Part shown: positions 1 to 64,000 of the stretch, piece after piece
How positions within the stretch are numbered: position 1 is the stretch's first letter
How the letters are laid out: the number at the start of each line of letters is the position of its first letter
IMG/VR virus record: IMGVR_UViG_3300036760_000522
Location: 186,001-250,000 of that record
Reading direction: 5' to 3' (one strand)
DNA length: 64,000 nucleotides
The notes under the pieces: model-generated
Told to the model about the DNA's origin: nothing
What the model saw: the letters and a program-made list of their open reading frames with translations, nothing else
Databases searched by the model: none
Program-made: the position numbers and the translations under genes

Positions 1-1149
1 CTCTTGCGACAAACAAAGACGTCCTCCGGCCAGCTTTGTGAACGGCTGGGCATTCGCACCAGAAAATCTCTGCGATGTAACCATCCGCCAGCTCTGACCA
101 AAGTCCCTGCTCACAAACCACGTCGCAATAGAAGGCACCACAGTGCTGTAGGCATAAAGACCGATGATCCCAGACTCCACTACCAATGACATCAACACAT
201 ATGCCGTGCTGCCAGCCAAAGGATTCGTGGCTGACGCCAATTGCGTCCAAGCGCTACTCGCCGACGGACTCGACAAAATAACCAAACCCACACTCAAGTC
301 GTCACTGACGATATACCAGACGTCCTCAACTTTGTCGTACGCTGTGAGGCGCTTTCCGTAGTCTCCTGCAAGGACAGGAAACGGTGGCGTCGAACACTGC
401 ACAGGTACCGGCAAGCTGACAAGGCTGAACGTGCTGCCATTCGCACTATAAACTATCTGGCTGTTGGAGCCACCCAACAGACCAATGGTCTTCCCAAGCC
501 CTGTGGCTAGGGATCGGATGGGTACTGACGACCCGTACGACACGCTTGTCCAACTAGCCACACCTCCAAGGTTACGTTCCAAAGTCGCCGTGCTGCCCAT
601 GTCACTCCAAGACGCCAGGAACACGTCATTGACACTGTCGTAGACCAAAGCTTGACAGATTTCGTCTGCGCCTAAACCGGCTCGTGTTTGCAACGTGAAC
701 ACAGGTACCGCCGCCAATGTGCCTTGGATGTACCCGTCAGTGTTTCCTGTAAACTGACGCAGACCAACAATGAAGGGTCCTGTTCGAGGCTTGACTGCTA
801 CACGCAAACACTCAGTTTCGTTGCTTTGATATGCCCCTATCACGCTGTTTCCAGTATCGCCCAATCCCGTAGCCACAAAGATCTTGAACTCATCAGCGGG
901 GTACCCCAAGTACGCGTTGGCCGTGATGATCGTGTAATGTGCCAAGTCTTCATTTGTTACAAGCGTACGATCCGCGAACTCAATGTCGGAACAGTCGTCT
1001 GCGACACCAAGAGATCCGAATTTCGTGAAAGACAACCAGTTGATTTCTGCAAACGTCCGCAAGCTTTCCAACATCTTGTTGACGTGGTCGTCGTCAAAGT
1101 CTTCACCTGTAAAAAAAGTGCCGAAAGGTTTGGGGTCTTGGTAGCTCAT
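1..1149 (-). CDS. Partial CDS (runs off the left edge): probable beta-propeller/Asp-box virion protein
   Basis: Absent from the ORF track. Manual translation from ATG 1149 (MSYQDPKPFG...) stays open for 383 codons to position 1. Contains Asp-box-like SRDFGQSW; starts 3 nt after the stop of the 2162-aa gene. Confidence 0.8.
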   Translation of the reverse strand, partial: MSYQDPKPFGTFFTGEDFDDDHVNKMLESLRTFAEINWLSFTKFGSLGVADDCSDIEFADRTLVTNEDLAHYTIITANAYLGYPADEFKIFVATGLGDTGNSVIGAYQSNETECLRVAVKPRTGPFIVGLRQFTGNTDGYIQGTLAAVPVFTLQTRAGLGADEICQALVYDSVNDVFLASWSDMGSTATLERNLGGVASWTSVSYGSSVPIRSLATGLGKTIGLLGGSNSQIVYSANGSTFSLVSLPVPVQCSTPPFPVLAGDYGKRLTAYDKVEDVWYIVSDDLSVGLVILSSPSASSAWTQLASATNPLAGSTAYVLMSLVVESGIIGLYAYSTVVPSIATWFVSRDFGQSWRMVTSQRFSGANAQPFTKLAGGRLCLSQE

Positions 1150-1152
1150 GGC

Positions 1153-4100
1153 TCAACACAGAGGCGATCCTAGGGGTCCGCCGATCTTAAAACAGTACAA
1201 ATCAGCCGTCATTGAGATAGCGTCGGATACTCCGATATCGAACGATTGAGGTCCGGGATCCACGGATACGCGCACTACGCCAGCACCCGGATCCCGCTCA
1301 ATCCGGTAGGTGTGGTACCGACCGTCCAGATAGTCGAGACTGATGGCACCCAAATATTTCCCATCTTGCTGATCCGAGACAATCGCGAAGCGCTCTGCTA
1401 TCCCGGAAGTCAACAAAGCAATCGCGACTGTAAACCCTGGCGCAGAAATTCCGAACCGAATCTGTGTGTCCCCGACACCAAGTGTCGAATCTGCGGCAAC
1501 TCGCAGTCGGAAAACAGCCTCCGTGATGAGACCAGGAGCATCGAGCAGCGGTGTCGGATTACGATACACTGTTGCCCCACCGACCGTACCATAGGACAAC
1601 GCACCCCCAGCAACGCTCGCGGAAACATCCACAGGAACGTCGCTCACAAGCTCCCAAGGCGTCGGCGCCGTCGTGTCGTTCTCAGGCAGAACTGTGCCGT
1701 CGTATGTCAAACAGACTTCTCTAACGTACTGGAATCCTCCAAGCTCAGGTCCACACGAATCATCAGCCGGCGCGATCAGCGCCAGGGCCCCAGTCGATTG
1801 TTCGATGACATCCAAACACGAGTACAAAATGTCATCCGGCACTTCAAGTCGAATGCGTGTTGAACCGTCATTCAAAACGAAGTCACCGTCATTGTTGAGC
1901 ACGTCTTCGGGGTTGTTCAGGACCGAGACGAACTCTGTAACGACGTAAGGAGCACGCGTCTCAAAAGTCTGCGTACTCGGCACCAACGGCGTACCTTCAT
2001 TGAGTTGGGTCCAAGCAGGCAAGCCAGGGTCTGCTAAGAAGTCAGGGTCCTTCCTCGGAACAATGCCGGTCGAGCTAGACTTGAAACTTGTCAGCTCATG
2101 TGGCAAAACTGTGTAGAGGCGCTCAGGACTCTCCATCACGTTCCACTGGTTGATGACTTGATGATGTGGAGCAATACGGAGCTCGGTCGGGCTCCGAGTA
2201 ATCCCGTATCGAACGTAGTTCCAACTCGACTGACACAGGTTTTCTGGACTGAACGAACCAAACACGATCGCGGGTAACGCAGCTGACAACGTCAACACGA
2301 TCCCAGAACTGCTACCTGGCAAGTCAGTAGAACTGTAGCTGATCCTGATCAGCGGATTAGGATCAGAGTCGAGAAACAAATCGACTTCTCCTGTACTGTC
2401 CTTGGACAACCGATACTTGTGCGAAATTGACCAGTCAGTCTCGCGAAGAATGCGATAATCAACTAACGATGGAGCAAGAGGCCATGTTGACGGGATCGTC
2501 AGAGTTGTCGAGCTCCCAACGCCGGAAATTTCATAGACGCCCTTGTTGGCCCCCGCGTCGACAATCAACAAATCGCCTGCAACCACACCAGAACCAAAAA
2601 AGTCCGCTAGAGGGTCTCCCAAGGCGTTACCGTTGATAGCGACGTTCCGTCCTGTGATCTTGGTCGAGGTGTGGTAACCCGTTAAAGCGTTAGGGTCGTA
2701 ACCCTTCCAAATACCAACAAAGCGTTGTAGGTCCGACCGTACTCGCCAAGCGTTGCAGTAATGCCAGTCTGCGACCGAAATCGATCCAACACTTACAGGT
2801 GTTGCCGATCCGAACGAGACCATGGCGTCAGTCGGGACAGGAACAGTGAACGAACTGTAGGCAAGTGACCCTACAAAAGTCCCGTCAATAAACAATGACA
2901 CCAAATCACCTGTCGTACTCTTCGACAAACGATACGTGTGAGGGTCTCCGTCAAACCAATCGAATGCAAAACGTCCAGGGACAAAGGGAACACCATCCGA
3001 GCAAAACGTCACATAGCGTACTCCTGCCAAAATCTCGAATTGCACACCAACGGCTCTGGCCCCATCGTACGCTTGAGCAAAGACCCCCGCAAAGCCAGAG
3101 CCATCGACGGTGTAGGAAATTGCTTCAACTCGAAACTCGAAAATGTAATCGACTCCTGACGCAATCACCCGCTGGTCTGAGAGAACAGGTTCCAGGTCTT
3201 CAATGAAGTAGAGAACGCCATCTGCGACCGAAGCGTCCGTCAGTCGAAGAATTCGTCCCACCATTGCAACGGCACTGCCGCCCGTTCGGGTCCAAACATA
3301 GGGCGAGAAATCCTCAGGCAGAGAACGTCCTCCATAGCTCAGCTTCGGAACCGCAGCGTCAGCGAGAAAACAGACTTGTGTCAGACGTTGACTGTCATCT
3401 ACTGCGAACATCAAACCGTACGGGTCGACGCCGTGTGTTTGTGTTCGGCCTTGCACTTCAACATCCACCACGAACTGTGAGGCTGAAGTGAGCAGCGGTT
3501 CCAGGCGTACGAAGCCTCGGAAGTCACCACCTATCAAACCAACTTGTGTGGCAGTAGAGGTGTCAGTAGCGCTTGTTGAGTCAAGCAGCAGAGTGTTAGT
3601 CGCTAGGATTGTTTCCGTTCCGTGGAAACCAATTGGGATCCACGGCTTGGCGTCGACCTCAGGCTCAACATTCGCCTCGTAACTCACGAAGCTGGATGGT
3701 GCCGTCTGTAACGCATTGGTCGGCAGGACTAAATACCGAACGAAATCCCACGCAGACACACTCGCAGCAGGACGAGACACTGAACCAAAGAAAACGTCCT
3801 GAACTTCGTCGAATGGTGAAGCCAGCTCTTCCAGAAACGGGGCTTCAACAGCAAGGATACGCAGAGTCTCAACAACTTCACCATCGACATAGAGCCGGAC
3901 TGTCCCGGAAAGATCACGGTAGAATCTGTAGCTGTGCAACACCCCCCAATCAAAATTGGCAGGCAGATTGGTTGGGTTGCCGAGTGTATCGACTCCTCCT
4001 GTCCACGCAGACACTAAGGCAGGATTGTCAGCGGATCCGCGTTTCAAGAGTCCAATTTTCTTGACGCCGGCAACATCCAAAAACCCGATTACGAAAGCCG

Positions 4101-7100
4101 AGACATCTTCAGTGAAGCCAGCAGCCACTCCTGTAAAGACGCCGTCGAGCGTCGCAGAAGTGATCTGAAAGCGCCAAGAAAGAGCTAGGATGTGAGGGAA
4201 GGACGTGTCGACTGTTCGAGTCCAGAAAATTGGTTGTCCAAAAGGGAAAGCTCCCGTCGATGCATCGATCACCGTTAGGACGCCAGCAGACGTGCTCGTG
4301 GTGCCTGTTCCACGGCGTACCCAAGGGACAGAATCAAGCTCAGGTAGTGTCGTGGCTTCGTAACTTACGAACGACTCGTTGACAATTCGTGTTTCCGAAG
4401 GGTACGCGATCCGGTGCGTCGGGCTGTTGAGCAATAGAAGCGTCGGATCGTTCAGAACCGGAGTATAGGCTCTCTCATAAGCACGATAGTGCAATTCCCG
4501 AAGCTGAGGCGGGTCAAGAGGTGCCGAGATGTCGAGGGGTGTGTAGTCACTCGGACGAATCAAAACGTTTCGGTACTGGTAAACGTGAGCTGATCGTGGC
4601 GAGACGTTGTTGAGTCGAAACTCCTTCGAGTTCAAACGCCGGATCTCTACGGTTGGGTTGCAACACCAGCTGTAGTTCACAGACACGAAGTCGTCAGGGT
4701 CAGGAGTAGTAGGCAGGACCACCTGACCCAACAACCCAATCACAGCATCCGGCACAACAAGGTTGCCGTTGACGATGACTTCAACATCGGAAGGGTCATC
4801 TGCAATCTCACCGTTGCGCGGATCAAAGAGTTCCCAAAACAAGGTTCCGCTGGATGGTTCCGGAACAGTGAAACTTGCTTGCAAGCGTGCTTGCGTCGAA
4901 GACGGTACGGACAATATTTTGAAAGTACCGGAAACCGTCGAGTACACAGTTCGGCTACCCGAACCTGTAAACAGTTCCAGCTTCACACTGTCCGCCGCGG
5001 ACAGTGAATCGTTGATCTGAACAGCCAACCCGACCACGGACGAACTCGTTGTCGGTGGTAGCCCCAAAGATCCGAGACGTAAGTATAGACCAACATGTTG
5101 TGCTGTGAGTGTCGCACCAGGCAACGTTACCTGTGACACACTGGTGATCGAAGCCCCAGAGCCTCTTTGTAGAACCAGCGGAGGGCGGGCAATGGGACCG
5201 CGATCTGTGAAAACGCTGCGTACAGTCAAAGGAACAGAAGACGAGAAGATTGCGGTATTGAAAGTCGGATCGGTCGGGTTACCTGCCACGTCCGTAGGCG
5301 TACCCAAAATGTTGACCGCCAACTGATACGATCCACTTCCAAGTCCCAGTGTTTCTAGAGAAACGCTTTCTGGACTGGTCGACCACACACGCTTGATTGC
5401 AACGCTCGTAGGACCTGTGATCGAATACTCGACAGGCGTCGTGAGCACACCGTTGGTCCGCATCGGCTGGTCAAACACGACAGTCACAACGCCTTCGTCT
5501 GTGACCGTCGTAGACTGGACCTGAGGACCAAGAATACCTGATGTGTAAAACACGTGATCGAAATCAAACAACGTATCCGCTCGTGTGCGGAGACCTCGAA
5601 TCTCAAGCAAGTAGTTCGCTTGATTGGTCAGCTTGTTCGTCGTCTCAAAAGCTATCTGTTCGACGGCCGAGAGATGACGCCAGCTGAGCGATCCGTTCTG
5701 GGAGTCCACCAAAGGTAACCGACGATCGATCTGAACGTCAATTGTAGTTAGTCCAGCTGTCGAAGCAGAACCTGTTGTGACAGGAAAGTCTGTTCCGTTG
5801 ACGTTCACTTGGTCGGAAATACCGACGGTGTCTCCCGACACAATGATAGGACCGACCGAAACGATCCGATAGACCCCCGGCACACGACCATTAAGAATTT
5901 CAATGTAGGAACCAACATCGTGACCAATGAACCCCCCATCGAGACGCAAAGTGTCCGAAAGAAAGTTGAGGTCCTGTACGTTGACCAGTAACCCTGTACT
6001 GCCCGTTTGAAGCACGTTCGCGATAGGGTTCGCACGCTGAATGTGCGCGGGCACACCGCCAGGTAGTGCGAGAAGTCGGTAGTGCGTGAGATCTTGAACG
6101 CCTGCGAACATCAGCTCAGGCACGGTCAACGTGACCCCAAACCCGTCGCTCGAAACAACGACAGGCACAGGGGTCTCGAGTTCAACCGTTACAAATTCAA
6201 ATATTGTAACGACGTCTTCGAGAACTCGCACGTTATCGGAAACGCGTGTGACGCTGTCTGTGACCGTATCGGAATCAGACAGGATCCGATCGACCTCAGC
6301 ACGCTCGGCTAAGACAGTATCGCCGGCTGTGACGCTGTCTTCGAGGACACGTGCGTTGTCTGAGTCTCGAGCGATCTCGTCTGGAATGTCGAAAATCGTG
6401 TCGTCAACATCAATGTCTACATCGATCGACTCCGCCAAGACGGTGTCCGTCGGACTAGCTACAACATCCGACAAAGAGACATCGACCAGACGATTCAAGA
6501 GAACAGCCAGATCGTCAAAAACAACGAGTAGTTCGATGAACTCTCGTACCCAAGCGACATCGCGAAGAATCGTCTCCGTCAGCGCCAATGAATCTGAAAC
6601 AACGACGCCACGTTCAGCGGTAACAAAGACTTGATCGGTGACCGCCGCAGTATCCGCCAGTGAAATGGCAATGGCCACTGAAGCTGAAACTGAATCCAGT
6701 ACGGTATCTGTGTCGGTAGCGAATCGCTCGTAAGGGACATCGATCGAGAGTGTGTCGCCGATGGAAATTGTGTCGCTAGCAATACCTCCTAGAATCGTCT
6801 CTACAGTGGTTGTGTCAGCAGCAACAATCGCATCCGAAAATTCCCGCTCATACAAGTTCCCAGCACTAAGGAGTTCCGTCAGCGAGACAATGTCTGCGAC
6901 TACCCGCTCATAGAAGACGTCAAGGGCAGTCGAGTCCGCAGTCGAGTCAATATCTTCGGAACTTCGCTGAAACTCGGCAGTTCTCGTAAGTTCGTCAAAA
7001 ACCGAAATCGTGTCGGCAGGGAAGACTGTCTCAACCAACAAAGAGGTGTCCGAAACACTGATCGTGTCGGATGCTTCCCGGGCGGTATTAGCCTCGGTGC

Positions 7101-7641
7101 TGATCTGATCGGTAAAGCTTGGGGCGTCCGAAACATCTCGTACATAGTTAGTCGCAACTTCCAATTGGTCGGTGACGGAAATCGTGTCATCACCAGAAAC
7201 ATTGGGCTCTGAAGTGACCTGATCCGTGAGTGTCGCAGTGTCGCTCGCATCACGGACGTAATCCGTGCTTGCTGCGATCTCGTCAGTAAAGCTGACGTTG
7301 TCGTTTACTCCGTAGAATCCCTCGATGACCAGTTGGTCAGCGACACTGAAGACATCGCTGACGCTACGTACGTAGTTGGTTTCGGCGAGACGCTCATCAA
7401 CCGCGCCTAAAACATCCGGCGAAGGTGTTCTTTGGAAGTCTAGACTCGTAAGTGCCGTGTCAGCGACGGAATCTGAATCCGAAGCTGACCGGTCGTAAGC
7501 GCTGGCACTCGACCCTGTGTCTGTGGTCGAAACAACGGACTCGTCGATGGTCGCCGAGTAGAGCGTACCAGTCGACGTGACTTCGCTCAGCGTGTGCGGG
7601 TCCTCGACCGCAATGGAATCGCCTAGTGTAACGTCGATCAC
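1153..7641 (-). CDS. Giant virion structural protein (2162 aa): N-terminal Asp/Ser/Thr repeat stalk followed by Ig-like and repeated lectin-like beta-sandwich domains (baseplate/fibre associated)
   Basis: Long ORF with beta-rich composition; ~20-aa repeats in the first ~490 aa; four (S/T)YxxxxxPE ... HxYR modules. Confidence 0.8.
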   Translation of the reverse strand: MIDVTLGDSIAVEDPHTLSEVTSTGTLYSATIDESVVSTTDTGSSASAYDRSASDSDSVADTALTSLDFQRTPSPDVLGAVDERLAETNYVRSVSDVFSVADQLVIEGFYGVNDNVSFTDEIAASTDYVRDASDTATLTDQVTSEPNVSGDDTISVTDQLEVATNYVRDVSDAPSFTDQISTEANTAREASDTISVSDTSLLVETVFPADTISVFDELTRTAEFQRSSEDIDSTADSTALDVFYERVVADIVSLTELLSAGNLYEREFSDAIVAADTTTVETILGGIASDTISIGDTLSIDVPYERFATDTDTVLDSVSASVAIAISLADTAAVTDQVFVTAERGVVVSDSLALTETILRDVAWVREFIELLVVFDDLAVLLNRLVDVSLSDVVASPTDTVLAESIDVDIDVDDTIFDIPDEIARDSDNARVLEDSVTAGDTVLAERAEVDRILSDSDTVTDSVTRVSDNVRVLEDVVTIFEFVTVELETPVPVVVSSDGFGVTLTVPELMFAGVQDLTHYRLLALPGGVPAHIQRANPIANVLQTGSTGLLVNVQDLNFLSDTLRLDGGFIGHDVGSYIEILNGRVPGVYRIVSVGPIIVSGDTVGISDQVNVNGTDFPVTTGSASTAGLTTIDVQIDRRLPLVDSQNGSLSWRHLSAVEQIAFETTNKLTNQANYLLEIRGLRTRADTLFDFDHVFYTSGILGPQVQSTTVTDEGVVTVVFDQPMRTNGVLTTPVEYSITGPTSVAIKRVWSTSPESVSLETLGLGSGSYQLAVNILGTPTDVAGNPTDPTFNTAIFSSSVPLTVRSVFTDRGPIARPPLVLQRGSGASITSVSQVTLPGATLTAQHVGLYLRLGSLGLPPTTSSSVVGLAVQINDSLSAADSVKLELFTGSGSRTVYSTVSGTFKILSVPSSTQARLQASFTVPEPSSGTLFWELFDPRNGEIADDPSDVEVIVNGNLVVPDAVIGLLGQVVLPTTPDPDDFVSVNYSWCCNPTVEIRRLNSKEFRLNNVSPRSAHVYQYRNVLIRPSDYTPLDISAPLDPPQLRELHYRAYERAYTPVLNDPTLLLLNSPTHRIAYPSETRIVNESFVSYEATTLPELDSVPWVRRGTGTTSTSAGVLTVIDASTGAFPFGQPIFWTRTVDTSFPHILALSWRFQITSATLDGVFTGVAAGFTEDVSAFVIGFLDVAGVKKIGLLKRGSADNPALVSAWTGGVDTLGNPTNLPANFDWGVLHSYRFYRDLSGTVRLYVDGEVVETLRILAVEAPFLEELASPFDEVQDVFFGSVSRPAASVSAWDFVRYLVLPTNALQTAPSSFVSYEANVEPEVDAKPWIPIGFHGTETILATNTLLLDSTSATDTSTATQVGLIGGDFRGFVRLEPLLTSASQFVVDVEVQGRTQTHGVDPYGLMFAVDDSQRLTQVCFLADAAVPKLSYGGRSLPEDFSPYVWTRTGGSAVAMVGRILRLTDASVADGVLYFIEDLEPVLSDQRVIASGVDYIFEFRVEAISYTVDGSGFAGVFAQAYDGARAVGVQFEILAGVRYVTFCSDGVPFVPGRFAFDWFDGDPHTYRLSKSTTGDLVSLFIDGTFVGSLAYSSFTVPVPTDAMVSFGSATPVSVGSISVADWHYCNAWRVRSDLQRFVGIWKGYDPNALTGYHTSTKITGRNVAINGNALGDPLADFFGSGVVAGDLLIVDAGANKGVYEISGVGSSTTLTIPSTWPLAPSLVDYRILRETDWSISHKYRLSKDSTGEVDLFLDSDPNPLIRISYSSTDLPGSSSGIVLTLSAALPAIVFGSFSPENLCQSSWNYVRYGITRSPTELRIAPHHQVINQWNVMESPERLYTVLPHELTSFKSSSTGIVPRKDPDFLADPGLPAWTQLNEGTPLVPSTQTFETRAPYVVTEFVSVLNNPEDVLNNDGDFVLNDGSTRIRLEVPDDILYSCLDVIEQSTGALALIAPADDSCGPELGGFQYVREVCLTYDGTVLPENDTTAPTPWELVSDVPVDVSASVAGGALSYGTVGGATVYRNPTPLLDAPGLITEAVFRLRVAADSTLGVGDTQIRFGISAPGFTVAIALLTSGIAERFAIVSDQQDGKYLGAISLDYLDGRYHTYRIERDPGAGVVRVSVDPGPQSFDIGVSDAISMTADLYCFKIGGPLGSPLC
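6170..7641 (-). repeat. Protein-level tandem repeat, ~18-21 aa unit (x-D-x5-D-x7-Y-x-R), over 20 copies
   Basis: e.g. SDVFSVADQ, SDTATLTDQ, DDTISVTDQ, SDAPSFTDQ, SDTISVSDT; degenerate at DNA level. Confidence 0.85.
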
Positions 7642-7748
7642 ACACTACCGCCCAAATCCGAACACCTACTAACGAACCGGATCAAAAGTGTTTTCCAGCG
7701 GCATCAGAAGGGACCTCACGTCTCAAAAAACAGCTGTTTCATCTGTTT

Positions 7749-8096
7749 TTGAACTGGGTTAAGCAGGAGAAGCGAAGGGACACGCGGAAATTGAAACAAA
7801 ACCACCAACGGCTCGCACACGAGCTCATGCAGTCACTGGGAAGCTGCCTCAAGCAGCCATTTCAACTTGTCGCTTACACTTCACACACGTCCCGAAATCC
7901 AGGCGCCGTCACATCGCTGTACTTCGTTGTGAGTTGTAAGCAAACCGACGTACGCGTTGATGTGACCTCCGACGGATTCGAAATCCAGCCCAACCAGGGG
8001 AACGCCAAGACACACACTACGGAGAGGGAACGCCACGATCAGAAGTCGTTGGTCGTACGCTTGCAAAGCTTACTCGACGGTTTCGGCCCGAACTGA
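7749..8096 (+). CDS. Hypothetical protein
   Basis: 115-aa ORF filling the gap at the start of the plus-strand island; start uncertain. Confidence 0.5.
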   Translation: MNWVKQEKRRDTRKLKQNHQRLAHELMQSLGSCLKQPFQLVAYTSHTSRNPGAVTSLYFVVSCKQTDVRVDVTSDGFEIQPNQGNAKTHTTERERHDQKSLVVRLQSLLDGFGPN

Positions 8097-8124
8097 GCGA
8101 AAGTGTTTTTGCTCTGTCTAGGTA

Positions 8125-8436
8125 GTGACCGTCCGTCGAATTGTCTCTCGCTACAAAGAAGGGATCATCCCGGCTTCTTACTTCAAGTCGGGCACAATAG
8201 TTCTCTACGGCAAGTACAAAAATCACCGCGGGAGAGTTGCGGGCTTTGGTCAAGACAAGTGGGGAAATCCGACGATTGAAATCGAACCCATTCCCAAAGG
8301 GCGCAAGCAAAACAAGGTCATCGGGCTCTACAGGATCTGGCGGGCGGATGTAAAAGAAAAAGCTCTGGCCGCTGTTCGCAAGACCGTAGCTCAACGCATT
8401 GTTGAACGACACCGCCAAGCAAATGGGACGTCCTAG
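8125..8436 (+). CDS. Small basic protein with KOW/SH3-like core; candidate internal virion protein
   Basis: GTIVLYGKYKNHRGRV core; N-terminal RRIVSRYKEG and C-terminal QRIVERHRQA leader-like motifs. Confidence 0.7.
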   Translation: MTVRRIVSRYKEGIIPASYFKSGTIVLYGKYKNHRGRVAGFGQDKWGNPTIEIEPIPKGRKQNKVIGLYRIWRADVKEKALAAVRKTVAQRIVERHRQANGTS

Positions 8437-8456
8437 TCATTGGTGTTTCAGTATCC

Positions 8457-9515
8457 GTGAAAGCACCGTTCCCGTACTTCGGCGGCAAAAGCCGGGTCGC
8501 TCAGGCTGTCTGGAAGGCGTTCGGAGAAAACGTACCGAACTACATAGAACCGTTCTGCGGGTCCTGTGCAGTGCTTCTTGCTCGCCCCGGTGGGCCCGGA
8601 AAGATTGAAACTGTCAACGACGGTTGTTCCTACATTTGCAATTTCTGGAGATCAATCAAACACAACCCACAAAAAACTGCCGAGTGGTGCGACTGGCCTG
8701 TGTCCGAACTCGATTTGCATGCACGTCACGCATGGCTCATCAAGCAGTCGATCGATCTCCGCGAGAAGCTCCGAGCTGATCCCGACTACCACGACGCCAA
8801 AATCGCAGGATGGTGGGTCTGGGGGATCTGCCAATGGATCGGAGGGGGTTGGTGCAAAACCCCCTACCAACAAAGGCCGCACCTACATGATGGCGACCGA
8901 GGTGTGAACGCGGCAGAAAAACAGCTGAAGCAACAAATCCCTGGGATCCACGCTTCCGGTGTGCACAGCTTTGGAACACGTCTCCCAGCTATCGGCAACG
9001 ATCGGGCGCTCAATGGCCTGACTGCATCACCGGCACTCGAATGGTTTCAAATGCTCTCACAACGCCTCAGGAGAGTTCGATTGGTCCACGGCGACTGGAC
9101 CAGGGTACTCGGGTCTTCGACGCTTGGGAAGGGCAGGAACGTCGGAGGAAGACGGCCTACAGCTGTTTTTCTCGACGCCCCTTACGACGACGAGTTACGG
9201 GACCCTGGACTCTACACTGAGGATACAAAAAACCTCTCAGTGAAAGTCCGCATTTGGGCCCTTGAGCACGGTGATGATCCAGACCTCAGGATCGCACTTT
9301 GTGGGCTTGCGTCGGAGCACGACGGCCACATGCCGGCGACTTGGCGTGTCCATCGTTGGACGGGGGCTTCCGGCTACTCACGTGGAAAAAACCGAAGTCG
9401 TACACGCCACGAAGAAACAATTTGGTTCAGTCCGCACTGCCTCCATGCCGAAATGGACGAAACACTTTCGGCGCTCCACAACTTCGATTCAATTTCAGAA
9501 GCCTCTGATTCGTAG
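8457..9515 (+). CDS. DNA adenine methyltransferase (D12/Dam-like)
   Basis: PFPYFGGKSR, YIEPFCGSCAV (motif I), VND and FLDAPY (DPPY variant). Confidence 0.85.
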   Translation: MKAPFPYFGGKSRVAQAVWKAFGENVPNYIEPFCGSCAVLLARPGGPGKIETVNDGCSYICNFWRSIKHNPQKTAEWCDWPVSELDLHARHAWLIKQSIDLREKLRADPDYHDAKIAGWWVWGICQWIGGGWCKTPYQQRPHLHDGDRGVNAAEKQLKQQIPGIHASGVHSFGTRLPAIGNDRALNGLTASPALEWFQMLSQRLRRVRLVHGDWTRVLGSSTLGKGRNVGGRRPTAVFLDAPYDDELRDPGLYTEDTKNLSVKVRIWALEHGDDPDLRIALCGLASEHDGHMPATWRVHRWTGASGYSRGKNRSRTRHEETIWFSPHCLHAEMDETLSALHNFDSISEASDS

Positions 9516-9523
9516 GTACTAAC

Positions 9524-9841
9524 ATGGCTTCCAAAATCACGATCGGCTGTAGCCCTTGGGGAGAAAACTGTGCACAGCTCGGACAACCCGGCTACGTTGA
9601 GCTCGCCCAGAGAGAGCTCAAGGCTTTCAAGGCTCAGCTAGAGCGTCACTTTGCCGCCAAACACAACGGCGCAAAGCCGACATGTCATCTTGTCATTGTC
9701 GGCAACGAACACGATTACGGGACATACTACGACGTCCAAGCCAGTTACCGAAACGGGACGGAAGAGGTCGACGCATTCTGGCTCGAGAGCAACACACCAG
9801 AAAACTGGGATGCTACAGCCACAGCCGAGCTCAACGCATGA
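9524..9841 (+). CDS. Hypothetical phage protein (HDYGTYYDV motif)
   Basis: Clean ORF 8 nt after the methylase; ATGA overlap with the next gene. Confidence 0.75.
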   Translation: MASKITIGCSPWGENCAQLGQPGYVELAQRELKAFKAQLERHFAAKHNGAKPTCHLVIVGNEHDYGTYYDVQASYRNGTEEVDAFWLESNTPENWDATATAELNA

Positions 9842-10083
9842 CTTTCACAGAATGGAAGCAAGCCTGCCTCACGACACTAGAAGATATCGGGCTACTCATC
9901 GATGACTTGTGGGATTCAGACGATCCTTACGAAGTCTTCCACATGAGCAGAGAGGCTTACAAAGCGCAACAAAGCCCGCGAAGTTTTGTCGAGGACATCT
10001 TCTCAGAGGAGATTGCGCGAGCTGAGGGCGAAGCTCAAGAACGGCGCGACGCGAACGCACACTACGTGGACAGCGAAGAATGA
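9838..10083 (+). CDS. Small acidic protein (81 aa)
   Basis: Start reassigned to ATG 9838 (ATGA overlap); 21 of 81 residues are Asp/Glu. Confidence 0.7.
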   Translation: MTFTEWKQACLTTLEDIGLLIDDLWDSDDPYEVFHMSREAYKAQQSPRSFVEDIFSEEIARAEGEAQERRDANAHYVDSEE

Positions 10084-10085
10084 AT

Positions 10086-10781
10086 TTAGATGTCGGCGTA
10101 ACCCCGGCCTCTTCGGGCACGAGGTCGAACCAGGAAGAATTCAAAAGATCCGTGAGTAGGAGACGCTACAGGTGTTCCGTGGACACCTGCGATTCCAACG
10201 TCGCGAAGCGTAATACCGCTCAAAGAAGTTCCTGGCGAGCCGTGGTTGAGCTTCCACCGACTCTGTAGACCGTTGACGATGTGATCGCTACCACGAGCCG
10301 CGAACAAAGCCTGGATCTCGTTGTCTGACAGAACCCTGGTGTAGAGCCGAATGTCTTCCAGGTAGCCGCCAAATGGGCGTCCACTGTCAACTGGACTAGC
10401 CCCGATTAGCAGATCAGATGTGTTAGTCCCAACCGAAGTTGGGACACCTCCAGAGCCATCCTCCACACCATTCACGTAGACTCGATGTTCCGTAGTGCCA
10501 TCTCGAATCCCGACAACAAAGTACGTTGTACTAGCCGAGATGGTTGTAGCCCCCGCAGCGACGGGATAGGACCCATTAAAAGTACCGAACTCTAAGACAT
10601 TGGAAGAGAGAACGCTGAATTCCCACCCTGATCCTGATCCTAGACTACCCTCTTTGGAGATGATCTCGTCGCGCGTTCCAGTGCTGTCACGACGAACCCA
10701 CGCCGTAACCGTCATGTTGTTCGTCGTCTCGTGATTGTCTGAGCAGTTGACCCAATTGGATCCGTTCAACAGGATCGACAT
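10086..10781 (-). CDS. LamG/concanavalin-A-like lectin domain protein
   Basis: MTVTAWV, RVYVNG, LLIGA, FGGYLEDIRLYTRVLSDNEIQAL: typical LamG_3 signature. Confidence 0.88.
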   Translation of the reverse strand: MSILLNGSNWVNCSDNHETTNNMTVTAWVRRDSTGTRDEIISKEGSLGSGSGWEFSVLSSNVLEFGTFNGSYPVAAGATTISASTTYFVVGIRDGTTEHRVYVNGVEDGSGGVPTSVGTNTSDLLIGASPVDSGRPFGGYLEDIRLYTRVLSDNEIQALFAARGSDHIVNGLQSRWKLNHGSPGTSLSGITLRDVGIAGVHGTPVASPTHGSFEFFLVRPRARRGRGYADI

Positions 10782-10811
10782 TGGACGGCCCGCATAAAAT
10801 CACAAACTGTG

Positions 10812-10845
10812 AAACCCATCTGGTTGTGGAGAACCAGATGGGTTT
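10812..10845. terminator. Perfect 14-bp inverted repeat, probable intrinsic terminator
   Basis: AAACCCATCTGGTT-gtggag-AACCAGATGGGTTT in the intergenic gap. Confidence 0.6.
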
Positions 10846-10891
10846 GTTGTTACGCCAACAAAACTTGGAGGGTGGGTGCCGAAAGTCCCGA

Positions 10892-11380
10892 TCAGGTAAC
10901 TCGCGCTCTGTAGGTGATTCGGAGCTTGTCTGCCGTAGTCTTGTTTACTGCCGTGAACGTCGACCGAGACAAAGCCGAACCACCAGGGCTCGTGTTCTGG
11001 TTCAACACAACAACCTCACGGATGTTGGTCGCCGACTTCGTACCGCCGCCAGACGGATACGAGATCACCCACTGGAACGTTCTGGTGGCCGCCAGAAGGG
11101 TTTTGCTGTCGACGGTATTCAACGTACCGGTCACAGGTGTAACCACGTTGGTCTGACCGCTGTTGGCAGCAACGCCCGACGTTCCGATCCTCATCTGATC
11201 GAAGTCGTTGGTATTGAGGCCTGTGGCCTGGCGCCAGATTTGGCGCTTGCCTGTGTTGACGACCAAGTTCAACGCGGTCCGGCGTTGAACGACCTTTGGC
11301 CCGTGCTTTCCAGAACGAATGACTTCAACTGTGAAGATCCCGCGGGCCGTCAGGGTCTCCGTTGCTTCGATGGGCTGCAT
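10892..11380 (-). CDS. Thr-rich tail-collar/fibre subunit-like protein (162 aa)
   Basis: Start reassigned to ATG 11380 (GGAGG SD upstream); NLVVNTG and IREVVVLN...SRSTFTAVNKT...LRITY resemble tail-collar fibre domains. Confidence 0.65.
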   Translation of the reverse strand: MQPIEATETLTARGIFTVEVIRSGKHGPKVVQRRTALNLVVNTGKRQIWRQATGLNTNDFDQMRIGTSGVAANSGQTNVVTPVTGTLNTVDSKTLLAATRTFQWVISYPSGGGTKSATNIREVVVLNQNTSPGGSALSRSTFTAVNKTTADKLRITYRARVT

Positions 11381-13223
11381 TGAGTGTTTCCTCCAACAGT
11401 TTGATATTGGCTTGCGCCTCCTCGAACGCCACGGATTCGGCATCGTCTGGAAGCAGCTCTAACACTCTGCGAGCGTAATAAAGACTTTCGTCGAGCTTCC
11501 CCAATTCAGCAAAAACAGTGGTCAGCCGCTGGCACGGCAGCCAGGTATAGCTAGCCATGTCGATCCACCAGATTGTGAAGGGTGGTTGCCCTATCGTGGT
11601 CGAAGCGTAGAGGTAGAAAGAAAGGGCTTCCTCGTAACGCTCAGCAATGTAAGCCAAATCTCCGAGACGTAGCCAATGCTCAGTCCGGCTCCAATCGTCT
11701 TCAGTGGCACGAATCAACACCTCTCGGGCCTTCCCCCATTGCTGTTCCGCGGTGTAAAGCTTCGCAAGCACAAGTCGTGTGTGATACCTGAGAGGCCCAT
11801 TCTTGGGAGGCAACGACAAGAACTCTTCAAGTCGTGCAATCGCACGCTTCGGGTCGTGTTCGCGCCACTCAGCTCCCAAATAGTGTAGCGAGTTTTCGTT
11901 GCGATTCGTGATCCAGTCATCCATCAGTGATTTGCGGTTCTGGACTTTCCTCTGCTTCTGTCGTGCCAGCTCACGGTCCTTTGCTCGTTCGTGTAAAGTT
12001 TGAACCTGTGGAAGTGTGATCGCCAAGTAGTCCGGCGGATAGTCCAACGTATTGTGTGTACCACGTGTGTAGCGAATCTTCGGGTCATTACGGCAGAGCC
12101 AAGGAAACACCCACCGTTGACCTGTACCTGTACGAAAAACAACGCCAACTTTCGCGCCCTTCGGCATCTGATCAAGACCGAGCAATGCTTCGAAACCTGA
12201 AATCAGACGCTCATGACCTTCCGTCATGAAAATCCAGTCAGACGTGCAATGGTCCAGGCACTGATTGCGGACCCACGCAAAATGGATCTGCTTTTGGATT
12301 TTCTCCTCGTCAGAAACTATCTCACCCAGTTCAATGAGATCCATCTTCGGCGGACCTGAAGGCTGATCCAAATCAAATACGACATCCGCGTACTTCTCAG
12401 CAATCTCTCGCGTGTTGTCGACAGTTCTCGGATCGATTCCGATCACCATCTCATCAGCGACTCCGCGAAAGCTCGCAAGCGTTGCTTCAAGGTCCTCAGC
12501 CTCGTCACGGACAGGCATCGTCACAGACAATGTGAACGACTTAGGGAAACCGCAGACCGCCAACAAATACGGGCCGAGTACCTCGATCCGCACATCTTTG
12601 AAGTATTGTGCCAAGTCACGCTTGAAGCTCATGGCATTGTATTTCACTGTGTGCTGAGGTTCTTCATCAGGACCCAGACGATCATTCGGTACCGAGAGTA
12701 ACGCTCGTCCCTCTTGAGCCGCCAACTTGAAAATCAAAGCCCGCGTCTCAGCAGACATGTGTTCGACGAACTCTGTCGCTACTACTATTGCTGGGGACTC
12801 TTCGTGAATCAGGTCACCGTTGGTTCCAACTAAGGCACGATGCGACAGCGCACGACGTATTTCACTTTCCTGATTCAAATCCGCGACTACCGTCTCGAGG
12901 TCTTTTTCCTTCGCTTGTTGCAAAGCCTCCGTGCTGTGGTCAACAACCAGGACATTGGCCTTACGGGTGTCTCTGAGACGCGCTCCCAATACCCCAGTAC
13001 CTCCACCGAGATCTACGACACGGGCATGGTACGGGAGAATGCGTTCAATCCTCGTGTACACTTGGCTCAACGCTTGTTTACGCCATTCCTCTTGATCCTT
13101 GTCTTTCCAAAGACGATTCCAAAGATCCGGCGAGTTCGCCAGACGCGCCTGACGCTCTGCCATAGCTGCATCCAAGGCAGCCCTGTCCGCCGTGACCGTA
13201 CCGGTCACATCTGAGGTATCCAT
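11325..13223 (-). CDS. SAM-methyltransferase + GT2 glycosyltransferase + TPR fusion
   Basis: VVDLGGGTG and TEFVEH (class I MTase); LSVTMPVRDEAEDL...FAWVRN...DWIF (GT2); C-terminal TPR-like helices; AAGGAG SD. Confidence 0.85.
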   Translation of the reverse strand: MDTSDVTGTVTADRAALDAAMAERQARLANSPDLWNRLWKDKDQEEWRKQALSQVYTRIERILPYHARVVDLGGGTGVLGARLRDTRKANVLVVDHSTEALQQAKEKDLETVVADLNQESEIRRALSHRALVGTNGDLIHEESPAIVVATEFVEHMSAETRALIFKLAAQEGRALLSVPNDRLGPDEEPQHTVKYNAMSFKRDLAQYFKDVRIEVLGPYLLAVCGFPKSFTLSVTMPVRDEAEDLEATLASFRGVADEMVIGIDPRTVDNTREIAEKYADVVFDLDQPSGPPKMDLIELGEIVSDEEKIQKQIHFAWVRNQCLDHCTSDWIFMTEGHERLISGFEALLGLDQMPKGAKVGVVFRTGTGQRWVFPWLCRNDPKIRYTRGTHNTLDYPPDYLAITLPQVQTLHERAKDRELARQKQRKVQNRKSLMDDWITNRNENSLHYLGAEWREHDPKRAIARLEEFLSLPPKNGPLRYHTRLVLAKLYTAEQQWGKAREVLIRATEDDWSRTEHWLRLGDLAYIAERYEEALSFYLYASTTIGQPPFTIWWIDMASYTWLPCQRLTTVFAELGKLDESLYYARRVLELLPDDAESVAFEEAQANIKLLEETLNAAHRSNGDPDGPRDLHS

Positions 13224-13268
13224 GTATTCTCCTTTGCCGTGCTCTCTAGAACACCGGCTGAACAGTCG

Positions 13269-14093
13269 TCAGCGGTCTTCGCGCCGACGTGGAGGTGTGG
13301 GATTGACGACAAAATGCTCAATCGTCTCAGGTTGCGTTCGCGGGATCACTTGCGTTCGCGCAGGGGCTGCATTTGTGAATGCCGGGGGTGGTCGTCGCTT
13401 GACCAGGATCGCAGTCAAATCAGATTCGCCTGTAAGCGTCGCTGACAAGATCCCATTGACCCACGAATACGTCTCGTCCGAGGTCGTGAACACGTCGAGC
13501 ACTGGAGCCCGATCATAGGCAGCTGCTGTACTTGTTTCGTCTGACGCAGCAACTGAGTCTTGGGGAAAGACGTCTTTGGCAAGACCTGCGGCCAAAGACT
13601 CAGCGACAGTAATCGTGTCTGAAAGTGTCAACGCGACGTCGATCGCGTAAGCCACTGAATCCGCCAACAACGCAGAATCCGAAACAACGCGCCCTAGCTC
13701 TGTCGCCGCCGAAACAGTGTCGGTAGTCGACATGTTGTCTGTCGACGTACTTTCCTGAACGAGTCCTGCTGTGATGCTGTCGGCAACAACTGCTGCATCC
13801 CCTAACGTGTATTGGTACTCTGCGGCAAGGGCGACTAGGTCTGGGTCCAAAGACAGTACATCATCTGAGGATCTGCCGTACGCCAGGCTTCCTGCTGCGG
13901 TATCCGGATCCAAAGAAGCTGTGTCGCCGAAAACACGCTCGTAGCTCAAGTCATCCAACAATGTATCGGTTGACGTATCCTCATCTTCCGAAGGCTGGCG
14001 GTCAAACATCGATGTACCTGTCGACAACAAATCGAACGCGGGTTCGTCGAGAACGCCAACAAGTTCGTCCGAAGTCACATCAAAAAGTGCCAT
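13269..14093 (-). CDS. Acidic repeat structural protein (same ~20-aa D-x5-D repeat as the giant protein)
   Basis: GDAAVVADS, TDNMSTTDT, SDSALLADS, SDTITVAES and others; Pro/Arg-rich tail. Confidence 0.8.
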   Translation of the reverse strand: MALFDVTSDELVGVLDEPAFDLLSTGTSMFDRQPSEDEDTSTDTLLDDLSYERVFGDTASLDPDTAAGSLAYGRSSDDVLSLDPDLVALAAEYQYTLGDAAVVADSITAGLVQESTSTDNMSTTDTVSAATELGRVVSDSALLADSVAYAIDVALTLSDTITVAESLAAGLAKDVFPQDSVAASDETSTAAAYDRAPVLDVFTTSDETYSWVNGILSATLTGESDLTAILVKRRPPPAFTNAAPARTQVIPRTQPETIEHFVVNPTPPRRREDR

Positions 14094-14101
14094 AGTTCAC
14101 C

Positions 14102-14491
14102 TCACACACAAAAACTGGAACGCAAACCTTGTTCGACAAAGCTCGGCAAGTTCACAACATCGAACCCCAGTGTTATCCGTTGCGACGGAGATGGGGCAAA
14201 AGCAAAATCGAGGACCCAACGGCCAAGCGACGAAGGAAAAAAGCGGATGCCGTAGCTTGACGAAGGCATCTCCGCCCAGTAAACCGAACCTGCGACGATC
14301 AAGCCGTCCGCAACACCGACACCGTCGACCAGGGTCCAACCAACCGCCTGGTTGTTGACCGTCAATGTGAATCCAATGCTCGCCGGCAAGAGACCGGTGA
14401 CTGGATTGAAGAAGTCCGAATTGAAGATATCAACCTGATCGAAGACGACCTGGTTGATTTGTACCGACCGATTGCGAAACGTCGCAGCCAT
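14102..14491 (-). CDS. Hypothetical beta-rich structural protein
   Basis: 129-aa ORF tightly packed in the operon. Confidence 0.7.
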   Translation of the reverse strand: MAATFRNRSVQINQVVFDQVDIFNSDFFNPVTGLLPASIGFTLTVNNQAVGWTLVDGVGVADGLIVAGSVYWAEMPSSSYGIRFFPSSLGRWVLDFAFAPSPSQRITLGFDVVNLPSFVEQGLRSSFCV

Positions 14492-14502
14492 CTCGGCTCA
14501 GA

Positions 14503-14889
14503 TCACGTCTCGGCAATGCTGAAAAACCCAGCCGGGAAAAATACGACATTGCCAATGTCGATGTCCTTCGGGGTAGCCAGGTCACCAAAGTAGAGCATGT
14601 TGCCAGCCGTCAACGCGTCGTACACTTTGACACCTACGGCAGGATTACCCCAAGCTTCAAGAGGAGTCGGAAACGTGATCGGAGCCGAGATGCTCGACAC
14701 GTTCAACACAGGTACAGCAAACGCCATGAGTTGCCGCACGTAAGACGGAGCAGTGACTTCCAATCCACCGCCAGCGCTTGTCGGAGCGGTCGTCGTAAGA
14801 GCCAAATACCAAGCGGTCGGAGGCGTGAAAAGGATCCCCCGAAGATTGTGATTCAGGTTTGCGACTCGCAAATAATCGCTCTTGTTCAC
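14503..14889 (-). CDS. Small phage tail-fibre-type protein
   Basis: YLALTTTAPTSAGGGLEV...SYVRQ...ITFP...YDALTAGNMLYFG pattern common to small phage fibre proteins; GGAGG SD. Confidence 0.75.
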   Translation of the reverse strand: MNKSDYLRVANLNHNLRGILFTPPTAWYLALTTTAPTSAGGGLEVTAPSYVRQLMAFAVPVLNVSSISAPITFPTPLEAWGNPAVGVKVYDALTAGNMLYFGDLATPKDIDIGNVVFFPAGFFSIAET

Positions 14890-14913
14890 GGAAGGTCCTC
14901 CACTTTCAATCGA

Positions 14914-15195
14914 TCAGGCGTGACAGGCGGCTTTGAGGTTCTTCAACGTCGTTGCGTACGGGAGAGCTGCAACCTTGCCCTGACTCGAGTACCAACCGTT
15001 TCGCAAGGAGTCGAAGTTAGCCAGGCTCGTGTCGAGAACGAAAGTCGTTTTGTTGTTTGCCTTTTCCGTCCGCAGCAGCGGGCATCCAGCAACAGACAAG
15101 TAGGCCGCGAAATACAAGTCAGTAGTTTTGTACTGAGGAGAAGGCGTTGAGTTGGGTTCTGATTTTTGCGGTGAGTTGGGTTCTGATTTTTCCAT
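14914..15195 (-). CDS. DUF5659-like small protein
   Basis: YKTTDLYFAAYL...TTFVL motif. Confidence 0.7.
   Translation of the reverse strand: MEKSEPNSPQKSEPNSTPSPQYKTTDLYFAAYLSVAGCPLLRTEKANNKTTFVLDTSLANFDSLRNGWYSSQGKVAALPYATTLKNLKAACHA
15148..15191. repeat. 20-bp direct repeat, period 24 bp (KSEPNS x2)
   Basis: TGAGTTGGGTTCTGATTTTT at 15148 and 15172. Confidence 0.9.
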
Positions 15196-15288
15196 CTTGT
15201 TTTGGACCTAAAACGTCAATTGACGATAAAGGGATAGGGTTTCTGGATCGGAGGTCGAATCGGGATATTGATTTTGAGTGTGACGGTC

Positions 15289-16458
15289 CTACAAAATGTT
15301 GATCGTAGGAGCCGAGTCCGTCACTGCCATTGTATCCCCCAACACAACATCGAGTGAATTGATGGATACTTGTGAGGATACGTGTCCTCGAACTTGCACA
15401 CGAACCAGCGTGGCCAACGTAAGACCTGAAACCAACGAAGCCGGAACCACGATTGAAGTCGCCGAAACGGATCCACCTGCCTGCTCAATTCGAACCTGAT
15501 CAAGCCGAATGATCGTCTGTCCTGTAATCAACTGAACGACAGTTTCCTTGCTGTCGAACGAGCCAAGGCCTACACCCGTAATCGTCACGGTCCCAGCCAA
15601 AACCACGAGTGTGATGTTGGGCAGTGGCGCAGTGAAGAGCGAAACTCCGTCGTCTTGTATCACAGACACAGCAGCGCCATTGGGCAAACCGCGACGAGAA
15701 TCTGGGTTGAAAGCTGAACTCCGATAGCCAAAAATCTGGCCCACCATGAAGCTTTCAACTGCGACAGTGGTTTCGATAAACTGCGGCGCAATCGCGTCCG
15801 CCAAATTCTCATGCGTACCACGACTCGTTGGCACCAAAGACAAAGCAGATGAATTGGTGCTTGCGCCAACCCCACTGATCGTTGCGACCGACACGTCTAA
15901 AACTCCGGCAACCGGGTTCAAAGCCGTGATGTACGTCGCAGCAGCAGGCATCGTCCGAGCAAGAGCCGCAGCACCAAGACCGAGAGGTGTGTTCGCAACA
16001 GACCCGTTCGCAACAGAGTCAATTTCCACATAGGAAGAGACTCCATGTGGACCTTCCAGAGCGACTCTGGAACCGCTTCCTGTGCCTTGGCGTGCGGTGA
16101 CACCCAAGGCAGTCAAAACCGTGTTGAGAGCGGCCAGAAGCGTTGTCAGTGAAGCGTACGCCGCTTGCGGTACAAGTACGACGGTGAACGATGATGCTGA
16201 GCTCGTTCGAATCCGCAAGTCGTCGTTACCTGCATTGATCGTCAACGGAAAGGATCCGACAATGTCAGATCCTTGGATGGTAGCTCCCGCCCCTGTCGTG
16301 GCGTGTGCCAAGACAGCTTCAACTTCCGCCACCGTGGGCCGTCCCACATAACGCTCTTGACCACGAGGCTCAACAGGGGCTCGATGTTGTGAGATGGGTT
16401 CTACGTCTCCGATGAGAAGAGGCCCCGGTAGATCGCCACGAACAACTCCTAAACGCAT
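15289..16458 (-). CDS. Virion structural protein with C-terminal IPT/TIG-like Ig domain
   Basis: Ala/Gly/Ser/Thr/Val rich; TVTITGVGL...GGSVSATSIVV; paralogous ends with 16838..17443. Confidence 0.75.
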   Translation of the reverse strand: MRLGVVRGDLPGPLLIGDVEPISQHRAPVEPRGQERYVGRPTVAEVEAVLAHATTGAGATIQGSDIVGSFPLTINAGNDDLRIRTSSASSFTVVLVPQAAYASLTTLLAALNTVLTALGVTARQGTGSGSRVALEGPHGVSSYVEIDSVANGSVANTPLGLGAAALARTMPAAATYITALNPVAGVLDVSVATISGVGASTNSSALSLVPTSRGTHENLADAIAPQFIETTVAVESFMVGQIFGYRSSAFNPDSRRGLPNGAAVSVIQDDGVSLFTAPLPNITLVVLAGTVTITGVGLGSFDSKETVVQLITGQTIIRLDQVRIEQAGGSVSATSIVVPASLVSGLTLATLVRVQVRGHVSSQVSINSLDVVLGDTMAVTDSAPTINIL

Positions 16459-16473
16459 TGCTTTTGCTCCTTA

Positions 16474-16827
16474 CTAGAGACGGCCTCGAGCTTCATCGAA
16501 CTTCAAATTCTGTAGTATCTGACCGTAGTCAGTGAAAAACTTGCTGATTGACCGAATGAACTCAAGGTCATCTGTGTTCCAAGCAAACTTTGCTTTCCTG
16601 AAATCGATCCGCATCCGGTTGATGAGTTTGACGTAGAGGGGTGCACGATCAAGCTGCCTGAACTCTGGAATTGCAGCTACAACTTGGTTGAGTTTGGCTT
16701 CTGCGAACTTGAGTAGGTTTCTCCGGTACGGGTCGGGAATGAGGTTTTTTGGTTGCCACCGACGATCGGTTCGGTAAAAATTCTGGCCTTCTGCATCCAG
16801 AATTTGTGGGATGATACTGAACGCCAC
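16474..16827 (-). CDS. Hypothetical protein
   Basis: 117-aa ORF within the operon. Confidence 0.7.
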   Translation of the reverse strand: MAFSIIPQILDAEGQNFYRTDRRWQPKNLIPDPYRRNLLKFAEAKLNQVVAAIPEFRQLDRAPLYVKLINRMRIDFRKAKFAWNTDDLEFIRSISKFFTDYGQILQNLKFDEARGRL

Positions 16828-16837
16828 ACGACTTCAT

Positions 16838-17443
16838 TCAAACAAGTGTGAACTGGTTACTCAACTGACCGTCGGCACGAACTCGAACCACATCCCCTGG
16901 AGCAAGGCCCACGATCAGGGTCGAGTCGATCACGATCGACGTAGCGCCTACAGCGCCCGGTGGAACCGCAATGATTTGCGCTTGCGTCAACGTGACATTT
17001 CCAACTCCGGCTCCCGTCAACGTCACGCTGGTAATGTCAGGCGACGTTGAAACGAAACCTGTTCCTGTGATCGTCAAATCTCCGGCAGCCGGTGAGTTGA
17101 GCGTCAAGGCTGTGATGACAGGAGCTGTCAAATCACTCGGACTGAACGTGAGGCTGGTGATCAACCCTGCATTCAAGAGGCCACGAATCTTGCCACCATC
17201 ACGACTGTGTACGACACGCGTCGTGAGTCGCAAATCGATGTAGCCAGGAATCAACGGCTCACCGGCTTTCGTGCGTCGTACGTAGCACGGTTGCTTCGGC
17301 TCATTCGCATAGCCGTCGCGTTTGTAGGCTCGAGGATCCCCTGTACTACCTAGGCGGTGAGCGCCCTTATTTGGCAGACCGTCGTCGATGTCGTCGACAA
17401 GAATCGGACCCTGAACCGTTTGGGCGTGTATGAGTCGCAGCAT
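16838..17443 (-). CDS. Virion structural protein with IPT/TIG-like Ig domain
   Basis: APVITAL...GDLTITGTGF...GAVGATSIVI; AGGAG SD. Confidence 0.8.
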   Translation of the reverse strand: MLRLIHAQTVQGPILVDDIDDGLPNKGAHRLGSTGDPRAYKRDGYANEPKQPCYVRRTKAGEPLIPGYIDLRLTTRVVHSRDGGKIRGLLNAGLITSLTFSPSDLTAPVITALTLNSPAAGDLTITGTGFVSTSPDITSVTLTGAGVGNVTLTQAQIIAVPPGAVGATSIVIDSTLIVGLAPGDVVRVRADGQLSNQFTLV

Positions 17444-17448
17444 TTTGA

Positions 17449-17483
17449 GGCTCCTACGTTCAGGAGCCCAATAAAGGAACTAG
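17449..17483 (-). promoter_or_regulatory. Putative late promoter plus hairpin sequestering the SD of 16838..17443
   Basis: CTAGTTCCTTTAT-tg-GGCTCCT-gaacgt-AGGAGCC-tcaaa-ATG. Confidence 0.55.
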
Positions 17484-18127
17484 CGAGGCAAGTAGTTCAC
17501 AAGCGCAGCCGAGAACGCTACCGTGCCCCCAGAGCCTCTTACCAGGACAGTGTCCTGTGGACCTTCCTCGTAACTCAAAACTGTCTGGGGAGCCACCTGA
17601 CGTTCTGGACCGCCTCTTTGGACAGCCACGTACAAGTTGGTACCGCCTGAAGCTGCCTCGTTCTTGAGGTAGAGATCACGGGTACGGAACAGCCAAAGCT
17701 CGAGTGAGCCGGCCACAGTCGCAGCGTTTGGTGCTGTACCCGCGATTTGCACTCGAGCGTGCCCATAGCGTTCCGCATCTGTCAAAACGATAGTCGGAGG
17801 GCCTGCCGTGCCGGCAACCCCGACATAATCCACAGGGACAAATCTCAGCCAAAAGTGTTGCGTATCGGAGATCCCTGCTAACGCAGCAAACGACGTAGGA
17901 TCGAAAGCGATCCGAATCTCATCGCGCGAATTGCTAATCGCCTGCAAGACGGCTGAATTGAGATTTGGGTCCAAATACCCTGAGGAGATGTCTGCGGTCA
18001 AAATCGGCGTGAAAGCGGCATCGAAATTAGTAGCCGCTTCCAAACGGTACCCTTTGACGCCGGACCGCTTTGGTGTCAACAAGTCGACGAGGTGTGGCCG
18101 ACGGCGAAAGATCGAAAAGTCCCTCAT
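17480..18127 (-). CDS. Hypothetical (probably structural) protein
   Basis: 215-aa beta-rich ORF; ATGA overlap with the upstream gene. Confidence 0.75.
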   Translation of the reverse strand: MRDFSIFRRRPHLVDLLTPKRSGVKGYRLEAATNFDAAFTPILTADISSGYLDPNLNSAVLQAISNSRDEIRIAFDPTSFAALAGISDTQHFWLRFVPVDYVGVAGTAGPPTIVLTDAERYGHARVQIAGTAPNAATVAGSLELWLFRTRDLYLKNEAASGGTNLYVAVQRGGPERQVAPQTVLSYEEGPQDTVLVRGSGGTVAFSAALVNYLPR

Positions 18128-18525
18128 GAGGTCGCTTCCTTTGCAACAAGTGCGTCATAAGTAGAAGCGGCTTCGTTACCTTTTGTTGCCCGAACTTGCT
18201 CTCGAGCATCGGCCCAAGTTGCAGCTTCAGCCCCTGCTAGGTTGGGTACTAGACGTGGCTTTTCCACGTGGTCTCTCTCACGCTTAGCGAGAACGTTTCG
18301 ATGCTGGGCTCGATATTTGTTCTCCTTGCCAGCCTTCGACATCCAGCCACCGGAGACGCCATCTTTCAATACAGTGCGGAAGGACGCCGTCAGCACCAAC
18401 TTGAGCGGACGGTTTTCATCGTCGAGTATTTGTTTAGCACCAGACTTGACAGAGTCGAACTCTTCGAACGAGAGTCGACGAGACACCTGAACCCCGTTCT
18501 GATCTTGAAATGTGTAAACAGGCAT
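18124..18525 (-). CDS. FmdB-like (MPxY) protein lacking the zinc-ribbon cysteines
   Basis: Starts MPVYTFQD; later VLKDGVSGGW. Confidence 0.65.
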   Translation of the reverse strand: MPVYTFQDQNGVQVSRRLSFEEFDSVKSGAKQILDDENRPLKLVLTASFRTVLKDGVSGGWMSKAGKENKYRAQHRNVLAKRERDHVEKPRLVPNLAGAEAATWADAREQVRATKGNEAASTYDALVAKEATS

Positions 18526-19326
18526 TTATTTTTCCCGACGCGGGACAACCCACTGTCTGGTAGTAGCTAACACCGCGGCTACATGCTTACAGACACGATT
18601 GTCACGCTCAGGGTCTCGTATGTTGGGTGGAGAGGCGGTTCCACGAGCCTTGCCGAGCTGAAAAGTTTCTTGCCGAGCGTGAAACTCTGGACCCAGCCAC
18701 TGCCATGCAGGACAAGAGCACGAAAGCTCGAGGTCAAGTTTCGTGAAATGTACTGCCGATCCCCGACGAACGGCTCGAACCTTTACGGCTTTGGCTCCGT
18801 TGCCACAATTCACACTAAAGATCCAACGCAGGTTTCTGGGATCAAATCGCTTCAAGGCAGCGGAACATCCAAGTGATCGCTCTTGGAACTTCGTATCCAA
18901 ACCTTCCAAGATCTGCTCCAGAGTTGCAGATGTCCGAATGCTTGAATCCCCGGACAACAACAGTGTCGGGGCTCCTTCCAAGCGCCAAAGCTCGACAACA
19001 AATGTCGCAGCCTTGTAGGTGTTGTCGGTATCGTCGCGATACGGATACTGTGTTTTTGTCGGAGGGTTTGGCGTGCCGAGACCAAAGTAGCTCGTCTCAC
19101 CACCGACGTCCCGAACATCTACACGTGAATGCTCCTTGGTCTTATCCGTAGGGTTCGTGATCCGCCAAATGGGCTCATCACGATTAGGCCGACGACGAGT
19201 GTCGTCAACGGGCTTCGCATGTGTCGACTGACCAGGAATGTCAGCGGGTAACGCGAGTCCACGACCAGGCGGATCTCCTGTAGGAGTCTCCGAAACCGCA
19301 CGCTGTGTTGTGAGGGCCTGTGACAC
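18526..19326 (-). CDS. SWIM zinc-finger protein
   Basis: CSCPAW...VCKHVAAVL. Confidence 0.8.
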   Translation of the reverse strand: MSQALTTQRAVSETPTGDPPGRGLALPADIPGQSTHAKPVDDTRRRPNRDEPIWRITNPTDKTKEHSRVDVRDVGGETSYFGLGTPNPPTKTQYPYRDDTDNTYKAATFVVELWRLEGAPTLLLSGDSSIRTSATLEQILEGLDTKFQERSLGCSAALKRFDPRNLRWIFSVNCGNGAKAVKVRAVRRGSAVHFTKLDLELSCSCPAWQWLGPEFHARQETFQLGKARGTASPPNIRDPERDNRVCKHVAAVLATTRQWVVPRREK

Positions 19327-19329
19327 AAC

Positions 19330-19437
19330 TTACTTCAACTTGAGTGCCCAAGACTCCAAACTATGCATGACCTTCTTGAACTCCGCAAGTGTGCGCACAG
19401 GGACAAGTGCGGACCGTCGATCGTAGCTGTAGGACAT
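19330..19437 (-). CDS. 35-aa peptide with MSYSYDRR leader
   Basis: Below the ORF-track cutoff: MSYSYDRRSALVPVRTLAEFKKVMHSLESWALKLK; AGGAG upstream; fills the gap exactly. Confidence 0.65.
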   Translation of the reverse strand: MSYSYDRRSALVPVRTLAEFKKVMHSLESWALKLK

Positions 19438-19450
19438 GATCTGACGACTC

Positions 19451-19756
19451 CTACCGACCGAACGATCGAACGATCCACTTTGATTTGAAGTCCCTCTCGA
19501 GACGCTCTATATACCGAAAAGCTTCTCCAATCGTGTGGTCAAGTTCGTACAAGTCTTTTTCGACCTTCTCGATTTCTGGATTGTCGTAGTTATCTGTGTA
19601 CACTACGCCGCTAGCGTCTCGACGCACGTCACCCAAAGCCAGGTGCAGGTGGCGAACCATAACACGAGCATCCAAAAGCTTGTCCACGGACTGCTTCAGG
19701 TAACCGAGAAGCTTGTCTGGAGATACTGACGCCCGTCGATCGTAACTGTAAGGCAT
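19451..19756 (-). CDS. Helical small protein with MPYSYDRRA leader; candidate internal virion protein
   Basis: 101-aa ORF whose 5' end is nearly identical to that of 19330..19437. Confidence 0.75.
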   Translation of the reverse strand: MPYSYDRRASVSPDKLLGYLKQSVDKLLDARVMVRHLHLALGDVRRDASGVVYTDNYDNPEIEKVEKDLYELDHTIGEAFRYIERLERDFKSKWIVRSFGR

Positions 19757-19762
19757 GATCTG

Positions 19763-21031
19763 TCAAACCTTCCAAGCGAGAGCGGCTTCCTTCTTCTTGA
19801 ACTGATTTGCTTCCCACTTCTTCTTGTCCTCTTCGGACATGTTTTCAGTGGGGTCTCCCGCCTCTTTCTTCTTGAACTGATTCGCCTCCCACTTCTTCTT
19901 GTCCTCTTCGGACATGTTCTCAGTGGGGTCCCCTGCTTCCTTTGTGAAGTTGTCCTTGTTCTTCTCGTGTTCAATCTTCCACTTCTTGGCGTCGGCTTCG
20001 GACATGTTCTCGGTCGGATCAGCCGGCTTGCCTTCTTCGAAGCGAGAGCGTTTGGCGTCGTCGTCTGAACTCGCCAAAACCGAGGGATCCAAGGAAAGTT
20101 CATTCTTGAGAAAACCGCCTAACCCAAGACGTGTTCTCATGATCTCACGTTTGAAGGCTTCCGACTTCTGTGTATCGATTGATCCGAGATGCACTAAAAC
20201 CGTTGCAATGCCGTCGACCACTTCGAGCAAATTGGTCAAAGACAACCGATAACGTTTCGCGTTAGCCTGGCGCATAGCCACCACAAGGCTCTTCCGCATG
20301 GTCTCAAACGCGATCGCTATTTGCGCGTCATCTACCGCAGCCAATTTGTTGACAACAGCATCCGGGACTGTGTGGCTCAAAACTGTAGCGAGTTCACGAG
20401 GGCTAGGACGTGAAGACCGATCTTCCAAAGAGCTTGCCAAATGCTCTAGCTGATCAGCAACCTGTCCGATGTCAGGCATCGTCGAGGCAACCACCGTAGG
20501 AGTTGTTATCACTCCTTCCGGATCCAAGCTCTCAACCAACGAGGCCACACGATCCAATGCCAATGCACCGCTCTCACGAGCTAGTTTTGCGATCTCACGG
20601 AGTTCGTCCGCGGCTTGTTTTGGCTTCATAGACACTCTATTTTCTTGCATCTGACGGTCCTCCGAACGACGCTGCACATAACGAATCCTCACGTCTTTGA
20701 GAACCCGTTCCAACTCTTCCACTTTCTCAGGCAAAAGCCCTTGCTTGATTTCCTCGTAGTCAAGACGATCTGCCGCGAGAGCTGTCGCCTCTAGAGCCTT
20801 TTGAAGCTTGAAGGCTGTCTCAGGGATGCTATTGACGAGATGGCCAGCGGTTTCGAAAATGTGATCCTTGTGTGAAGACTTGTTGATCAACACAGTTGTG
20901 TCCGCGATGTAGCGAACCAGTTGATCACAACGAAGACGCGCATCACCTAACTCCTCCATCAAATAGAGAAGAGCCCCCGCCTCCTTGGTCTGGTGCGCAG
21001 TCCGTTGCAAGCAACTGGTAAATTCATTCAC
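19763..21031 (-). CDS. Helical protein with C-terminal DPTENMSEED repeats; candidate head/internal protein
   Basis: 422-aa ORF with several KEA/RTA/KQA/KLA motifs. Confidence 0.8.
   Translation of the reverse strand: MNEFTSCLQRTAHQTKEAGALLYLMEELGDARLRCDQLVRYIADTTVLINKSSHKDHIFETAGHLVNSIPETAFKLQKALEATALAADRLDYEEIKQGLLPEKVEELERVLKDVRIRYVQRRSEDRQMQENRVSMKPKQAADELREIAKLARESGALALDRVASLVESLDPEGVITTPTVVASTMPDIGQVADQLEHLASSLEDRSSRPSPRELATVLSHTVPDAVVNKLAAVDDAQIAIAFETMRKSLVVAMRQANAKRYRLSLTNLLEVVDGIATVLVHLGSIDTQKSEAFKREIMRTRLGLGGFLKNELSLDPSVLASSDDDAKRSRFEEGKPADPTENMSEADAKKWKIEHEKNKDNFTKEAGDPTENMSEEDKKKWEANQFKKKEAGDPTENMSEEDKKKWEANQFKKKEAALAWKV
19785..20022 (-). repeat. 75-bp (25-aa) tandem repeat: two near-identical copies plus one diverged
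   Basis: KEAGDPTENMSEEDKKKWEANQFKK x2 and ADPTENMSEADAKKW. Confidence 0.9.
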
Positions 21032-21431
21032 CTGATGGATCCAATTTCTTCCGAAGAGCTTTCAAGTACGCTAGGGCGTTGGTATTCTCTTTGAGAGAAT
21101 ACAATGTGGTTTGACGAACAACCGTGACTCCTCGCTCTAGATCGTAGCGACCCAGTCCCCAGAGACGTGACATTGGGTCGTCACAAATCTTCAAGTCTCC
21201 CCCCTGCCTTGCGAAGTCGACAAGCTCGAGAGCAGAGACAACCTTTCGCTCAGGTATCAAAGGGCCGTTGCCGAACATAGGGAACTCCTCGAGAGCTTCC
21301 TTGTATCCAGGGTTTTGGACGATGATTCCGAACATGCCACGTTCATGATCATCCGCCCGATAAACGGTCAAACCATCCTTCTGGAGAGCTGAAATCCTCT
21401 CCAGAAGGAGCTCCTCCGTCATGGGCTTCAT
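21024..21431 (-). CDS. Hypothetical protein
   Basis: 135-aa ORF overlapping both neighbours. Confidence 0.7.
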   Translation of the reverse strand: MKPMTEELLLERISALQKDGLTVYRADDHERGMFGIIVQNPGYKEALEEFPMFGNGPLIPERKVVSALELVDFARQGGDLKICDDPMSRLWGLGRYDLERGVTVVRQTTLYSLKENTNALAYLKALRKKLDPSGE

Positions 21432-22351
21432 ACGAAAATCTCCGGGAACTCAGACATGATCGCGTCACGAGTCTCGACAGAGGTCTCAGCAGCCACAGCG
21501 GCTCGAAGCACATCCTGACGATCTCCATAGTCCGCCACCAAACGAGCGACCTTGCGCTTCACTGGCTGATCGAAGTCGTAGTTGTCTGGAAAGTCTGGAG
21601 TAATGGATCTTGCAACTTTCCTGCGTGTGTCAGTCGTGGCAACACGCGGAGTTAACGGTTTCATCGATCCAGGGCCATTCGTGTTTGTGATCCGCACGCC
21701 GTCCTGGACCACGACATCGTCCCCAGGACGTGCAGAAGTCTTGGGAGTACCGAGTGTCAAAGTAGACGAGATTCCTTCTTCACTAGCAATGCGCTTTGAA
21801 ACTGCGTCACGCCCAACGCTCATACTAGATTGAAAAAACGCAGCCTCATCTGTAGGCATACCAAGCAAAGCTTCGTCAACTGTCTGACCCTCTGCGGGGT
21901 CAATCTGAACATTGTTGAGCTGATTGTTGATCTCGGAAAGGCTTTCCAAACCTAGATTTGTCGAACTCTTCGCTGATGTGCGAAGCGTTCGAACGGTGTT
22001 CACATTGCCCGTCTCGATTGGGGCTTCTGTACTCGCCAGGTTCTTCTGCTGGACCGTTGGATCCATGACATTGCCGCCTTGAGCTGGACCGACTCTGATC
22101 CCAGCCCTCGGTGAAGCATGTCTCTTCGCAGTTGCAGGAGCGAGACTTGATGTTTCAGTTGCAACTCGACTCTTTAGCCAACCAGCTTTGATGGCCCCAC
22201 GAAGCTGAGGCAAAACGACCGGATCTTGGCCGTCGATCATCACTCGAGTCCCATCAAATAGGATGGTGGTGTCTTTTTCAACTGGAACGTTTAACCCTCC
22301 CAACAGGAAGCGTTGGGTGACTGTGTACTCGACGTATTGTTGTGTTCCCAT
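21428..22351 (-). CDS. Hypothetical protein (307 aa)
   Basis: Start reassigned to ATG 22351 (AAGGAG SD), which removes the overlap with the upstream gene. Confidence 0.75.
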   Translation of the reverse strand: MGTQQYVEYTVTQRFLLGGLNVPVEKDTTILFDGTRVMIDGQDPVVLPQLRGAIKAGWLKSRVATETSSLAPATAKRHASPRAGIRVGPAQGGNVMDPTVQQKNLASTEAPIETGNVNTVRTLRTSAKSSTNLGLESLSEINNQLNNVQIDPAEGQTVDEALLGMPTDEAAFFQSSMSVGRDAVSKRIASEEGISSTLTLGTPKTSARPGDDVVVQDGVRITNTNGPGSMKPLTPRVATTDTRRKVARSITPDFPDNYDFDQPVKRKVARLVADYGDRQDVLRAAVAAETSVETRDAIMSEFPEIFV

Positions 22352-22407
22352 TTTGGATCTCCTTCTATTTGTTTTTTTGGCGGATCGTTCAAGATCCGTA
22401 GAGTGTC

Positions 22408-23034
22408 TCAGTGCCCGTGTCCGAATGCCGTTTGGTACTTGGGCTTTCCGTCCCACTTGCTGGCAGAGTGTCCATCGATGGTGAATGACTGCCCCGACGG
22501 ACGGACTCGTTTGGTCGGACCCGTGAACTTGCCAGGAACGGCTACTACATAGTCAGTAGCCTCGTGCCCGCCTGTGGTTTTCTCTGCGATCTTTCGAACA
22601 AGGAGTACCTTGCCTCGAACCTCGACCACTTCATAGAAGTCGATGTTTGTCTGATCGTAGCCCCAACTCGTGTAGTAGATATCGCCAACGTCGGCATCGT
22701 GTTTGAACTCACGCCGCTCCTGTTGACGGTCCTCTTTCATCTTGAGCCGGGTTCTCTGGCCCGCAATTGTTTCTTCAATCTTCCGAGTCCGATCGGCCTC
22801 GCTGAGGAAACGGTAATTCCAGAGTGGCTTGTTGGCTTTGCCGGAGAAAGCGATCCCGTACGGCTTACTATTCGACTCCCAAGTCCAAATCGCGAGATCT
22901 GTACCCTCAGGGGTGATGGGATCCTTATCTCGTACCTCGGGCGGAAGATGAAACGACCGAGGTACGTGAAATCGACCCGGGAGGCCTGCCTCACGAAATC
23001 GGGCGACTACGTTCGAGATGATGACGGAATCCAC
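22408..23034 (-). CDS. SWGYDQTN-motif protein with an N-terminal VVARFREA leader
   Basis: VGDIYYTSWGYDQTNIDFYEVV; probable leaderless GTG start at 23034, 14 nt after the late-promoter motif. Confidence 0.75.
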   Translation of the reverse strand: MDSVIISNVVARFREAGLPGRFHVPRSFHLPPEVRDKDPITPEGTDLAIWTWESNSKPYGIAFSGKANKPLWNYRFLSEADRTRKIEETIAGQRTRLKMKEDRQQERREFKHDADVGDIYYTSWGYDQTNIDFYEVVEVRGKVLLVRKIAEKTTGGHEATDYVVAVPGKFTGPTKRVRPSGQSFTIDGHSASKWDGKPKYQTAFGHGH

Positions 23035-23057
23035 ATACACACAAACTGACAAAAGCA

Positions 23058-23687
23058 TTAGAGTGAGGAGGCGATCACTGTGTGCAAGGACTCATCGACA
23101 AAACGCCGCTTCGCTTGCGCATAGCGGCCCCAAAGAACGAAGACGACGGGTCGGCCAAGAGCATTGATGGCTTGAAGGGTCGCGTCTGTAAACGTTTCCC
23201 AGCCGTGGTCTCGGTGCGAACCAGGCTCACTGTCACGAACTGTCAGCACCGAATTGAGAAGCAAGATCCCTTGGCGAGCCCACCCCCACAAGGAGCCGTT
23301 CTGTCTAGTAACTCCAACATCCTGCTCAAGCTCGACGTAGATGTTCTGTAGGCTCGGTGGTGAGGCGTAACCGTGGGGCACGGAGAAGCAGAGGCCGTGA
23401 GCCTGTCCGAGCTTGTGATAGGGGTCCTGCCCCAAGATCACCACGCGGACGTCTTCGAGATGTGCCGCCTTGTAGGCGTTGAATATTTTGTGAGTAGGTG
23501 GATAGACAGGTAGCTGCTTCCGTTCGCTGCGTACGAAAGCAACCAACTCACGGAAGTACGCCTTTCTCGCCTCAGTACGAAAGAGTTCCTCCCATGCACC
23601 CCACAAGTTGTTCGTGTCCGCCACTCCTGTGAGCGAACACTGCACAAACGAAAGAGCCAAGAACCCGTAGGCTCCTGGCTCTTTCAA
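23058..23687 (-). pseudogene. ung: Family-1 uracil-DNA glycosylase, C-terminally truncated
   Basis: VILGQDPYH, HGLCFSV, PPSLQNI, LLLNSVLTV and VFVLWG present; stops at IASSL* before the HPSPLS motif. Confidence 0.8.
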
Positions 23688-23788
23688 TCTTCAAGGAGGT
23701 GTACGTACTGACTAACAATGCAGCGGGTTCAAAAGTAGTTTCCGTCTCAGGTCCGTTTGATGGGATCGCTACCAGTGGAGGACTGTCA

Positions 23789-24157
23789 ATGATTTACGAG
23801 TACAACGCCAAGCTTCTACGCGTCGTCGACGGGGACACTATTTGGCTTGATGTCAACCTTGGCTTCGGGATCCATGCGACGCTAGACTTTCGACTTTACG
23901 GAATCAACACTCCGGAAGTGATCGGAACAACCAAGACCGCTGGGCTCGCCGCCAAGGCCGAGCTTGAACGGCTTCTTTCCGTAGCTGCACAACTTGGAAA
24001 TCCTCTGAAAATTGAGAGTACGAAATCTGACAAGTACGGTCGATATTTAGCTGTCATCCACGTCAAACAAGCCGACGGTACGGAGATCGACGTCAACGAG
24101 GAACTGATCAAGCAAGGCCATGCGACGCGGTACTTTGGAGTTGGGCCCAAGGTTTGA
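23789..24157 (+). CDS. Thermonuclease (SNase family)
   Basis: RVVDGDT, RLYGINTPE, DKYGRYLA, VNEELIKQGHA; start reassigned to ATG 23789 (GGAGG SD). Confidence 0.9.
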   Translation: MIYEYNAKLLRVVDGDTIWLDVNLGFGIHATLDFRLYGINTPEVIGTTKTAGLAAKAELERLLSVAAQLGNPLKIESTKSDKYGRYLAVIHVKQADGTEIDVNEELIKQGHATRYFGVGPKV

Positions 24158-24171
24158 TCGGAAGTGTGGCC

Positions 24172-26070
24172 TCACACAAAAACAAAAACCTGCTCAGTAG
24201 CTGGCACCTTTCCTATTCTACCAAGAGGTAGAACCAAGGTGCGCTGCAAACGAAACCCTGCGAGACCTGCCAGTCGCACCAACTCGTCCGCAATCGGGAA
24301 CCGTTGTGCCCCTCGTCGCACATTCTTTGTGTTCACACAAAACAAACCACCGTCACGTAAGTGTCGTTTGGACTTCAACACGAACGGTTGAAGAAACCCT
24401 TCCAGCCAAAGATCCCACGTTGAATACCTGACCCAACTCTGCGCCGCACTATCAGAGTACTTCTCGACCGAAAAGTACGGAGGACTCGTTAGTACAAGAT
24501 CCGCGCGCAAGTCTGCCAGGTCCACGTCTTCGAACGGGTATTCAAAAAAGTCAAAATGGCCAACCACCGATTGCAAAGCTGTGTATGACGCACCAGCTTT
24601 AGGATGAGGATCAACGCCAACGTATCGTCTACCGCTTGCCAGAGTCCCTACAGCACGACCACCATAACCAGCACACGGATCCAAGACGGTACCGCCAACA
24701 GGGCACAACGCCTCCACCAGAGCCTTTGCAAAACAAGGGCGAAAATTGGTCGGGCCACGAACAACGGCCTGCAAAGCGCGAAACACACGTACAGGCTGCA
24801 CAGGATCACCAACAGCCAATTGAAACTTCACGGCCCTACGCACATATTCCTGGTCGTACCACGCCGATCGCACTGAAGGACGATCTTGATATCTAGCGTC
24901 ATATCTGTGTGGAAAGAACCGCTGACACAGCTTCGATCCTGAACGTGTTTCACGCACCAATCTATCTTCCACTAGTTCAGTTTTGGACAACAACAGCTTA
25001 GACCAATCTATCTCCGCCTCCTCCATCGACGGCACAACCAAAGGCAGCACAGTTCTCGAAAGAACAGCGACGACGCTCTCTACATACGTTAGTGTGCGAG
25101 CGTCCAGCCTCTTGATCGCAAGACTCGCAGTTTCAACGTCCAACTCGACTTTGCTGCTACGTGAAGGACGACCTGTACATCCAGGGGCTAAACCGTGTTG
25201 TTTCCTCCAACGCGAAACACTTGTGCGGGACACTTGAAGTACATCAGCGATGTCGTCGGTATGGAGGCCCCGATCAAATAACGATCGCAAACGATCGTAG
25301 GTCAACAGATCTCGAGGCGCTAAACCAGCCTTGGGCGTCTTGACAGCGATCTTGTAACCGAGGCTAGGATGTAGATGTGGACGCACCAAATCCAAAAACC
25401 TGTTCAGCGCTGTGCGCCCTTGAATGTGGAGGGATCCGTCCTCGTAGACTTTGCTTCTGATACCCAGACTTGTCAGAATTCCAACCTGCACGCGTTGATC
25501 CTCTAGTGAGGGACCAACAGTGATCCTTACGTAATTACCTGAACGCGATCCATCATCCATGAACCAGACAGCCAGAGCTAAGCCGTCTACCCACTCTACT
25601 GGCAAGCGTGTAAACGTTTTGGGCCCTGAACCTGACGGGTAGAACAACTGCCAATAAGGAAAGAGGGCTCGACACGCATGTGTGAACAATCGATGACCCA
25701 GATACTCCCCTTTATCTGCTTTCCGAATGGCTACTGTAAACACCCCCCACTCCTCAGCTTTCCACAACAAATACTCATGTTGTTTGACGGAGTGGTGTTC
25801 TTGGTATCGTGCTGTATTTGTACCAGAACGCCGTAAGTTACCGTCACCTAACATTGATCCAACTAGAATTGACCTCAGACGATCGGTCAAAGTATCTGGG
25901 AGCCCAAAGCGATCACTCTTAGTCAGTGTCGGAATGCCGTACTTCTGGCGAAGACGACTAACGTGTGCTTGGGAAATACCAAACACACGACCAATTTCGG
26001 TCTCTGTCTTGTGCTGATCAAGATAAAGGTCCCGCAGAAATTGTTCCGTCAATCGTGTCGACACCTTCAC
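24172..26070 (-). CDS. HTH + double-motif LAGLIDADG endonuclease + HTH + amino-DNA methyltransferase fusion
   Basis: LVGSMLGDG and LAVWFMDDG (LAGLIDADG_2); IADVLQVSRTSVSRW (HTH); VLDPCAGYGGR and LTSPPY (MTase). Confidence 0.85.
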   Translation of the reverse strand: MKVSTRLTEQFLRDLYLDQHKTETEIGRVFGISQAHVSRLRQKYGIPTLTKSDRFGLPDTLTDRLRSILVGSMLGDGNLRRSGTNTARYQEHHSVKQHEYLLWKAEEWGVFTVAIRKADKGEYLGHRLFTHACRALFPYWQLFYPSGSGPKTFTRLPVEWVDGLALAVWFMDDGSRSGNYVRITVGPSLEDQRVQVGILTSLGIRSKVYEDGSLHIQGRTALNRFLDLVRPHLHPSLGYKIAVKTPKAGLAPRDLLTYDRLRSLFDRGLHTDDIADVLQVSRTSVSRWRKQHGLAPGCTGRPSRSSKVELDVETASLAIKRLDARTLTYVESVVAVLSRTVLPLVVPSMEEAEIDWSKLLLSKTELVEDRLVRETRSGSKLCQRFFPHRYDARYQDRPSVRSAWYDQEYVRRAVKFQLAVGDPVQPVRVFRALQAVVRGPTNFRPCFAKALVEALCPVGGTVLDPCAGYGGRAVGTLASGRRYVGVDPHPKAGASYTALQSVVGHFDFFEYPFEDVDLADLRADLVLTSPPYFSVEKYSDSAAQSWVRYSTWDLWLEGFLQPFVLKSKRHLRDGGLFCVNTKNVRRGAQRFPIADELVRLAGLAGFRLQRTLVLPLGRIGKVPATEQVFVFV

Positions 26071-26210
26071 ACGATTAGCATACTTCTGTGCAACGATTCA
26101 GTGCTGTAGTGATTTTTCTCAGCAAACAAACCTGTCGGTAACCAGACACAGTACGAACCAAACACGGTTGCAATCGGAAAAAACGACGACGACCCAACAA
26201 TGATTGAAAT

Positions 26211-26247
26211 AGAAAAAGGCCGCCAGGGGTCTCCCAGCGGCCTTTCT
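26211..26247 (-). terminator. Intrinsic terminator after the major capsid gene
   Basis: AAAGGCCGC-TGGGAGACCCCTG-GCGGCCTTTTTCT on the minus strand. Confidence 0.85.
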
Positions 26248-26289
26248 AGATCAACGATTACAGATTGCTCAACTACTCTGAATCACTGA

Positions 26290-27174
26290 TCAAACTCTGG
26301 TCACGACCAGGCGGCTGACAGCACGTGGGTTGAACGCGCCGATGCCGATATTTTCAAAGACCGAAAATCCGATCAGACGGTTCTTGGGATCGTCGGCGCT
26401 CAAAACCGTGAGTTCTGTACGAACCGGGAACCGGCCAAAGTTCTCGGCTTCCGCGCAGATGTAGATGAACCCAACCGGTACGATTCTGCTCGTGATGATC
26501 TGCGCTCCCCACAACACAGCTTGTAGGCCTGTGTTGAGAAGGACGGCCTGGCTTTCGATATCCAGGATGTCCCGACCGAACTTGCGGATGTCCGCATAGT
26601 CGGTCGCGTTCATGAAGATCCGGGCGACCCGAAGCCCGTGACGCTCGACCTCTGCGAATGCGTCGGCCAAGAACGACGGTGAGACCGGTGCGACCACAGC
26701 CAAGTCAGGGTTGGTCTGACCGGGTAGTGTGTCGAAGCCGCTGACAGCAACGCTGTCAACGATTGCGAAACCGCGCTCGTCTTCAGCTGCTGCAATCTGC
26801 GCTTTCGCCAGGTCCTGAGCACGCTCGATCATGTCGAACCTGCGCTCCTTGATCTGGGAGAGCGGGATCTCAGGATTCGAAGCAATCTCGAAGACCGGGA
26901 AGATCACACGACGTGACTTCTGGATCGACTGGATGTTGGCGCCTTCTTCACCGACGACGAACGCCGTGACTTCAGGATCCTTGTCGTAAACAGGCAAGGC
27001 GCCGTCAGGCAGCTCTTCCACGAGGAAGCTCTTCCGGATGACTGCCACGTAGTCGCGTCGTAGACGCAACGATTGAATCATCGAAGCCGCAAGCTTCTCA
27101 CGCCCTTGCGGTGTTCTGATGTGTTCGCCGATTAGGCGCTGTCGGATCTCGTTACTGATTATGGAAGCTGACAT
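26290..27174 (-). CDS. Major capsid protein (HK97 fold)
   Basis: GREKLAASM...RRDY...ELPDGALPVYD, IFMNATDYADIRKFG, LWGAQII, IGAFNPRAV; follows protease, scaffold and decoration genes; strong terminator. Confidence 0.88.
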   Translation of the reverse strand: MSASIISNEIRQRLIGEHIRTPQGREKLAASMIQSLRLRRDYVAVIRKSFLVEELPDGALPVYDKDPEVTAFVVGEEGANIQSIQKSRRVIFPVFEIASNPEIPLSQIKERRFDMIERAQDLAKAQIAAAEDERGFAIVDSVAVSGFDTLPGQTNPDLAVVAPVSPSFLADAFAEVERHGLRVARIFMNATDYADIRKFGRDILDIESQAVLLNTGLQAVLWGAQIITSRIVPVGFIYICAEAENFGRFPVRTELTVLSADDPKNRLIGFSVFENIGIGAFNPRAVSRLVVTRV

Positions 27175-27194
27175 GTTTCACCTCAAATCCGAGA

Positions 27195-27818
27195 TCAGAC
27201 CCGGAGATCCAGAACCAGTAGTGTGTTGTTAGCGTCTGGGGCGATTCGTACGATCCCCATGAGGGTGACGAAGTCCCGGTTGTTCTGACCGGCTACGTTC
27301 CACTCGTAGGCATCTTCAATACGATTCGTCAAAAGACCATTGACGCTCGCGTAGAGTTTGTCGCCCTGCGCATACGTGAGAGCCGCAGAGCCACCAACTT
27401 GTTGTTGTGTTTCCCACAGGCTCACAGCGTCTGTGCCGAAACCACAGAGGAATGGGCCTCGACCCGAAGCGACGCCAGGCGTGTTCTCGAATGGGTTTCC
27501 GAGAGCGTCGTTGATGAAGAGACCGAGGGGCTTCTGGCCAGCAACGTAGGCCGCAGCAATCTGCACGGGGCCGCCGATGTAGCCGTTACCACCATCGGGG
27601 CGTGTGAACGCCACCGTGGCTCCCAAAACACCAACTCTGGTGATCCCACTCAAAGTGGTTGACTTGTTGGCTACTGCGGTGACGACTGGGGGATTCGCTT
27701 GCGTGAACGCATCTACCGTCAGGATCCCAATTGAGTTGCGGATCCCAGAGTGTAGAATTTGTACACGACCAGAGGTTTCCCTGAAGTCACCCGAGCCTTG
27801 ACCGATACTCAAAGGCAT
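27195..27818 (-). CDS. Capsid decoration/cement protein
   Basis: Position immediately before the MCP; PLGLFIND, YAQGDKLYASVNGLLT, MGIVRIAP. Confidence 0.7.
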   Translation of the reverse strand: MPLSIGQGSGDFRETSGRVQILHSGIRNSIGILTVDAFTQANPPVVTAVANKSTTLSGITRVGVLGATVAFTRPDGGNGYIGGPVQIAAAYVAGQKPLGLFINDALGNPFENTPGVASGRGPFLCGFGTDAVSLWETQQQVGGSAALTYAQGDKLYASVNGLLTNRIEDAYEWNVAGQNNRDFVTLMGIVRIAPDANNTLLVLDLRV

Positions 27819-27901
27819 AGATTTCTCCTAGCTGGGGTGGATTCGTCCCAGAAGGTGCTGGGCCACGATTCATTCCATCTGAGGCGCTAGTCTGATTTGG
27901 A

Positions 27902-29071
27902 CTAACGAAAAGCGTGACTCACGTCGGGTGGGGCGTCCCACAGACCTGCGAGGTTGTCAGATCCCGTCGCCGGGAGGTCTGATCCTGGAGTGCCGCCTAT
28001 ACGGCTCACACCCGGAGGTTTTGTTCCAAGTGTGCGACTTGCGGTCTTGACCCTGGTACCCGGATCATCAGCACTGGCAGTGATGCCAAAAGCTGCTTGA
28101 GCATTCTGGGCTTCAGGTGCTGAAGCGAAGATCTGTTGCAGATCAGGGTCCACTGCCACGTCATCGACCATCATCGACGGGCCCATGTCCTGAAAGAAGC
28201 CCATGTCATCATTGGCCATCTGCGGCTGTTGTTGAACGGGTTGCTGCTGCTGCTGAGCTTGCTGCTGCGGAGGCTGTTGTTGCAGCTGCTGCACAGCTTG
28301 TTGCACCATATCTTGGAGCTGAGCTTCTAGCTGCTGCTGTGACTGTACCTGCTGTTGCTGGACTTGTTGCTGAGCCAATTGCTGCACCATCTGGTTAGCA
28401 GTGACTGTGTCCCCCTGCTGCATGGCTGCGATCGCTTTTGCAGCAAGCTTCGCACGAGCTTCCTTCTGCTGTTCCTTATCATCATCTTGCTGCTGATCCT
28501 GAGCTTGCTTGCTCTTGTCTTTGTCAGCGTCGTCTTGCTGCTGCTGATCCTGAGCTTGCTTGCTCTTGTCTTTGTCAGCGTCGTCTTGCTGCTGCTGCTG
28601 CTGATCCTGAGCTTGCTTGCTCTTGTCTTTGTCAGCGTCGTCTTGCTGCTCGTCATCAGAGGCGAGACGTCGAACGGTATCGATCAAAACGCTATCGGGT
28701 AGGTGCATGAACCCGAGGGCCTGATCCTCCAAGAGTTGTGTCGAAGCGTTCTTGAGGAGATGCTTGGAAAGCTGGAGGCAGACCTCAGCTTTCTTCTCGA
28801 GCTTCTCGTCGTCTTCTTGCTCTTCGGCGGCGGTCTTGAAAGTGTCAGGCCTGAACGCAGGCATCCCGATCTCGTTTACACGAGTGTAGCCAGTAGAGTC
28901 GTACTCGTCCTTCCACCGACTCGGTGATACATCTTCTGCAAAGTCTGAAGGCGTACCGGTCACGTATGCGTCGGCAGCGGGTTGGGCCTGCAAATTCTCA
29001 GGCCGCATCGAATCAGGATCAGCCGCCAACTTGGCAATTCTCTCGCGGTCCCATGTAGATCGTTCACGCAT
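27902..29071 (-). CDS. Scaffolding/core protein with polyQ and acidic repeats
   Basis: Position between protease and capsid genes; low complexity; many (K/R)xA motifs. Confidence 0.75.
   Translation of the reverse strand: MRERSTWDRERIAKLAADPDSMRPENLQAQPAADAYVTGTPSDFAEDVSPSRWKDEYDSTGYTRVNEIGMPAFRPDTFKTAAEEQEDDEKLEKKAEVCLQLSKHLLKNASTQLLEDQALGFMHLPDSVLIDTVRRLASDDEQQDDADKDKSKQAQDQQQQQQDDADKDKSKQAQDQQQQDDADKDKSKQAQDQQQDDDKEQQKEARAKLAAKAIAAMQQGDTVTANQMVQQLAQQQVQQQQVQSQQQLEAQLQDMVQQAVQQLQQQPPQQQAQQQQQPVQQQPQMANDDMGFFQDMGPSMMVDDVAVDPDLQQIFASAPEAQNAQAAFGITASADDPGTRVKTASRTLGTKPPGVSRIGGTPGSDLPATGSDNLAGLWDAPPDVSHAFR
28485..28650 (-). repeat. Three tandem copies of DDADKDKSKQAQD(Q)n with n = 6, 4, 3
   Basis: Near-identical DNA units differing in CAG number. 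Confidence 0.92.
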
Positions 29072-29147
29072 AACTAAACTTCTCCGTCCGTTTTCGTCCC
29101 CGCAGAAAACTTGGTCACCTTCACCCAGATCACCGATAAAAAAGGAA

Positions 29148-30566
29148 TCACGTAGTTCCTAGGTCAAAGAGCTGACCTTTCTCGATCAAAGCTTTTTGCT
29201 CCGCCGCTGTGAGCACATGACCCAAAACCCTCTGACAAACCGCTAAAAATGCGGTATTTCCGCCATGTCGACGTGGACCTCCCACCTCAAGAACGGTTCG
29301 GTAAACCCGATCAGTCCCCGCCTGCTTGATTCGACCCATTTGGTCCAAAACCCTAGATATTACAAGTACTTCCGCTCCTGACAAAGATTTGTTGTTCGCA
29401 ACACGACGCCAACCACCAAGTCGATGCAAGACAAAACCTGTCAAGATTCGTTGCACACAGTCCGGATTCCGTATTCGAGCAGACAAGTAGCGCTCGACTG
29501 ATCTGAACTCGGGGATCTTAGAAGCTTCGTGTGTGAGGCCTCCATTCGTGTCATCTCGCAGAGTTGAACGAGGTGGAACAGGCCCGTTCAAGTCACTTCG
29601 AACCTTCTCCAAAGCCTTCTGCCGAATCAATTTAGCGACCTCATCAACAGCGGTATCAATATCGCTCGGGGAGCCAGAAGGCGTCACCTCGTTTGACGGA
29701 TCAACGAAGGGGTTCTGATCTTGTGCTGCTTTAAGCGAAGCACCAAGAGTCGCCGTTGGTGGACGTAAAGGCAAAACTTGGTTGAGCTGTGATGCGGCAG
29801 CTTCGCCTGGAAAAAGGTTACGAACAACTGCACCCTTGAATGCCGGATTCGCAACCCAAGATGCCTCGATGAATTTTACGCTGTCATTTTCTGAGGCGTT
29901 GCCACACAACTCTGCCACTTTGTGTGTCTTCCCAAAAGCGTCTTTGAACGTGTTTCCCTTCGCGTATTTTATGTGGCTGCAAAGCTCTGTGTCGTCAGTG
30001 GCCACGTTTCCGCAGAACGAACACTGGCTGTAGAGAATTGAACAACCCATGCTGAGAGAATTGATCTTCCCTGACTCGATCCCAGCAATCAAAGCTCGGT
30101 GCTTCCGATCAGTCGCCACCAAAATGTCAATGTAGACACTCGGGCCCGTGTCCCGGGCCACAGCGTCAATGATCCGTCCCTTGGAGAGCTCCTTGACCTG
30201 TAGGTGCTCCATGAAATTGTTGGCACCAATGAACGTACGATACGTTGCCAACAACAACGGACGGGACCACGCGTCGTTGTTGTTATTTATAAAACGAGAC
30301 GTCTCCGACGTGATGTAGTAATCAAGGAAACGCCGGTTGACTTCAAAGCTGCCTTGTAAGTGACGACCCAGTGGACCTGGACCATTTTCGGTATCCACTG
30401 ACGCCATGATCGTGGCGTGACTCAACAAGTACTGTGCCGGATCGTATTTCTGTAACACAGTGCTCTGTGTAGCAACCTTGCGCCCAGCGGTGACATGACG
30501 CTGCCAAGCATCAACTGAAGCCAAAGGCTCCGCGACTACTGCGTTGGCGTACTTAAGAAAGGCCAT
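29148..30566 (-). CDS. Prohead (maturation) protease with zinc-finger insertion
   Basis: NNNDAW, FMEH...SKGRIIDA, SLSMGC...CSFCG...CSH, FIEASWVANPAF. Confidence 0.8.
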   Translation of the reverse strand: MAFLKYANAVVAEPLASVDAWQRHVTAGRKVATQSTVLQKYDPAQYLLSHATIMASVDTENGPGPLGRHLQGSFEVNRRFLDYYITSETSRFINNNNDAWSRPLLLATYRTFIGANNFMEHLQVKELSKGRIIDAVARDTGPSVYIDILVATDRKHRALIAGIESGKINSLSMGCSILYSQCSFCGNVATDDTELCSHIKYAKGNTFKDAFGKTHKVAELCGNASENDSVKFIEASWVANPAFKGAVVRNLFPGEAAASQLNQVLPLRPPTATLGASLKAAQDQNPFVDPSNEVTPSGSPSDIDTAVDEVAKLIRQKALEKVRSDLNGPVPPRSTLRDDTNGGLTHEASKIPEFRSVERYLSARIRNPDCVQRILTGFVLHRLGGWRRVANNKSLSGAEVLVISRVLDQMGRIKQAGTDRVYRTVLEVGGPRRHGGNTAFLAVCQRVLGHVLTAAEQKALIEKGQLFDLGTT

Positions 30567-30750
30567 TTCTTTCCTGTTGCGTCACATGGCCGTCGACAGG
30601 GCACTTGTACATGTCTCGAGCCACACAAAACATCTCCGCACCGCACTCTGGACAAATCACGCGAAGCGTCGGACGAAGCACTGCACCTGTCTGCCCACCG
30701 GGGTAGACAGGTTTGACTTCAACGACATCTCCATACTTCACGAACGGCAC
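30553..30750 (-). CDS. Small zinc-ribbon protein
   Basis: CPECG...CPVDGH; starts PFVKYG, like the AFLKYA start of the protease. Confidence 0.65.
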   Translation of the reverse strand: MPFVKYGDVVEVKPVYPGGQTGAVLRPTLRVICPECGAEMFCVARDMYKCPVDGHVTQQERNGLS

Positions 30751-30752
30751 AA

Positions 30753-31013
30753 TCAGCCTTCCAGCAATTTGATTGTCGAACGAAGTGTTTGACCGTGGCC
30801 GCTTACCAACAGCGTTTCGCAGAGATACCGAGCCGCAACGTGCCCCTTGAAGCTGTCGAGAAAGGTCTTCAAACGTTGCTTGTCATCAGTCTTGAGGATC
30901 TGTTGCAAGTCATTGAGAACCTCTGGACGGATACTGCCTGCGGTTACACACTCCTGATAGGCGTGTGCCGCTTGTAACAAGGCTTGTTTGTTCGTCATCA
31001 CACCAATCACCAC
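30753..31013 (-). CDS. Hypothetical protein
   Basis: Fills the gap; start uncertain. Confidence 0.6.
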   Translation of the reverse strand: MVIGVMTNKQALLQAAHAYQECVTAGSIRPEVLNDLQQILKTDDKQRLKTFLDSFKGHVAARYLCETLLVSGHGQTLRSTIKLLEG

Positions 31014-31669
31014 CCAACAGGGGCGCCTTCCGGTCCCAAAATATCAGCTTGTCGAATCAAGTAGAGGTCTCGGGGACAAGCGAACAGTTTGACCTTCTGT
31101 CCTTTGCTCATCTTGTACGTGGTACGTCGCATGCTCGTCCCACACCTCGGACAATTCGGGCGGCCAATCTCAACTTCCGAACGTGTTGCACGATGTTGTC
31201 GATTCTGTGAAAACCAATACGTGGCTTGCTTGTCAGCAAGACCGGACCAGTAGAGGGACTCCGCAAGAGCCGCAAATCTGTAGAACTTCGCAGTTTCCTG
31301 TCGTATGGTTCTGTCCCCAATTTCAGACCCGTACCGCCTCCATTGATCATCGTAAGAGGCAACTTCAGACAGACCTGCATGAAACGATCTGGCCAGCTCG
31401 CGGTAGAACTCCGGGTTCTCGACCAACCACCAAACTGCGGCTGACTTCGTGCCGAACCCATTCACCGAAGACGGAAGACACACCGCGAACGTGATTCCTA
31501 CCTTAGCTAGAGACTCCTCCGTCGACTGTTGGTCGAATGGCCACGCAACCTTGATGTTAGGAGAGACCTCTACGATTCGCCCAACGTAGGGCGACAAACC
31601 GTGCGACCCGAACTTCTGAACCAAGTCACCGGGGCCGAACGAGCGATCGTAGTCCCAGTAGTTGGACAT
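31007..31669 (-). CDS. Hypothetical head-module protein with C-terminal zinc ribbon
   Basis: CPRCG...ACPRD. Confidence 0.75.
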   Translation of the reverse strand: MSNYWDYDRSFGPGDLVQKFGSHGLSPYVGRIVEVSPNIKVAWPFDQQSTEESLAKVGITFAVCLPSSVNGFGTKSAAVWWLVENPEFYRELARSFHAGLSEVASYDDQWRRYGSEIGDRTIRQETAKFYRFAALAESLYWSGLADKQATYWFSQNRQHRATRSEVEIGRPNCPRCGTSMRRTTYKMSKGQKVKLFACPRDLYLIRQADILGPEGAPVGW

Positions 31670-31674
31670 TCATT

Positions 31675-32610
31675 TCACGGTGCGAGAGCGCGCCCTGTAG
31701 ATGACTTGCCGTCCTGAACCGCCTGTGTTTGGTCGTCAGCGTAAGCCGCCATGTAGGGCTCATCAGCGTCGGTCTGTATGGGCCTCGAAGGAGAATTGAA
31801 CGTCGACATGTACGACTCGTCGGAATCGCTCTTCAAAACCTTGGCGTTCTTCAGGGTCTCAACTTGACGTTTAGCCAACGAGCCCTGTCCGTACATACCG
31901 GCTTCGACACGATCCGCGATCTTGTCCAAATGGTTGACAAGCCCCTTGGCTGTGTCAAACGGCATGCCCCAAGACGCGTGTCGCTCCTGAATTGTGTTTG
32001 CAGCTGTATCGAGGTTGCTCAAAACCGTATCGACTGCTGTCTTCTGTTCTTTCGTCATAACTGTTCCTCTCGTACTTGACTGAATTGTCAAAAGAGTATT
32101 CCCAACCCCTGGCTCAGACCGACCAGATAACTTGGCAAGCAAGCGGTTGTAGACCATGGGATCCAGGTCCGTGGTGGTCGTAGGCCCGGCACCGCGTATC
32201 GCCAGATCCAAAGCTGCTCGATACTTGGTCTCAGGATCCATCAGACGCAGAAGCTCAGAATTCAAGCGTTCACGAGCAAGCCTAAGTATCAAGCTCTCAT
32301 CGTGGTCACGACGTTGCGTCCACATAGCTCCGGCCGGAGGCTTGTGATCCTTGGGATCGACGCCGTGGTAAACAGCTTCAACCAACTTCGACATCGATTT
32401 TCGGAAATCATAAGAAGATCCGCCAATCGATTTGTAGTTCTTGCTACGGTCCGGATCGTTGTCTGTATCTGGGTCCCGCTCGGGTTCAGGATCGACTTGG
32501 TTGCGCTGCCTGTCGTGCCGTGGAGGCTTGGATCGAGGGGACTCCCTGACCAGACGAGTCTCTTCGTCCTCTTCACGCTCACCGACAGTTTTAGTCGCCC
32601 ACAACTCCAC
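31675..32610 (-). CDS. Hypothetical head-module protein
   Basis: 311-aa ORF; twin C-terminal motifs SDSDESYM and TDADEPYM. Confidence 0.75.
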   Translation of the reverse strand: MELWATKTVGEREEDEETRLVRESPRSKPPRHDRQRNQVDPEPERDPDTDNDPDRSKNYKSIGGSSYDFRKSMSKLVEAVYHGVDPKDHKPPAGAMWTQRRDHDESLILRLARERLNSELLRLMDPETKYRAALDLAIRGAGPTTTTDLDPMVYNRLLAKLSGRSEPGVGNTLLTIQSSTRGTVMTKEQKTAVDTVLSNLDTAANTIQERHASWGMPFDTAKGLVNHLDKIADRVEAGMYGQGSLAKRQVETLKNAKVLKSDSDESYMSTFNSPSRPIQTDADEPYMAAYADDQTQAVQDGKSSTGRALAP

Positions 32611-32641
32611 AAAAGAGACGGGCGAACAAACAGTTCACTGG

Positions 32642-33727
32642 CTACGCAGAGCGTGGCGCCAGCTGTTCGTGCAGGTATCCCGCGGGACCTTGCTGCCTCA
32701 GGTTCGTCGGATCAGGCACAAGACCCCACTTAGGCGGGTACCACTGAGGTATCGGAAATGGCTTAGGGCGGTAGCGCTTCTTGATCCTGACGCGCTTGAG
32801 CATCCCTTTGAAAGCGGAATGTGAAGCCCGGGAGTACTTACCGATCTCGCAGAACAAGTTCTGACAATCGATCAGTTTCAGGGGACGTCCCCACAAGCCC
32901 TTCCAGAGTAGTCCTCGAGAGTGGAACTCCTCTTCGGCTCTATCACAGACAACCTTGATGACGTCTGCTTCCGACAAGTCGCCGATATCCGTGAAGCACT
33001 TCCGGATCCCGTCTTTGGCACCAAGACCTGCAACGACGTAGTCGTTCTCCGAAAAATTACAGATCGGGCTATAGTTGATATCGACTGCCAACTGAAAAGC
33101 GAGGAACGGACCAAACGACGGGATCGCATGAATCCTGTGGTAAAGGGTCTCGTACGTGTCAGCCGTGTACACAAGCATCGGCAGCTCACCCAACATCGAC
33201 TGCTCCAACAGGCGTAAATGTGCGTGGTGCTTGCTCCTCAAGTTGTCAATGTTTGGACACGGGAGTACGTAAGCGCTGTTGTAGATGGCCTCTCCATAGA
33301 CCTTCAACAGGTCCAGCGACCTTGCGTACAATGCGTATGAGAAGGTTTTCCACGTCAACTCGCCATGTTGTGAAGTCAACCATTCCCAAGTCTCGATCTT
33401 GTTGAACATACGAAAAAGCATGATCCGGAAAAGGATTTCCTCAGGCGATTGGATCCCTTCGTAGATCACGTGGCGAACCAGGTACTGGCTCACACGATCC
33501 GACACCCGGTACACATTCGTGAAACGGTACCCGTTGAGAATCGGATTCGTAGTCCACGGAGGATCCTCTCCGTGGAATCGACGATAGAAAACGTCCTGAC
33601 GAGCGTACGCGAAAGACCAATACAGGTCGTAAATGTCTGTTACAACGAGATGTCGGTTACCAGAGATACGTATGGCCCTCTTGGCCATCGACTTCGGCGC
33701 TAAGATCTTACCCAACTTACCTGTCAC
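32642..33727 (-). CDS. aGPT-PPase1 / 5-hmdU DNA kinase helical-domain family protein (thymidine hypermodification)
   Basis: YWSFAYARQDVF...PPWTTNPIL...RFTNVYRVSDRVSQYL, LFRMFNKIETW, GPFLAFQLAVD, DCQNLFCEIGKY. Confidence 0.8.
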   Translation of the reverse strand: MTGKLGKILAPKSMAKRAIRISGNRHLVVTDIYDLYWSFAYARQDVFYRRFHGEDPPWTTNPILNGYRFTNVYRVSDRVSQYLVRHVIYEGIQSPEEILFRIMLFRMFNKIETWEWLTSQHGELTWKTFSYALYARSLDLLKVYGEAIYNSAYVLPCPNIDNLRSKHHAHLRLLEQSMLGELPMLVYTADTYETLYHRIHAIPSFGPFLAFQLAVDINYSPICNFSENDYVVAGLGAKDGIRKCFTDIGDLSEADVIKVVCDRAEEEFHSRGLLWKGLWGRPLKLIDCQNLFCEIGKYSRASHSAFKGMLKRVRIKKRYRPKPFPIPQWYPPKWGLVPDPTNLRQQGPAGYLHEQLAPRSA

Positions 33728-35565
33728 CCGAACCGACCTTCTTCCTGTTGTTGGGCTTCATCTTTGTGATTCATCTCGAGCTTCAGGTACTTGGAAATAC
33801 GTTCCAAGACATCCGTCTTGTCAACCAAGAGACGCCCCACCTCGTTGTAGAGCGAGCGCAAAACCTCATTGAATATAGCGTCGTTGACAGTGAAAAGGTC
33901 ACGTTCGATTTTGGACTTTGTATCACTCGGGTCGATATTCAACGTCTCAAGAATGAGGTCGATTGAGATCGATCCCTTCGAGTACAGATTGTACAGATCG
34001 TTGAATGTATCTTGGCTGTCTCTCAGCGGCAAGCGTGTGAAAGACAGCTTCGGATGCAACACGACTTCCTGTCCCCACTCGTCCTCCTCGATGAACCCCA
34101 TACGTCTTGCTATCGGGCGGAAAAGGTACTCCTCGACGTACTCCTGCAAGATCTCCCGAAGATGCAAGTAACGTTGATTGATGACCTCAAGCTTGAGACG
34201 GTCACCGGAGTACAAAGACTCCCCAGACATCAAACTTTCCGTCACGCCGAGACCTGCCAAGATTCTACGTTGGACTTGCTCATACTCCGCTGACAAATCC
34301 AGGAGACGATCTCGGGCCCCCATCTCCTCCCAGTGAACTTCATAGTTGGCGACAATCGAGTAGTCAGGATCGACAAGCGCCAGATCCACCTGCTCACGCA
34401 ACGCGTCAGTATCGATATCGCTCAACCCTTCGGCCCACACGATGCGCTTAGGAGTCATTGCCCGAGACGCGATGGACGTCTGAGCCTGCCGAAGTTTATC
34501 AACGTAGATCAGCGACCTAAGGCATCTCCCCAATATAGGTTGACCTATACTGATGTCAGCGTCTTTGCTGCCTGTCAAAATGTAACCGAACGATCCTGCG
34601 TCTGGATCGGTACCAAGGGGTATTGTCTTGCCTGCTTCGAGACATGTGCGAACTTCATTCGGAATCTGTTCGACCAATTTTTTCGCGTCTACATCTCCGG
34701 TTTTCGCACGCTCAATCATTTGACGGTCGCGCTCAGACGGAATCAACTCAATGAGAGGACGGTCACTGTAGCTGAACGTGGTGATTTTTACTTTATCAAT
34801 AGGTATTACTATCAGTCGATCCCACCCTGCATAGTGTTTCTTGTAGTAAGCTGATTCGGCCGCGTCCGTCTCGGGGGTGTCTTCCCAAATTGTCTTGTCT
34901 TGATCGACTGTAGTTCCGTCCTCACGCAAGACGGCTTCCTTGATCGTCTTCTTCGTGCGACCCAAGTCTTCCGGGACTTCAACTGAAGAGTCCTCCGCAA
35001 AAATGCACGTGACGCCGTCGAGCCAGTAATGATGTACGATCGTGATCAGTCGTTGGAACAACTTGATCTTCTTACACATCCGCTCGAAGCGAGACAGAAT
35101 GTACTTTCCGTAATTCTCCGGTGAGCTGAAACCCTCTGGTGCTCTGAGCGGTTTCGGGGCAGTCAGTCGAACTTTCGAGAGAGGAAGCTCTGTGTGGATG
35201 TCAATGGCTTGTCCGACGATCTCATCCGAGTTGTAGAAGTGCCGGAAAATCTCTCGTCGCTCACGAACGCTTTGCGGCAGCTCGAGAAAGTCCGTGGATA
35301 GCTGGGGGCTGTAGAAATTGCTCTGGGAGCTTTGCATGGTCCCACCAGCAGCACCCAAACCAATCCCCGTCCCGCCTCCAAGGCCCATGCTGCTGAGTCC
35401 GAACCCACCCAAAGCACCACTCGACTGAACACGACGAGCAAGACGCTCCTTGAACGTCAGCTGGCTACTGTACGCCCCAGACACGTAAGGCTTGGTTAAT
35501 CTGCGCGGATCTGGAACCTGAATCGCAGCGGAATACCGTCCCGGAAAATTTGAGTAAGCCATCAA
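33724..35565 (-). CDS. Portal protein
   Basis: FYNSDEIVGQAIDIHTELP, ILGRCLRSL, ILAGLGVTESLMSGE, IARRMGF; lies between terminase and head genes. Confidence 0.8.
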   Translation of the reverse strand: MMAYSNFPGRYSAAIQVPDPRRLTKPYVSGAYSSQLTFKERLARRVQSSGALGGFGLSSMGLGGGTGIGLGAAGGTMQSSQSNFYSPQLSTDFLELPQSVRERREIFRHFYNSDEIVGQAIDIHTELPLSKVRLTAPKPLRAPEGFSSPENYGKYILSRFERMCKKIKLFQRLITIVHHYWLDGVTCIFAEDSSVEVPEDLGRTKKTIKEAVLREDGTTVDQDKTIWEDTPETDAAESAYYKKHYAGWDRLIVIPIDKVKITTFSYSDRPLIELIPSERDRQMIERAKTGDVDAKKLVEQIPNEVRTCLEAGKTIPLGTDPDAGSFGYILTGSKDADISIGQPILGRCLRSLIYVDKLRQAQTSIASRAMTPKRIVWAEGLSDIDTDALREQVDLALVDPDYSIVANYEVHWEEMGARDRLLDLSAEYEQVQRRILAGLGVTESLMSGESLYSGDRLKLEVINQRYLHLREILQEYVEEYLFRPIARRMGFIEEDEWGQEVVLHPKLSFTRLPLRDSQDTFNDLYNLYSKGSISIDLILETLNIDPSDTKSKIERDLFTVNDAIFNEVLRSLYNEVGRLLVDKTDVLERISKYLKLEMNHKDEAQQQEEGRFG

Positions 35566-35984
35566 GCTTCGATTTCACCGAACAAGTCGTCTAAGGTGTC
35601 AGGCGTGGAAACAGGAGCCAAGCGGCGTGTGGGTTTCTGTTGCTTCTCTCTAGACTGCTGCTCTTTTCGCACACGGTCCTCTTCAGCCTCTGCCCTAGCG
35701 CGTTCTACAATTCTCTCCACCACACTGGTTCGACGAAGACCTTGAGCGACTGCCCCGGCAAACCTCAGGTAAGCGTTGGCAAAAATAAGGTATCCAGACG
35801 CCACAGACGATGAGGGAGACGATCTACGTGCCGTCTCCCGCAAATTCACCGACGATTGGTACACGTCGCGAGTCACACGCTCCAAATCCGCCACCAAACC
35901 CTTGTGGGTATCGTGCATCGAAAGCAACTCCCGATCAGAGTCAACTTCGGCATTGGGCGCGGTAGGTGTGGGCACGGTCGGCAT
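35562..35984 (-). CDS. Hypothetical helical protein
   Basis: 140-aa ORF. Confidence 0.7.
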   Translation of the reverse strand: MPTVPTPTAPNAEVDSDRELLSMHDTHKGLVADLERVTRDVYQSSVNLRETARRSSPSSSVASGYLIFANAYLRFAGAVAQGLRRTSVVERIVERARAEAEEDRVRKEQQSREKQQKPTRRLAPVSTPDTLDDLFGEIEA

Positions 35985-35986
35985 AG

Positions 35987-36505
35987 CTAGATAGACACCT
36001 GTATCCCGAGAAACTCACTGTTCACAGATTTTGGCAATTGTGCAACATGTCCAACCACCGCTGCCGGGGCAAATAAGCTGCCTGACAGTGTCAATTCGTC
36101 TTCAGGTGTCCAGAAACCACGACTTGAAAAATACAAGAGTTGGTTGACTGTGTAGATCAACAGAACCAACGGACCGCCACCAATGCGTGAGGCGTAGGTG
36201 TAGCGCTCGTAAGTAGACGTAGAAATAAGACACCCACCAAAAAGCATGGTTGCGTATCGATAGACAAGCTGTTGGCGAGTCGTCGAAGCAAAGTCGTCCC
36301 CTGGTTCATCTGATCCCCAGATCAAAAACCCACAAGCTCGCCCGTCAGAATAGTCCACCGTCCGATCATCAATCGGCACATCGGCCCAACGAATCCCTTG
36401 GCCCCCAGGCCATCCTCCAACAACCATGGTTGGCTGAATGGTAACGGTCGTCGAGTCTTCCTTGTAGAAGACGACACAATCCCGTGTACGAAGCGTGTCC
36501 AACAT
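35987..36505 (-). CDS. Decoration-protein paralog 3 (172 aa)
   Basis: Start reassigned to ATG 36505 (MLDTLRTRDCVVF) to match the paralogs. Confidence 0.8.
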   Translation of the reverse strand: MLDTLRTRDCVVFYKEDSTTVTIQPTMVVGGWPGGQGIRWADVPIDDRTVDYSDGRACGFLIWGSDEPGDDFASTTRQQLVYRYATMLFGGCLISTSTYERYTYASRIGGGPLVLLIYTVNQLLYFSSRGFWTPEDELTLSGSLFAPAAVVGHVAQLPKSVNSEFLGIQVSI

Positions 36506-36510
36506 GAAGA

Positions 36511-37032
36511 TCACATAATCGTTTGAAGGGTCAAATAGTTGGCCGTAATGACGGTTGGTGCTTGAACAACAAGGCCTGTGTAGTTTGTGTTTGGAGCTCG
36601 AGGGTCGGCTGACAAGGTCCACTCGTCTTCCACTGTCCAAAAACCACGAAGAGAGAAACGCAGCTTTGAACCTTCCACGTAGACCAAGGGGACCAAAGGG
36701 CCGCCCCCTGTACGAGAGGTGTAAGTGTACTGCTCAAAAGTTGTCGTAGCGATCAGCCAACTGCCAATGCACAAAATGACAGCGCCGTATCTAACCTGGT
36801 TGCCGACAAGCGAGATGTACTGATCCGAGGATTCATCTGATCCCCAGAGGGCAAAACCTCCGAACGAACCGTCTGAGTACGTCGTAAGAAATTCGTCTTG
36901 CGGAGAATCCTGCCACTGAAATCCTTGACCACCAGGCCATCCTCCAACCTGAGCCACAGGCGTGATCGCAACTGGATAGGCGTCGCTTCGGTGGAAAACG
37001 ACACAATCCCGAGTCCTGAAAAGTTCGGCCAT
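36511..37032 (-). CDS. Decoration-protein paralog 2 (173 aa)
   Basis: RTRDCVVF, GGWPGGQG, GFALWGSDE, SLRGFWTVEDE. Confidence 0.85.
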   Translation of the reverse strand: MAELFRTRDCVVFHRSDAYPVAITPVAQVGGWPGGQGFQWQDSPQDEFLTTYSDGSFGGFALWGSDESSDQYISLVGNQVRYGAVILCIGSWLIATTTFEQYTYTSRTGGGPLVPLVYVEGSKLRFSLRGFWTVEDEWTLSADPRAPNTNYTGLVVQAPTVITANYLTLQTIM

Positions 37033-37550
37033 TACAAAGTCGTCTGGATGGTCAAGTAGTTCTCGGTCACCGCGGTTGGTGCTTGAACAACAAGGCCTGT
37101 GTAGTTTGTGTTTGGGGCCCGTGGATCAGCCGAGAGCGTCCACTCGTCTTCCACTGTCCAAAAACCACGAAGAGAGAAACGCAAACGGTCTGAAGCGTTG
37201 TACGTCAGTGGTACAAGGGGACCTGCTGTTCGAGATGCGTAGGTGTAGCGCTCGTAAGTCGAGGTCATGATAAGCCACGACCCTACAGCCATTGTCGAAA
37301 CTCGGTAAAACGGCTGGTTACGTGTCATCGATGTGAACTGATCCGAGATCTCGTTAGAACCCCAAAGAATGAAGCCGCCCGGCTCACCATCAGAGTAGGA
37401 AACTAAAAACTCATCCCGCGTAGAAAGAACCCAACGAATCCCTTGGCCCCCAGGCCATCCTCCCGCGGCCAACGCTTCAGACACAGTGACGGGGTACTCA
37501 TCACTGCGAAACAAGATCACGCAGTCTCGTGTGCGAAATTGCTCTGACAC
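37032..37550 (-). CDS. Decoration-protein paralog 1 (172 aa)
   Basis: RTRDCVIL, GGWPGGQG, GFILWGSNE, SLRGFWTVEDE. Confidence 0.85.
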   Translation of the reverse strand: MSEQFRTRDCVILFRSDEYPVTVSEALAAGGWPGGQGIRWVLSTRDEFLVSYSDGEPGGFILWGSNEISDQFTSMTRNQPFYRVSTMAVGSWLIMTSTYERYTYASRTAGPLVPLTYNASDRLRFSLRGFWTVEDEWTLSADPRAPNTNYTGLVVQAPTAVTENYLTIQTTL

Positions 37551-37553
37551 GTC

Positions 37554-37802
37554 TCAGTCCTTGGGTGTTCGAGTACGTGTTGGCATCTTGCTCCACGCAG
37601 CTATTACTTTTTCCAACAAGCTGAGCTGTAACAGGGATCCACTAACCAGCGCCTCCCAGTTTCCTCGACACCTCCGAAACACATTTCGAATCGCAGCAAA
37701 GTCCTGTGGAGAAGTCACCAGGTCTTCTCCACATAAGTGGTCCACGAACTGACGAATCACACGATTCGCAAAGATCACGTCTGGTATCTCAACAGAATCC
37801 AT
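37554..37802 (-). CDS. Hypothetical protein
   Basis: 82-aa ORF; GAGG SD. Confidence 0.7.
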   Translation of the reverse strand: MDSVEIPDVIFANRVIRQFVDHLCGEDLVTSPQDFAAIRNVFRRCRGNWEALVSGSLLQLSLLEKVIAAWSKMPTRTRTPKD

Positions 37803-37808
37803 GCAACC

Positions 37809-39794
37809 TCAGAATCTGGCACGTCGAGGAACGAACCGCGGCGAAACCCCGTGGCGACGTGCCCGCATCATCTGGTATCGACGAGGCGTCATAGTTGTAT
37901 AGGTAGGGTCTCGCGAAAACAATGAGCCGTTGGCCGCATGTTTCTGATTTGCGAGAAACTCTGAAGAGAGGGACACAGCTCGTACGTATGCATCAGCAGA
38001 GTCGTCGAAAGAACCGTGCTTCTGAGGTGCTTGGACATTCACCATATACTTCGTCTTCAAAGTAGCCTGCAAAGCAAACAACTCCAGGATGAAATCCGAG
38101 TGCCGCTCTCCGTCACGAGCCCGCTCTGGAATAGGGAAGTCGTAGAGCCGAAGTCGACCGTCGTACATCAACATCTTGGTGTTTTGAAACATCTTGCTAC
38201 GTTGATCAGGTGTGAAAAACTGTGATGTGAATTGCTTGAGACCCTTCTTGTGCAACGCCTGCTCCAGAGGCAAACCGTTCCACCGGTCGAACAAGCCAGC
38301 TGTGACGTGAAACCACGAACAAACTAGCTCAATCCACTTGGCGATCTCGTCAAAATCTAGCCGTTCCACATCCTGCAAAGACTTTGCAAACTCTGTCGAA
38401 TAGCGACCTTCCAAATGTGGGTTTAGGTCTTTCCACTGACACCCTGCACGCCAAACCTCATGATAGTCCAGGACGACGCTGTCGCGCTCCGGGTGCGTGA
38501 TACAAATCACTGTACCGTCATTGACCAAACCTACGTCTAACCCCATCTGGTGAGGTTCACGAGGACGTGCACGAGACTTAGGTCTCAAGTCACGGTCGAC
38601 GCAAGCCAACAAGTCCGGCTTGCGTTCAATCCACCCAACGCTTTGATCGGAAAACCGGGCACCGTACTCCGTCATGAACACGACGGGGTTTTTGTGGTAC
38701 TCAGTCCGAAAGTAGGCGCCCGAGACTGTGGGGTTGACTTCCCAGGTCGGGGCTTGAATCGCCAAGGTGTAAGCCGCACCAGGATCGTTACGCATCGCCA
38801 AATCGTACTGGTCGAAAAACTTCCCTGACTTTCCTAAAGGTGATGAGATCAGGATGATTCTCGATTCAACGAGGGCTTCCTGTTGTGTCACGGAATCAAC
38901 GAGTATTCGTTTTGTGACTGGATCCTTTCGTGTGTAGGCCGCAGTCGAAGGCGTCAATGCCGAGTAAATCTCTTCAGCCGATCTTCCACCCTTAGTCAAG
39001 TAATGAGCGACCTCATCCAACACGATCAATATATTACCGGGACCACGCAAACTTCGTGCAACACAAGGTTTGAACGTCACACGAATCGACGCTTTACCGG
39101 AAAACGTCGTGTACTTACCGTCACTCTCTCGAGTAGAGACCCCGTGTTTCTCGAGATCACGCGGTGTACGAAAATTCATGAACGTGAGGTTGTTGTTGGC
39201 AATGAACGGCTTGAAATATGAACATCTCCCAACATGAGTTGCCACCTCATTGAACAACAATCCGGCTTGTTCCTTGTCCGTGCCAATGGACGTCAGCTGA
39301 ATCCGACTGCCATCAATGAGTCCGTAGTAAGCTTGAGGGTCATACAAATTCAGTAGCCGATAGACCTCATAGCTTGCAAAGATCCCTGCCATGGCAGTCT
39401 TGCCAGACCGTCGACCAACAGCCAAAACCAATTCACGTCGATCATATGAGGGCTCGTTGATGTTACAGCGACCCTCATTGTACAAATAGTGGAGGTACTC
39501 CACCTCCGTGAACTCGTACAACGTACGAGTTTTGAACATGTCCGTGATGATGATCCGATCTGTCAGATCATCCGGCAAACGATCCAACAGATCGAGTCCG
39601 TAGTAGAGCTTGATGATGAATCGCTGAACCGGGTAGAGCTTCATGCCGAGTCCCCAGGAACTCTCGGCATACGTGAGCACATCAAAAATCGGTGCTATTA
39701 CGTTGTTGTCACCATCTGCCTTGGCAATATCCCGACCAGCTTGTCGAATGAGTGATGCAAGCGACCCAGCGGGAGTCTCGATATTCGCAGCCAT
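37809..39794 (-). CDS. terL: Terminase large subunit
   Basis: Walker A GRRSGKT, Walker B LIVLDE, coupling motif ISSP, nuclease GLDVG, DRWN, DDSADA. Confidence 0.92.
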   Translation of the reverse strand: MAANIETPAGSLASLIRQAGRDIAKADGDNNVIAPIFDVLTYAESSWGLGMKLYPVQRFIIKLYYGLDLLDRLPDDLTDRIIITDMFKTRTLYEFTEVEYLHYLYNEGRCNINEPSYDRRELVLAVGRRSGKTAMAGIFASYEVYRLLNLYDPQAYYGLIDGSRIQLTSIGTDKEQAGLLFNEVATHVGRCSYFKPFIANNNLTFMNFRTPRDLEKHGVSTRESDGKYTTFSGKASIRVTFKPCVARSLRGPGNILIVLDEVAHYLTKGGRSAEEIYSALTPSTAAYTRKDPVTKRILVDSVTQQEALVESRIILISSPLGKSGKFFDQYDLAMRNDPGAAYTLAIQAPTWEVNPTVSGAYFRTEYHKNPVVFMTEYGARFSDQSVGWIERKPDLLACVDRDLRPKSRARPREPHQMGLDVGLVNDGTVICITHPERDSVVLDYHEVWRAGCQWKDLNPHLEGRYSTEFAKSLQDVERLDFDEIAKWIELVCSWFHVTAGLFDRWNGLPLEQALHKKGLKQFTSQFFTPDQRSKMFQNTKMLMYDGRLRLYDFPIPERARDGERHSDFILELFALQATLKTKYMVNVQAPQKHGSFDDSADAYVRAVSLSSEFLANQKHAANGSLFSRDPTYTTMTPRRYQMMRARRHGVSPRFVPRRARF

Positions 39795-39799
39795 GGCAT

Positions 39800-40396
39800 T
39801 TAACGAGCCAGACTGTCGACGCGTTCCTCCCAGCCTACCAACCTGTTCTCCAGGGCATTGAAAAACACGTTTACCTGTTCAGGTGCCAAGGTCGCTTGTG
39901 CCGCGTCGCGGATAACGTCAATAAAGTGTGAGAACACCTTCTGGAATTTCTCTCCACGCAAGTTGATAGACCCGCCATTCATGCGTTGCAGCTCGACTTC
40001 CAATCGCATCAGCTCGCGTAACGCGATAACACGAGTTCGTGAAACCGTCGTCGAGTCGTAGCCGTTCCTGTCCAACAGCTCTCGATTGAAATGCATAGCC
40101 GAAACCTCTTCGGCTATCTCACGACGGACCGTGTACAACAAATCGAGGGTCGCCCCACCCTTGCGTTCTTCAGCGTAACGTATCAGATCGTTGTTTTTCA
40201 GATAGAGCTTGCGTTGGACGTCTACCTGCTCATTTGTAGAATCTTGATCAAGAATCTTTTTTGCCGCCGTGCGAAGACCGTGTTGTCGACGACCCCGAGC
40301 AATTGGGATGAGATCACCACCAGCCGCCGCCCGAGCAGCTTCCAAAGCCTCGGGTGTTCCAACTACGTCATTTGGCTGGTCGTCTAACGGCTTCAC
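39800..40396 (-). CDS. Probable terminase small subunit
   Basis: Helical 198-aa protein directly upstream of terL (positional inference). Confidence 0.5.
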   Translation of the reverse strand: MKPLDDQPNDVVGTPEALEAARAAAGGDLIPIARGRRQHGLRTAAKKILDQDSTNEQVDVQRKLYLKNNDLIRYAEERKGGATLDLLYTVRREIAEEVSAMHFNRELLDRNGYDSTTVSRTRVIALRELMRLEVELQRMNGGSINLRGEKFQKVFSHFIDVIRDAAQATLAPEQVNVFFNALENRLVGWEERVDSLAR

Positions 40397-40761
40397 AAAT
40401 CCTCCGTCTTGATCAAATACTGAGACAAGTTGTAAACAGAGTCGTACCCACGATCCTTTGGAACTTGTTTCTCAATCGCCCGTTCCAAATCACGCCCTGT
40501 CTCGTACAAGTTTTGTACCGCGAGGTTCTTTGGTGACGGAGAGAACACATCCTTTGGGCGTATGTCCCGACGATCGGGCTCAACAGCTTCCGGATTGTTA
40601 CCTGCCAAATCAGCCCCCTGTTCACGCTGCAAAGGGACCGTGATCCCCTTTGGTTTGTTGACAGGTTGTGTATTCTTCCGCGCACGAGAGCGTCCGCCTG
40701 GCAATTGATCCGCCAAACGTAAATACGCCTGTACAACTCTCCGTGCAGATTCCGAACTCAC
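40393..40761 (-). CDS. Small protein with RRVVQAYLRLA leader; candidate internal virion protein
   Basis: 122-aa ORF overlapping both neighbours. Confidence 0.75.
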   Translation of the reverse strand: MSSESARRVVQAYLRLADQLPGGRSRARKNTQPVNKPKGITVPLQREQGADLAGNNPEAVEPDRRDIRPKDVFSPSPKNLAVQNLYETGRDLERAIEKQVPKDRGYDSVYNLSQYLIKTEDL

Positions 40762-42044
40762 AAGTTTTGTCTACCTATTTGTATCGAGGCACTCGACACA
40801 CACGAGTCTTTTTCCGCCGTGATCGTGATTGGCTTTTGTGTCAACCCGTATTCCTTCACAATCGAAGGGGGTGCAGAAGCCCCGGAAGCGACCTTCTGAA
40901 CAAGTACAGGTTCTGGCCTTGGGGGATCAGCTGAAATTCGCTTGTTGAGGACTGAACAGAGATCCGTTCCTGTGGCTCGGTGAACACAGGAAGCGCACTT
41001 CGGTCCTTGTTTCACACGCACGACTTCTGTCTTTGCTCGAAACTGACGAGCAGCCGTACGGCAAGACCCGTAATCGTCGTAGACAGTAGGATCAATGAAG
41101 GTCCTTCCTTGACCAGACGCGAGCAACTCACGCAACGCAACAGCCTCCGCCTTCAATTCCGCGGGCAAAAACTTCGTCTGCAAAGAAGACAACAGCGCAT
41201 TGCCTTGCATCCCAGTGTTCACCAACTGAGACGCAACACGAACTACTGGTGTCAGACGTGGAAGATCTTTGCGGATCAAACGATCCGGAGAGATCAGAGC
41301 GCTTCCCTCTACCACTTTCGGAAAACTAGTACGTGGAGGCGCGGAAGGAGGCGTAGGTAGGAATGCATTTCGTATACGAGTTTTTGGGTCTGCCTCAGCA
41401 CTTCCTCGGACCCCACGAGACTGCTCCACGCTCTCTGCCAAGGCGGGAGTGTAAGGAACGTCGAGAACGAGCTGTTTGTGAAAAACACCACAATGGTTGT
41501 TGTGTTTGTGACAACAGTCTTGACACGCGGTCTTTGCAACCAAGTACCTACTAGTGCTCGCAAAACGGTGCACGAAATCGATCTCATTGGCAGATCGATT
41601 GGCACAGTTGGGGAAGTCTTCAGCTGCGATATAGAGACGGCCCAAAAGTCCTCGCTCTGCAAGTGTCTGTAACACTTCGTTCTTCGCGAGCAGCAGACTT
41701 GTCGTATCATGGTGTGACAGCAAGGCGGTCCGGATCTCTTGTGAATTCGCTGTGCGCATGACAGCCAAACGTGCTGTGCGAACAACTTCACGAATCGTCG
41801 CCTCTGGTGAGGACCGCAGCTTCCCATGAGCTGTAGAAAGATCCCCCATCGTTTTAGGTTCACCCCGATTGGGAACCAAGCGCTCCGAAGGTCCGTCTTC
41901 CAAACCCCACAAAACTTGCAGATCCGGAACCGTGTCCAGATTCTGTTTCGGAAGCACAGTGTCTCGACTCCTCAGCCAGGACAAATCCACCAGGCTGCTA
42001 TCTTTGATCATGCGCGAGAGGTTCATCAGGTCTCCTGGGGCCAA
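40758..42044 (-). CDS. Cys-cluster protein (two CxxC...C modules)
   Basis: ACQDCCHKHNNHCGVFHKQL and KCASCVHR...CSVLNKRI; RVA/RTA/KVA motifs. Confidence 0.78.
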   Translation of the reverse strand: MAPGDLMNLSRMIKDSSLVDLSWLRSRDTVLPKQNLDTVPDLQVLWGLEDGPSERLVPNRGEPKTMGDLSTAHGKLRSSPEATIREVVRTARLAVMRTANSQEIRTALLSHHDTTSLLLAKNEVLQTLAERGLLGRLYIAAEDFPNCANRSANEIDFVHRFASTSRYLVAKTACQDCCHKHNNHCGVFHKQLVLDVPYTPALAESVEQSRGVRGSAEADPKTRIRNAFLPTPPSAPPRTSFPKVVEGSALISPDRLIRKDLPRLTPVVRVASQLVNTGMQGNALLSSLQTKFLPAELKAEAVALRELLASGQGRTFIDPTVYDDYGSCRTAARQFRAKTEVVRVKQGPKCASCVHRATGTDLCSVLNKRISADPPRPEPVLVQKVASGASAPPSIVKEYGLTQKPITITAEKDSCVSSASIQIGRQNL

Positions 42045-43003
42045 TCGTAGAGTGGATCTGGCCGGTATTCGACGGTAGTCGGTGAAAAACGCACGTAAGG
42101 AGTTGTCACGTCTTGCTCGCTGTAACTCGTGTTCATCAAACCCCGATCAATAACCGACAGACTGGGCTCGTGATCCGGCAGCTGAGATTGTGTGTTGACC
42201 AGATTACCTCCGTCACCCCGATAGTAATCAGCCCGCGCAACAGGACTCTCGCTGTCGTTCGGAAGAAAGCCAAACGAATGCCGACTGTCACTCATGGGTG
42301 AAGACTCGTGTGTCGGAGGGACATCTTGCCCCGGCTGCTGCGACACAGGGCCCCAGTACCCGTAATCAATTCCTTGTCCTCGGGCACCATAGCCCATACC
42401 AAAATCCCACGCGTCAGTTGGAGTTTCGTCCCACGCGTCATCAGGAACGGTCGATGTGGCAAAATCCAAACTGGACCAAACCTGATCGTCTTCCGAAAGA
42501 GGATCCCCACAACAACCGGCTGTCCAATCGTAACGGTACGAAGCCTCCTTAGGTCTCGACTTGTTGTTGGAATTCTCCGTGTCCTGCAAAACTTTCTCGG
42601 ATCTTTCAGGTCGGTTACGAAGGTCTTCAGACTCTTCTACGAAAAGCTCAATGTCCTTCTGATCATCCGATGGAAGCTCCTTCAGTTCAGCCTTCCAATG
42701 AGGTGCATTGATTTCGTCGTGTAGGACGTCCGTAGCAGCACTCAAATTCTCACACGCCTGGTTCAACATGCGCCGGACGTCTTGCACGCTCGAGACGTAG
42801 CCACGTCCACCAATCAGCCCATCTGGACTGACTGTGGAGCTCTTGATTCGACTAAAATGGCGATACGCCGACAGTGCGTGGCCTAGACCCACGCTGGCCG
42901 CCCACAACGTCCTTGCAAGAGGTTTGAGAGATCGCGAAGCAAACGGGTAATCCTTTGGGATCTGTCGTTTCAACGCTGTCGGAGGCGGAGGTTGCTCAGG
43001 CAT
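42026..43003 (-). CDS. Hypothetical protein with acidic low-complexity C-terminal half
   Basis: 325-aa ORF. Confidence 0.75.
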   Translation of the reverse strand: MPEQPPPPTALKRQIPKDYPFASRSLKPLARTLWAASVGLGHALSAYRHFSRIKSSTVSPDGLIGGRGYVSSVQDVRRMLNQACENLSAATDVLHDEINAPHWKAELKELPSDDQKDIELFVEESEDLRNRPERSEKVLQDTENSNNKSRPKEASYRYDWTAGCCGDPLSEDDQVWSSLDFATSTVPDDAWDETPTDAWDFGMGYGARGQGIDYGYWGPVSQQPGQDVPPTHESSPMSDSRHSFGFLPNDSESPVARADYYRGDGGNLVNTQSQLPDHEPSLSVIDRGLMNTSYSEQDVTTPYVRFSPTTVEYRPDPLYDWPQET

Positions 43004-43235
43004 TCGACTCCTTCAGTGGGGCTCCGTTGTCCTGAAATAGGCGCTCAATATACAGGTCTCCGCCGTCACGTCGGATCCCCCATAAATCTCGTGATGCTAA
43101 ATTGACTAGCGTGTCGGCTGATACTCGCCGAAAACCGTTCAAGTCAGGGATCGTTGCGACCTTTACACGTGTTGTCACACGTGTTGGGGCACTAAGAAAG
43201 CTGTCGAAGCTTGTAGTCGAAAATTCGATCCTCAT
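42996..43235 (-). CDS. Small hypothetical protein
   Basis: RDLWGI...YIERLF; overlaps both neighbours. Confidence 0.7.
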   Translation of the reverse strand: MRIEFSTTSFDSFLSAPTRVTTRVKVATIPDLNGFRRVSADTLVNLASRDLWGIRRDGGDLYIERLFQDNGAPLKESNA

Positions 43236-44137
43236 GTAACCACCAGTCGAACCAAAACGTCCACGTAGTTGTTCAAACTGTACCCAGAAACACGAAGTGT
43301 CTCCTCGTACGTCCCAGGCAACAACCCATCAACAGGCTCAACCAAAATACTCACGGCCTGTACCCCTGCCGTCACTGTACCAGACACAGGCGTGAACGAA
43401 GAAAGCCACGAGAGCGACAGGCCCGTCAATCGAGCTACTTGAAACTCGAGAACCGAGCCCGAAGCCCCGGTGTTCGACACATTGAACTGCTGACTAGGAA
43501 CTACCGGGAACGGTCCGCTTATTGGACGTACGACGCTGAATTGAACCAACGGCGTCGACAACACAATGACAGCCTTGGGCCTCACAGTGATGAGCACAGG
43601 AACCGCCTGTGGAGTGTTCAGAGCTGTTGGGTCCTGCACAGTAATCATCCCGGAATAGGGGCTACTGGAGGCCACCAAGTCCGTGGAATCGACGGCCACA
43701 CTGAACGACCCTGACTCATTGGATGCTAAATTTCCTACCGAGCCTGGCGTAGCTTGAATGTACGGTGCCGACGAAGTTAGGACGGCGTTCAACAACGAAC
43801 CAAATGTGCCACTGTTGGCGACCGAGACCGTTTGGGCCACTGACAGTCCGCGACCTTCATCAACAGCGAACCCTAGAGACGTTGGAGGTCCAACCAAGAT
43901 CTTCGGTTTGTAGGTCGCCTTGAGTGTGTCAATAGACTCGCTCATCGCTTGAACCACCTCACCAGGCAAAGGTGTCGTATCGCGAAACAACCCAAACGGC
44001 GTCACGATCTCAACAACGGAGTACACAGGGTACGCGCCCGTGACATCCAGTCTGGTCTTCCAACGCCAGACGCGTCCTGCGACAGTAGTGCTAAATCCTA
44101 CGTCCTGAACGCTGATACTGGCTGCCGAGATCGCCAC
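43232..44137 (-). CDS. Structural protein with two BACON/Ig-like domains
   Basis: Repeated QTVSVANSG...L / QQFNVSNTG...L and YSGMITV / YEETLRV. Confidence 0.75.
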   Translation of the reverse strand: MAISAASISVQDVGFSTTVAGRVWRWKTRLDVTGAYPVYSVVEIVTPFGLFRDTTPLPGEVVQAMSESIDTLKATYKPKILVGPPTSLGFAVDEGRGLSVAQTVSVANSGTFGSLLNAVLTSSAPYIQATPGSVGNLASNESGSFSVAVDSTDLVASSSPYSGMITVQDPTALNTPQAVPVLITVRPKAVIVLSTPLVQFSVVRPISGPFPVVPSQQFNVSNTGASGSVLEFQVARLTGLSLSWLSSFTPVSGTVTAGVQAVSILVEPVDGLLPGTYEETLRVSGYSLNNYVDVLVRLVVT

Positions 44138-44168
44138 AAACTCGGCAAATGAACAAACGAATTAGTGA

Positions 44169-44438
44169 TTACGCAACGGCGTCAGCCGGGCAGCCCTCAC
44201 AGGGCGTGACCGGCAAGGGTCCAAATTCTGGAGCGTTACGGTCGTCGTCAGTCGTCTCGAACCACATCTGACCAACCCCAAGCGCACCCAAACCACCCCT
44301 GAGAATGTGCTTACCTGTCTTGCACTTAGCGTGAACGAAATGTCCTTGTCCGTAAAAGATGCGCGGACCATTCACTTCAACGTCGAGGGCTTTCGCAACT
44401 CGAATACTGGAGGCTTCCAAAGAATCAGCAGTAATCAT
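44169..44438 (-). CDS. Small Cys/His-containing protein (89 aa)
   Basis: Start reassigned to ATG 44438, 1 nt after the upstream stop. Confidence 0.55.
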   Translation of the reverse strand: MITADSLEASSIRVAKALDVEVNGPRIFYGQGHFVHAKCKTGKHILRGGLGALGVGQMWFETTDDDRNAPEFGPLPVTPCEGCPADAVA

Positions 44439-44439
44439 G

Positions 44440-45102
44440 TCACTCACAGACGTTTCCACCCCTATTTGCCCACTGGGGCAAAGAGACGGCGCGCAAGATA
44501 TTAAAATTTTTCGCAGCAATAGTGCTGAAAATCTTCTCATACGGAACGTACTTTGAATCTTCTTCGGCCGCGCCTTTCAAGCGATCAACAGCACGAAAAA
44601 AATAGTGACGCACACCACTCTGTGGGATGCTCAGGCGCAAAGCCACTTCAGACTGACAGGTAGTCTGCCACATGCCCACCAAAATGTTGACGTCTCGAGA
44701 ACTGAACAGCGATGACAAGTCAGTACGCATGTCCTCTTCCGTGACCTGCGGTATGCTCAACAAGAATTTTAGCCGCTTGATCCCGCGAGCAAGTCGGTAG
44801 CTGACAGCCGCTTGTGTCACTTCGAAGATCGCTGCAATGTCGGCCTGCTTCTTCCGCAAAATGTAGTAGAGCAAAATCAAATCGGCCTCACGCCCCGGGA
44901 TACGATCCAACAAAGGCATGATTTTCTCTTCATACGAACTGGTGGCAAAGAACGCTTCCAAATCCTCGGTACTGACGCCCTCGATAGAATCAGCGTCGAC
45001 ACTGTCACCTGTGTCGTCAGCAAAAAAGGCGTCGTCTTCAGACGAGAATCGGGTAGCCAATCTCATCGGATCAATCGGGATCACATATCCGGCAGTACTC
45101 AC
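44440..45102 (-). CDS. Tandem sigma-70 region-4-like HTH protein (phage transcription factor)
   Basis: LDRIPGREADLILLYY...KQADIAAIFEVTQAAVSYRLARG plus a second HTH CQSEVALRLSIPQSGVRHYFFRA; GGAGG SD. Confidence 0.75.
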   Translation of the reverse strand: MSTAGYVIPIDPMRLATRFSSEDDAFFADDTGDSVDADSIEGVSTEDLEAFFATSSYEEKIMPLLDRIPGREADLILLYYILRKKQADIAAIFEVTQAAVSYRLARGIKRLKFLLSIPQVTEEDMRTDLSSLFSSRDVNILVGMWQTTCQSEVALRLSIPQSGVRHYFFRAVDRLKGAAEEDSKYVPYEKIFSTIAAKNFNILRAVSLPQWANRGGNVCE

Positions 45103-45122
45103 GTGCTTACCTCCACGAAGAA

Positions 45123-46973
45123 TTAAATCGCAAGTGACGACATGTAGTCTTGCGAGTCGTTACCAACCACAACATCCGACTGCGGAAAGAACGCAGACAA
45201 CAAACCTTCAAACTGTATGCCAATGGACTGCAAACGTTTGGTGGCGGAGGCCTGATCAGGCTCCGCAGAGATCGTTGTTACGTCCACATCCTGTAGGGAC
45301 ATCAGTTCCAGATTCAACTTGACGGTCGACTCCGCAGTCTGCAAACGAGCGTACTGTGCCTTGGTCACAGACGCCAGCCCGGACTGATAGATCCTGTCAA
45401 CAGAGCCATAGGCCTTCAAGAGATCCGTGAGTACTTTCTTCGGCACTCGACAGACTCCGCTCAAATTATCACTCGTGTCGCCAAACATGGCTCGCAATTC
45501 GAGCATTTTTCCGGGAGGTACACCAAAACGACGAGATACCTCCGCAGAATCAAAGAGCACTTCATTACGTGCGCCCGTAGCTGGCACCAAAACGTGTGTA
45601 CGGTCAGTAACCAACTGTAGAAAATCCCGGTCCGATGAAAAGATGAGGTTGTTTTGATCAACCAGATCGCGCCTCACCAAAGTCGCAATCACGTCATCCG
45701 CCTCCTCAGCAGGGTTCCAGTGTTGTCTGACCCCTACAACGGGTAGCAGCGTGCGCAGCGTAGCAACCACCCACGAGATGTCCTGGGACTTCCTCGTGGC
45801 CTTGTAGGCAGCATATCGGGCCTTGCGACGTGCTGAGGACCCGTCCCACGCCACCCGCAAGGCTGCGGTCGAGTAACGCTTTCGAAGGGAATCCAAGCTG
45901 CGCAAAAATCCAAGGACGGCTCCGGACGGCTCCCCTTGATGAGTCAGGGTGTTCAGCCCTTTAGCGTAGAAGCAACGGTACGCCAAGGCGTGACCGTCTA
46001 CGATGACGTTGTGTATCAACTTCCCTCCATCCTCTTGTTGTGACGAGAACTGTCGTGACAAGTTGTCGACCTCTTCCCAAAGTTTCTGCAAACGATCAAC
46101 TATGCTCGCCACGTGTTTTAGGTGGCGCCACCACTGACGTATCGTTCGCAAGCCAGTATCAGACAAGCGATACGCGACGACAAACGTGCACAACAAATGT
46201 CCACGACTCTCCAGACGATGGAGACGGTTGTAGTCATCGCAATCACGATGCAACGACTGCCATTGCTGTCGAATCGTGGTATCAAAAGCCAGGAATCCGC
46301 ACAAATAACGCCCAGAAACGTACCACTGATTGACGGATCGGTAATCCCTATAAACATTCACCAGAAAATCTGGCGTCAAAGAGTTCCAACAGAAAATCGC
46401 TCGGGTGTCACGAGTCCACTTCAGCAAAACATCAATACGATCGCGCTGATTGGACCACGTGGCTCGCTCCACAACTTGCAAGGCAGAACGAGGGATCGTC
46501 AACAAGGCTTCCTTGGACCTCAACTTGAGACGAACTTGCACCATGTCGCGTTCCGGTATCTCCTCGTGAACGTCAGCTTGCAAGCCATGATATATGCCTG
46601 TAGTGATCACGACGACGTCGCCGATGCCTATGCCCTGATCCGTGAAAGTGCGGATCTGATTTTGCAATTTCTCTACAGCGTCATCACTTACAGTTGATAG
46701 AGTTCTATTATGTCCTGGTTTCACCAGAACAGAAGTCACGAATTTGGTGCCCTCGAGTTTGAAAAAATCATCAGTTCGACGACGCCCGTCAAGTCTGACA
46801 AATGCGTAGCCGTCCACCAAATACTGATAGGTTCGGCTGCCGCCGACTACAGACACAGCAGCCGGAACAAATACCTCAGCACCCTTCAGTGATCGTGTAA
46901 TAGCGTCCGAAAGGATCTTGGGGTCCTCTTGCTCACCACGAGCGCTCAACTCCAGGACTACCCACTCGCCCAC
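45123..46973 (-). CDS. NusG-family (NGN + KOW) domain fused to a Pol I-type 5'-3' exonuclease/flap endonuclease
   Basis: EWVVL...EVFVP...LVDGYAFV and IGDVVVITTGIYHGLQA (NusG/KOW); IVDGHALAYR, EADDVIA, SSDRDFLQL, GDTSDNL (5'-3' exonuclease). Confidence 0.85.
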   Translation of the reverse strand: MGEWVVLELSARGEQEDPKILSDAITRSLKGAEVFVPAAVSVVGGSRTYQYLVDGYAFVRLDGRRRTDDFFKLEGTKFVTSVLVKPGHNRTLSTVSDDAVEKLQNQIRTFTDQGIGIGDVVVITTGIYHGLQADVHEEIPERDMVQVRLKLRSKEALLTIPRSALQVVERATWSNQRDRIDVLLKWTRDTRAIFCWNSLTPDFLVNVYRDYRSVNQWYVSGRYLCGFLAFDTTIRQQWQSLHRDCDDYNRLHRLESRGHLLCTFVVAYRLSDTGLRTIRQWWRHLKHVASIVDRLQKLWEEVDNLSRQFSSQQEDGGKLIHNVIVDGHALAYRCFYAKGLNTLTHQGEPSGAVLGFLRSLDSLRKRYSTAALRVAWDGSSARRKARYAAYKATRKSQDISWVVATLRTLLPVVGVRQHWNPAEEADDVIATLVRRDLVDQNNLIFSSDRDFLQLVTDRTHVLVPATGARNEVLFDSAEVSRRFGVPPGKMLELRAMFGDTSDNLSGVCRVPKKVLTDLLKAYGSVDRIYQSGLASVTKAQYARLQTAESTVKLNLELMSLQDVDVTTISAEPDQASATKRLQSIGIQFEGLLSAFFPQSDVVVGNDSQDYMSSLAI

Positions 46974-46976
46974 AAG

Positions 46977-48404
46977 TTACACGCCTGTTGCCAGAGTGGT
47001 GTGGAACTGCCAAAATTTCAGACGCCATTCCGGAGGCGTCAAAAATCCTTCTCGTGAGAGGACTTTAGGCTTCGGCACTGGATCCGTCTTCTGTCCTCGT
47101 GACGCTTCTCGAGGAACAGCCACTACATCCATGGATGTCAACGCCTGCACATCAGGGGATCCCAAATTTCCGATCCCGTCTGCACGCAACCCAGTCACTG
47201 TAGGCGCCGCCACGACAAGCTTGGCCGGATTGTGTTGTGGCAGTGCTGGCGTCGACTCTTTAGCTGTCGGTTCCTTAGCTGTCGACATTGCTGTAGGTGC
47301 AGCTGTCGACACAGGAGCAGGTATTGTAGGTGCAGCCACAAAAAACACAGGAGCCTGTTGCTGCGCTGGTCTGTCAGGAGCGCCAGAAGCACACAAGACT
47401 GCATCGCAGATCAAACTTGATCGTGTAACACGTCCAGGCTTCATCAAGTATTCAACCAAACGGATCACGCCGGCTTGATACTTAGTCCAAACACGAGCCG
47501 CCAAGTCACGATCGACGCGTGAGTAGTCAGCTACCATATTGTTGGCCAGACGAAAGCTATTCATCGCAGCCTCAGCCAAGCCCTCAGAAACTGCGTCCGG
47601 AGAAACACGGTCACAGATCTCCTCAATCAACTGTACCGCTGTGGAGGTGTCGCCAAGAGCCAGTAGGATCTCATAGTACCGTGTAACATCCGACAGATTC
47701 AAGTGCTCACGTGCCGAAGTCAGTGTGACAGGACCCAACTGGGCTAGCATCTCCAACGTGTTTAGAGCGTCACGCACATGCCCCAAGGAGTGGTCCACCA
47801 CCGTCCACACAGCGTCGTCTTCGTACGTCACACCCTCTTGAGTAAGAACCCACGTAAGACGTGCAAACACGTGTTCCCGAGTGATCCTCCGAATCTGATG
47901 CTCCTCACAGCGGGAACGGATCGGTGCCCGTATCTTGTCAGGTTCCGTAGTGCAGAAAATACCTACTAGTAGTTTGTCTTCCAACGGCTTCAGCAAAACG
48001 TCCTGGGCATCCCGACTCATGCGATGAACTTCGTCGAAAATGTAAATTCGTTTTGACGCGCCTGCGACCAGAAACGGCAGACTATCGACAATGGCTCTGA
48101 CATTGTCGATAGTGCCTCGACTAGCAGCGTCCATCTCCTGCAAAGCCGGGGCAGTCTCATTCAGTGTATCGAGGCAGTTTTCACACTGATTGCACGGCTC
48201 AGAGTCCTCAGTTAGGGCCTGACACAACAAAGCGCGGGCCAGGATGCGGGCCAGGGTTGTTTTGCCGCGTCCAGCTCCTCCACTGAAAATGTAGCTCGTG
48301 TCGAGCCCTGTGCCTCGACGCAAACGCGACTTCAGGACTTGGACGGCTCCCTCTTGGCCGAGCACGTCGCTGAACCGCAGCGGCCTGTACCTAACATCCC
48401 ACAT
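46977..48404 (-). CDS. dnaX: DNA polymerase III gamma/tau clamp loader
   Basis: RYRPLRFSDVLGQ, GGAGRGKTT, CNQCENC, DEVH, IRSRC. Confidence 0.92.
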   Translation of the reverse strand: MWDVRYRPLRFSDVLGQEGAVQVLKSRLRRGTGLDTSYIFSGGAGRGKTTLARILARALLCQALTEDSEPCNQCENCLDTLNETAPALQEMDAASRGTIDNVRAIVDSLPFLVAGASKRIYIFDEVHRMSRDAQDVLLKPLEDKLLVGIFCTTEPDKIRAPIRSRCEEHQIRRITREHVFARLTWVLTQEGVTYEDDAVWTVVDHSLGHVRDALNTLEMLAQLGPVTLTSAREHLNLSDVTRYYEILLALGDTSTAVQLIEEICDRVSPDAVSEGLAEAAMNSFRLANNMVADYSRVDRDLAARVWTKYQAGVIRLVEYLMKPGRVTRSSLICDAVLCASGAPDRPAQQQAPVFFVAAPTIPAPVSTAAPTAMSTAKEPTAKESTPALPQHNPAKLVVAAPTVTGLRADGIGNLGSPDVQALTSMDVVAVPREASRGQKTDPVPKPKVLSREGFLTPPEWRLKFWQFHTTLATGV

Positions 48405-48416
48405 CGCTGGCAGTGG

Positions 48417-48926
48417 TCAGGAAGACTGTAAGAGGTCGCTGCTGCCGTTTGTCTCTTGATCGGCTTCCTGTAAGCTATCAGTCGACAAGAACGAAATGTC
48501 GATCTTCTGTGCAACGCTCACAAACCCTGTCAGCTGATCATGCCAGGCACCGTGCCGCTCCAGGATCTTTTGGAACTCGGCGATGTCTGGCTCACGAAGC
48601 TTCCAGGTCATCTCCCCTGTTTCTTCGTCTTCTTCACCTGTACAGCGTTCCAAGTAGTGGTCAACTAACGCGGTGCGTTGATCTGCATCAAGAGTTTTCC
48701 AGACGTCCGCCGCGATCTCGATGACGAAATCACAATCCAGAGCCCATTCCAAGAAGCCACTGATCCGCCGGGATTTTCCCGGGATCGGGCGGCCATTCTT
48801 ATCGGTCGATGCCTCACTTACAAAAACGTACATCAAACGGGCATCTGCCAACTCAGAGTGGTATTTTGGAATCAACGCCACCGCAACCTTCTCCACAGCT
48901 TCACCTTCAGACCAAACTTTCGACAT
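48417..48926 (-). CDS. Putative phage metallopeptidase-like protein (degenerate metal site)
   Basis: DFVIEI...W...QRTALVDHYLERC...PDIAEF...ERHG; AAGGAGG SD. Confidence 0.7.
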   Translation of the reverse strand: MSKVWSEGEAVEKVAVALIPKYHSELADARLMYVFVSEASTDKNGRPIPGKSRRISGFLEWALDCDFVIEIAADVWKTLDADQRTALVDHYLERCTGEEDEETGEMTWKLREPDIAEFQKILERHGAWHDQLTGFVSVAQKIDISFLSTDSLQEADQETNGSSDLLQSS

Positions 48927-48941
48927 AATTTGAGACCTCCT

Positions 48942-49637
48942 TCAAATCGACACAACACCAGCACCAGCAAAAAGTCGTCGCAATTCGGCGTCACCAAGTT
49001 CCTCCCACAGCTCGCCGGGATCTTTGGTCATCCCGCCTCGTTTTCTGGCCACGCGCAAACAGACGTCGTGTATCCGGAACTCCGAGCCGTAATGATCCTG
49101 AAATCTCCGCACAGCCCGCCTACCCTCCAAATCCGCATCAGCTAGGAGGACTATGTCCGAAACCATGCGTCGGAGAAATCTGAGCATCAGGCGCGACGGA
49201 GACAAGCCAAGGACCGCAGCTGTCTCCGGGAACACGCGCTCAACAGGGAAGAAATCAAAGACACCCTCAACCAACACAGCGCGTTGTGCTGCCCAAATTA
49301 TCGGAGCCGTAACCCCTAAGCCAAACGAGCACAACACGTTGCGATCCACCACATAGTCGTGGTACCCGCGAACAGCTTGGTCGATGCTTCGAAACTGAAA
49401 TCCTCGCACACACCCAAGAGCATCCGTTAGGGGAAAGAGGAAAGCGTTGTCCAGCTTTCGACCCGCCCACCACAGCTGAAACTCCTTCGGCACGAAAGAG
49501 GGCAGAGGGGAATTCAAAAATCCCACTTGATGCCGAACGATCTGATCGTTTGACGCACCTCGTGCCCACAGGGCTTCCTGTGCCTGTGTTCCATCTAAGC
49601 CCTGAGCATGGTGAACAAGATCATCTAGCCAGGTCAT
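48942..49637 (-). CDS. DnaG-like primase catalytic/Toprim domain without zinc-binding domain
   Basis: FLFPL...GFQFR, LVEGVFD, ADAD, KDPGE. Confidence 0.8.
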   Translation of the reverse strand: MTWLDDLVHHAQGLDGTQAQEALWARGASNDQIVRHQVGFLNSPLPSFVPKEFQLWWAGRKLDNAFLFPLTDALGCVRGFQFRSIDQAVRGYHDYVVDRNVLCSFGLGVTAPIIWAAQRAVLVEGVFDFFPVERVFPETAAVLGLSPSRLMLRFLRRMVSDIVLLADADLEGRRAVRRFQDHYGSEFRIHDVCLRVARKRGGMTKDPGELWEELGDAELRRLFAGAGVVSI

Positions 49638-50244
49638 GAATCACAACCACAGCGCGATCCGCCTTGATCAAGCACACAGACACATGATCATCAGAACGAA
49701 AATAGAAGCCTGCATCCTTCGGATCCGCGAACAGGAGAGCGACGTTGTCAGCCAAAGCATCCCCAGCACAGACTACTTTGAGAGATTGAACCGTCGTGAC
49801 ACAGCCACGCGTCAGCATCAAATGATCAGCATCGCTCTCGGATAGACCTCCTTCGCAAACGAGGTGCAAGAGTTTGTATGGCAAAACGAGAGAACTCGGG
49901 TACAGGCCTGCTTCTCTGACTCTGTCGTACGCTGATCGAAAAGAAGTGCAGCGATTTCCCCACGAGTAAAAAGTCGACAGCTTGTCCAGCTCACTGTACA
50001 ACGCACTCAAAAGAGAGGCTTCTTTTTCCATCTCACAAACAGCGAAAGCGTGACGCACCATCCCCTCCAAAGGTCGAGTTAAGGTGAACCTTCCACTAGT
50101 CAATGAAGCGACGACAGGGGTGTCATTCTCACGAACCTGACGGGCCCCACAAATAGGAGCCACGAAATCACCATCGGGCCCCATCCGACGCCCAATACGC
50201 TCAAACTGCAAGCAGCATCGAAGAGCGGACACCAACATTTTCAC
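49621..50244 (-). CDS. Hypothetical protein
   Basis: 207-aa ORF within the operon. Confidence 0.7.
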   Translation of the reverse strand: MKMLVSALRCCLQFERIGRRMGPDGDFVAPICGARQVRENDTPVVASLTSGRFTLTRPLEGMVRHAFAVCEMEKEASLLSALYSELDKLSTFYSWGNRCTSFRSAYDRVREAGLYPSSLVLPYKLLHLVCEGGLSESDADHLMLTRGCVTTVQSLKVVCAGDALADNVALLFADPKDAGFYFRSDDHVSVCLIKADRAVVVIHDLAR

Positions 50245-50768
50245 TCACCCAATCGTTGCAAGCTCAAGCGTCTGGACACTGCCCTCAACCACTTGCTCCG
50301 TCTGGTCCTCCACACTAAAATAAGGCTTTGCCACCAAGTCAGGGTTGGTGCAGAAACAGCTTGCAGTATCCACACAAGTTCAAATACTTGGGGCAAGTTT
50401 TGCTCAAGCCAAGCAAGGTCTTGTAGTTGGTCGCGATATGTTGTTAAAACATCACCCCTGGTTGTTTTCGAAGTGTAGTACGGACACGCTAGTGCCATCT
50501 CAACGTCTTCACAAATCGTGCCGGGCCACGACACAACATCCTCCGACCCTAACATACACAAACCGATCGTCGCTTCACCCGCCAACGCAATCCTGTTGTA
50601 GTTGGGATTGTCGATCTCACCGATCCGACGGCGAGTGTCAAGAGGATGCCGGTAGTTGTGTTTACAATGGTGCGGCTGCCGCTGCTCGATCTCAGCTAGT
50701 CGTCTGACCAACTCCTCGTTCACAAGGTAGCGGACACGAGCCTCGACTTCTTGTCGTGATCGCATCAC
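50241..50768 (-). CDS. Hypothetical Cys-containing protein
   Basis: 175-aa ORF within the operon. Confidence 0.7.
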   Translation of the reverse strand: MMRSRQEVEARVRYLVNEELVRRLAEIEQRQPHHCKHNYRHPLDTRRRIGEIDNPNYNRIALAGEATIGLCMLGSEDVVSWPGTICEDVEMALACPYYTSKTTRGDVLTTYRDQLQDLAWLEQNLPQVFELVWILQAVSAPTLTWWQSLILVWRTRRSKWLRAVSRRLSLQRLGE

Positions 50769-50771
50769 TAA

Positions 50772-51455
50772 CTACGCTCGACGCAAAACGAGATGGGTAC
50801 CATCAGAGACCTCTTCCTCTTGACACCGGTAAGCCGAGTGTGCGTGATCCAGAAAAGCGGTCTTCTGTGTGACCAGAAGGACGTCGAAACCAAGACGGTC
50901 CGCTAAATCTCGAATGAAACGCCCCGCGGCGTCAACGTAGTCGTCAGACACAGCTGCCAACGACTCATCTAAGATCAGAAATGGCCAAAGCTTCAATTTC
51001 TTGATCGCCAAGATTCTCAAGATCAAAGATACCACGGAACTAGGGCCTCCTCCGAAGGAGTCCAAAGGGGGTCCGACATGTGAAAAAGGGTCGTCTAGAG
51101 TACCTCGACGTATAGCGAACTCGACTGAAATCTTGTTGTACTTCGGACCAACATCCGACTCCAAACTGAGATTCAGGTCGTGGAACACTGTGTGTAAGCC
51201 TTCCGTCGCCACACGCTCTACAGAGCGAACTTGTTGGTTGACGAGCTGATCCATCAAAATGTGGAACAGCTCACCGACCTTGGACAGAATCTCGATCTCT
51301 GCGTCCAAATCGCGGATTTTTTTCGCACAAGAATCTGCATCAGATTGTACGGAGTCACGCAAAGTGTGTAGCTTGACGGCTTTCTGTACGACCAGATCTG
51401 TGCGCCGCGTGAGATCCGCTACGTCATGGACGTTGTGAAGCGCGACACTTGACAC
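50772..51455 (-). CDS. sbcC: SbcC/Rad50 C-terminal half (signature motif + Walker B)
   Basis: Coiled coil, then SFGGG, FLILDESLAAVS, LLVTQ. Confidence 0.8.
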   Translation of the reverse strand: MSSVALHNVHDVADLTRRTDLVVQKAVKLHTLRDSVQSDADSCAKKIRDLDAEIEILSKVGELFHILMDQLVNQQVRSVERVATEGLHTVFHDLNLSLESDVGPKYNKISVEFAIRRGTLDDPFSHVGPPLDSFGGGPSSVVSLILRILAIKKLKLWPFLILDESLAAVSDDYVDAAGRFIRDLADRLGFDVLLVTQKTAFLDHAHSAYRCQEEEVSDGTHLVLRRA

Positions 51456-52693
51456 AGGTGTGCTCCCTCTTGTCCTTCAGTAGGAACCACCAATTTTCCT
51501 GACTCCGTCAAGTGATACTCATCCACTGTACAAAAGGCCAAACGAGTCGAACTTTTTTTCTCCTCAGTGCCGGTGGTAGCAGCAGCCTTGGACGGTATCA
51601 GCAATGCACGAAGCTCCACCAAATGGCTCTTGGACTTGTCAAATAGAGACAAAAAACTACGAATGTTGATGTTAGAAGCAAACGTGGGTTTCTCTGCCTG
51701 CCGGACAGGATCTGTCTCGACGGGCATGCTCGTCACAACATCCGAATCCAAACTGCAACGAAACAGCAGCTTTGAATCTTCGTACGTGACTCGCACCTTG
51801 TCTTGTGGACGGTCCCCGAACTCTGCAATCATCTGCCGCAGCACTCGAACAATCTGGTCCCGAGGCACACGCAGAATGAACTTGGCGTATTCGTCCGGCG
51901 GATAGCCGTAGCGACTATGCTCTTGAACGTGCCTCGTCCAACCAAACACTGACTTGATCTCGGACGAGCCGGGGACCTGGTCTTTCGCGAAACACATCCG
52001 CTCTTCAACCTGAACACGGACTGTCGGAGAACACTTGGACAAGTAACTGATCAACATAGGGACATGGTGCGCATGGATGCCAAACCCTTTGTCCTTCAGT
52101 GACGGACTGTGAAAATGACAAACACGTTGTCCGTCCGCTGCAAAAAAAGTGCCGTTACCAGATGCGTACTCTGCACGAGCACTGTCGAACAACTGTGCAA
52201 CACGCAACGGATTCGACTCATCGGTGCCGTCAGGTGCCAAGTAGTCCGCCACCTGTGACAAGGCTTCCCGCAAGAGTACTGTCGAGAACACGTAATCCGT
52301 ATCCTGTGCGCTTCTCTTGATACTCGTAAATGCAGATTTATAGAAATCTGGATCATGTGACGATCTATCAGCGGTGACGCCCTCCTCGGTACGATACTTC
52401 ACCCAATGGCGGTCTCCGTCCTTGCCAGGCTCAATCTCAATCCAACCGTTCAAATGCTTCAAAGCTTCGACACGATCAGCCGGCCACGAAAACATCATGG
52501 CGCCTTCACCATCAACCATTTCGCACGGTATGGACACTCGAGAGTAGTGAAAGCGGTCCTGAGAATGCACCAACATCTGGTCATCCTGTGTAGTAAACAG
52601 GTAGGCTTTCTCGTGGTCCACACTCAAAGGCTTGACTACCGAGACACGGTTCAAAGCCTCATTCAGATCCTTCAGCTGTACCCTGACCTTCAT
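51419..52693 (-). CDS. DNA polymerase III beta sliding-clamp-like protein
   Basis: Starts MKVRVQLKDLNEALNRV; FFAADGQRV; three-domain size; DnaX nearby. Confidence 0.65.
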   Translation of the reverse strand: MKVRVQLKDLNEALNRVSVVKPLSVDHEKAYLFTTQDDQMLVHSQDRFHYSRVSIPCEMVDGEGAMMFSWPADRVEALKHLNGWIEIEPGKDGDRHWVKYRTEEGVTADRSSHDPDFYKSAFTSIKRSAQDTDYVFSTVLLREALSQVADYLAPDGTDESNPLRVAQLFDSARAEYASGNGTFFAADGQRVCHFHSPSLKDKGFGIHAHHVPMLISYLSKCSPTVRVQVEERMCFAKDQVPGSSEIKSVFGWTRHVQEHSRYGYPPDEYAKFILRVPRDQIVRVLRQMIAEFGDRPQDKVRVTYEDSKLLFRCSLDSDVVTSMPVETDPVRQAEKPTFASNINIRSFLSLFDKSKSHLVELRALLIPSKAAATTGTEEKKSSTRLAFCTVDEYHLTESGKLVVPTEGQEGAHLCQVSRFTTSMT

Positions 52694-52968
52694 TTCATTT
52701 CTCCTTCAAACGCAGCTAGCGCCTTCTCTACTTCTTGTAGTTTGCCTTCAAAGTCTTTCAATCGCTCCTCGAGATCCGCTTGTAGCTTCTCCCGTGTCTC
52801 CTTCAGGGTCTTCGGGTTGTACCCCGCCTTCTCGATTTCCTGAGTCAGAGCAATCAGCTCCTGTTTCTTGGCGGCTAAGAGTCCACCCAAGGTGCTCCGC
52901 TTCTCCGAAGCAGCAGCATAACGTTTACTCAGCTCATCGACCTTGGCTTGAATCAGTTCTGGCGTCAT
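52690..52968 (-). CDS. Pure coiled-coil protein (92 aa)
   Basis: Start reassigned to ATG 52968 (10 nt after GGTGT); heptad pattern. Confidence 0.75.
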   Translation of the reverse strand: MTPELIQAKVDELSKRYAAASEKRSTLGGLLAAKKQELIALTQEIEKAGYNPKTLKETREKLQADLEERLKDFEGKLQEVEKALAAFEGEMK

Positions 52969-53836
52969 ATTTTTTCTTACACCCAAACGAGTAGTCACAA
53001 AACTGGCACTGCTGACGCGTCGGCTTAGGCACGAAGACCTGATCAGGGTCCTCTCCGTCGGCTAGATGGCGTAACAGTCCACGAATCTCTACAACAACAC
53101 CAAGAGTGGCCTCGTAGAGGTCGTCTAGATCATTTTTTACAGGCTCGTACCAATCAACGCTTTCTGGTGGCCAATATCTCCAGAAAACAAAACCCACACG
53201 ATCTGGCACGTAACCATAGCGACGCTCACAGAGCATTGCGTACCAAGCTAGCTGTTTGGGGTCTTCGTACTTCTCACGCCAGCGAGACCCCTTACCATCC
53301 AAGATCACACGATCGTTGTTGGGCCGGGTCCTGTGCATCATGAAGTCAGACCGTCCTGCAAGAGTTGCGGCCGGGAGACGCAAATCCAACTTGTGCTCAA
53401 CGCGAACTTTTTTGCCGAGTAACCTGTAGTGTCGAATTATCTGGAGACCACGAGCGACTGTGGCCCGCACATCCGACATAAGTTCATTCAGGTCAACGTA
53501 GAGCGCTTTGGGATGCTCAGCGTCCCGCCAACCTAAGTACGCCTTAGGACTCCCGTCCTTGTCCTGTGTGCGATAACGTATCGTGCGCGTCACGGTCTCG
53601 TCGACACGTGCCAATAGCCAAGCTGTGGCGTCAGCGTCCCGCCAACCCTCATCGACATAAAATCTGCCGAACAGGTTCCCCACGGCGTCCCCATAAAGGG
53701 TCGCAAGTGTATCTGGCAACCCGGGCAAAATCGTACCGTTCACGTAACGATGCCAATAAGCGTAGGGACAGTTCCCGTACAGCCTTCGACCGGAATACGA
53801 GATGTACCCGTCCCAAAGACCGTCAACTCTGATCAT
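52934..53836 (-). CDS. PD-(D/E)XK (RecB/AddB/Cas4-like) nuclease with 4-Cys cluster
   Basis: ISYS...CPY, GRSDF, ILDGK, QLAWYA, CQFCDYSFGC. Confidence 0.85.
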   Translation of the reverse strand: MIRVDGLWDGYISYSGRRLYGNCPYAYWHRYVNGTILPGLPDTLATLYGDAVGNLFGRFYVDEGWRDADATAWLLARVDETVTRTIRYRTQDKDGSPKAYLGWRDAEHPKALYVDLNELMSDVRATVARGLQIIRHYRLLGKKVRVEHKLDLRLPAATLAGRSDFMMHRTRPNNDRVILDGKGSRWREKYEDPKQLAWYAMLCERRYGYVPDRVGFVFWRYWPPESVDWYEPVKNDLDDLYEATLGVVVEIRGLLRHLADGEDPDQVFVPKPTRQQCQFCDYSFGCKKKYDARTDSSQGR

Positions 53837-54804
53837 GAAGCAATGCGAGCCCGTTCCAGATAGGCCAACGCACGTACCCGTACCTCTGGTGCAAAATCTA
53901 GCTTCTCGACACTCGTCACGAAGTCATCATCCGCGGATGTTTCAAGCTCCGTCTCAAGCTGTTTCACAAACTGATTGATCACAACAACCTGTTGGTCTTC
54001 TCTGGTCTTCCGATCGAAGTCAAAGACTTCTTCAGGCGGAGCCACAGTAAGAGGAATGTCCTCCACCTCAATGCCGTCCTGTGTGATCGTCAGGACAGCT
54101 ACCTTCGGCACGCGATTGATGTTCTCGTGCGTCAATGCTCCTCGAGACACAGCGCCTTGATTGACGAAGATTCGACCATTCAAACTTACAATGCCTTGAT
54201 CCCGATGCCAATGACCGAAACAAAATACATCCGGACCGCCTTCGTAGATGAGAGTCTGATACCGGAAGACTGGCTCGCCAAAGAACTCCTCGACGTGTGC
54301 CGGCGGATTCTCGCCGGCCAACGCGTGGACCACCGCAATCAAATGTGTGTCCCCCGGTTGCTTTCGTATTGCCTGGATCTCTTCCACCGTCCGATGAGCA
54401 CTATACGGAACGCCCACTACACGCACTCTCAAACCACCGTCCTCGAAGACGACGTCACGGAGATGGCGAAAACAGGTCTGATACAAGACACCCAACGGTT
54501 GCTGAGATATCGTATCCAAATTATCCCCGACGACATCGTGGTTACCCTCAACGCACCAGACAGGGCACGGGTAGTTCGCGTGTAGCTCCAACACCTTCAC
54601 AACAAGTGCGTGAGATGTCCTGGACGCGGTCTTAACGTGAATAAAGTCTCCGCCATCCAAAACAGCCACAGCGCGACGTGCCTTAGCAATCTCTCCGATT
54701 TGTGTGAGGCTAGACAGAATCTCGGCCAGATAGTCCCCCTTCCAACTAGGAGGTGAGCGGTCAGCGGCGTGTACGTCAGTACGGTAAACAAAAACCAGAC
54801 TCAT
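53833..54804 (-). CDS. sbcD: SbcD/Mre11 metallophosphoesterase nuclease
   Basis: TDVH, GGDF, GNHD, VVH, GHWH, NQGAVSR. Confidence 0.88.
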   Translation of the reverse strand: MSLVFVYRTDVHAADRSPPSWKGDYLAEILSSLTQIGEIAKARRAVAVLDGGDFIHVKTASRTSHALVVKVLELHANYPCPVWCVEGNHDVVGDNLDTISQQPLGVLYQTCFRHLRDVVFEDGGLRVRVVGVPYSAHRTVEEIQAIRKQPGDTHLIAVVHALAGENPPAHVEEFFGEPVFRYQTLIYEGGPDVFCFGHWHRDQGIVSLNGRIFVNQGAVSRGALTHENINRVPKVAVLTITQDGIEVEDIPLTVAPPEEVFDFDRKTREDQQVVVINQFVKQLETELETSADDDFVTSVEKLDFAPEVRVRALAYLERARIAS

Positions 54805-56156
54805 GCGACCTCGCTATGGACGTGCACGACCGTAATGATTTGTCCGCACGTCGGACAAACTCCGAGTTCCTTCATCTCCTGATCAAGCCGACGAAACTCC
54901 GACTCGTGGTTAGACAGGTCTTGTGACAGTTTATGGATCGTTCCAGTAAACTCGGTAAACTTGATCAACATGCGACCAATAGCTTGCAATTGTCTGGCTT
55001 CAGCTACCAAAGCCGACGGTTCCGGAGGAATGGCCAGATTCGATGTGGACAACAATCGGCGATAAGTCTGTGCACGCAGACTCAACGTTTCCAAGAACCT
55101 GCCAACTTGGGTCAATTCTCGCGCCTGCTGTTGAACACCGTCGTAAACCGGCAAATCACACGTAGCTGGACCCTCGGCCGCAGCAACTGTCGACGTCAGA
55201 GTCCTATGAAGAGCTTCGAAAACCACCACGAGACGCAAACACCTTGAAGCTTCTCGTATAGTGTCTGGAACCTCGATGCGAGGAGACAGTGCGCGTTCAA
55301 CGTTGCCAACGAAACTGTTCAAGCGCTCTGAGCTAACCGAGTAACCGTGGACCTGTCGAACCGCCTGATCAAGATCTCGAACCTGATAGTAATGAGGGAC
55401 CTTGGGTCTCAAAGCTTTCGTGATCGCTTCGTACCAACGCTTCAAAATCAAGGCGCGGTCCAGAAACGAAACTACGACCCCGACACGTTCACGTGCAGTA
55501 TTTACTGCCTGCTGCTGTTCTCGCACAGCTTCAACAGGTACTTGATCGAGGCCTACATAGCGTGTGAGTCTTCCGTTGTAGTCCGCAAGATCCTCGCATC
55601 GGACACGTCGTTCTGAAACTGCCGACTTGCGATCCTTAGAAACCAAAGATGACGCCGAGTTGATTCCGTCCAAACGAGCCACGTCACTCAAGACATCCGC
55701 GACCACAGGTCCAGACTGGTCCAGTAAGAAGACAGGCTCGAACTGTTTGGCAATCTGGATCAGCTCCTTGCTGGTCCCGATACGAACGGTGCGAAAGTCT
55801 GGCAACAGAAAGTCAGGTGTTCCGCGCTCCAAGCCCTCATACACATCCGTCCGACCGTTCCGCGTCACCGTATAGCGGTTCTCTGAATCTCCCTTGGCCC
55901 AAACCACTTCGATCTGAGAGGTCTTGACTCGAACCGACGCAAAGCAGCGGCACTTCTTGGCTCCACGTAGGCGACGTTCACACGTCAGGCCATGTCTGAC
56001 GAAGGAGGTCCCCACCGCGCCTGTCAACGCGTATCGTAAGGCCCGAGCAATCGCACTCTTGCCGGTGTTGCTGCGACCAACGATCGAAACGAATCCTTGT
56101 ACCACCAAACGGACATGTGTGATGGACTGGAAGTTGTTGACCTCGACTTCGATCAA
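54801..56156 (-). CDS. sbcC: SbcC/Rad50 N-terminal half (Walker A to zinc hook)
   Basis: VNNFQS, GRSNTGKS, Q-loop, terminal CPTCGQ. Confidence 0.85.
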   Translation of the reverse strand: MIEVEVNNFQSITHVRLVVQGFVSIVGRSNTGKSAIARALRYALTGAVGTSFVRHGLTCERRLRGAKKCRCFASVRVKTSQIEVVWAKGDSENRYTVTRNGRTDVYEGLERGTPDFLLPDFRTVRIGTSKELIQIAKQFEPVFLLDQSGPVVADVLSDVARLDGINSASSLVSKDRKSAVSERRVRCEDLADYNGRLTRYVGLDQVPVEAVREQQQAVNTARERVGVVVSFLDRALILKRWYEAITKALRPKVPHYYQVRDLDQAVRQVHGYSVSSERLNSFVGNVERALSPRIEVPDTIREASRCLRLVVVFEALHRTLTSTVAAAEGPATCDLPVYDGVQQQARELTQVGRFLETLSLRAQTYRRLLSTSNLAIPPEPSALVAEARQLQAIGRMLIKFTEFTGTIHKLSQDLSNHESEFRRLDQEMKELGVCPTCGQIITVVHVHSEVA

Positions 56157-57613
56157 GTTTCCTCTAGAGGCGCTAACAGATCATCCTCGTCAACTGCGTC
56201 CGCAACCTCTTCAACTTCCACCTCCACATCTGACCCATCGTCCCCATCTGCATCCATGCCAAGGCTCGACAAGAGGGCGTCATCCTCGCTCACAACAGTG
56301 TCTTCCGGTTCAGGCACTAACATGTTGTCACTGTCGTCACGAATCGCTGTAAGAACCAGAGTTTTCAGTTTCTCGAAAGATGCAGAATTCTGAATCAGGT
56401 ATTCTCGCAACTGCTCGCGTCCCCTGAAAGTATGGTCGGCGTACACGTAAGAAGATCCCGCCTTCTTGACAAGGCGATTGACCACCGCGGCTTCAATCAA
56501 ACTGTAGTGGTCGTCGTAACCATGGTTGAATCGAATGAAGACTCCTGCGACGCGCCCCTCCATAGCGTCTAGCTTCGACTTAACCACACGCACCCGTGTG
56601 TGGTTTCCGTACGGATAGTACACGTCCTTGCCAGTCACCTTGTCTCGGCGTTTGATACGCTCTGATTTCGTGCGGTTAAAACTCAAGCGCAAATAGGCGT
56701 AGAACTTCAACGCTTTCCCGCCAGCTGTGTTGGTATCCATCTGCGGGGCCCCGTAGCTACCGCCCCCAATCAACGATCTGGTTTGGTTTACCAGGATGAG
56801 TGCCATGCCCGTTGGAGACAACTTAGTGCTGCCCAACAACGCCGCAAGTTTTGGTAACGTATCTGAAAGTCCTCTCGCGCGAGCACCGATGGTAGCGTGT
56901 TCGTCGAGTCCCTTCTCGAGTTCGGACCTCGGAACCATGGCTGCAACAGAGTCAATCACGGCCAAATCACAACCCTGACGCATGGCCATTGCCAACAACT
57001 TCCAGCTCTCTTCCATCGAAGTCGGTTCGTAGTGCAGGAGTCGCTCCTCGAGATTGACGCCTATTTTTCGAGCATACCTGGGATTGAGAGCATGCTCGTG
57101 ATCCAGATACAGGCACCAACCCCCCTGTCGTTGACACGCAGCAATAGCTTCGAGGGCAGCGGTTGTCTTACCGCTCGCCTCAGGCCCAAAGATCTCAGTG
57201 ATCTTGCGTCGCGGATACCCGAGACAAATGGGCTTTCCGTTTTCCGCTAGCGTGCCGCCAATCAAGTGATCCAGAAGAAATGAACCAGAAGAAACAGAAG
57301 CGTAATTGTCACTGTGTTTGACTACTGCCTTAACCCCTGTTCGACGTTGTATTTCAGTGCGTGCAGCAGCAACCTGCTTCGCGGATTCCGCAGCACGCTT
57401 ACGTTGATCCGTCAATACCACCTGATCGGACAACGGTGAACGTGTGTTTTTGGGCTTAGCAGGCACAGGTTTCTTGTCGACTACCTCCTGCACTGCGGCT
57501 TTCACAGGTTTCTTCGCAGCATTTACTGATTCCAATTTCACTTCCTTATGGGGAACGGTCTCAACAGGGACCGACGAACTCCTCACAGAGCTGAACAACT
57601 TCCTAGCAGCCAT
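56153..57613 (-). CDS. recA: RecA recombinase with basic N-terminal and acidic C-terminal extensions
   Basis: EIFGPEASGKTT, VIDSVAAM, ILVNQ, GGKALKFYA. Confidence 0.95.
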   Translation of the reverse strand: MAARKLFSSVRSSSVPVETVPHKEVKLESVNAAKKPVKAAVQEVVDKKPVPAKPKNTRSPLSDQVVLTDQRKRAAESAKQVAAARTEIQRRTGVKAVVKHSDNYASVSSGSFLLDHLIGGTLAENGKPICLGYPRRKITEIFGPEASGKTTAALEAIAACQRQGGWCLYLDHEHALNPRYARKIGVNLEERLLHYEPTSMEESWKLLAMAMRQGCDLAVIDSVAAMVPRSELEKGLDEHATIGARARGLSDTLPKLAALLGSTKLSPTGMALILVNQTRSLIGGGSYGAPQMDTNTAGGKALKFYAYLRLSFNRTKSERIKRRDKVTGKDVYYPYGNHTRVRVVKSKLDAMEGRVAGVFIRFNHGYDDHYSLIEAAVVNRLVKKAGSSYVYADHTFRGREQLREYLIQNSASFEKLKTLVLTAIRDDSDNMLVPEPEDTVVSEDDALLSSLGMDADGDDGSDVEVEVEEVADAVDEDDLLAPLEET

Positions 57614-58272
57614 TGCTTGAGACCCTCTTCATTTGGATCGACTGGAACCTTGGAGAACCTGAAAAAGCGCTGTCCCTCCTTAGACACCAAACCTCGATGA
57701 TGGGGCCGCAGATCCTGCTCTTGAGGGCCCATACGAAAAAACGAACTCTTCTCAGACGGCGTCAGGTCCGCCACCTCCAAAGAGCCGTCGAGAACAGACC
57801 AAAACCAAGCCGCGGAACGCGCTATCAAATAGGCATCAGCTTCATCATGAGTCCAGCGTCGTACACCTGTATCGGCCTTCGCGGCTTCTTTCATGTCCTG
57901 TTTATCCATCTTGCCGCGTCGCACGGAAGGATCCAACTTGGCTAGCATCTTGACTGTCGAAGGATCGAAAAAAACAACATCTCGGCGGCACAAATAAACA
58001 GCTTCGTTGACGTACACGAACAATGCGTAGAGGCCCGGACTCCAGGACTCACCAAAAGGCGGGGACTCGACACCGACAGCTTCGATCTCCGGGTGATCGC
58101 AAATCAACTTGACCAACAAAGATCGAAGCTGAAGGTACCGAACAAGGAACACTTCTCGTGCCGAAGTACGAAAGACTCCCTTGGCACGTACACGATCTGC
58201 ACCCAACATCCTCGAATCGTGTACGCACCAACCGAAGCCGGTCAACGACGGATCAACACCTAGTGTGATCAA
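57583..58272 (-). CDS. ruvC: RuvC-like Holliday junction resolvase
   Basis: LGVDPSLTGFGW, VGVE, DEADAYLIA. Confidence 0.85.
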   Translation of the reverse strand: MITLGVDPSLTGFGWCVHDSRMLGADRVRAKGVFRTSAREVFLVRYLQLRSLLVKLICDHPEIEAVGVESPPFGESWSPGLYALFVYVNEAVYLCRRDVVFFDPSTVKMLAKLDPSVRRGKMDKQDMKEAAKADTGVRRWTHDEADAYLIARSAAWFWSVLDGSLEVADLTPSEKSSFFRMGPQEQDLRPHHRGLVSKEGQRFFRFSKVPVDPNEEGLKQWLLGSCSAL

Positions 58273-59153
58273 ACGTTGTCAATCAAATCTGAGAAGTCAT
58301 CAGACCCCGTGTCAGCAGCTACAGAAGAAGAGGCGTCGAGCCCCAACTTTTCGCTCAACTCCAGAGTCGTCATTGTACGGAACGGTATCAGTTTCTTCCC
58401 GTAGAACGCGTAGGCCTTCTCCAAAATCTCGTAATGCAAGTCCGGCCAACGAAGTTTTCCGCTCTCGTCACGAGCTGTCCAAAAGGCCTTACCGGCAGGA
58501 TCCACGTTGAAGTTCTGGTACCCACTATTTGTGCACACCAACATCAGATCTTGTGTGGCTAACGACAGGTCATTCTCCTTCAATGACTTTTGCAGCTCAT
58601 TGAGCCGTTGATACACCGCGGAGCTAGGCCGCCATGGGACAACATACCAATCCTTCTGCACGCGTTCCTTCATGAGATTGCCTTGTCGATCCGTCGGATA
58701 GACCACCAAGACTGTCGTGAAGTAGACCTTCGAGTCTCCCATCTTCTCCCAAATTTTGTCGGCTTCCGGGCCCTCTTTGCCCGTACGCATAGCGTACCCG
58801 ACGCCTTCCTTGTAGTACGCTGTGGTCGGCACGAATCTAACCTGAGAAGTGTCCAGCACCTCATGGGGCTGCAACTGCCCGACTGGCTTGTTGCGTTCCT
58901 CAGCGCGTCGTGTGAGTGCCTTAACAATTCCAGTCTTCAGCTCAGCATCGGTGATATCCGGCTTTTTCAGCTTCAATGCACGCGTCACCGCTACCTTGAG
59001 CGGGCTGAAGTACAGCAAAGCCACGCGGTAGCGGTGATCTTTTTCGCCCTTGAACCATGAAGACCGTGTTGTGTACTTGGACACCTCGTCATCGGACAAG
59101 CCAATATCTGCGTCACCAACATCCGGAACTTCTACCTCAAATTCTTCTGACAT
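58269..59153 (-). CDS. T4 gp32-like single-stranded DNA-binding protein
   Basis: WFK...YRV, acidic tail DDFSDLIDNV, position next to recA/ruvC; AGGAG SD. Confidence 0.65.
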   Translation of the reverse strand: MSEEFEVEVPDVGDADIGLSDDEVSKYTTRSSWFKGEKDHRYRVALLYFSPLKVAVTRALKLKKPDITDAELKTGIVKALTRRAEERNKPVGQLQPHEVLDTSQVRFVPTTAYYKEGVGYAMRTGKEGPEADKIWEKMGDSKVYFTTVLVVYPTDRQGNLMKERVQKDWYVVPWRPSSAVYQRLNELQKSLKENDLSLATQDLMLVCTNSGYQNFNVDPAGKAFWTARDESGKLRWPDLHYEILEKAYAFYGKKLIPFRTMTTLELSEKLGLDASSSVAADTGSDDFSDLIDNV

Positions 59154-59163
59154 TTTTCACTCC

Positions 59164-59239
59164 TAGAGGGGTTTAGTGGGGAGCGGAGAACTGACAAGGG
59201 GTTTGTTTCAAGGACAGTCTCCACCACCCCGATCCTCTA
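59164..59239 (-). promoter_or_regulatory. Long imperfect stem-loop in the 5' leader of the SSB gene
   Basis: TAGAGG..GGGG..GGAGA.CTG / CAG.TCTCC..CCCC..CCTCTA, ending at the SD. Confidence 0.55.
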
Positions 59240-60019
59240 CTACACCAAGTCATCCAAAAACTTTTGCATGGCAATTTCGTCAGGATCAGTAGGCGCGTCC
59301 TCCGCCTCTTTAAGTTCAGACGCCGCAAACAAGTCGTCGAACGCCTCTTCTGCGGTTTGCGGTTTTTCAATTTCAGGTGTCGCTTCTTCCGTTTCAACCT
59401 CTCCGTCACCTTCATTTTGTGGCGGAGAGGTTGAAACAGGACCACCTTCCAGCCAATTCAAGAGACTCTCGTCGTCATCTGGCATAGTCTTCGACGATCT
59501 AGTATCCTTTCGCGGCTCCTCCCCCTCGTCACCGTAAAACGCTCCTGTTTTGAGCGAAGAAACTATCAAGCTGCGTTGCATCCGAATAGACGACACTGTG
59601 CTTTCTAGTTCCTGATGCCGATGTCGGATCACCCGATTAACAAGTTTGAGTTCCTTGATCGCGAGACTGCATATCGAGATCTTGGAACGATCCTCTTTCA
59701 AAATGTGGTTGATCATGGCTACCCGATCTCGGAGATTGGGCAGCATGGTTACACGCCTATCAGTCGACAGAAGATCGTCGCTTGAGACTTGGTACGCAGC
59801 CTCGTACGCAGCCAGGTCCATCTCGAGTTGGTGGAGTTCCCGGTAGACTTCGGACGAAAAGAGGCTCACACGGTTCAGGAAACCGCGCGTTTTGAAAATC
59901 AGGTCCTGTAAATACGGAGGACCGAGGGACGCTGGATCAGAAACCAGATCGACCGTCAGTGTCGCAAGCTCTTTGTAGATCTGCTCAATTCGCTCGGGGC
60001 TCACCGGTGGATACAACAC
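59240..60019 (-). CDS. Coiled-coil protein with acidic tail (possible recombination mediator)
   Basis: Helical N-half and acidic C-tail; start may be GTG 60004. Confidence 0.7.
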   Translation of the reverse strand: MLYPPVSPERIEQIYKELATLTVDLVSDPASLGPPYLQDLIFKTRGFLNRVSLFSSEVYRELHQLEMDLAAYEAAYQVSSDDLLSTDRRVTMLPNLRDRVAMINHILKEDRSKISICSLAIKELKLVNRVIRHRHQELESTVSSIRMQRSLIVSSLKTGAFYGDEGEEPRKDTRSSKTMPDDDESLLNWLEGGPVSTSPPQNEGDGEVETEEATPEIEKPQTAEEAFDDLFAASELKEAEDAPTDPDEIAMQKFLDDLV

Positions 60020-62213
60020 CGGTGAGTGCAGACTCCAAAACCGAGGACAAAACCGTGTTCCTATTGACCACTTGGTTGTTGTCTACAGCCCGCTGAACAG
60101 CTTGCACCGAGCCGATCAACCAAACGCGTTTCCGAGCCCTCGTCACTGCCGTGTACAGGAGATTGCGCTGCAACATGATGCCCTGTGAAGGCATGATCGG
60201 CAAAATAATGTGATCGAATTCCGAGCCTTGACAGCGATGCACGGTGACTGCGTAAGCCAGCTTCAATTTCTTCGCAGCCTCATGAGGCTCAAAGTCAACC
60301 AAGAAAACAGGGCCATCAGGATTTGTGTCGTGTATGCGAACCGACATCGTACCGTCACGACCAATCGTTCTCAATGTTCCGACATCCCCATTGTAAACGT
60401 TGAGACGGTAGTCATTCGCGATCACCATTACTCGATCGCCCTCTCGAAATCGTGTAGCTCCGTGTTTGTACTCGGGCGGTCCTTCAGGATTCAAAGCATC
60501 CCGCAAACTCATATTCAAACTGTCGACGCCTATTGTGCCTTTGTACTTGGGCGACAGGATCTGAAAATTGGCATGCTGATTCTTCAGTTTCACAGCCATA
60601 TCCACAATCAGCTTCAGGATTGCGTCTTCGCTCTCGAGGGGTTTGAACCGAAACTCTGAAGTGGCCGCCTGCTGCAAGTTAGGCAATTGCCCACCATGAA
60701 TCGCGTGTGCCGCCGAGACGATCTCCCCTTTCACAGACTGGCGAAACACCTCCGTGAGTCTGACCTGTGGAATTTTACTGCAACGAAGCAGCTCACACAA
60801 AACGTGGCCCGGTCCGACACTCGGCAACTGGGCGTCGTCGCCGACCAAAATCAGCCGTGTTCCAGGGTGCAATGCAACCAAGAGTCGATACAGCAATTCT
60901 TGGTCGACCATGGACATCTCGTCCAAAATAACGGCGTCGGCGGTGTAGCGACGAAAGGCATTGAAACCCCAGGACTCGCCGTCATAACCAAGAGCTCTGT
61001 GTACCGTAGAGGCTGGACGGCCAGTCATCGCTGACAACCGTTTAGCCGCGATCCCTGTAGGAGCCATCAATTTCACATTGAGCTTGGCTTCCTCGAGTAA
61101 GTGCACAATCGCTCGAGTCGTCTGTGTTTTTCCTGTTCCAGGCAACCCTGTGATGACCAGTACGTGTTCACGGGCCAAGGTCTCGACTGCTTGTCGTTGT
61201 GACGCCGACAACGTCATGTGAGACTTTTCGTAAGCAATCAAAAATGGATCGAGGTCCACCTTGATCGTCGAGGATGTAACCAGCGATACCAAGTGCTTCG
61301 CGGTATCCCGCTCATATCTGTACAAATCGTTCAAGTAGAGACCCGCACGATCAATCGTCACCGCCTTTTGACGTGACAAGGCCTTCACCGCTTCGTCAAT
61401 CGCGCCCTTCTCGTCGGGCTTGTACTCCAACGGTTCCACATCTTCTTGCCGTGGGAGAGTCTCCAGAATCCGGAGCAACCCTGTTCGACCTAAGTAGAGA
61501 TGTCCCCGTCGAGAGCCCTCCTGCAAGGCCCACAGAATGGCTCCTTGCACACGTCGAGGATCTGATAGTGCAACCCCTAAATGTAAAGCTACACGGTCAA
61601 CCCGTGCGAAAGGCAGGAAGCCGATCTCCGTCAACCGATACGGGTTTCCCAAGATCACTCCAGGGGCTTCAGACCCAAAACGGATCATAGCCGCTTGAGT
61701 TTCCGTAGGACTGAGCCCTCCATCCCTCAGCAACACAGACAGGTCTCGTCGTTGTAGCGCTAGATCCCAAGCCAGTGTGGCGCCGGACAAGGCCTCACGC
61801 GTGACAACGTTGTTGGCCAAGTCTGAGATCTCGGATGCTTTTTCGGACAAAGCGTCAAACGTCTCTTCTTTGTACCGCTCTGCAATCAGACTGACGACGC
61901 GATAATCTGCCAACCCGTCGATGCAGCGCAGGAAAAGCACGATCTCTTGCAAATTCGGCGTGCTCAAGTAATCCCACGTACGAAACGAAAACGCGTCACC
62001 GTAGCGCTTGTTACGTGTCCACCTACCAACCAAACGAATCGGGATCCCCTCGTAAACTGTGGCAAGCCCGTACAGATTGCCCTTGGCTTTTACGGGTCTC
62101 CCAGTACCTGCGTCTAGCGACAAAATGTAGTAAGACTCTCGATTGAAAATGATCGAGTTGACAACGCCATCAATGACGCTGTCTTCCTTCTTCGACGACT
62201 CGTCCTCGAACAC
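59985..62213 (-). CDS. recD2: RecD2-type SF1B helicase
   Basis: NPYRL, GLPGTGKT, DEMSM, GDDAQLPSVGPG, LTEVFRQ, TVHRCQGSE, YTAVTRA. Confidence 0.93.
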   Translation of the reverse strand: MFEDESSKKEDSVIDGVVNSIIFNRESYYILSLDAGTGRPVKAKGNLYGLATVYEGIPIRLVGRWTRNKRYGDAFSFRTWDYLSTPNLQEIVLFLRCIDGLADYRVVSLIAERYKEETFDALSEKASEISDLANNVVTREALSGATLAWDLALQRRDLSVLLRDGGLSPTETQAAMIRFGSEAPGVILGNPYRLTEIGFLPFARVDRVALHLGVALSDPRRVQGAILWALQEGSRRGHLYLGRTGLLRILETLPRQEDVEPLEYKPDEKGAIDEAVKALSRQKAVTIDRAGLYLNDLYRYERDTAKHLVSLVTSSTIKVDLDPFLIAYEKSHMTLSASQRQAVETLAREHVLVITGLPGTGKTQTTRAIVHLLEEAKLNVKLMAPTGIAAKRLSAMTGRPASTVHRALGYDGESWGFNAFRRYTADAVILDEMSMVDQELLYRLLVALHPGTRLILVGDDAQLPSVGPGHVLCELLRCSKIPQVRLTEVFRQSVKGEIVSAAHAIHGGQLPNLQQAATSEFRFKPLESEDAILKLIVDMAVKLKNQHANFQILSPKYKGTIGVDSLNMSLRDALNPEGPPEYKHGATRFREGDRVMVIANDYRLNVYNGDVGTLRTIGRDGTMSVRIHDTNPDGPVFLVDFEPHEAAKKLKLAYAVTVHRCQGSEFDHIILPIMPSQGIMLQRNLLYTAVTRARKRVWLIGSVQAVQRAVDNNQVVNRNTVLSSVLESALTGVVSTGEPRAN

Positions 62214-62216
62214 TGT

Positions 62217-63149
62217 CTATCGATCTATGCTAGGAACCGCGGCCATCGCCAGCGTATGAAAATGTGTGGGGTCCTTAGCGGTCGTCAAATCCAAATCAAA
62301 ATTTGGAATCACAGCCTGGGCAATGAGCTTGGCCTTGAACTCGCCAACTTCACGGTCGGACAAACCGTACACGGCTATCTCCTTGTCGGACATCGAGGCC
62401 ACTCGTCCCATATTTCCGATAAGGCAATTCATCTCCATGCGACTGAATGTGACGGCACAACGGGCGTAATCGACCCAAGCCTCGAAGGCCAGCGGTGCAA
62501 CACAACGAGCTAAACCAGCCTTGACCCGAGCGAATTCCTGTATCTCCCACTGAGCGTGTGAGTCCGTCCGCAGAGTCAGGAAATGGAGCAGATTGTGGAG
62601 ATCAATCTTCCAGTACCACTCCGTATACAAGCCTAGACTGAGAGGAACACGAGCAAGCTCCCGAGCGATCTCCTCGGTTAGAGCATCAACGTACCCAGAA
62701 CTAACGTGGCTGTAGAGCACTTTCCACGTCGACATCCAACGATCATAGGTTTCACGGTCGGTCTGTTCACTGCGCCCCTGGCGGTTCGCACTGCTCTGTT
62801 TTCGGAAGACTTCAAACTCCGGAACGTAGAATTGTAAAGGAGCCAACGAATACCGCATTGAGAATTCGTTCACATTTGCCGTGCGATGTCGGATCAACTG
62901 ACGCGCAACGAAAATCGGCAGTTTCACGTGAAACTTCAACTCCACCATTTCTAGTGGTGTGGTGTGGTGCTGACGAACCAAATACCGGATTAGGCCACGA
63001 TCGTCACTTACGGTCTTCGTGCCCGGTCCATAGGAAACCCGAGCAGCCTGTACGATCGAGGCGTCCCCGCCCATATAGTCGACGAGAGCAACGAACCCGT
63101 GATTCAAAACCGGAAAGTACTTGCCTTTGACTTCGTCTGCGGTGGGCAT
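62217..63149 (-). CDS. thyX: Flavin-dependent thymidylate synthase
   Basis: AARVSY, HTTPLE, RHRTANVNEFSMRY, ELARVPL, AQWEI. Confidence 0.95.
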   Translation of the reverse strand: MPTADEVKGKYFPVLNHGFVALVDYMGGDASIVQAARVSYGPGTKTVSDDRGLIRYLVRQHHTTPLEMVELKFHVKLPIFVARQLIRHRTANVNEFSMRYSLAPLQFYVPEFEVFRKQSSANRQGRSEQTDRETYDRWMSTWKVLYSHVSSGYVDALTEEIARELARVPLSLGLYTEWYWKIDLHNLLHFLTLRTDSHAQWEIQEFARVKAGLARCVAPLAFEAWVDYARCAVTFSRMEMNCLIGNMGRVASMSDKEIAVYGLSDREVGEFKAKLIAQAVIPNFDLDLTTAKDPTHFHTLAMAAVPSIDR

Positions 63150-63182
63150 GGGAGCCCTAACACCGGCTCAGAAACCAAGGAT

Positions 63183-63962
63183 TTAGCACAAATCTACGAA
63201 AGCAATCTCAGAGATACACGCTGTACCGAGCTTGCGAGCCGCCTGAGCCTTCGACGACGTTGACTCCGGATCCGACATAACCAAGTACGTGAGACCGCGC
63301 ACAACGGACGATTTGACCGATGCGCCTGCCTGCTCAGCCAAACGTTCAAGCTCAGCTCTAGGTCGCGACGACTTGCCTGTGAAGCACACCGACTTGCCTG
63401 TGAGCTTACCTGAAGAACGTTCCCGCAAAGAAACTCCAGCCTCCAAAATGTCATCCACCATGGCGTGGTTCTTTGTCAGCCAAGCGACCAAAGCCTCAGC
63501 TCGAGAAGGACCGACGCTTGGCACAGTACACAGCTGATTCGATCGCGCTGTCCGAAGCTTTTCCACAGTGTAGAAACCCGCCAACACGAGTGCTTCGAAT
63601 GTGATCTCCCCACAAAGCGGAACACAAAGTGACCCAAGGAACTTGGGTAAGGAAACAGGTAGCGGGCGACGCAGCTCCGACAATAACTTCCTCGCAGATA
63701 CCTCTCCCAAGCCAGAAATCCCGACCAAGTCCTCGTACCGAAGCCGGTACAGGTCCGCAACAGACTCCACGTGTTTTCCGACGACGAGTTTCTCGATCAC
63801 GACCTCGCCCCATTCCAAGATCCCAAGCCCTTTGACCCAGCGACGAATTCGGCCCACCGTTTGAGCCGGGCAATTTTCGACATTGGTGCAGACAAGATGC
63901 TCTCCTTCCCAGTGGACAGCGGACTGACACGCTGGACACACTTCAGGAAACAATGCCAACAC
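63183..63962 (-). CDS. ligA: NAD-dependent DNA ligase, C-terminal part only (Zn finger, HhH, BRCT)
   Basis: CPAC...CTN...CPAQ, HhH motifs, LTGKSVCFTG...SSKAQAARKLG; in-frame TAA at 63995-63993 upstream. Confidence 0.85.
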   Translation of the reverse strand: MLALFPEVCPACQSAVHWEGEHLVCTNVENCPAQTVGRIRRWVKGLGILEWGEVVIEKLVVGKHVESVADLYRLRYEDLVGISGLGEVSARKLLSELRRPLPVSLPKFLGSLCVPLCGEITFEALVLAGFYTVEKLRTARSNQLCTVPSVGPSRAEALVAWLTKNHAMVDDILEAGVSLRERSSGKLTGKSVCFTGKSSRPRAELERLAEQAGASVKSSVVRGLTYLVMSDPESTSSKAQAARKLGTACISEIAFVDLC

Positions 63963-64000
63963 CCCTTTCGAAAAAACACAACAACTGATAGTTTACCCAC

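What the first reader, a model, noticed from the sequence alone, without database searches (positions are those of the whole stretch)
1200..15360. A portable ~20-aa D-x5-D motif is used both as long arrays and as single inserts in several virion proteins
Seen: over 20 tandem copies at the N-terminus of the 2162-aa protein and about 10 in 13269..14093. Isolated single copies also sit in apparent linker or loop positions: IIVSGDTVGISDQVNV (~5800-5850), VQINDSLSAADSVKL (~4980-5025), FDIGVSDAISMTAD (~1200-1243) and the extreme C-terminus of 15289..16458 (LDVVLGDTMAVTDS). The N-terminus of the 162-aa fibre-like protein (IEATETLTARG) has a similar pattern. Inference: the motif is a docking or donor beta-strand that recruits a subunit, perhaps the 162-aa protein, so the phage plants appendages wherever the motif is inserted.
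Basis: partly seen in the sequence, partly recalled or inferred. Interest (0 to 1): 0.72.

Follow-up and report, generated by a model that had tools for sequence, protein, structure and literature searches.

The report
Acidic docking repeats for phage bead-fibres
A metagenomic jumbo phage carries more than 100 copies of an undescribed 20-residue acidic repeat in at least seven virion proteins. The repeat is almost always encoded beside one highly conserved small basic protein with the fold of known fibre "beads", so it is probably the string of unusually long beads-on-a-string fibres.

Summary
The repeat is real and more widespread than reported. It has a period of 20 aa, with cross-family consensus R-x3-D-x5-D and a conserved strand S-D-T-[IV]-S-V-T-D. 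The 301.5-kb phage has about 116 copies in seven proteins. Related arrays occur in 2,582 protein clusters, in no Pfam or PHROG family, and in none of 50,697 GenBank phages.

Three of the four "single copies" are lineage-specific additions: one loop insertion and two C-terminal tails. Each is only modestly above chance. The claimed copy at the N-terminus of the 162-aa protein is not supported.

The docking idea is indirectly supported, with the 162-aa protein as the likely partner. That protein:
- is 70-87% identical across phages;
- is strongly basic (+12), while the arrays are acidic (about -3 per unit);
- has a predicted Gp80-like "bead" fold;
- lies in a conserved cassette, methyltransferase-glycosyltransferase-TPR enzyme, then p162, then array protein, in about 22 of 25 loci.

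A canonical Gp80 gene sits beside the small 274-aa array. This parallels the chain-like fibres of phages GP4, A1002 and Bas63.

Binding is untested. The single complex prediction, run with Gp80-like, gave no answer. A self-folding beta-solenoid remains a live rival.

The parts
6172..7641 (-). N-terminal repeat array of the 2162-aa virion protein (aa 1-490). It has about 21 units of 20 aa and begins with a 'cap' unit, MIDVTLGDSIAVED.
   Evidence: Seed HMM finds 15 units of 9-20 bits plus weaker ones. Spacing is 20 or 18 aa. The N-terminal cap motif is conserved in array-bearing homologues.
1153..7641 (-). 2162-aa giant virion protein: the array followed by several ConA/LamG-like domains.
   Evidence: 263 homologues of 1225-3322 aa on contigs up to 475 kb. 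The number of N-terminal units ranges from 0 to more than 14 among them.
5767..5853 (-). Single unit no. 1 (aa 597-625, ...IIVSGDTVGISDQVNV...): a lineage-specific loop insertion.
   Evidence: Absent from all aligned homologues, including those 63% identical. Present in the 91%-identical L013 orthologue. Weight-matrix score 9.5 bits. No DNA donor elsewhere in the genome.
4978..5022 (-). Motif-like strand no. 2 (aa 874-888, VQINDSLSAADSVKL). It may be a conserved core strand of a sub-clade segment rather than an inserted unit.
   Evidence: The segment is present and conserved in a subset of homologues, including the array-less P0028 and P0043, and is missing from the rest. Score 8.8 bits.
1156..1251 (-). 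C-terminal extension (aa 2131-2162) carrying single unit no. 3 (FDIGVSDAISMTAD).
   Evidence: Most homologues end at ...VRVSIDS. P0018 has an array here, and P0010 has repeats plus an extra domain. Score 8.2 bits.
10086..10781 (-). 231-aa Laminin_G_3 (ConA-like) protein between p162 and the big array protein. In other phages the LamG domain is fused to the array.
   Evidence: Pfam PF13385, E 1.6e-27. P0171 and P0177 are LamG+array fusions. Synteny.
10892..11380 (-). p162: a 162-aa, highly conserved, basic protein with a predicted Gp80-like fold. Proposed bead that docks on the repeat units.
   Evidence: phrog_5417, function unknown. 436 homologues at 70-87% identity. Net charge +12, pI 11.35. 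Fold matches: 8jou_a Z 5.3; Atlas clusters containing PF23140 at TM 0.68-0.89 and feature score 0.96. Lies upstream of an array gene in about 22 of 25 loci.
11325..13223 (-). 632-aa methyltransferase + family-2 glycosyltransferase + TPR protein. Its end overlaps the p162 start by 56 nt, and it is the invariant first gene of the cassette.
   Evidence: Pfam Methyltransf_23, Glycos_transf_2 and TPR_14. Its orthologue lies immediately upstream of p162 in 20 of the 25 IMG/VR loci, and also in L007, L039 and L040.
13269..14093 (-). 274-aa 'rope-only' protein: N-terminal cap unit, 8-10 repeat units, and a basic proline-rich C-terminal tail.
   Evidence: Orthologues of 182-295 aa keep the order Gp80, p129, small array in L013, L015 and L022/L023.
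14102..14491 (-). 129-aa protein of unknown function, always found between Gp80-like and the small array protein.
   Evidence: Synteny. No Pfam or PHROG hit. Atlas gives only weak leads.
14503..14889 (-). 128-aa canonical Gp80-family protein, the fibre-I 'bead' of phage GP4. GTG start.
   Evidence: Pfam PF23140, 102.6 bits against a cut-off of 27. PDB 8jou_a, E 3.7e-5. 30 homologues of 126-130 aa.
15289..16458 (-). 389-aa protein with a C-terminal Ig-like domain. Possible anchor or collar for the array proteins.
   Evidence: Translation. Orthologues at 54-57% identity in L014 and L022.
15292..15360 (-). C-terminal 23-aa tail of the 389-aa protein carrying a cap-type unit (LDVVLGDTMAVTD). It shares 8 of 13 residues with the big protein's N-terminus.
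   Evidence: The tail is absent from the 54-57% orthologues and present in the 94%-identical one. Score 9.3 bits. Shuffle P = 0.035.

Best explanation
The 20-aa acidic unit is the docking segment of a 'rope'. Its local consensus is [YF]-x-R-[ST]-[AV]-S-D-T-[IV]-S-V-T-D followed by about 8 variable residues.

Proposed mechanism:
- Each unit offers one short beta-strand that inserts into the open beta-sandwich of a small bead protein by beta-sheet augmentation. A tandem array therefore becomes a beads-on-a-string fibre.
- The main bead is p162 (10892..11380), a basic protein with a Gp80-like fold that is encoded beside array genes in many phages.
- The canonical Gp80-family protein (14503..14889) probably dresses the small 274-aa rope protein encoded two genes downstream of it.
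- Arrays grow and shrink freely at protein termini. Single units added at a terminus or in a loop would plant one bead, or link proteins through the same strand pairing.
- The adjacent methyltransferase-glycosyltransferase-TPR enzyme probably modifies the bead or the Ser/Thr-rich strand.

Shown here: the repeat, its distribution, the synteny, the charges, and the lineage-specific indels.
Inferred: the p162 fold (moderate confidence), the binding, the one-bead-per-unit stoichiometry, and the modification.
For: 1. A solved precedent exists. Gp80-type dimers bind tandem segments of a rope or fibre-dock domain by beta-augmentation in GP4, A1002 and Bas63 (PMC13730344, PMC12609058). The A1002 rope spends about 15 residues per bead monomer.
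2. The proteins encoded just after gp80 in GP4, Bcep22 and Itty13 also have their strongest self-similarity at lag 20.
3. The window encodes a true Gp80-family protein. The order Gp80, p129, small array is conserved in the window's phage and four related IMG/VR loci (L013, L015, L022, L023).
4. p162 and arrays are linked in about 22 of 25 loci found with p162. They are also linked in 5 of 6 informative loci found with arrays.
5. The p162 fold resembles Gp80. VIA-align ranks 8jou_a fourth of 48,161 chains (Z 5.3, covering chain residues 3-138). Atlas shape TM is 0.68 to a cluster containing PF23140. 23 of the 100 nearest named feature clusters contain PF23140 (score 0.96). A confident model of the top Atlas feature hit (not shown to be a relative of p162) aligns at TM 0.70/0.89 to a 124-aa Gp80 cluster over residues 37-160.
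6. The charges are complementary: p162 is +12 (pI 11.35) and the arrays are -75 over 460 aa.
7. p162 is 70-87% identical across phages whose other virion proteins are 50-63% identical. This fits a hub that must fit many different units.
8. Within a unit, every position of the 9-residue strand is conserved on both faces, while the remaining roughly 8 residues vary. That is the pattern of a docking strand plus linker.
9. Units are gained and lost at termini and in loops.
Against: - No binding evidence exists. The single complex prediction (Gp80-like x2 with three units) scored ipSAE 0.01, and the tool itself labels that as no answer.
- The AlphaFold2 monomer model of a 260-aa array is a regular two-strands-per-unit beta structure. 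Its weak matches are all beta-solenoids, but pLDDT is only 62 and nothing is significant.
- The arrays have no sequence similarity to the glycine/alanine-rich candidate ropes of GP4 or Bcep22.
- I could not confirm from the PDB that those candidates are the rope.
- The p162 model is of moderate quality (pLDDT 64), and Z 5.3 alone is within the range of chance.
- hhalign finds no p162-Gp80 sequence relationship.
- Arrays of 47 or more units would make fibres several times longer than any seen so far.
Confidence: 0.5

Rival explanations
1. The array folds on its own into a two-strands-per-coil beta-solenoid rod of 20 residues per turn, like curli CsgA or calcium-dependent beta-helices. It serves as a rigid acidic stalk or spacer. 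The Asp and Arg residues form ladders or bind cations at the turns. p162 is then an anchor, chaperone or unrelated neighbour.
For: The AlphaFold2 model has regular 6-7-residue strands every 10 residues, with pTM 0.51. Its weak Foldseek hits are all solenoids: Awp1, tapirin, MpAFP, CsgA and RTX proteins. Conserved charged residues at the ends of the strands, together with an aromatic at position 2, suit a turn-and-core pattern.
Against: Confidence is low: pLDDT is 62, and the five models range from 30 to 62. No hit is significant. AlphaFold tends to turn beta-rich repeats into solenoids (my own knowledge). A solenoid explains neither the single terminal or loop units, nor the strict conservation of both faces of one strand beside a variable second half, nor the tight linkage to a basic protein with a Gp80-like fold.
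Confidence: 0.25
2. The arrays are mainly substrates for modification. They would be Ser/Thr-rich, mucin-like fibres glycosylated and methylated by the adjacent methyltransferase-glycosyltransferase-TPR enzyme. p162 would be a co-factor or a second substrate. This could be true together with either structural model.
For: The enzyme gene is the invariant first gene of the cassette and overlaps the p162 start. The conserved strand carries three to four Ser/Thr residues per unit. Virion glycosylation by phage-encoded transferases is known in mycobacteriophages (my own knowledge, not checked here).
Against: Nothing shows what the enzyme's target is. The enzyme is also present in locus L014, where no array was found nearby. 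Modification alone does not explain the strict 20-residue period or the conserved Asp, Asp and Arg residues.
Confidence: 0.15
3. Three chains intertwine into a trimeric fibre shaft, either a triple beta-spiral or a triple beta-helix as in adenovirus and reovirus fibres or T4 fibres, with the 20-aa unit as the shaft repeat.
For: Each unit has two beta-strands. The arrays occur in fibre-like proteins, for example at the N-terminus of the 1262-aa protein that has His-x-His fibre repeats.
Against: The Gly/Pro turn signature of triple beta-spirals is absent. The arrays sit next to monomer-type LamG and Ig-like domains. A trimeric shaft does not account for p162 or for single units. It was not tested, because no multimer run was left.
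Confidence: 0.07

Closest known systems
Chain-like fibre I of Ralstonia podophage GP4 (gp80 dimers on a separate rope protein; PDB 8JOU; Zheng et al. 2023, J Mol Biol 435:168258)
   Same: The window has a true Gp80-family gene (PF23140) and, two genes downstream, a small protein made almost only of tandem units of about 20 aa. In GP4, gp80 is followed by a 325-aa protein with 20-residue periodicity. In both phages the genes lie downstream of the head genes.
   Different: The repeat here is acidic (R-x3-D-x5-D), not glycine/alanine-rich, and shows no sequence similarity. The arrays reach about 50 units, against about 10. They also sit on giant multidomain proteins. The commonest partner is p162, not Gp80.
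Nozzle-rope gp39 with gp40/gp41 beads of Pseudomonas podophage A1002 (PMC13730344)
   Same: The rope is a domain of a larger structural protein. There are two bead proteins of the same fold with almost no sequence identity, as with Gp80-like and p162 here. Each bead augments its sheet with a rope segment, at about 15 residues per monomer.
   Different: A1002 has 11 dimers on a nozzle protein of a podophage. Here there are seven rope-bearing proteins in a 301-kb phage. The bead is strongly basic, and a modification enzyme is part of the cassette.
Collar-whisker complex of myophages Bas63 and Sf14 (PMC12609058)
   Same: The rope is a short terminal extension of an Ig-like protein, and whisker dimers sit on it 'like beads on a string'. 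Compare the 389-aa protein here, whose Ig-like domain is followed by one terminal unit.
   Different: Bas63 has only two dimers per rope. The extension there is N-terminal rather than C-terminal. The sequences are unrelated.
Beta-solenoid repeat proteins (curli CsgA, RTX beta-rolls, calcium-dependent antifreeze beta-helices)
   Same: Roughly 18-23 residues per coil, two strands per repeat, and Asp-rich turns. These are the weak structural neighbours of the array model.
   Different: No significant structural or sequence match. Those proteins fold alone and have no dedicated bead partner.

Membership tests
Gp80 / fibre-I bead family (Pfam PF23140) | Sequence match to the family model above the curated cut-off | tested here: met
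   Window 14503..14889 scores 102.6 bits against a cut-off of 27. It also matches PDB 8jou_a at E 3.7e-5.
Gp80 / fibre-I bead family (Pfam PF23140), applied to p162 | Sequence match to the family model | tested here: not met
   p162 has no Pfam hit. hhalign of the p162 family against the Gp80 family gives probability 0.2%.
Gp80-like fold (structural class), applied to p162 | N-terminal helix plus an incomplete beta-sandwich that superposes on gp80 | tested here: inconclusive
   8jou_a gives Z 5.3 over 106 residues, ranking 4th of 48,161 chains. Atlas TM is 0.68-0.89 to clusters in which 12-16% of members carry PF23140, with feature score 0.96. The p162 model's pLDDT is only 64.
Rope / fibre-dock of chain-like fibres | Tandem docking segments, roughly 12-22 residues per bead monomer | tested here: met
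   Period 20 dominates in this phage and in 149 representative proteins. A1002 uses about 15 residues per monomer. The GP4 candidate rope peaks at lag 20.
Rope / fibre-dock of chain-like fibres | Encoded next to the bead gene | tested here: met
   The order p162 then array holds in about 22 of 25 loci and in 5 of 6 reverse contexts. The order Gp80, p129, small array holds in the window's phage and four related loci (L013, L015, L022, L023).
Rope / fibre-dock of chain-like fibres | Each segment completes a bead's beta-sandwich (beta-augmentation) | tested here: inconclusive
   Complex prediction with Gp80-like x2 and three units gave ipSAE 0.01, reported by the tool as 'no answer'.
Rope / fibre-dock of chain-like fibres | Sequence homology to a known rope | tested here: not met
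   The arrays match no PDB chain and none of 50,697 GenBank phage records. The GP4 and Bcep22 candidates are Gly/Ala-rich.
Self-folding beta-solenoid | Confident stacked-coil model or a significant match to a solved solenoid | tested here: inconclusive
   The model has pLDDT 62 and pTM 0.51. The best PDB match has E 0.68, and all weak hits are solenoids.

The most novel reading that the evidence does not exclude
The 20-aa acidic unit is a portable address tag for one universal basic bead, p162. By expanding, shrinking or transplanting units, these phages would build bead-coated and possibly glycosylated fibres of any length, up to about 50-90 beads. That is several times longer than any chain-like fibre seen so far. 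They could also plant single beads on capsid-proximal or fibre proteins. This would be a general, evolvable way of building virion appendages, spread over thousands of uncultured phages of 40-475 kb.
Probability: 0.3. Interest if true: 0.8.

Novelty: new variant of a known kind. Interest (0 to 1): 0.66.

Why it matters
Chain-like fibres were first described in 2023 and are known from only four or five cultured phages, with 2-11 bead dimers each. If this reading is right:
- the same principle operates on a much larger scale in a large uncultured phage clade;
- it uses a new acidic rope repeat, a new basic bead and a dedicated modification enzyme;
- the rope unit behaves as a movable module.

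It would assign a function to a very common 'hypothetical' phage protein family (phrog_5417) and to thousands of giant repeat proteins. It would also supply a simple peptide-tag and bead pair that could be tested for displaying proteins on phage. If instead the arrays are solenoid stalks, the finding is still an unannotated and abundant repeat family, but a less surprising one.

Tried and rejected
- Tandem Repeats Finder on the DNA found nothing relevant, because the repeats are diverged at nucleotide level.
- Pfam and PHROGs have no family for the arrays.
- Megablast and tblastn of the region and the array against GenBank phages found no match.
- phmmer of the array against the PDB gave only spurious Dps hits.
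- Complex prediction with Gp80-like x2 and three units gave no answer. With hindsight, p162 was the better partner to test.
- I first assumed Gp80 was the general partner of the arrays. I rejected this as a general rule, because no Gp80 gene lies within 8-10 kb of eight other array genes, and only 4 of 25 p162 loci carry one.
- Bcep22 gp61 and the GP4 325-aa protein could not be confirmed in the PDB as the rope.
- The search for related loci with the array alignment or the array protein failed to give usable loci.
- hhalign of p162 against Gp80 found nothing.
- A DNA-level donor for the single units was not found.
- HMMER local domain scores proved unreliable for single 13-aa units, so I replaced them with an ungapped weight matrix and shuffles.
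- Cluster look-ups returned no organism or product names.
Full report
CONTEXT. The window is bases 186001-250000 of a 301,550-bp IMG/VR virus record with direct terminal repeats, so it comes from a jumbo phage assembled from a metagenome. It has no nucleotide match in 50,697 GenBank phage records. All the genes of interest lie on the minus strand. They sit downstream of a head module: large terminase 37809..39794, portal 33724..35565, and prohead protease 29148..30566.

THE ARRAYS ARE REAL.
- The 2162-aa ORF (1153..7641) carries 15 strong and about 6 weak units between aa 45 and 490. Spacing is 20 residues, sometimes 18.
- The 274-aa ORF (13269..14093) carries 8-10 weaker units.
- The repeats are too diverged at DNA level for Tandem Repeats Finder.
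- The local consensus from 51 units is x-[YF]-x-R-[ST]-[AV]-S-D-T-[IV]-S-V-T-D-[TQ]-x-x-V-x-L.
- A six-frame HMM scan and a weight-matrix scan of the whole genome found further carriers outside the window:
  - a 1337-aa protein with about 47-50 units;
  - a 525-aa protein with about 15-21 units;
  - a 197-aa protein with 5 units;
  - an 813-aa protein with 5 internal units and one near its N-terminus;
  - a 1262-aa tail-fibre-like protein with 3 units at its extreme N-terminus;
  - a 244-aa protein with one strong unit (20.4 bits) at its extreme C-terminus.
- In all there are about 116 strand motifs in seven proteins.

THE REPEAT FAMILY IS LARGE AND UNANNOTATED.
- phmmer with the biggest array against 1.84 billion representative proteins found 2,582 clusters at E <= 1e-3 and 793 at E <= 1e-10.
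- A period of 20 dominates in these proteins.
- The consensus across families is D-x5-D-x9-R-x3.
- In 661 units from 149 representative proteins, R4 is 81% conserved, D8 99% and D14 95%. Every position of the strand S-D-T-V-S-V-T-D-S is conserved, while the other roughly 8 residues vary. That sample was selected with my seed HMM, so it is biased toward the consensus.
- No Pfam or PHROG family covers the arrays. Laminin_G_3 is the only recurrent companion domain.

THE SINGLE COPIES. All four are at the stated coordinates.
- They score 8.2-9.5 bits on the weight matrix. About a dozen unrelated windows in roughly 80,000 score as well.
- Shuffling gives P = 0.0075 for the big protein's core and P = 0.035 for the 389-aa protein.
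- Comparison with homologues is more telling. I aligned 32 of the 263 homologues of the big protein.
  - Copy 1 (aa 597-625) is an insertion seen only in this phage and a 91%-identical relative.
  - Copy 3 (aa 2131-2162) lies in a tail beyond the conserved C-terminus. At that position one homologue carries a full array, and another carries repeats plus an extra domain.
  - The 389-aa protein's 23-residue C-terminal tail with its unit is missing from orthologues 54-57% identical.
  - Copy 2 sits in a segment conserved in a sub-clade and may simply be a core strand.
- The terminal single copies resemble a distinct 'cap' version of the unit, [LF]-D-[VI]-x-[LV]-x-D-x-I-x-V-x-[DE]. This cap opens nearly every array-bearing homologue and also the 274-aa protein.
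- Among orthologues of the big protein, the number of N-terminal units runs from none to more than 14. Many that look array-less keep one to three E-x5-E units at positions near 10, 30 and 50. 23% have two or more such units in the first 120 residues, against 2.8% of core windows.
- No DNA donor for the single units exists elsewhere in the genome.
- The alleged copy at the N-terminus of the 162-aa protein is not supported.

WHICH SUBUNIT IS THE PARTNER?
- ORF 14503..14889 is a true member of Pfam Gp80, 'podophage GP4 fiber I protein' (102.6 bits; PDB 8jou_a, E 3.7e-5).
- The published structures show how this family works.
  - In GP4, five gp80 dimers are strung on a separately encoded rope protein.
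  - In Bas63, whisker dimers wrap a collar's terminal rope 'like beads on a string', and the rope completes the whiskers' incomplete sandwiches (PMC13730344, PMC12609058).
- In the window's phage and four related loci, the gene order Gp80, 129-aa protein, small array protein is conserved.
- Gp80 is not the general partner, however. No Gp80 gene lies near eight other array genes, and only 4 of 25 p162 loci carry one.
- The general partner is the 162-aa protein, p162 (10892..11380; phrog_5417, function unknown).
  - 25 IMG/VR loci were retrieved with p162. The repeat HMM finds an array ORF downstream on the same strand in 18.
  - Counts of Asp-Asp pairs at lags 6 and 20 reveal diverged arrays in four or five more. 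Two loci are cut off right after p162, and only one clearly lacks an array.
  - In the reverse direction, 5 of 6 informative contexts of array proteins have p162 upstream, on contigs of only 44-81 kb.
- The conserved cassette is: methyltransferase-glycosyltransferase(GT2)-TPR enzyme, then p162 with overlapping or abutting reading frames, then zero to three small genes that are sometimes LamG proteins, then the array protein.

WHAT p162 IS.
- It has 436 homologues at 70-87% identity. It is therefore much better conserved than the big protein (50-63%) or Gp80-like (50-60%).
- It is very basic (net +12, pI 11.35). The arrays are very acidic (-75 over 460 residues, about -3.3 per unit). Gp80-like is near neutral.
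- Sequence profiles do not link it to Gp80.
- Its AlphaFold2 model has pLDDT 64 and pTM 0.62. It shows an N-terminal hairpin, a helix, and then a beta-sandwich.
- The model matches GP4 gp80 over almost the whole gp80 chain (Z 5.3, rank 4 of 48,161).
- It matches Atlas clusters that contain PF23140 members at TM 0.68.
- By language-model features, 23 of the 100 nearest named clusters are Gp80-containing (score 0.96). A confident model of the top feature hit, which is not shown to be a relative of p162, aligns at TM 0.70/0.89 to a 124-aa Gp80 cluster over residues 37-160.
- I read p162 as a divergent Gp80-fold bead with an extra N-terminal hairpin, with moderate confidence.

PERIODICITY OF KNOWN ROPES.
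- The proteins encoded directly after gp80 in GP4 (325 aa), Bcep22 (gp61) and Itty13 (284 aa) show their strongest self-similarity at lag 20.
- I infer that these are the ropes, but could not confirm it. They match no PDB chain by sequence, possibly because the rope was deposited without sequence.
- The A1002 rope uses about 331 residues for 22 monomers.

MECHANISM AND RIVALS.
- Best explanation (confidence 0.5): each unit is a docking strand plus linker for one bead. p162 dresses the large arrays, and Gp80-like dresses the small rope protein. Terminal or loop units plant single beads or link proteins. The enzyme modifies one of the components.
- Main rival (0.25): the array folds alone as a 20-residue-per-turn beta-solenoid.
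  - This is what a monomer AlphaFold2 model suggests. It has pLDDT 62, strands every 10 residues, and only weak hits, all of them solenoids.
  - It does not explain the single units, the conservation of both faces of one strand, or the p162 linkage.
- A modification-substrate role (0.15) can coexist with either structural model.
- A trimeric shaft (0.07) was not tested.
- The one complex prediction available (Gp80-like x2 with three units) returned 'no answer', which counts neither for nor against binding.

VERDICT.
Binding remains to be shown.
- Relative to known chain-like fibres this is a new variant. It has a new acidic rope repeat with thousands of members, a new basic bead, arrays up to about 50 units on giant multidomain proteins, a portable unit, and an associated modification enzyme.

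Noticed in passing
window 11325..13223 (-): A 632-aa methyltransferase + GT2 glycosyltransferase + TPR protein is the invariant gene immediately upstream of p162 in nearly all related loci, and it overlaps the p162 start by 56 nt. This suggests that a virion protein is glycosylated or methylated. The target is unknown.
   Followed up: partly
window 7749..10083 (+): A block of plus-strand genes is wedged between the LamG gene and the big array gene, in an otherwise minus-strand structural operon. It includes a 352-aa ORF (8457..9515) whose N-terminus looks like a Dam-type DNA adenine methyltransferase. That reading is from the sequence and my own knowledge, not tool-tested. The same block is present in the 97%-related locus L013.
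   Followed up: no
window 14503..14889 (-): The public gene call for the Gp80-like gene is a 74-aa fragment (P0121). Homologues are 126-130 aa, and the full 128-aa ORF starts at a GTG codon.
   Followed up: yes
window 24172..26070 (-): A 632-aa ORF combines PHROG hits to a LAGLIDADG homing endonuclease, HNH endonucleases and DNA methyltransferases. It may be a mobile-element-laden or intein-containing gene.
   Followed up: no
window 19763..21031 (-): The 422-aa protein ends in two to three tandem copies of a roughly 25-aa Lys/Glu-rich unit (GDPTENMSEEDKKKWEANQFKKKEA).
   Followed up: no
window 15144..15191: An exact-ish 24-bp tandem duplication (2.0 copies, 95% match) lies at the start of the 93-aa DUF5659 gene (14914..15195).
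   Followed up: no
genome 42398..43972 (-), just upstream of locus L002: The 525-aa array protein contains an exact 25-aa duplication (VEVYDTIYAGDGLHIDFWYEVEASA, twice) after its array.
   Followed up: no
genome 179046..181484 (-) and L002 7945..8538 (+): A Trp/Gly-rich N-terminal motif (GWGGGAWGD / HWGRNWGDGG) precedes the first unit in the 813-aa and 197-aa proteins. Similar motifs open several array-less homologues of the big protein, for example P0020 and P0031. This may be a second anchoring signal.
   Followed up: no
p162 homologues P0343, P0346, P0351, P0362, P0369 and others: About a quarter of the p162 homologues are 200-223 aa long and carry an N-terminal hydrophobic, helix-like extension. 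This could be a membrane or assembly signal, or a mis-called start codon.
   Followed up: no
L002 7049..7933 (+), genome about 51048..51932: A 294-aa ORF with patatin-like phospholipase motifs (GGGSKG...GVSVGA) sits inside the fibre and array gene cluster. The assignment is from the sequence and my own knowledge, not tool-tested.
   Followed up: no
window 13269..13400 (-), C-terminus of the 274-aa protein: The small rope proteins share a conserved basic, proline-rich C-terminal tail (...KRRPPP...P.TQPE..EHFVVNP.PPRR). It is probably the anchor that fixes the rope to the virion.
   Followed up: partly

Follow-up and report, generated by a model that had tools for sequence, protein, structure and literature searches.

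A predicted amphipathic docking peptide of about 12 residues on unrelated proteins of huge phages

The encapsulation peptides of bacterial microcompartments (BMCs; PduP, PduD, EutC type) are short amphipathic helices that occur at either terminus, are joined by a linker and are portable. The cargo-loading peptides of encapsulins are extended and rich in Gly, Ser and Leu (LTVGSLRR type), and a Tat signal has RR-x-F-L-K, then a hydrophobic h-region and an A-x-A site. The leader of the T4 internal protein IPIII reads MKTYQEFIAE. The T4 capsid-targeting sequence (CTS) directs IPI–III and Alt to the prohead's scaffolding core, these proteins are injected with the DNA, and the CTS is all that the diverse internal proteins have in common (PMC3012670; PMC5694885). 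For the ejection proteins of SPN3US and other phiKZ-like phages, N-terminal regions are thought to target many head-internal proteins to the prohead (PMC5694885). Polyvalent proteins of phages and conjugative elements unite several effector domains in one polypeptide; their genes stand next to head or T4SS genes, and delivery together with the DNA is predicted for them (Iyer et al., 2017; PMC5512222).

Here, the same 12-residue helix-forming tag was found on three unrelated small proteins, each of a single domain, encoded by a huge phage with a genome of 301,550 bp (301 kb); the whole stretch of 64 kb that was analysed is referred to as the window. The sequences quoted in the original prediction were all recovered where it had placed them. 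Searches of INPHARED gave no match and no cultured relative was found, and no prior description of the tag was found in the literature. Gene 1 (8125–8436, plus strand) is an open reading frame for a 103-residue basic protein (pI 10.9), a small β-barrel with a tag at each end; its N-terminus is MTVRRIVSRYKEG and its C-terminal end is ...AQRIVERHRQANGTS. The N-terminal tag, TVRRIVSRYKEGI (8128–8166, plus strand), scored 15.1 bits with the position-specific scoring matrix (PSSM), the third best of the scored positions in the window proteome, and lines up with RVAxRF of the homologues. The second copy that had been noticed at the end of the protein, VAQRIVERHRQAN (8386–8424, plus strand), was confirmed; with 11.0 bits it ranks fourth among the sites of the window. 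C-terminal copies also occur in homologues (e.g. NQLVNRVTARF), with strong ones in 10 of 119 members of family 1. The core is conserved among 221 homologues. In the AlphaFold2 model an N-terminal helix (residues 4–11, pLDDT < 50) precedes a β core (residues 25–70) and a C-terminal helix (residues 74–100); the likeness of the fold to Tudor/SH3-type barrels is weak and non-significant.

Gene 2 (22408–23058, minus strand; phrog_37844) encodes the SWGYDQTN protein, with possible starts at 23058, 23040 or 23034. The ATG at 23058 overlaps the UDG stop codon (TAATG), and an in-frame GTG at 23034 yields MDSVIISNVVARFREAG. Since the start codons of the homologues lie 4–7 residues ahead of the motif, a start at 23040 or 23034 appears plausible. 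The N-terminal tag, IISNVVARFREAG (22984–23022, minus strand), is the second-best site in the window (16.6 bits). It was modelled as a helix (residues 11–23, pLDDT ∼50) followed by a disordered linker, with the domain folded from about residue 34 (pLDDT > 85). No PDB match was obtained for this protein, and its structural neighbours are uncharacterized viral ones only. The late-promoter motif that had been described ahead of gene 2 could not be reproduced. Gene 3 (40393–40761, minus strand) encodes a 122-residue basic protein just upstream of a 198-residue gene and TerL. It opens with MSSESARRVVQAY..., has a start codon that overlaps the stop codon of the upstream gene (GTGA) and gave no sequence match in Pfam, PHROG or the PDB; its position is kept in relatives of 349 and 36 kb. 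Its N-terminal tag, SARRVVQAYLRLA (40711–40749, minus strand), is the best site in the window (18.9 bits), and the family consensus is LAxRV(A/V)ARF.

Within the window, the regular expression [RN][VI]V.[RA][YF], which was written post hoc, had three matches in 20,203 residues, all of them the sites originally flagged. In an unbiased BLOSUM62 search for triples, the flagged triple ranked 117th–228th among N-terminal triples, and control sets of interior 25-residue windows yielded 146–295 equally good triples. Because the control sets provide some 150–300 equal triples, the shared pattern is indistinguishable from chance in the window alone, where only four copies, rather degenerate, are present in 64 kb. 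What settles that the tag goes beyond chance is evidence from relatives outside the window. Homologues of each family were aligned with MAFFT, and the consensus across all three is an N-terminal (D-P)-L-A-x-R-V-A-A-R-F-L-x-A. The hexamer RVAARF is modal in each of the three families, and flanking positions outside the regular-expression selection agree (L at −3, A at −2, L at +6 and A at +8). The tag was found in 64/119, 57/119 and 56/61 homologues of families 1, 2 and 3, respectively, at a median position of residue 4–6. PSSMs derived from one family's homologues placed the other flagged genes first to sixth of 19,399 positions, a test that, like the PSSM itself, is partly circular, the segments having been chosen by a regular expression inspired by the finding. 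The claim of a shared pattern on three unrelated genes was thus borne out by the homologue alignments and not by window statistics.

On these grounds the motif is described as a portable, putative docking peptide: a predicted amphipathic helix of about 12 residues that is carried by many unrelated proteins. One face is hydrophobic (L, V, F and L, plus alanines) and two arginines lie on the opposite face; the hydrophobic moment is 0.52–0.78. In the models of genes 1 and 2 the tag is a detached low-confidence helix (pLDDT below ∼50). With the tags masked, BLASTP found no match among the three window proteins. These results support the proposal that the tag is address-like, common to unrelated proteins and outside their folds. 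Selection acts on the protein and not on the DNA of the conserved tag; third codon positions differ among the copies. Removal by the prohead protease and a (K/R)x(A/G) site had also been proposed, and no support was found for either. Columns +6 to +10 (L/K, x, A, A/S) continue the helix, so that the residues after F/Y (L/K-x-A) prolong it and form no protease motif; Glu is found at +7 in 13 of 36 family-2 tags. No gap separates the tag from the folded domain in family 1.

In related huge phages (contigs of 250–530 kb), 31 tagged proteins fell into 21 unrelated clusters after masking of the tag; at least 21 unrelated protein families are tagged. They include topoisomerase IB, a polyvalent-type ADP-ribosyltransferase (ART-PolyVal; E = 2.7e-9), a J-domain protein and a 1009-residue HExxH protein. 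Together with the small basic proteins, this range of cargo fits host-takeover effectors. Both the location and the number of copies are modular: a tag may occupy either terminus, both termini or a stretch between domains, and tandem copies occur as well. Topoisomerase IB has an N-terminal tag in relatives L001 and L236 and a C-terminal one in L049, and both ends are tagged in gene 1, a 449-residue protein of L089 and a 159-residue protein of L093. A T4-like leader that is strictly N-terminal found no support: C-terminal, both-end, tandem and internal copies are also common, beside a median position of residue 4–6 in all three families. A D-P cap is common among the copies, tagged genes are grouped side by side, and the presence of the tag varies between orthologues. 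No tag was found on RecA, RecD2, the clamp loader, exonuclease, RNR, ligase or GroEL.

Specificity was assessed by a DNA-pattern scan of IMG/VR, in which 13 of 92 matches lay on contigs of 250–530 kb, compared with 0 of 35 for a reversed-peptide control, whose single longer contig was 2.24 Mb. Sites of at least 18 bits that had not been selected by the pattern numbered eight in 148k residues of huge-phage loci versus none in 289k residues of control loci. The crude criterion of lying 'near a start codon' gave no separation (forward 8/92, reversed 2/35). Similar strings arise by chance, both in off-frames of GC-rich DNA and in a capsid protein of HK97 type (L079). The tag is missing from homologues outside this phage group; for the SWGYDQTN protein, where the comparison with non-phage homologues had been named as a check, it was present in none of 32 homologues from bacterial genomes.

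The tag is linked to head and packaging genes by position and by gene fusion. Tagged members of the terminase–portal–protease module are gene 3, a 474-residue protein and a post-portal protein, which in relatives has 950–1360 residues and one to three tags. The orthologue of the post-portal protein in the window (31675–32610, minus strand) has no tag; since this phage's own orthologues of tagged head-module proteins lack it, the tag is dispensable for them. In the same module, L231 encodes a polyvalent protein of 1798 residues in which the gene-1 domain accompanies four Pfam domains, in the order [2H phosphoesterase]-[PolyA_pol NTase]-[tag + gene-1 domain]-[tag + topoisomerase IB]-[start of post-portal protein]. 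The 82-residue gene after TerL (37554–37802, minus strand) has a sub-threshold tag-like start, IFANRVIRQF, and in L236, a 512-kb relative, its homologue is fused to the C-terminus of topoisomerase IB (E = 1e-19). A prohead-protease-like gene (29148–30566, minus strand) matched phrog_18299, head maturation protease, over residues 106–247 (E = 7e-13), with no Pfam or PDB sequence match. Between it and the major capsid gene, whose product belongs to a PHROG major-head family and lies in the terminase–portal module, is an acidic, Q/D-rich, repeat-bearing protein (27902–29071, minus strand; pI 4.36) for which no family match was found. We regard it as a scaffold candidate, with a likeness of composition only, and as a possible receptor of the basic tag.

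Capsid loading is most plausibly the destination of the tag and the best supported one. We assign a probability of about 0.5 to the explanation that the docking peptide binds a procapsid receptor and loads the tagged proteins into the head for delivery with the DNA. A clade of huge phages, this one included, would have attached the tag to many unrelated proteins, all of which would thereby bind one common receptor, most likely some part of the procapsid during its assembly. The proteins of genes 1–3 are basic, and the leading receptor candidate would be the acidic, scaffold-like core protein, which adjoins the protease-like gene; the alternatives would be the portal or the inner surface of the capsid. 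The tagged proteins would end up inside the head and be delivered together with the DNA, as are the internal proteins and Alt of T4; we infer the receptor's identity, packaging and injection, along with any proteolytic trimming. The claim of capsid-loaded effector cargo is partly supported, by the effector-like cargo in relatives and by the link to the head module. ART-PolyVal, J-domain and HExxH-type domains are known or predicted to be packaged (PMC5512222). Topoisomerase IB and the J-domain protein would be equally able to act in the cytoplasm, which counts against capsid loading, as do the C-terminal, internal and multiple copies, unlike the T4 leader, and the untagged head-module orthologues of this phage.

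Short motifs that occur in several copies and regardless of position are typical of peptides that bind hubs, and the tag is such a motif. It might dock effectors on an intracellular hub (the RNA polymerase of the host, the nucleoid or phage DNA, DnaK, or a replication/assembly compartment of the phage), bringing them to their site of action and not into the capsid. The cargo includes DNA-acting and host-modifying enzymes (topoisomerase IB, ART, J-domain), and gene 1 adjoins a Dam-type methyltransferase and, in L001, topoisomerase IB. However, the replication, recombination and nucleotide-metabolism enzymes of the phage are untagged, and several tagged genes lie within the terminase–portal–protease module or are fused to its members; we consider this a possible but considerably less probable account, at roughly one chance in five. 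The place of gene 3 directly ahead of the 198-residue gene and TerL, the fusion of topoisomerase IB to the small post-TerL protein in L236 and the tagged post-portal protein would suit recruitment of accessory factors to the portal–terminase packaging machine, with cargo not stored for injection; topoisomerase IB, for example, could relieve torsional stress during packaging of a 300–500 kb genome. This is unlikely, as it leaves the tags on ART-PolyVal, J-domain and HExxH proteins and on many clustered small unrelated proteins unexplained. Slightly less likely still is that the tag marks proteins for timed proteolysis, or for handling as chaperone clients, by an AAA+ unfoldase or chaperonin of phage or host. 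Degrons can lie at either terminus (as ClpX signals do), as the tags do, relatives (L001) have a gene for a ClpX-like AAA+ protein and this phage has one for Cpn60, but tandem, internal and both-end copies are unexpected for degrons and no link was found between the tag and the AAA+ or Cpn60 genes. That the tags have no common function and are generic arginine-containing amphipathic helices of recurrent origin or chance retention is already disfavoured and very improbable: the triple is non-significant within the window and chance strings do occur, but three families have the same modal hexamer with agreeing unselected flanks, the D-P cap is common, enrichment is specific to huge-phage loci and homologues outside the group are untagged.

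Docking to the procapsid was compared with the known systems. The tag resembles the T4 CTS in that diverse, fast-evolving, often small basic T4 proteins have only a short terminal peptide in common; in this phage group the carriers are likewise clustered and include an ADP-ribosyltransferase, and the genome has protease-like and acidic scaffold-like genes. LAxRVAARFLxA nevertheless bears no likeness to the IPIII leader given above. The T4 peptide is strictly N-terminal and cut after Glu by gp21 at (L/I)-x-E, whereas the tag has C-terminal, both-end, tandem and internal copies and no conserved cleavage motif. BMC encapsulation peptides share the terminal amphipathic helix plus linker (in the gene 2 model) and a similar hydrophobic spacing, but they serve a hexamer shell and another biology, and the conserved arginine pair is specific to the tag; no BMC family was found among about 25 window proteins scanned with Pfam. 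Encapsulin cargo is likewise loaded by a short peptide at one terminus, which attaches to the inside of a shell with the HK97 fold, and the phage capsid protein here is of a PHROG major-head family. An encapsulin cargo-loading peptide was rejected, the tag being helical with arginines and the shell gene a phage major head protein, and no encapsulin system is present. A Tat signal was likewise rejected: the arginines are four residues apart and no hydrophobic stretch follows the tag (in gene 3, for example, DQLPGGRSRARKN). SPN3US propeptides have 80–130 residues, are specific to paralogue families and are cut at A-x-E, whereas the tag has 12 residues and is found across unrelated families. Polyvalent proteins overlap in their effectors (ART-PolyVal, metallopeptidase-like and DNA-acting domains), and the definition applies to the 1798-residue protein of L231 only and not to the window genes. 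The effectors of a polyvalent protein form one covalent chain, whereas here they are mostly separate proteins, each with its own tag; such separate tagged proteins would give polyvalent-like co-delivery without fusion.

Genes 1 (8125–8436, +; 103 aa), 2 (22408–23058, −; encoding the SWGYDQTN protein) and 3 (40393–40761, −; 122 aa), for which the original prediction had proposed a common T4-like N-terminal capsid-targeting leader, were all found where it placed them and with the N-termini that it quoted. Gene 3 has a GTG start overlapping the stop codon of the upstream gene. The opening ATG of the gene 2 ORF overlaps the stop codon of a UDG-superfamily gene (23058–23687); since homologues of gene 2 start 4–7 residues ahead of the motif, a start at 23034, as first assigned, or at 23040 is reasonable. 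Written as a regular expression, the proposed pattern matched three sites only in the 20,203 aa of window proteins, the pattern having been defined from those same three sites. In an unbiased search for ungapped triples among N-termini (BLOSUM62), the triple formed by genes 1–3 ranked 117th–228th, and control sets of interior segments gave 146–295 equally good triples. Within the window by itself, the likeness of the three N-termini is not distinguishable from chance. As the window on its own offers too little power, homologues were examined.

Many metagenomic homologues were found for each of the three genes (families 1–3, respectively). The family alignments were built without reference to the motif; in all three the N-terminus is conserved, and they converge on one sequence more closely than do the window's own three copies. 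The N-terminal consensus is xxRVAxRFxxAxYF in family 1, xxVVxRF-KEA in family 2 and LAxRVAARFxRxAD in family 3, and RVAARF is the most frequent hexamer in each. The families also share residues in columns that played no part in picking the segments (L at −3, A at −2, L at +6 and A at +8). A profile built from the homologues gave the three N-termini (18.9, 16.6 and 15.1 bits) and a C-terminal copy in gene 1 (11.0 bits) as the four top sites in the window proteome, against a mean maximum of 10.6 bits in shuffled proteomes. Profiles from single families placed the other flagged genes 1st–6th of 19,399 positions, in a test that is partly circular as the training segments were picked with a regular expression based on the finding. 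Third codon positions vary between copies, so that selection acts on the peptide and a signal at the DNA level is ruled out. Judged by these alignments, the N-terminal motif common to the three families, a helix-forming peptide of about 12 residues referred to here as the tag, is real. Weaker tag-like strings were considered as clues to a receptor (LRVARIF in the capsid protein, LAARVWTKY in the clamp loader, HVAARYL in the ORF at 30753–31013 and ERIVERA in that at 35562–35984), but none rose above shuffled expectation (10.6 bits). In the last two ORFs, both on the minus strand, the strings are interior (KGHVAARYLCE and VVERIVERARAEA). The gene upstream of the protease in relatives encodes a conserved RVAxAFVKxA helix.

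The tag is modular. On topoisomerase IB it is N-terminal in two related contigs (L001 and L236) and forms the final residues in a third (LAERVAARFLT-stop; L049). Both ends are tagged in gene 1, in a 449-aa protein (L089) and in a 159-aa protein (L093), and other proteins have two tandem copies or copies between domains. Head-module proteins of 474 and 954 aa are tagged in the syntenic relative L004; their window orthologues (42026–43003 and 31675–32610) are untagged. The expectation that cellular homologues of the SWGYDQTN protein would lack the leader held, with none of the 32 homologues from bacterial genomes tagged, cultured Rhizobium, Martelella, Nitrosomonas and Dyadobacter among them; these proteins begin right at the folded domain. 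AlphaFold2 models of genes 1 and 2 show the tag as a low-confidence helix, ahead of a small β-barrel in gene 1 and separated by a disordered linker from a well-predicted domain in gene 2. Genes 1 and 3 had no Pfam or PHROG match and no sequence match in the PDB. The sole Pfam/PHROG match of gene 2 was phrog_37844 (function unknown); no PDB entry matched its fold and its BFVD neighbours are uncharacterised. Structural neighbours in the Atlas (LPD29, DUF7007 and DarA_C) were weak, with TM scores of 0.3–0.46, and the likeness of gene 1 to Tudor/SH3 barrels had non-significant E-values.

To follow the tag across phages, IMG/VR DNA was scanned with back-translated LAxRVAARF, LAxRVAARY and LAxRVVARF, using the reversed peptide as a control. 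Of the forward matches, 13/92 were on contigs of 250–530 kb, compared with 0/35 for the control, whose one longer contig was 2.24 Mb. The huge-phage loci had extra sites on neighbouring genes that the patterns had not selected, with eight of at least 18 bits in 148k aa; control loci had none at that level in 289k aa. The count of start codons within 8–12 codons did not separate forward matches from the control, since GC-rich off-frames yield long open frames; it was dropped, and contig size, independent PSSM sites and inspection of ORFs were used instead. Use of a longer pattern in the metagenome scan brought in just one further tagged ORF. The 31 tagged proteins collected fell into 21 clusters (BLASTP with tags masked), and include a topoisomerase IB (PF01028), an ADP-ribosyltransferase (ART-PolyVal, E = 2.7e-9), a PARP-like protein (weak match), a J-domain protein (PF00226) and a 1009-aa protein with an HExxH motif. 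The tag is very often preceded by M-D-P, a helix cap.

The window is part of the 301,550-bp viral contig Ga0373620_0000024 (IMGVR_UViG_3300036760_000522; JGI 3300036760), to which no deposited phage genome is closely related. No cultured relatives of genes 1 and 3 were found by megablast or tblastn, and gene 2 had distant matches only, to hypothetical proteins. Almost all window genes are on the minus strand, and their order is shared with relatives on contigs of 36 to 349 kb. The packaging and head module comprises a 198-aa gene upstream of TerL, an intein-free TerL (37809–39794; 661 aa), the portal (33724–35565), a 5-hmdU DNA kinase, a protease-like gene (29148–30566), an acidic scaffold-like gene (27902–29071, −; 389 aa, pI 4.36) and the major head protein (26290–27174). 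The scaffold-like gene lies between the protease-like and capsid genes; its Q/D-rich product has DDADKDKSKQAQDQQQQ-type repeats in tandem as well as long runs of Gln, had no family match, and is a candidate scaffold from its position and composition. In the relative L004 TerL has 670 aa and likewise no intein; in a 349-kb relative (L003, 11112–14477, +) it has 1121 aa with an intein and a LAGLIDADG endonuclease (PF14890 and PF14528). Two acidic paralogues in tandem, of 173 and 172 aa (36511–37032 and 37032–37550, −), lie between TerL and the portal; they had no family match, are present in three copies in L004 and may be head-internal proteins. Probably a mobile insertion, a 632-aa ORF between the capsid and UDG genes (24172–26070, −) has PHROG matches to LAGLIDADG/HNH homing endonucleases and to DNA methyltransferases. 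Degenerate Asp/Ser/Thr-rich repeats make up the N-terminal third of the 2162-aa protein at 1153–7641 (−), probably a fibre or another large structural protein.

A 5-hmdU DNA kinase (32642–33727, −; PF18723, E = 6e-96) is encoded between the portal and post-portal genes, a position from which it is absent in L004. Together with the UDG-superfamily gene and ThyX (62217–63149), it suggests that the virion DNA contains hypermodified thymidine. A 220-aa sigma-70 region 4 protein (44440–45102, −; PF08281, E = 1.6e-11), also present upstream of the packaging module in relatives, is a candidate phage-specific transcription factor. The late promoter proposed ahead of gene 2 was not recovered: 22300–24300 has no sigma-70-like site, and no 8- or 9-mer recurs upstream of genes. 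Replication and recombination genes in the window encode a RecD2-like helicase, RecA, SbcCD-like proteins, a clamp loader and a 5'–3' exonuclease. In the roughly 9 kb that follow window position 64000, the phage's own contig (L221, 1–9967) encodes both subunits of ribonucleotide reductase, an NAD-type DNA ligase, a Cpn60/GroEL chaperonin and two more clamp-loader subunits, all of them untagged.

Several features link the tag to the head. In every relative gene 3 directly precedes the 198-aa gene and TerL, and the tagged 474-aa gene is two genes upstream in the same module. In the post-portal protein (950–1360 aa), one to three tags follow a conserved start of 60 residues. In a 536-kb IMG/VR contig (L231, 2933–8329, +), an 1798-aa polyvalent ORF just upstream of the protease gene joins, in order, a 2H phosphoesterase (2'-5' RNA ligase-like), a PolyA_pol-type nucleotidyltransferase with an RNA-binding domain, a tag with the gene 1 domain (E = 1.7e-8 with gene 1), a tag with topoisomerase IB, and the post-portal start. 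In a 512-kb relative (L236, 2481–3527, +) the topoisomerase IB C-terminus is fused to a homologue (42% identity, E = 1e-19) of the 82-aa window gene after TerL (37554–37802, −), which itself starts with the degenerate tag-like string IFANRVIRQF. The cargo is of a class for which packaging and delivery with the DNA are predicted, namely ADP-ribosyltransferases of polyvalent proteins, peptidases and DNA-acting enzymes with genes next to head genes; T4 Alt is the proven case (PMC5512222). RecA, the RecD2-like helicase, the clamp loader, exonuclease, ribonucleotide reductase, ligase and GroEL showed no tag. Tagged genes also occur side by side in runs of two or three; T4 internal-protein genes are likewise clustered. 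Genes 1–3 are basic (pI 9.3–10.9) and the tag presents two arginines; the scaffold-like protein encoded between protease and capsid is very acidic.

From position, fusion, cargo type, the untagged replication and metabolic enzymes, clustering and charge, we infer that the tag leads to the procapsid. Its helix would dock noncovalently onto the scaffold or the capsid interior, so that effectors bearing it at one end or the other, or in several copies, would enter the head. Among the loaded proteins would be ADP-ribosyltransferases, topoisomerase IB, a J-domain co-chaperone and a metalloprotease-like protein, together with small basic proteins associated with DNA. To the full reading, that one tag marks out the entire complement of packaged and injected proteins (dozens of unrelated effectors) in an uncultivated clade of 250–530 kb phages, we assign a probability of about 0.4. 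On the strength of position, fusion, cargo type and the untagged enzymes, capsid loading is ranked above three alternatives: docking to a cytoplasmic hub, recruitment to the packaging motor, and a degron or chaperone signal.

Were the tag a signal for head loading, sequence alone would suffice to list the proteins injected by huge uncultivated phages before gene expression, the set in which anti-defence and host-takeover factors are expected. Such a signal would be a capsid address tag evolved independently of T4 and working at either protein end and in several copies. As a modular alternative to polyvalent proteins, it would explain how these phages gain the benefit of such proteins without domain fusion, and it would yield a compact, transferable peptide with which foreign proteins could be loaded into large capsids. 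Even with another hub as its destination, a 12-residue motif carried by no fewer than 21 unrelated families of phage proteins is an unusual and well-defined handle for finding that hub.

The T4 capsid-targeting leader is strictly N-terminal and is removed. The proposed T4-type leader is partly supported. Families 1–3 share a motif whose median position is close to the N-terminus, but copies are also C-terminal or internal, where their position precludes removal in the T4 way, and no conserved cleavage motif follows the tag, which in family 1 abuts the folded domain. The supposed (K/R)x(A/G) site is the helix carrying on (F-[L/K]-x-A). Encapsulin peptides and Tat signals were rejected in membership tests. 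Bacterial microcompartment encapsulation peptides, which are terminal and amphipathic, are closest in form, but membership is ruled out by shell type. Closest in function is the T4 capsid-targeting sequence, which is all that diverse internal proteins have in common and directs them to the scaffolding core (PMC3012670, PMC5694885); here membership fails on sequence and cleavage. Literature searches returned no match for the string RVAARF and no description of such a tag. As these defining features fail and no description was found, the tag is held apart from the T4 and microcompartment peptides, and we rate it as a cargo address tag, a known kind of element, with a putative destination.

What the first reader, a model, noticed from the sequence alone, without database searches (positions are those of the whole stretch)
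8442..63164. GGTGT-N10-start: candidate early/middle promoter driving leaderless genes
Seen: GGTGT lies exactly 10 nt before the start codon of three genes lacking an SD: the methylase (8442-8446, GTG 8457), thyX (63164-63160, ATG 63149) and the coiled-coil gene (52983-52979, ATG 52968). It is 11 nt before GTG 60004. It also occurs just upstream of the SD-led genes starting at 13223, 48926 and 59153. The 9524 gene has CGT-N10-ATG. Inference: a phage-specific promoter element with +1 about 11 nt downstream, giving leaderless mRNAs. A 5-mer is common by chance, so the fixed spacing is the evidence.
Basis: partly seen in the sequence, partly recalled or inferred. Interest (0 to 1): 0.6.

Follow-up and report, generated by a model that had tools for sequence, protein, structure and literature searches.

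The report
Phage promoter abutting start codons
A short DNA word (GGTGT) that sits 10-11 bases before many start codons of this uncultivated 300-kb phage is real, is conserved across a clade of related giant phages, and most likely is the core of a phage-specific promoter that starts transcripts at the start codon, so these genes need no ribosome-binding site.

Summary
The window is part of a 301,550-bp sediment jumbo phage with terminal repeats. With gene starts chosen without looking upstream, GGTGT 8-11 nt before the start occurs at 12 genes against 1.5 expected. That is the strongest 5-mer-by-spacing signal in the genome, ahead of the Shine-Dalgarno words, and 7 of the 12 lie outside the window.

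In related jumbo phages (42-51% identical helicase, GC 51-65%) the motif is (C)GGTGTA-N10-ATG: 55, 24, 9, 31 and 24 copies against 1-4 in controls. Upstream of one orthologous gene in 11 phages, only GGTGT is invariant.

Evidence for a promoter giving leaderless mRNAs is indirect.
- TA falls at -12/-11 relative to the A of ATG, with partial T at -7 and C at -1.
- Motif genes prefer ATG and lack SD.
- The motif is enriched at divergent junctions and nearly absent at overlapping genes.
- Leadered copies also occur.
- A second, bipartite, ECF-like promoter class also sits in exact register with ATG.

This phage has no own RNA polymerase by Pfam. It does have several sigma-like ORFs. Here the motif reads cGGTGTt, not GGTGTA.

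No RNA data exist, so start sites are unmapped. One claimed site (59153) is not close to a GGTGT. The 9524 'CGT' belongs to the second promoter class.

The parts
8442..8446 (+). Class A element (tGGTGTt), 10 nt before GTG 8457 of a D12-class DNA adenine methylase. It lies in the 20-nt gap after ORF 8125-8436.
   Evidence: Pfam MethyltransfD12 starts at residue 7, which supports this start.
63160..63164 (-). Class A element (cGGTGTt), 10 nt before ATG 63149 of thyX, in a 33-nt intergenic gap.
   Evidence: GGTGT is kept in the 97% relative L003 although 3 flanking bases differ.
60016..60020 (-). Class A element (cGGTGTt), 11 nt before GTG 60004, inside the 3' end of the RecD2-like helicase gene.
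   Evidence: GGTGT is the only invariant block upstream of the orthologous gene in 11 phages.
52979..52983 (-). Class A element (gGGTGTa), 10 nt before ATG 52968 of a 92-aa coiled-coil-like ORF. It lies inside the 3' end of the upstream gene.
   Evidence: Orthologs in G001 and G002 carry GGTGTA-N10-ATG. In L003 the word reads GGTGC.
35995..35999 (-). Weaker class A match (aGGTGTc), 10 nt before ATG 35984 of a 140-aa ORF that overlaps the portal gene start.
   Evidence: portal assignment. This could be one of the roughly 1 chance matches expected.
58256..58260 (-). Possible class A element, 10 nt before TTG 58245. The start codon is uncertain.
   Evidence: identical in L003.
26061..26065 (-). 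Possible class A element, 8 nt before TTG 26052 (LAGLIDADG/HTH/methylase ORF). Spacing is off and the site is uncertain.
13251..13255 (-). Class A element (cGGTGTt) 27 nt before ATG 13223, which has an AAGGAG SD. Predicted short leadered transcript.
48955..48959 (-). Class A element (tGGTGTt) 28 nt before ATG 48926, which has an AGGAGG SD. Predicted short leadered transcript.
18570..18574 (-). cGGTGTt 44 nt before ATG 18525. Possible leadered copy.
7662..7666 (-). aGGTGTt 20 nt before GTG 7641 of the 2162-aa ORF. Possible leadered copy.
9484..9515 (+). Class B bipartite promoter. It has a -35-like TCGATTC (9484-9490), a spacer, and a -10-like TTCGTAG (9509-9515), followed by 8 nt and ATG 9524.
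   Evidence: Eight further copies in the genome share aCTCGATTTn-N14-aTTCGTAG.
44440..45102 (-). ORF with a sigma-70 region 4 domain. It is one of several sigma-like candidates that could read the phage promoters.
   Evidence: Pfam Sigma70_r4_2 at 44 bits. Conserved in five related phages. NCBIfam sigma70-ECF at 42.3 bits, just under the cut-off.

Best explanation
GGTGT is the core of a promoter element that works alone, without a -35 box. Its consensus is cGGTGTt in this phage and CGGTGTA in its relatives. It lies at about -16 to -11 relative to the transcription start.

At roughly a dozen genes of this phage, and at 20-80 genes in each relative, the start point is the A or G of the start codon itself. 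Those mRNAs are therefore leaderless and carry no Shine-Dalgarno sequence. At some other genes the same element sits 20-40 nt upstream and gives a short leader with an SD.

The phage has no detectable RNA polymerase of its own. The inferred enzyme is the host core polymerase, directed by one of the divergent sigma-70/ECF-like proteins that the phage encodes. The genes served are mainly DNA methylases and nucleotide and DNA metabolism genes, which points to an early or middle class.

Shown here: the motif, its register with start codons, its conservation, and its statistical associations. Inferred: that it acts in DNA as a promoter, the exact start point, and which factor reads it.
For: (1) Position. 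Twelve genes against 1.5 expected at 8-11 nt, the top signal genome-wide. It replicates outside the window.

(2) Clade conservation. GGTGTA-N10-ATG occurs 55, 24, 9, 31 and 24 times in five related genomes, against 3, 3, 1, 3 and 4 for the reversed pattern. In 17 related loci there is a peak of 37 at spacing 11 against about 4 at other spacings. Upstream of one orthologous gene in 11 phages, only GGTGT is invariant.

(3) -10-like geometry in relatives, with A of ATG taken as +1. T-12 is 85-91% and A-11 is 88-91%. T-7 is 59% and 53% in two genomes. C-1 is 61-71%. C-1 is enriched over other genes in G001 and G002 (p 7e-6 and 8e-6).

(4) Start codon and SD. ATG is used at 91% and 87% of motif genes in G001 and G002, against 68% and 64% of other genes. 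An SD core is present in 0/18 motif genes here against 30% of others, and in 10% against 49% in G001.

(5) Operon position. In G001, 39% of genes at divergent junctions carry it against 3% of genes overlapping their upstream neighbour (Fisher 2e-8 for divergent versus all same-strand genes). In G004 the figures are 24% against 2%.

(6) Variable-distance copies. CGGTGTT occurs 54 times in the genome. Eighteen of these lie within 50 nt upstream of a start in sense orientation, against 1.5 expected. About 7 GGTGTT lie 20-29 nt upstream against about 1 expected, some with SD.

(7) Second promoter class. In G001, 28 genes have TTCCGAAC, a 17-nt spacer, CGTAGTA, 5 nt, then ATG, at one exact spacing. 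This genome has 9 copies of a cognate CTCGATTT/TTCGTAG class. A classical two-box promoter locked to the ATG is hard to explain unless transcription starts at the codon.

(8) Polymerase and sigma. There are no hits to PF00562, PF00623 or PF00940. There are several sigma-like ORFs.

(9) Sigma-70 consensus promoters are not enriched in 46-64 kb.
Against: - No transcript data exist for this phage or its relatives, so no start site is mapped.
- In this genome the base after GGTGT is T (12/20) and A only once. The TA that makes the relatives' motif look like a -10 element is therefore absent here.
- C-1, ATG preference and divergent-junction enrichment are not significant here.
- TG abuts TA without the one-base gap of the classical extended -10.
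- T-7 is not conserved in G004.
- The 6-mer is not depleted inside genes in three of four genomes, so it cannot be sufficient on its own.
- The sigma-like ORFs score below curated cut-offs except for region 4, and a fold model of one failed (pLDDT 46).
- Gene starts come from my own simple caller.
Confidence: 0.68

Rival explanations
1. GGUGU(A) acts in the mRNA as a Shine-Dalgarno-independent translation initiation signal at -16 to -11. It would be read by the ribosome or by a phage factor. The genes would be internal cistrons of longer transcripts.
For: - Fixed distance to the start codon and mutual exclusion with SD.
- Many sites lie in tiny gaps or inside the 3' end of the upstream gene on the same strand.
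- GGUG is complementary to CACC in the 16S 3' tail (established knowledge).
- There is no depletion of the word on the antisense strand in three genomes.
Against: - The same genome uses GAGGTGA with only 3 nt to the start, so GGTGT at 10-11 nt is about 7 nt out of SD register. The fifth base also mismatches the anti-SD.
- Enrichment at divergent junctions and near absence at overlapping genes is not expected of a ribosome signal.
- C-1 and T-7 preferences fit transcription initiation.
- Copies occur at variable distance upstream of SD-led genes.
- A two-box promoter class sits in the same register with ATG.
- In G004 the word is depleted on both strands of coding DNA.
Confidence: 0.12
2. The element is a promoter, but it is read by the host's own housekeeping sigma as an extended -10 variant typical of the unknown host. 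On this reading it is not phage-specific.
For: - TA at -12/-11 and partial T-7 in relatives.
- No -35 box, as in extended -10 promoters.
- Thermus phage P23-45 uses extended -10 promoters with host holoenzyme for middle and late genes (PMC7403470).
Against: - TAnnnT without the preceding GGTG shows no peak at -12 in any of the four genomes.
- The word is conserved across phages of GC 51-65%, which probably have different hosts.
- This phage replaces A-11 by T, which a housekeeping sigma would tolerate poorly (established knowledge of sigma-70 region 2).
- The host is unknown, so its promoters could not be examined.
Confidence: 0.15
3. The word is the binding or cleavage site of a phage regulator, either a repressor/activator at promoters or an endoribonuclease that trims mRNAs just upstream of start codons. 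It would not be the promoter core itself.
For: It is a short conserved word next to starts. The 6-mer is not sufficient by itself. Some sites lie in small hairpins.
Against: - No other conserved promoter-like block accompanies it within 50 nt. At divergent junctions with under 50 nt between two start codons there is room for nothing else (e.g. G001 34172/34223).
- The hairpin association is weak (14% against 5%).
- Cleavage 10 nt away from a recognition word has no known precedent that I can cite.
Confidence: 0.07
4. Chance or codon-composition artefact.
For: A 5-mer is common (663 copies in the genome), and the window as a whole shows no excess.
Against: Positional p is 6e-8, with replication outside the window and in more than 10 other genomes of different GC.
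Confidence: 0.01

Closest known systems
Extended -10 (no -35) promoters used by Thermus phage P23-45 for middle and late genes
   Same: A single-block promoter around -16 to -7 with no -35 box. It is used by a phage that has no RNA polymerase of its own (PMC7403470). From my memory of Berdygulova et al. 2011, which I could not read here, many of those transcripts are leaderless.
   Different: The sequence is GGTG directly fused to TA rather than TGnTAnnnT.
T4 late promoters (TATAAATA read by the phage sigma gp55)
   Same: A -10-only element read by a phage-encoded minimal sigma on host core polymerase (established knowledge).
   Different: The sequence is unrelated. No gp55 homolog was detected. 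T4 late mRNAs have leaders with SD. The gene content here looks early or middle rather than late.
ECF sigma promoters (GAAC, 16-17 nt, CGT)
   Same: The second class in these phages matches this layout: TTCCGAAC, 17 nt, CGTAGTA in G001. The TGT of GGTGT resembles the GT(C/T/A) core of ECF -10 elements (from memory, not tested). The phage encodes ECF-like ORFs.
   Different: Class A has no -35 box, which ECF sigmas normally need. In this phage the class B -35 is CTCGATTT, not GAAC.
Leaderless genes of Actinobacteria, Deinococcus-Thermus and their phages
   Same: A -10 element in fixed register with the start codon, no SD, and a strong preference for ATG (established knowledge, e.g. Cortes et al. 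2013 as cited in PMC7403470).
   Different: There the element is the generic host TAnnnT. Here TAnnnT without GGTG shows no peak.
Shine-Dalgarno sequence
   Same: A short purine/G-rich word at fixed distance upstream of starts. GGTG can pair with the 16S tail.
   Different: The register is wrong by about 7 nt, the fifth base mismatches, it is mutually exclusive with true SDs, and its operon-position bias differs.

Membership tests
Sigma-70-type -10 / extended -10 promoter element | T-12 A-11 ... T-7 hexamer placed 6-8 nt upstream of the transcription start | tested here: inconclusive
   In relatives, with A of ATG as +1, T-12 is 85-91% and A-11 is 88-91%. T-7 is 59% and 53% in two genomes but 12% in G004. 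In this genome A after GGTGT occurs in 1 of 20 sites and T in 12 of 20. The start point is assumed, not mapped.
Sigma-70-type -10 / extended -10 promoter element | TG at -15/-14, one base upstream of the hexamer | tested here: not met
   TG directly abuts TA (GGTG-TA). TG.TA...T shows no positional peak.
Sigma-70-type -10 / extended -10 promoter element | Primary transcript 5' end a few nt downstream | not testable with these tools
   No RNA run holds this sequence.
ECF-sigma promoter | -35 GAAC-like box, 16-17 nt spacer, -10 CGT-like box | tested here: not met
   This applies to the GGTGT class: no conserved block lies within 50 nt upstream in any of four genomes. The feature is met by the separate CGTAG class in G001 (28 sites), and met with a different -35 word in this genome.
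Leaderless mRNA | mRNA begins at the start codon; no SD; ATG or GTG start | tested here: inconclusive
   An SD core is present in 0 of 18 motif genes against 30% of others (p 0.003). ATG is enriched in G001 and G002 but not significantly here. The 5' ends are not observable.
Shine-Dalgarno ribosome-binding site | Complementarity to the 16S 3' tail at 5-10 nt aligned spacing | tested here: not met
   GAGGTGA-type SDs in the same genome sit 3 nt from the start, whereas GGTGT sits 10-11 nt away. GGTGA is not enriched at that position.
Phage-encoded multisubunit or T7-type RNA polymerase promoter | Phage encodes such a polymerase | tested here: not met
   There are no hits to PF00562, PF00623 or PF00940 in this genome, and none to PF00623 in four relatives. 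Very divergent enzymes could escape these models. The 2162-aa ORF has no family hit.

The most novel reading that the evidence does not exclude
GGUGU(A) at -16 to -11 is an RNA signal that recruits ribosomes without Shine-Dalgarno pairing. It might act through a phage-encoded factor. If so, a whole clade of giant phages would run a private translation-initiation code for its early and middle genes.
Probability: 0.08. Interest if true: 0.85.

Novelty: new variant of a known kind. Interest (0 to 1): 0.55.

Why it matters
If the reading is right, a clade of uncultivated 240-435 kb phages expresses a substantial share of its genes as leaderless mRNAs. The share is about 5% here and about 16% in one relative, G001, plus a further ECF-like class. 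Expression would come from two private promoter classes, probably read by phage sigma-like proteins on host polymerase.

Practical consequences:
- It gives a simple sequence rule for fixing gene starts and operon boundaries in these genomes, where standard gene callers that rely on SD will misplace starts.
- It provides candidate promoter/sigma pairs that are easy to test in vitro.
- It offers a natural A-to-T switch at the position equivalent to -11, which could show how such a sigma reads its element.

I found no description of this motif in the searchable literature.

Tried and rejected
- RNA evidence. The run search found only five DNA metagenome runs, from sediment and soil, and no RNA.
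- Near-identity search in the phage collection found nothing. A tblastn of the helicase gave only distant hits.
- Host identification through the terminase in 185,579 species genomes found nothing. The host, and hence its promoter and leaderless habits, stays unknown.
- tRNA test. Only this genome has tRNAs. GGTGT lies 17 nt before tRNA-Asp, but 2 of 14 tRNAs with a nearby GGTGT is what chance gives.
- Synonymous-codon shuffles. The word is depleted on both strands only in G004, so this does not decide DNA versus RNA action.
- Divergent-junction enrichment in this genome is not significant, and my caller over-calls small ORFs there.
- A -35 partner for GGTGT was not found.
- Generic TAnnnT leaderless promoters were not found.
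- Hairpins presenting the motif in a loop are only a weak excess.
- Sigma-like ORF. A profile search against PDB sequences gave no hit. The AlphaFold model from a 4-sequence alignment was too poor (pLDDT 46.5), so no fold search was run.
- Rfam found no RNA family in the window.
- Sigma-70 consensus promoters and intrinsic terminators are at shuffle level in 46-64 kb.
- The costly large protein searches were not used.
Full report
**What the window is.** The 64-kb window is bases 186001-250000 of a single 301,550-bp contig with 53% GC. IMG/VR classes it as a virus with direct terminal repeats. It carries 14 tRNA genes outside the window. It was found in sediment metagenome runs only, with no RNA run. 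The window holds portal, terminase and protease genes, plus replication and nucleotide-metabolism genes: clamp loader, 5'-3' exonuclease, RecD2-like helicase, UvsX-like recombinase, thyX and DNA methylases. Nothing close exists among deposited phages.

**Checking the observation.**
The two SD-led examples at 13223 and 48926 have GGTGT 27 and 28 nt upstream.
- The third example, 59153, has none within 60 nt. The nearest is 88 nt upstream.
- GGTGT is not over-represented in the window: 126 found against 145 expected. The claim therefore stands or falls on position.

To test position, I called genes on the whole genome with a codon log-odds model that never looks upstream of the start (339 genes).
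- GGTGT was the second most enriched 5-mer within 22 nt of starts, after GAGGA.
- At spacing 8-11 it was the single best 5-mer-by-spacing combination of 36,828 tested: 12 against 1.49 expected, Poisson 6e-8.
- Seven of these genes lie outside the window, where 1.2 are expected (p 2e-4). This is an independent replication.
- Allowing other in-frame starts sharpens the peak to 8 genes at 10 nt and 8 at 11 nt.
- The flanks are also biased. The consensus is cGGTGTt. Of 54 CGGTGTT in the genome, 18 lie within 50 nt upstream of a start in sense orientation, against 1.5 expected.

**Relatives.** The RecD2-like helicase retrieves 18 loci from jumbo phages of 75-435 kb (helicase 42-51% identical, GC 51-65%) plus one 97% twin.
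- In these loci GGTGT shows a peak of 37 at 11 nt before ORF starts, against about 4 at other spacings. The next base is A.
- Whole-record pattern counts of GGTGTA-N10-ATG are 55, 24, 9, 31 and 24, against 3, 3, 1, 3 and 4 for the reversed pattern.
- Upstream of the gene that follows the helicase, an alignment of 11 phages has GGTGT as its only invariant block. A follows it in 10 of the 11, and T in this phage.
- Orthologs of the 92-aa gene at 52968 in two relatives also carry the element.
- The motif is therefore a conserved functional signal of a phage clade, and this phage carries a derived form of it.

**Promoter or ribosome signal?** I fetched three relatives completely.
- *Geometry.* With A of ATG as +1 and anchoring on GGTG at -16 to -13, T-12 is 85-91% and A-11 is 88-91%. 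T-7 is 59% and 53% in two genomes and 12% in the third. C-17 is 64-70% in two genomes. C-1 is 61-71%. TA at -12/-11 with a pyrimidine at -1 and a purine at +1 is the geometry of a bacterial -10 element whose transcript starts at the ATG.
- *Start codon and SD.* Motif genes use ATG more often (91% against 68% and 87% against 64%). They have C-1 more often. They rarely have an SD core (10% against 49% in G001; 0 of 18 against 30% here).
- *Operon position.* In G001 the element precedes 39% of genes at divergent junctions but 3% of genes that overlap their upstream neighbour (Fisher 2e-8 for divergent versus all same-strand genes). In G004 the figures are 24% and 2%. Some divergent pairs have under 50 nt between the two ATGs, filled by two back-to-back copies.
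- *No generic -10.* TAnnnT without GGTG has no peak, so this is not a generic host -10. No -35 partner exists.
- *Variable distance.* The element also occurs away from the start. In this genome about 7 GGTGTT lie 20-29 nt upstream of starts against about 1 expected, some with SD.
- *SD register.* True SDs of the form GAGGTGA in this genome lie 3 nt from the start. GGTGT at 10-11 nt is therefore far out of SD register.

**A second promoter class.**
- In G001, 28 genes carry TTCCGAAC, a 17-nt spacer, CGTAGTA, then exactly 5 nt and ATG. They are mostly small ORFs clustered near the contig ends. This is the two-box layout of ECF-sigma promoters.
- This genome has 9 copies of a cognate class, aCTCGATTTn-N14-aTTCGTAG. 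Most are followed by ATG after 6-11 nt, and one has a longer leader with an SD.
- A bona fide two-box promoter has no reason to keep exact register with the start codon unless transcription starts there. This class is independent evidence that the clade makes leaderless mRNAs.

**Who reads the element?**
- Pfam models of RNA polymerase beta, beta' and the T7-type enzyme find nothing.
- All five genomes examined encode a protein with sigma region 4; in this phage it is window 44440-45102 (44 bits).
- Three relatives (G001, G002, G005) also encode a protein with weak sigma region 2, and this phage has a weaker candidate (15 bits). Its alignment shows motifs that resemble sigma regions 2.1-2.4, judged from memory.
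- This genome further has a 237-aa ORF matching SigZ-type ECF sigmas over both regions (E 3e-8) and a fourth region-4-like ORF.
- All but the region 4 hits are below curated cut-offs. A structure model failed. The assignment of a reader is therefore inference.
- The A-to-T change after GGTGT in this phage argues for a phage-encoded reader rather than a housekeeping host sigma. So does conservation across phages of very different GC.

**Timing.** Genes behind the element are non-structural.
- In this phage: four or five DNA methylases, thyX, an RNA ligase, GroEL, an ATPase and a dioxygenase-like protein.
- In G001: NAD-dependent DNA ligase, a helicase, an AAA protein and an ADP-ribosylglycohydrolase.
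- The exception is a weak match before the small gene that overlaps the portal gene (35984).

**Weak points.**
- There is no direct start-site evidence.
- In this genome alone, the C-1, ATG and junction tests are not significant.
- The word is not avoided inside genes except in G004, so more than six bases must define an active site.
- In the 97% twin, the site at the 92-aa gene reads GGTGC.
- One relative (L011) lacks the motif altogether.
- My gene caller is crude.

**Verdict.** The promoter-with-leaderless-mRNA reading is the best supported, at about 0.7. The main rival is an RNA-level initiation signal, at about 0.1. Literature searches found no description of this motif. The closest known analogues are extended -10 promoters of Thermus phage P23-45 (PMC7403470), T4 late promoters, and ECF promoters.

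Noticed in passing
window 9484-9524 (+); genome 16318-, 17625-, 18014-, 27438+, 131525+, 272269+, 279460-, 286561-; G001 28 sites: A second, bipartite promoter class. In this genome it reads aCTCGATTTn-N14-aTTCGTAG, then 6-11 nt to ATG. In relative G001 it reads TTCCGAAC-N17-CGTAGTA-N5-ATG at one exact spacing, mostly before small ORFs clustered near the contig ends.
   Followed up: partly
window 44440-45102 (-); genome 262871-263584 (-), 263587-264813 (-), about 110.6 kb (-): Several divergent sigma-70/ECF-like ORFs. One conserved 300-420-aa type has a long insertion between the region 2.2-like and 2.3-like motifs. In this phage that type lacks the C-terminal helix-turn-helix part seen in relatives.
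   Followed up: partly
window 1153-7641 (-): A 2162-aa ORF with no Pfam or PHROG hit at all. GGTGT lies 20 nt upstream of its GTG.
   Followed up: partly
window 24172-26070 (-): One ORF combines helix-turn-helix domains, a LAGLIDADG endonuclease domain and the start of an N6/N4 DNA methylase. It may be a homing endonuclease inserted in, or fused to, a methylase.
   Followed up: no
genome 119145-125333 (-), outside the window: A cluster of 14 tRNA genes interspersed with small ORFs. The three fully fetched relatives have no tRNA gene. A tRNA-like 3' half lies just upstream of tRNA-Gln (119728).
   Followed up: no
L004 about 8040-8070, L020 about 8040-8068, L005 about 7140-7169, L010 about 980-1006; window 63150-63170: At some sites GGTGT(A) sits in the loop of a 5-7 bp hairpin whose 3' arm ends at the ATG. 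The stem sequences differ between orthologous sites in two relatives. Overall the excess is small (14% against 5%).
   Followed up: partly
L011 (IMGVR_UViG_3300013121_000005): This relative lacks the GGTGT element in the 22 kb examined. Instead it shows G-rich words (GGGGTC...CCC) directly before many ATGs.
   Followed up: no
L003 19231-19539 (+), the 97% twin of window 52690-52998: The element before the 92-aa coiled-coil-like gene reads GGTGC in the twin. The thyX and helicase-downstream sites keep GGTGT despite nearby substitutions.
   Followed up: no
genome 41173, 97837, 194457 (window 8457), 262062, 199223 (window 13223): Four or five separate DNA methyltransferase genes each have their own GGTGT element. 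This is an unusually large methylase set under one promoter class.
   Followed up: no
G004 (IMGVR_UViG_3300044796_000662): This is the only genome in which GGTGTA is depleted within coding DNA on both strands (z -3.1 and -4.8). Its spacer between motif and ATG is G-rich instead of carrying T at -7. IMG/VR labels the record a provirus.
   Followed up: no
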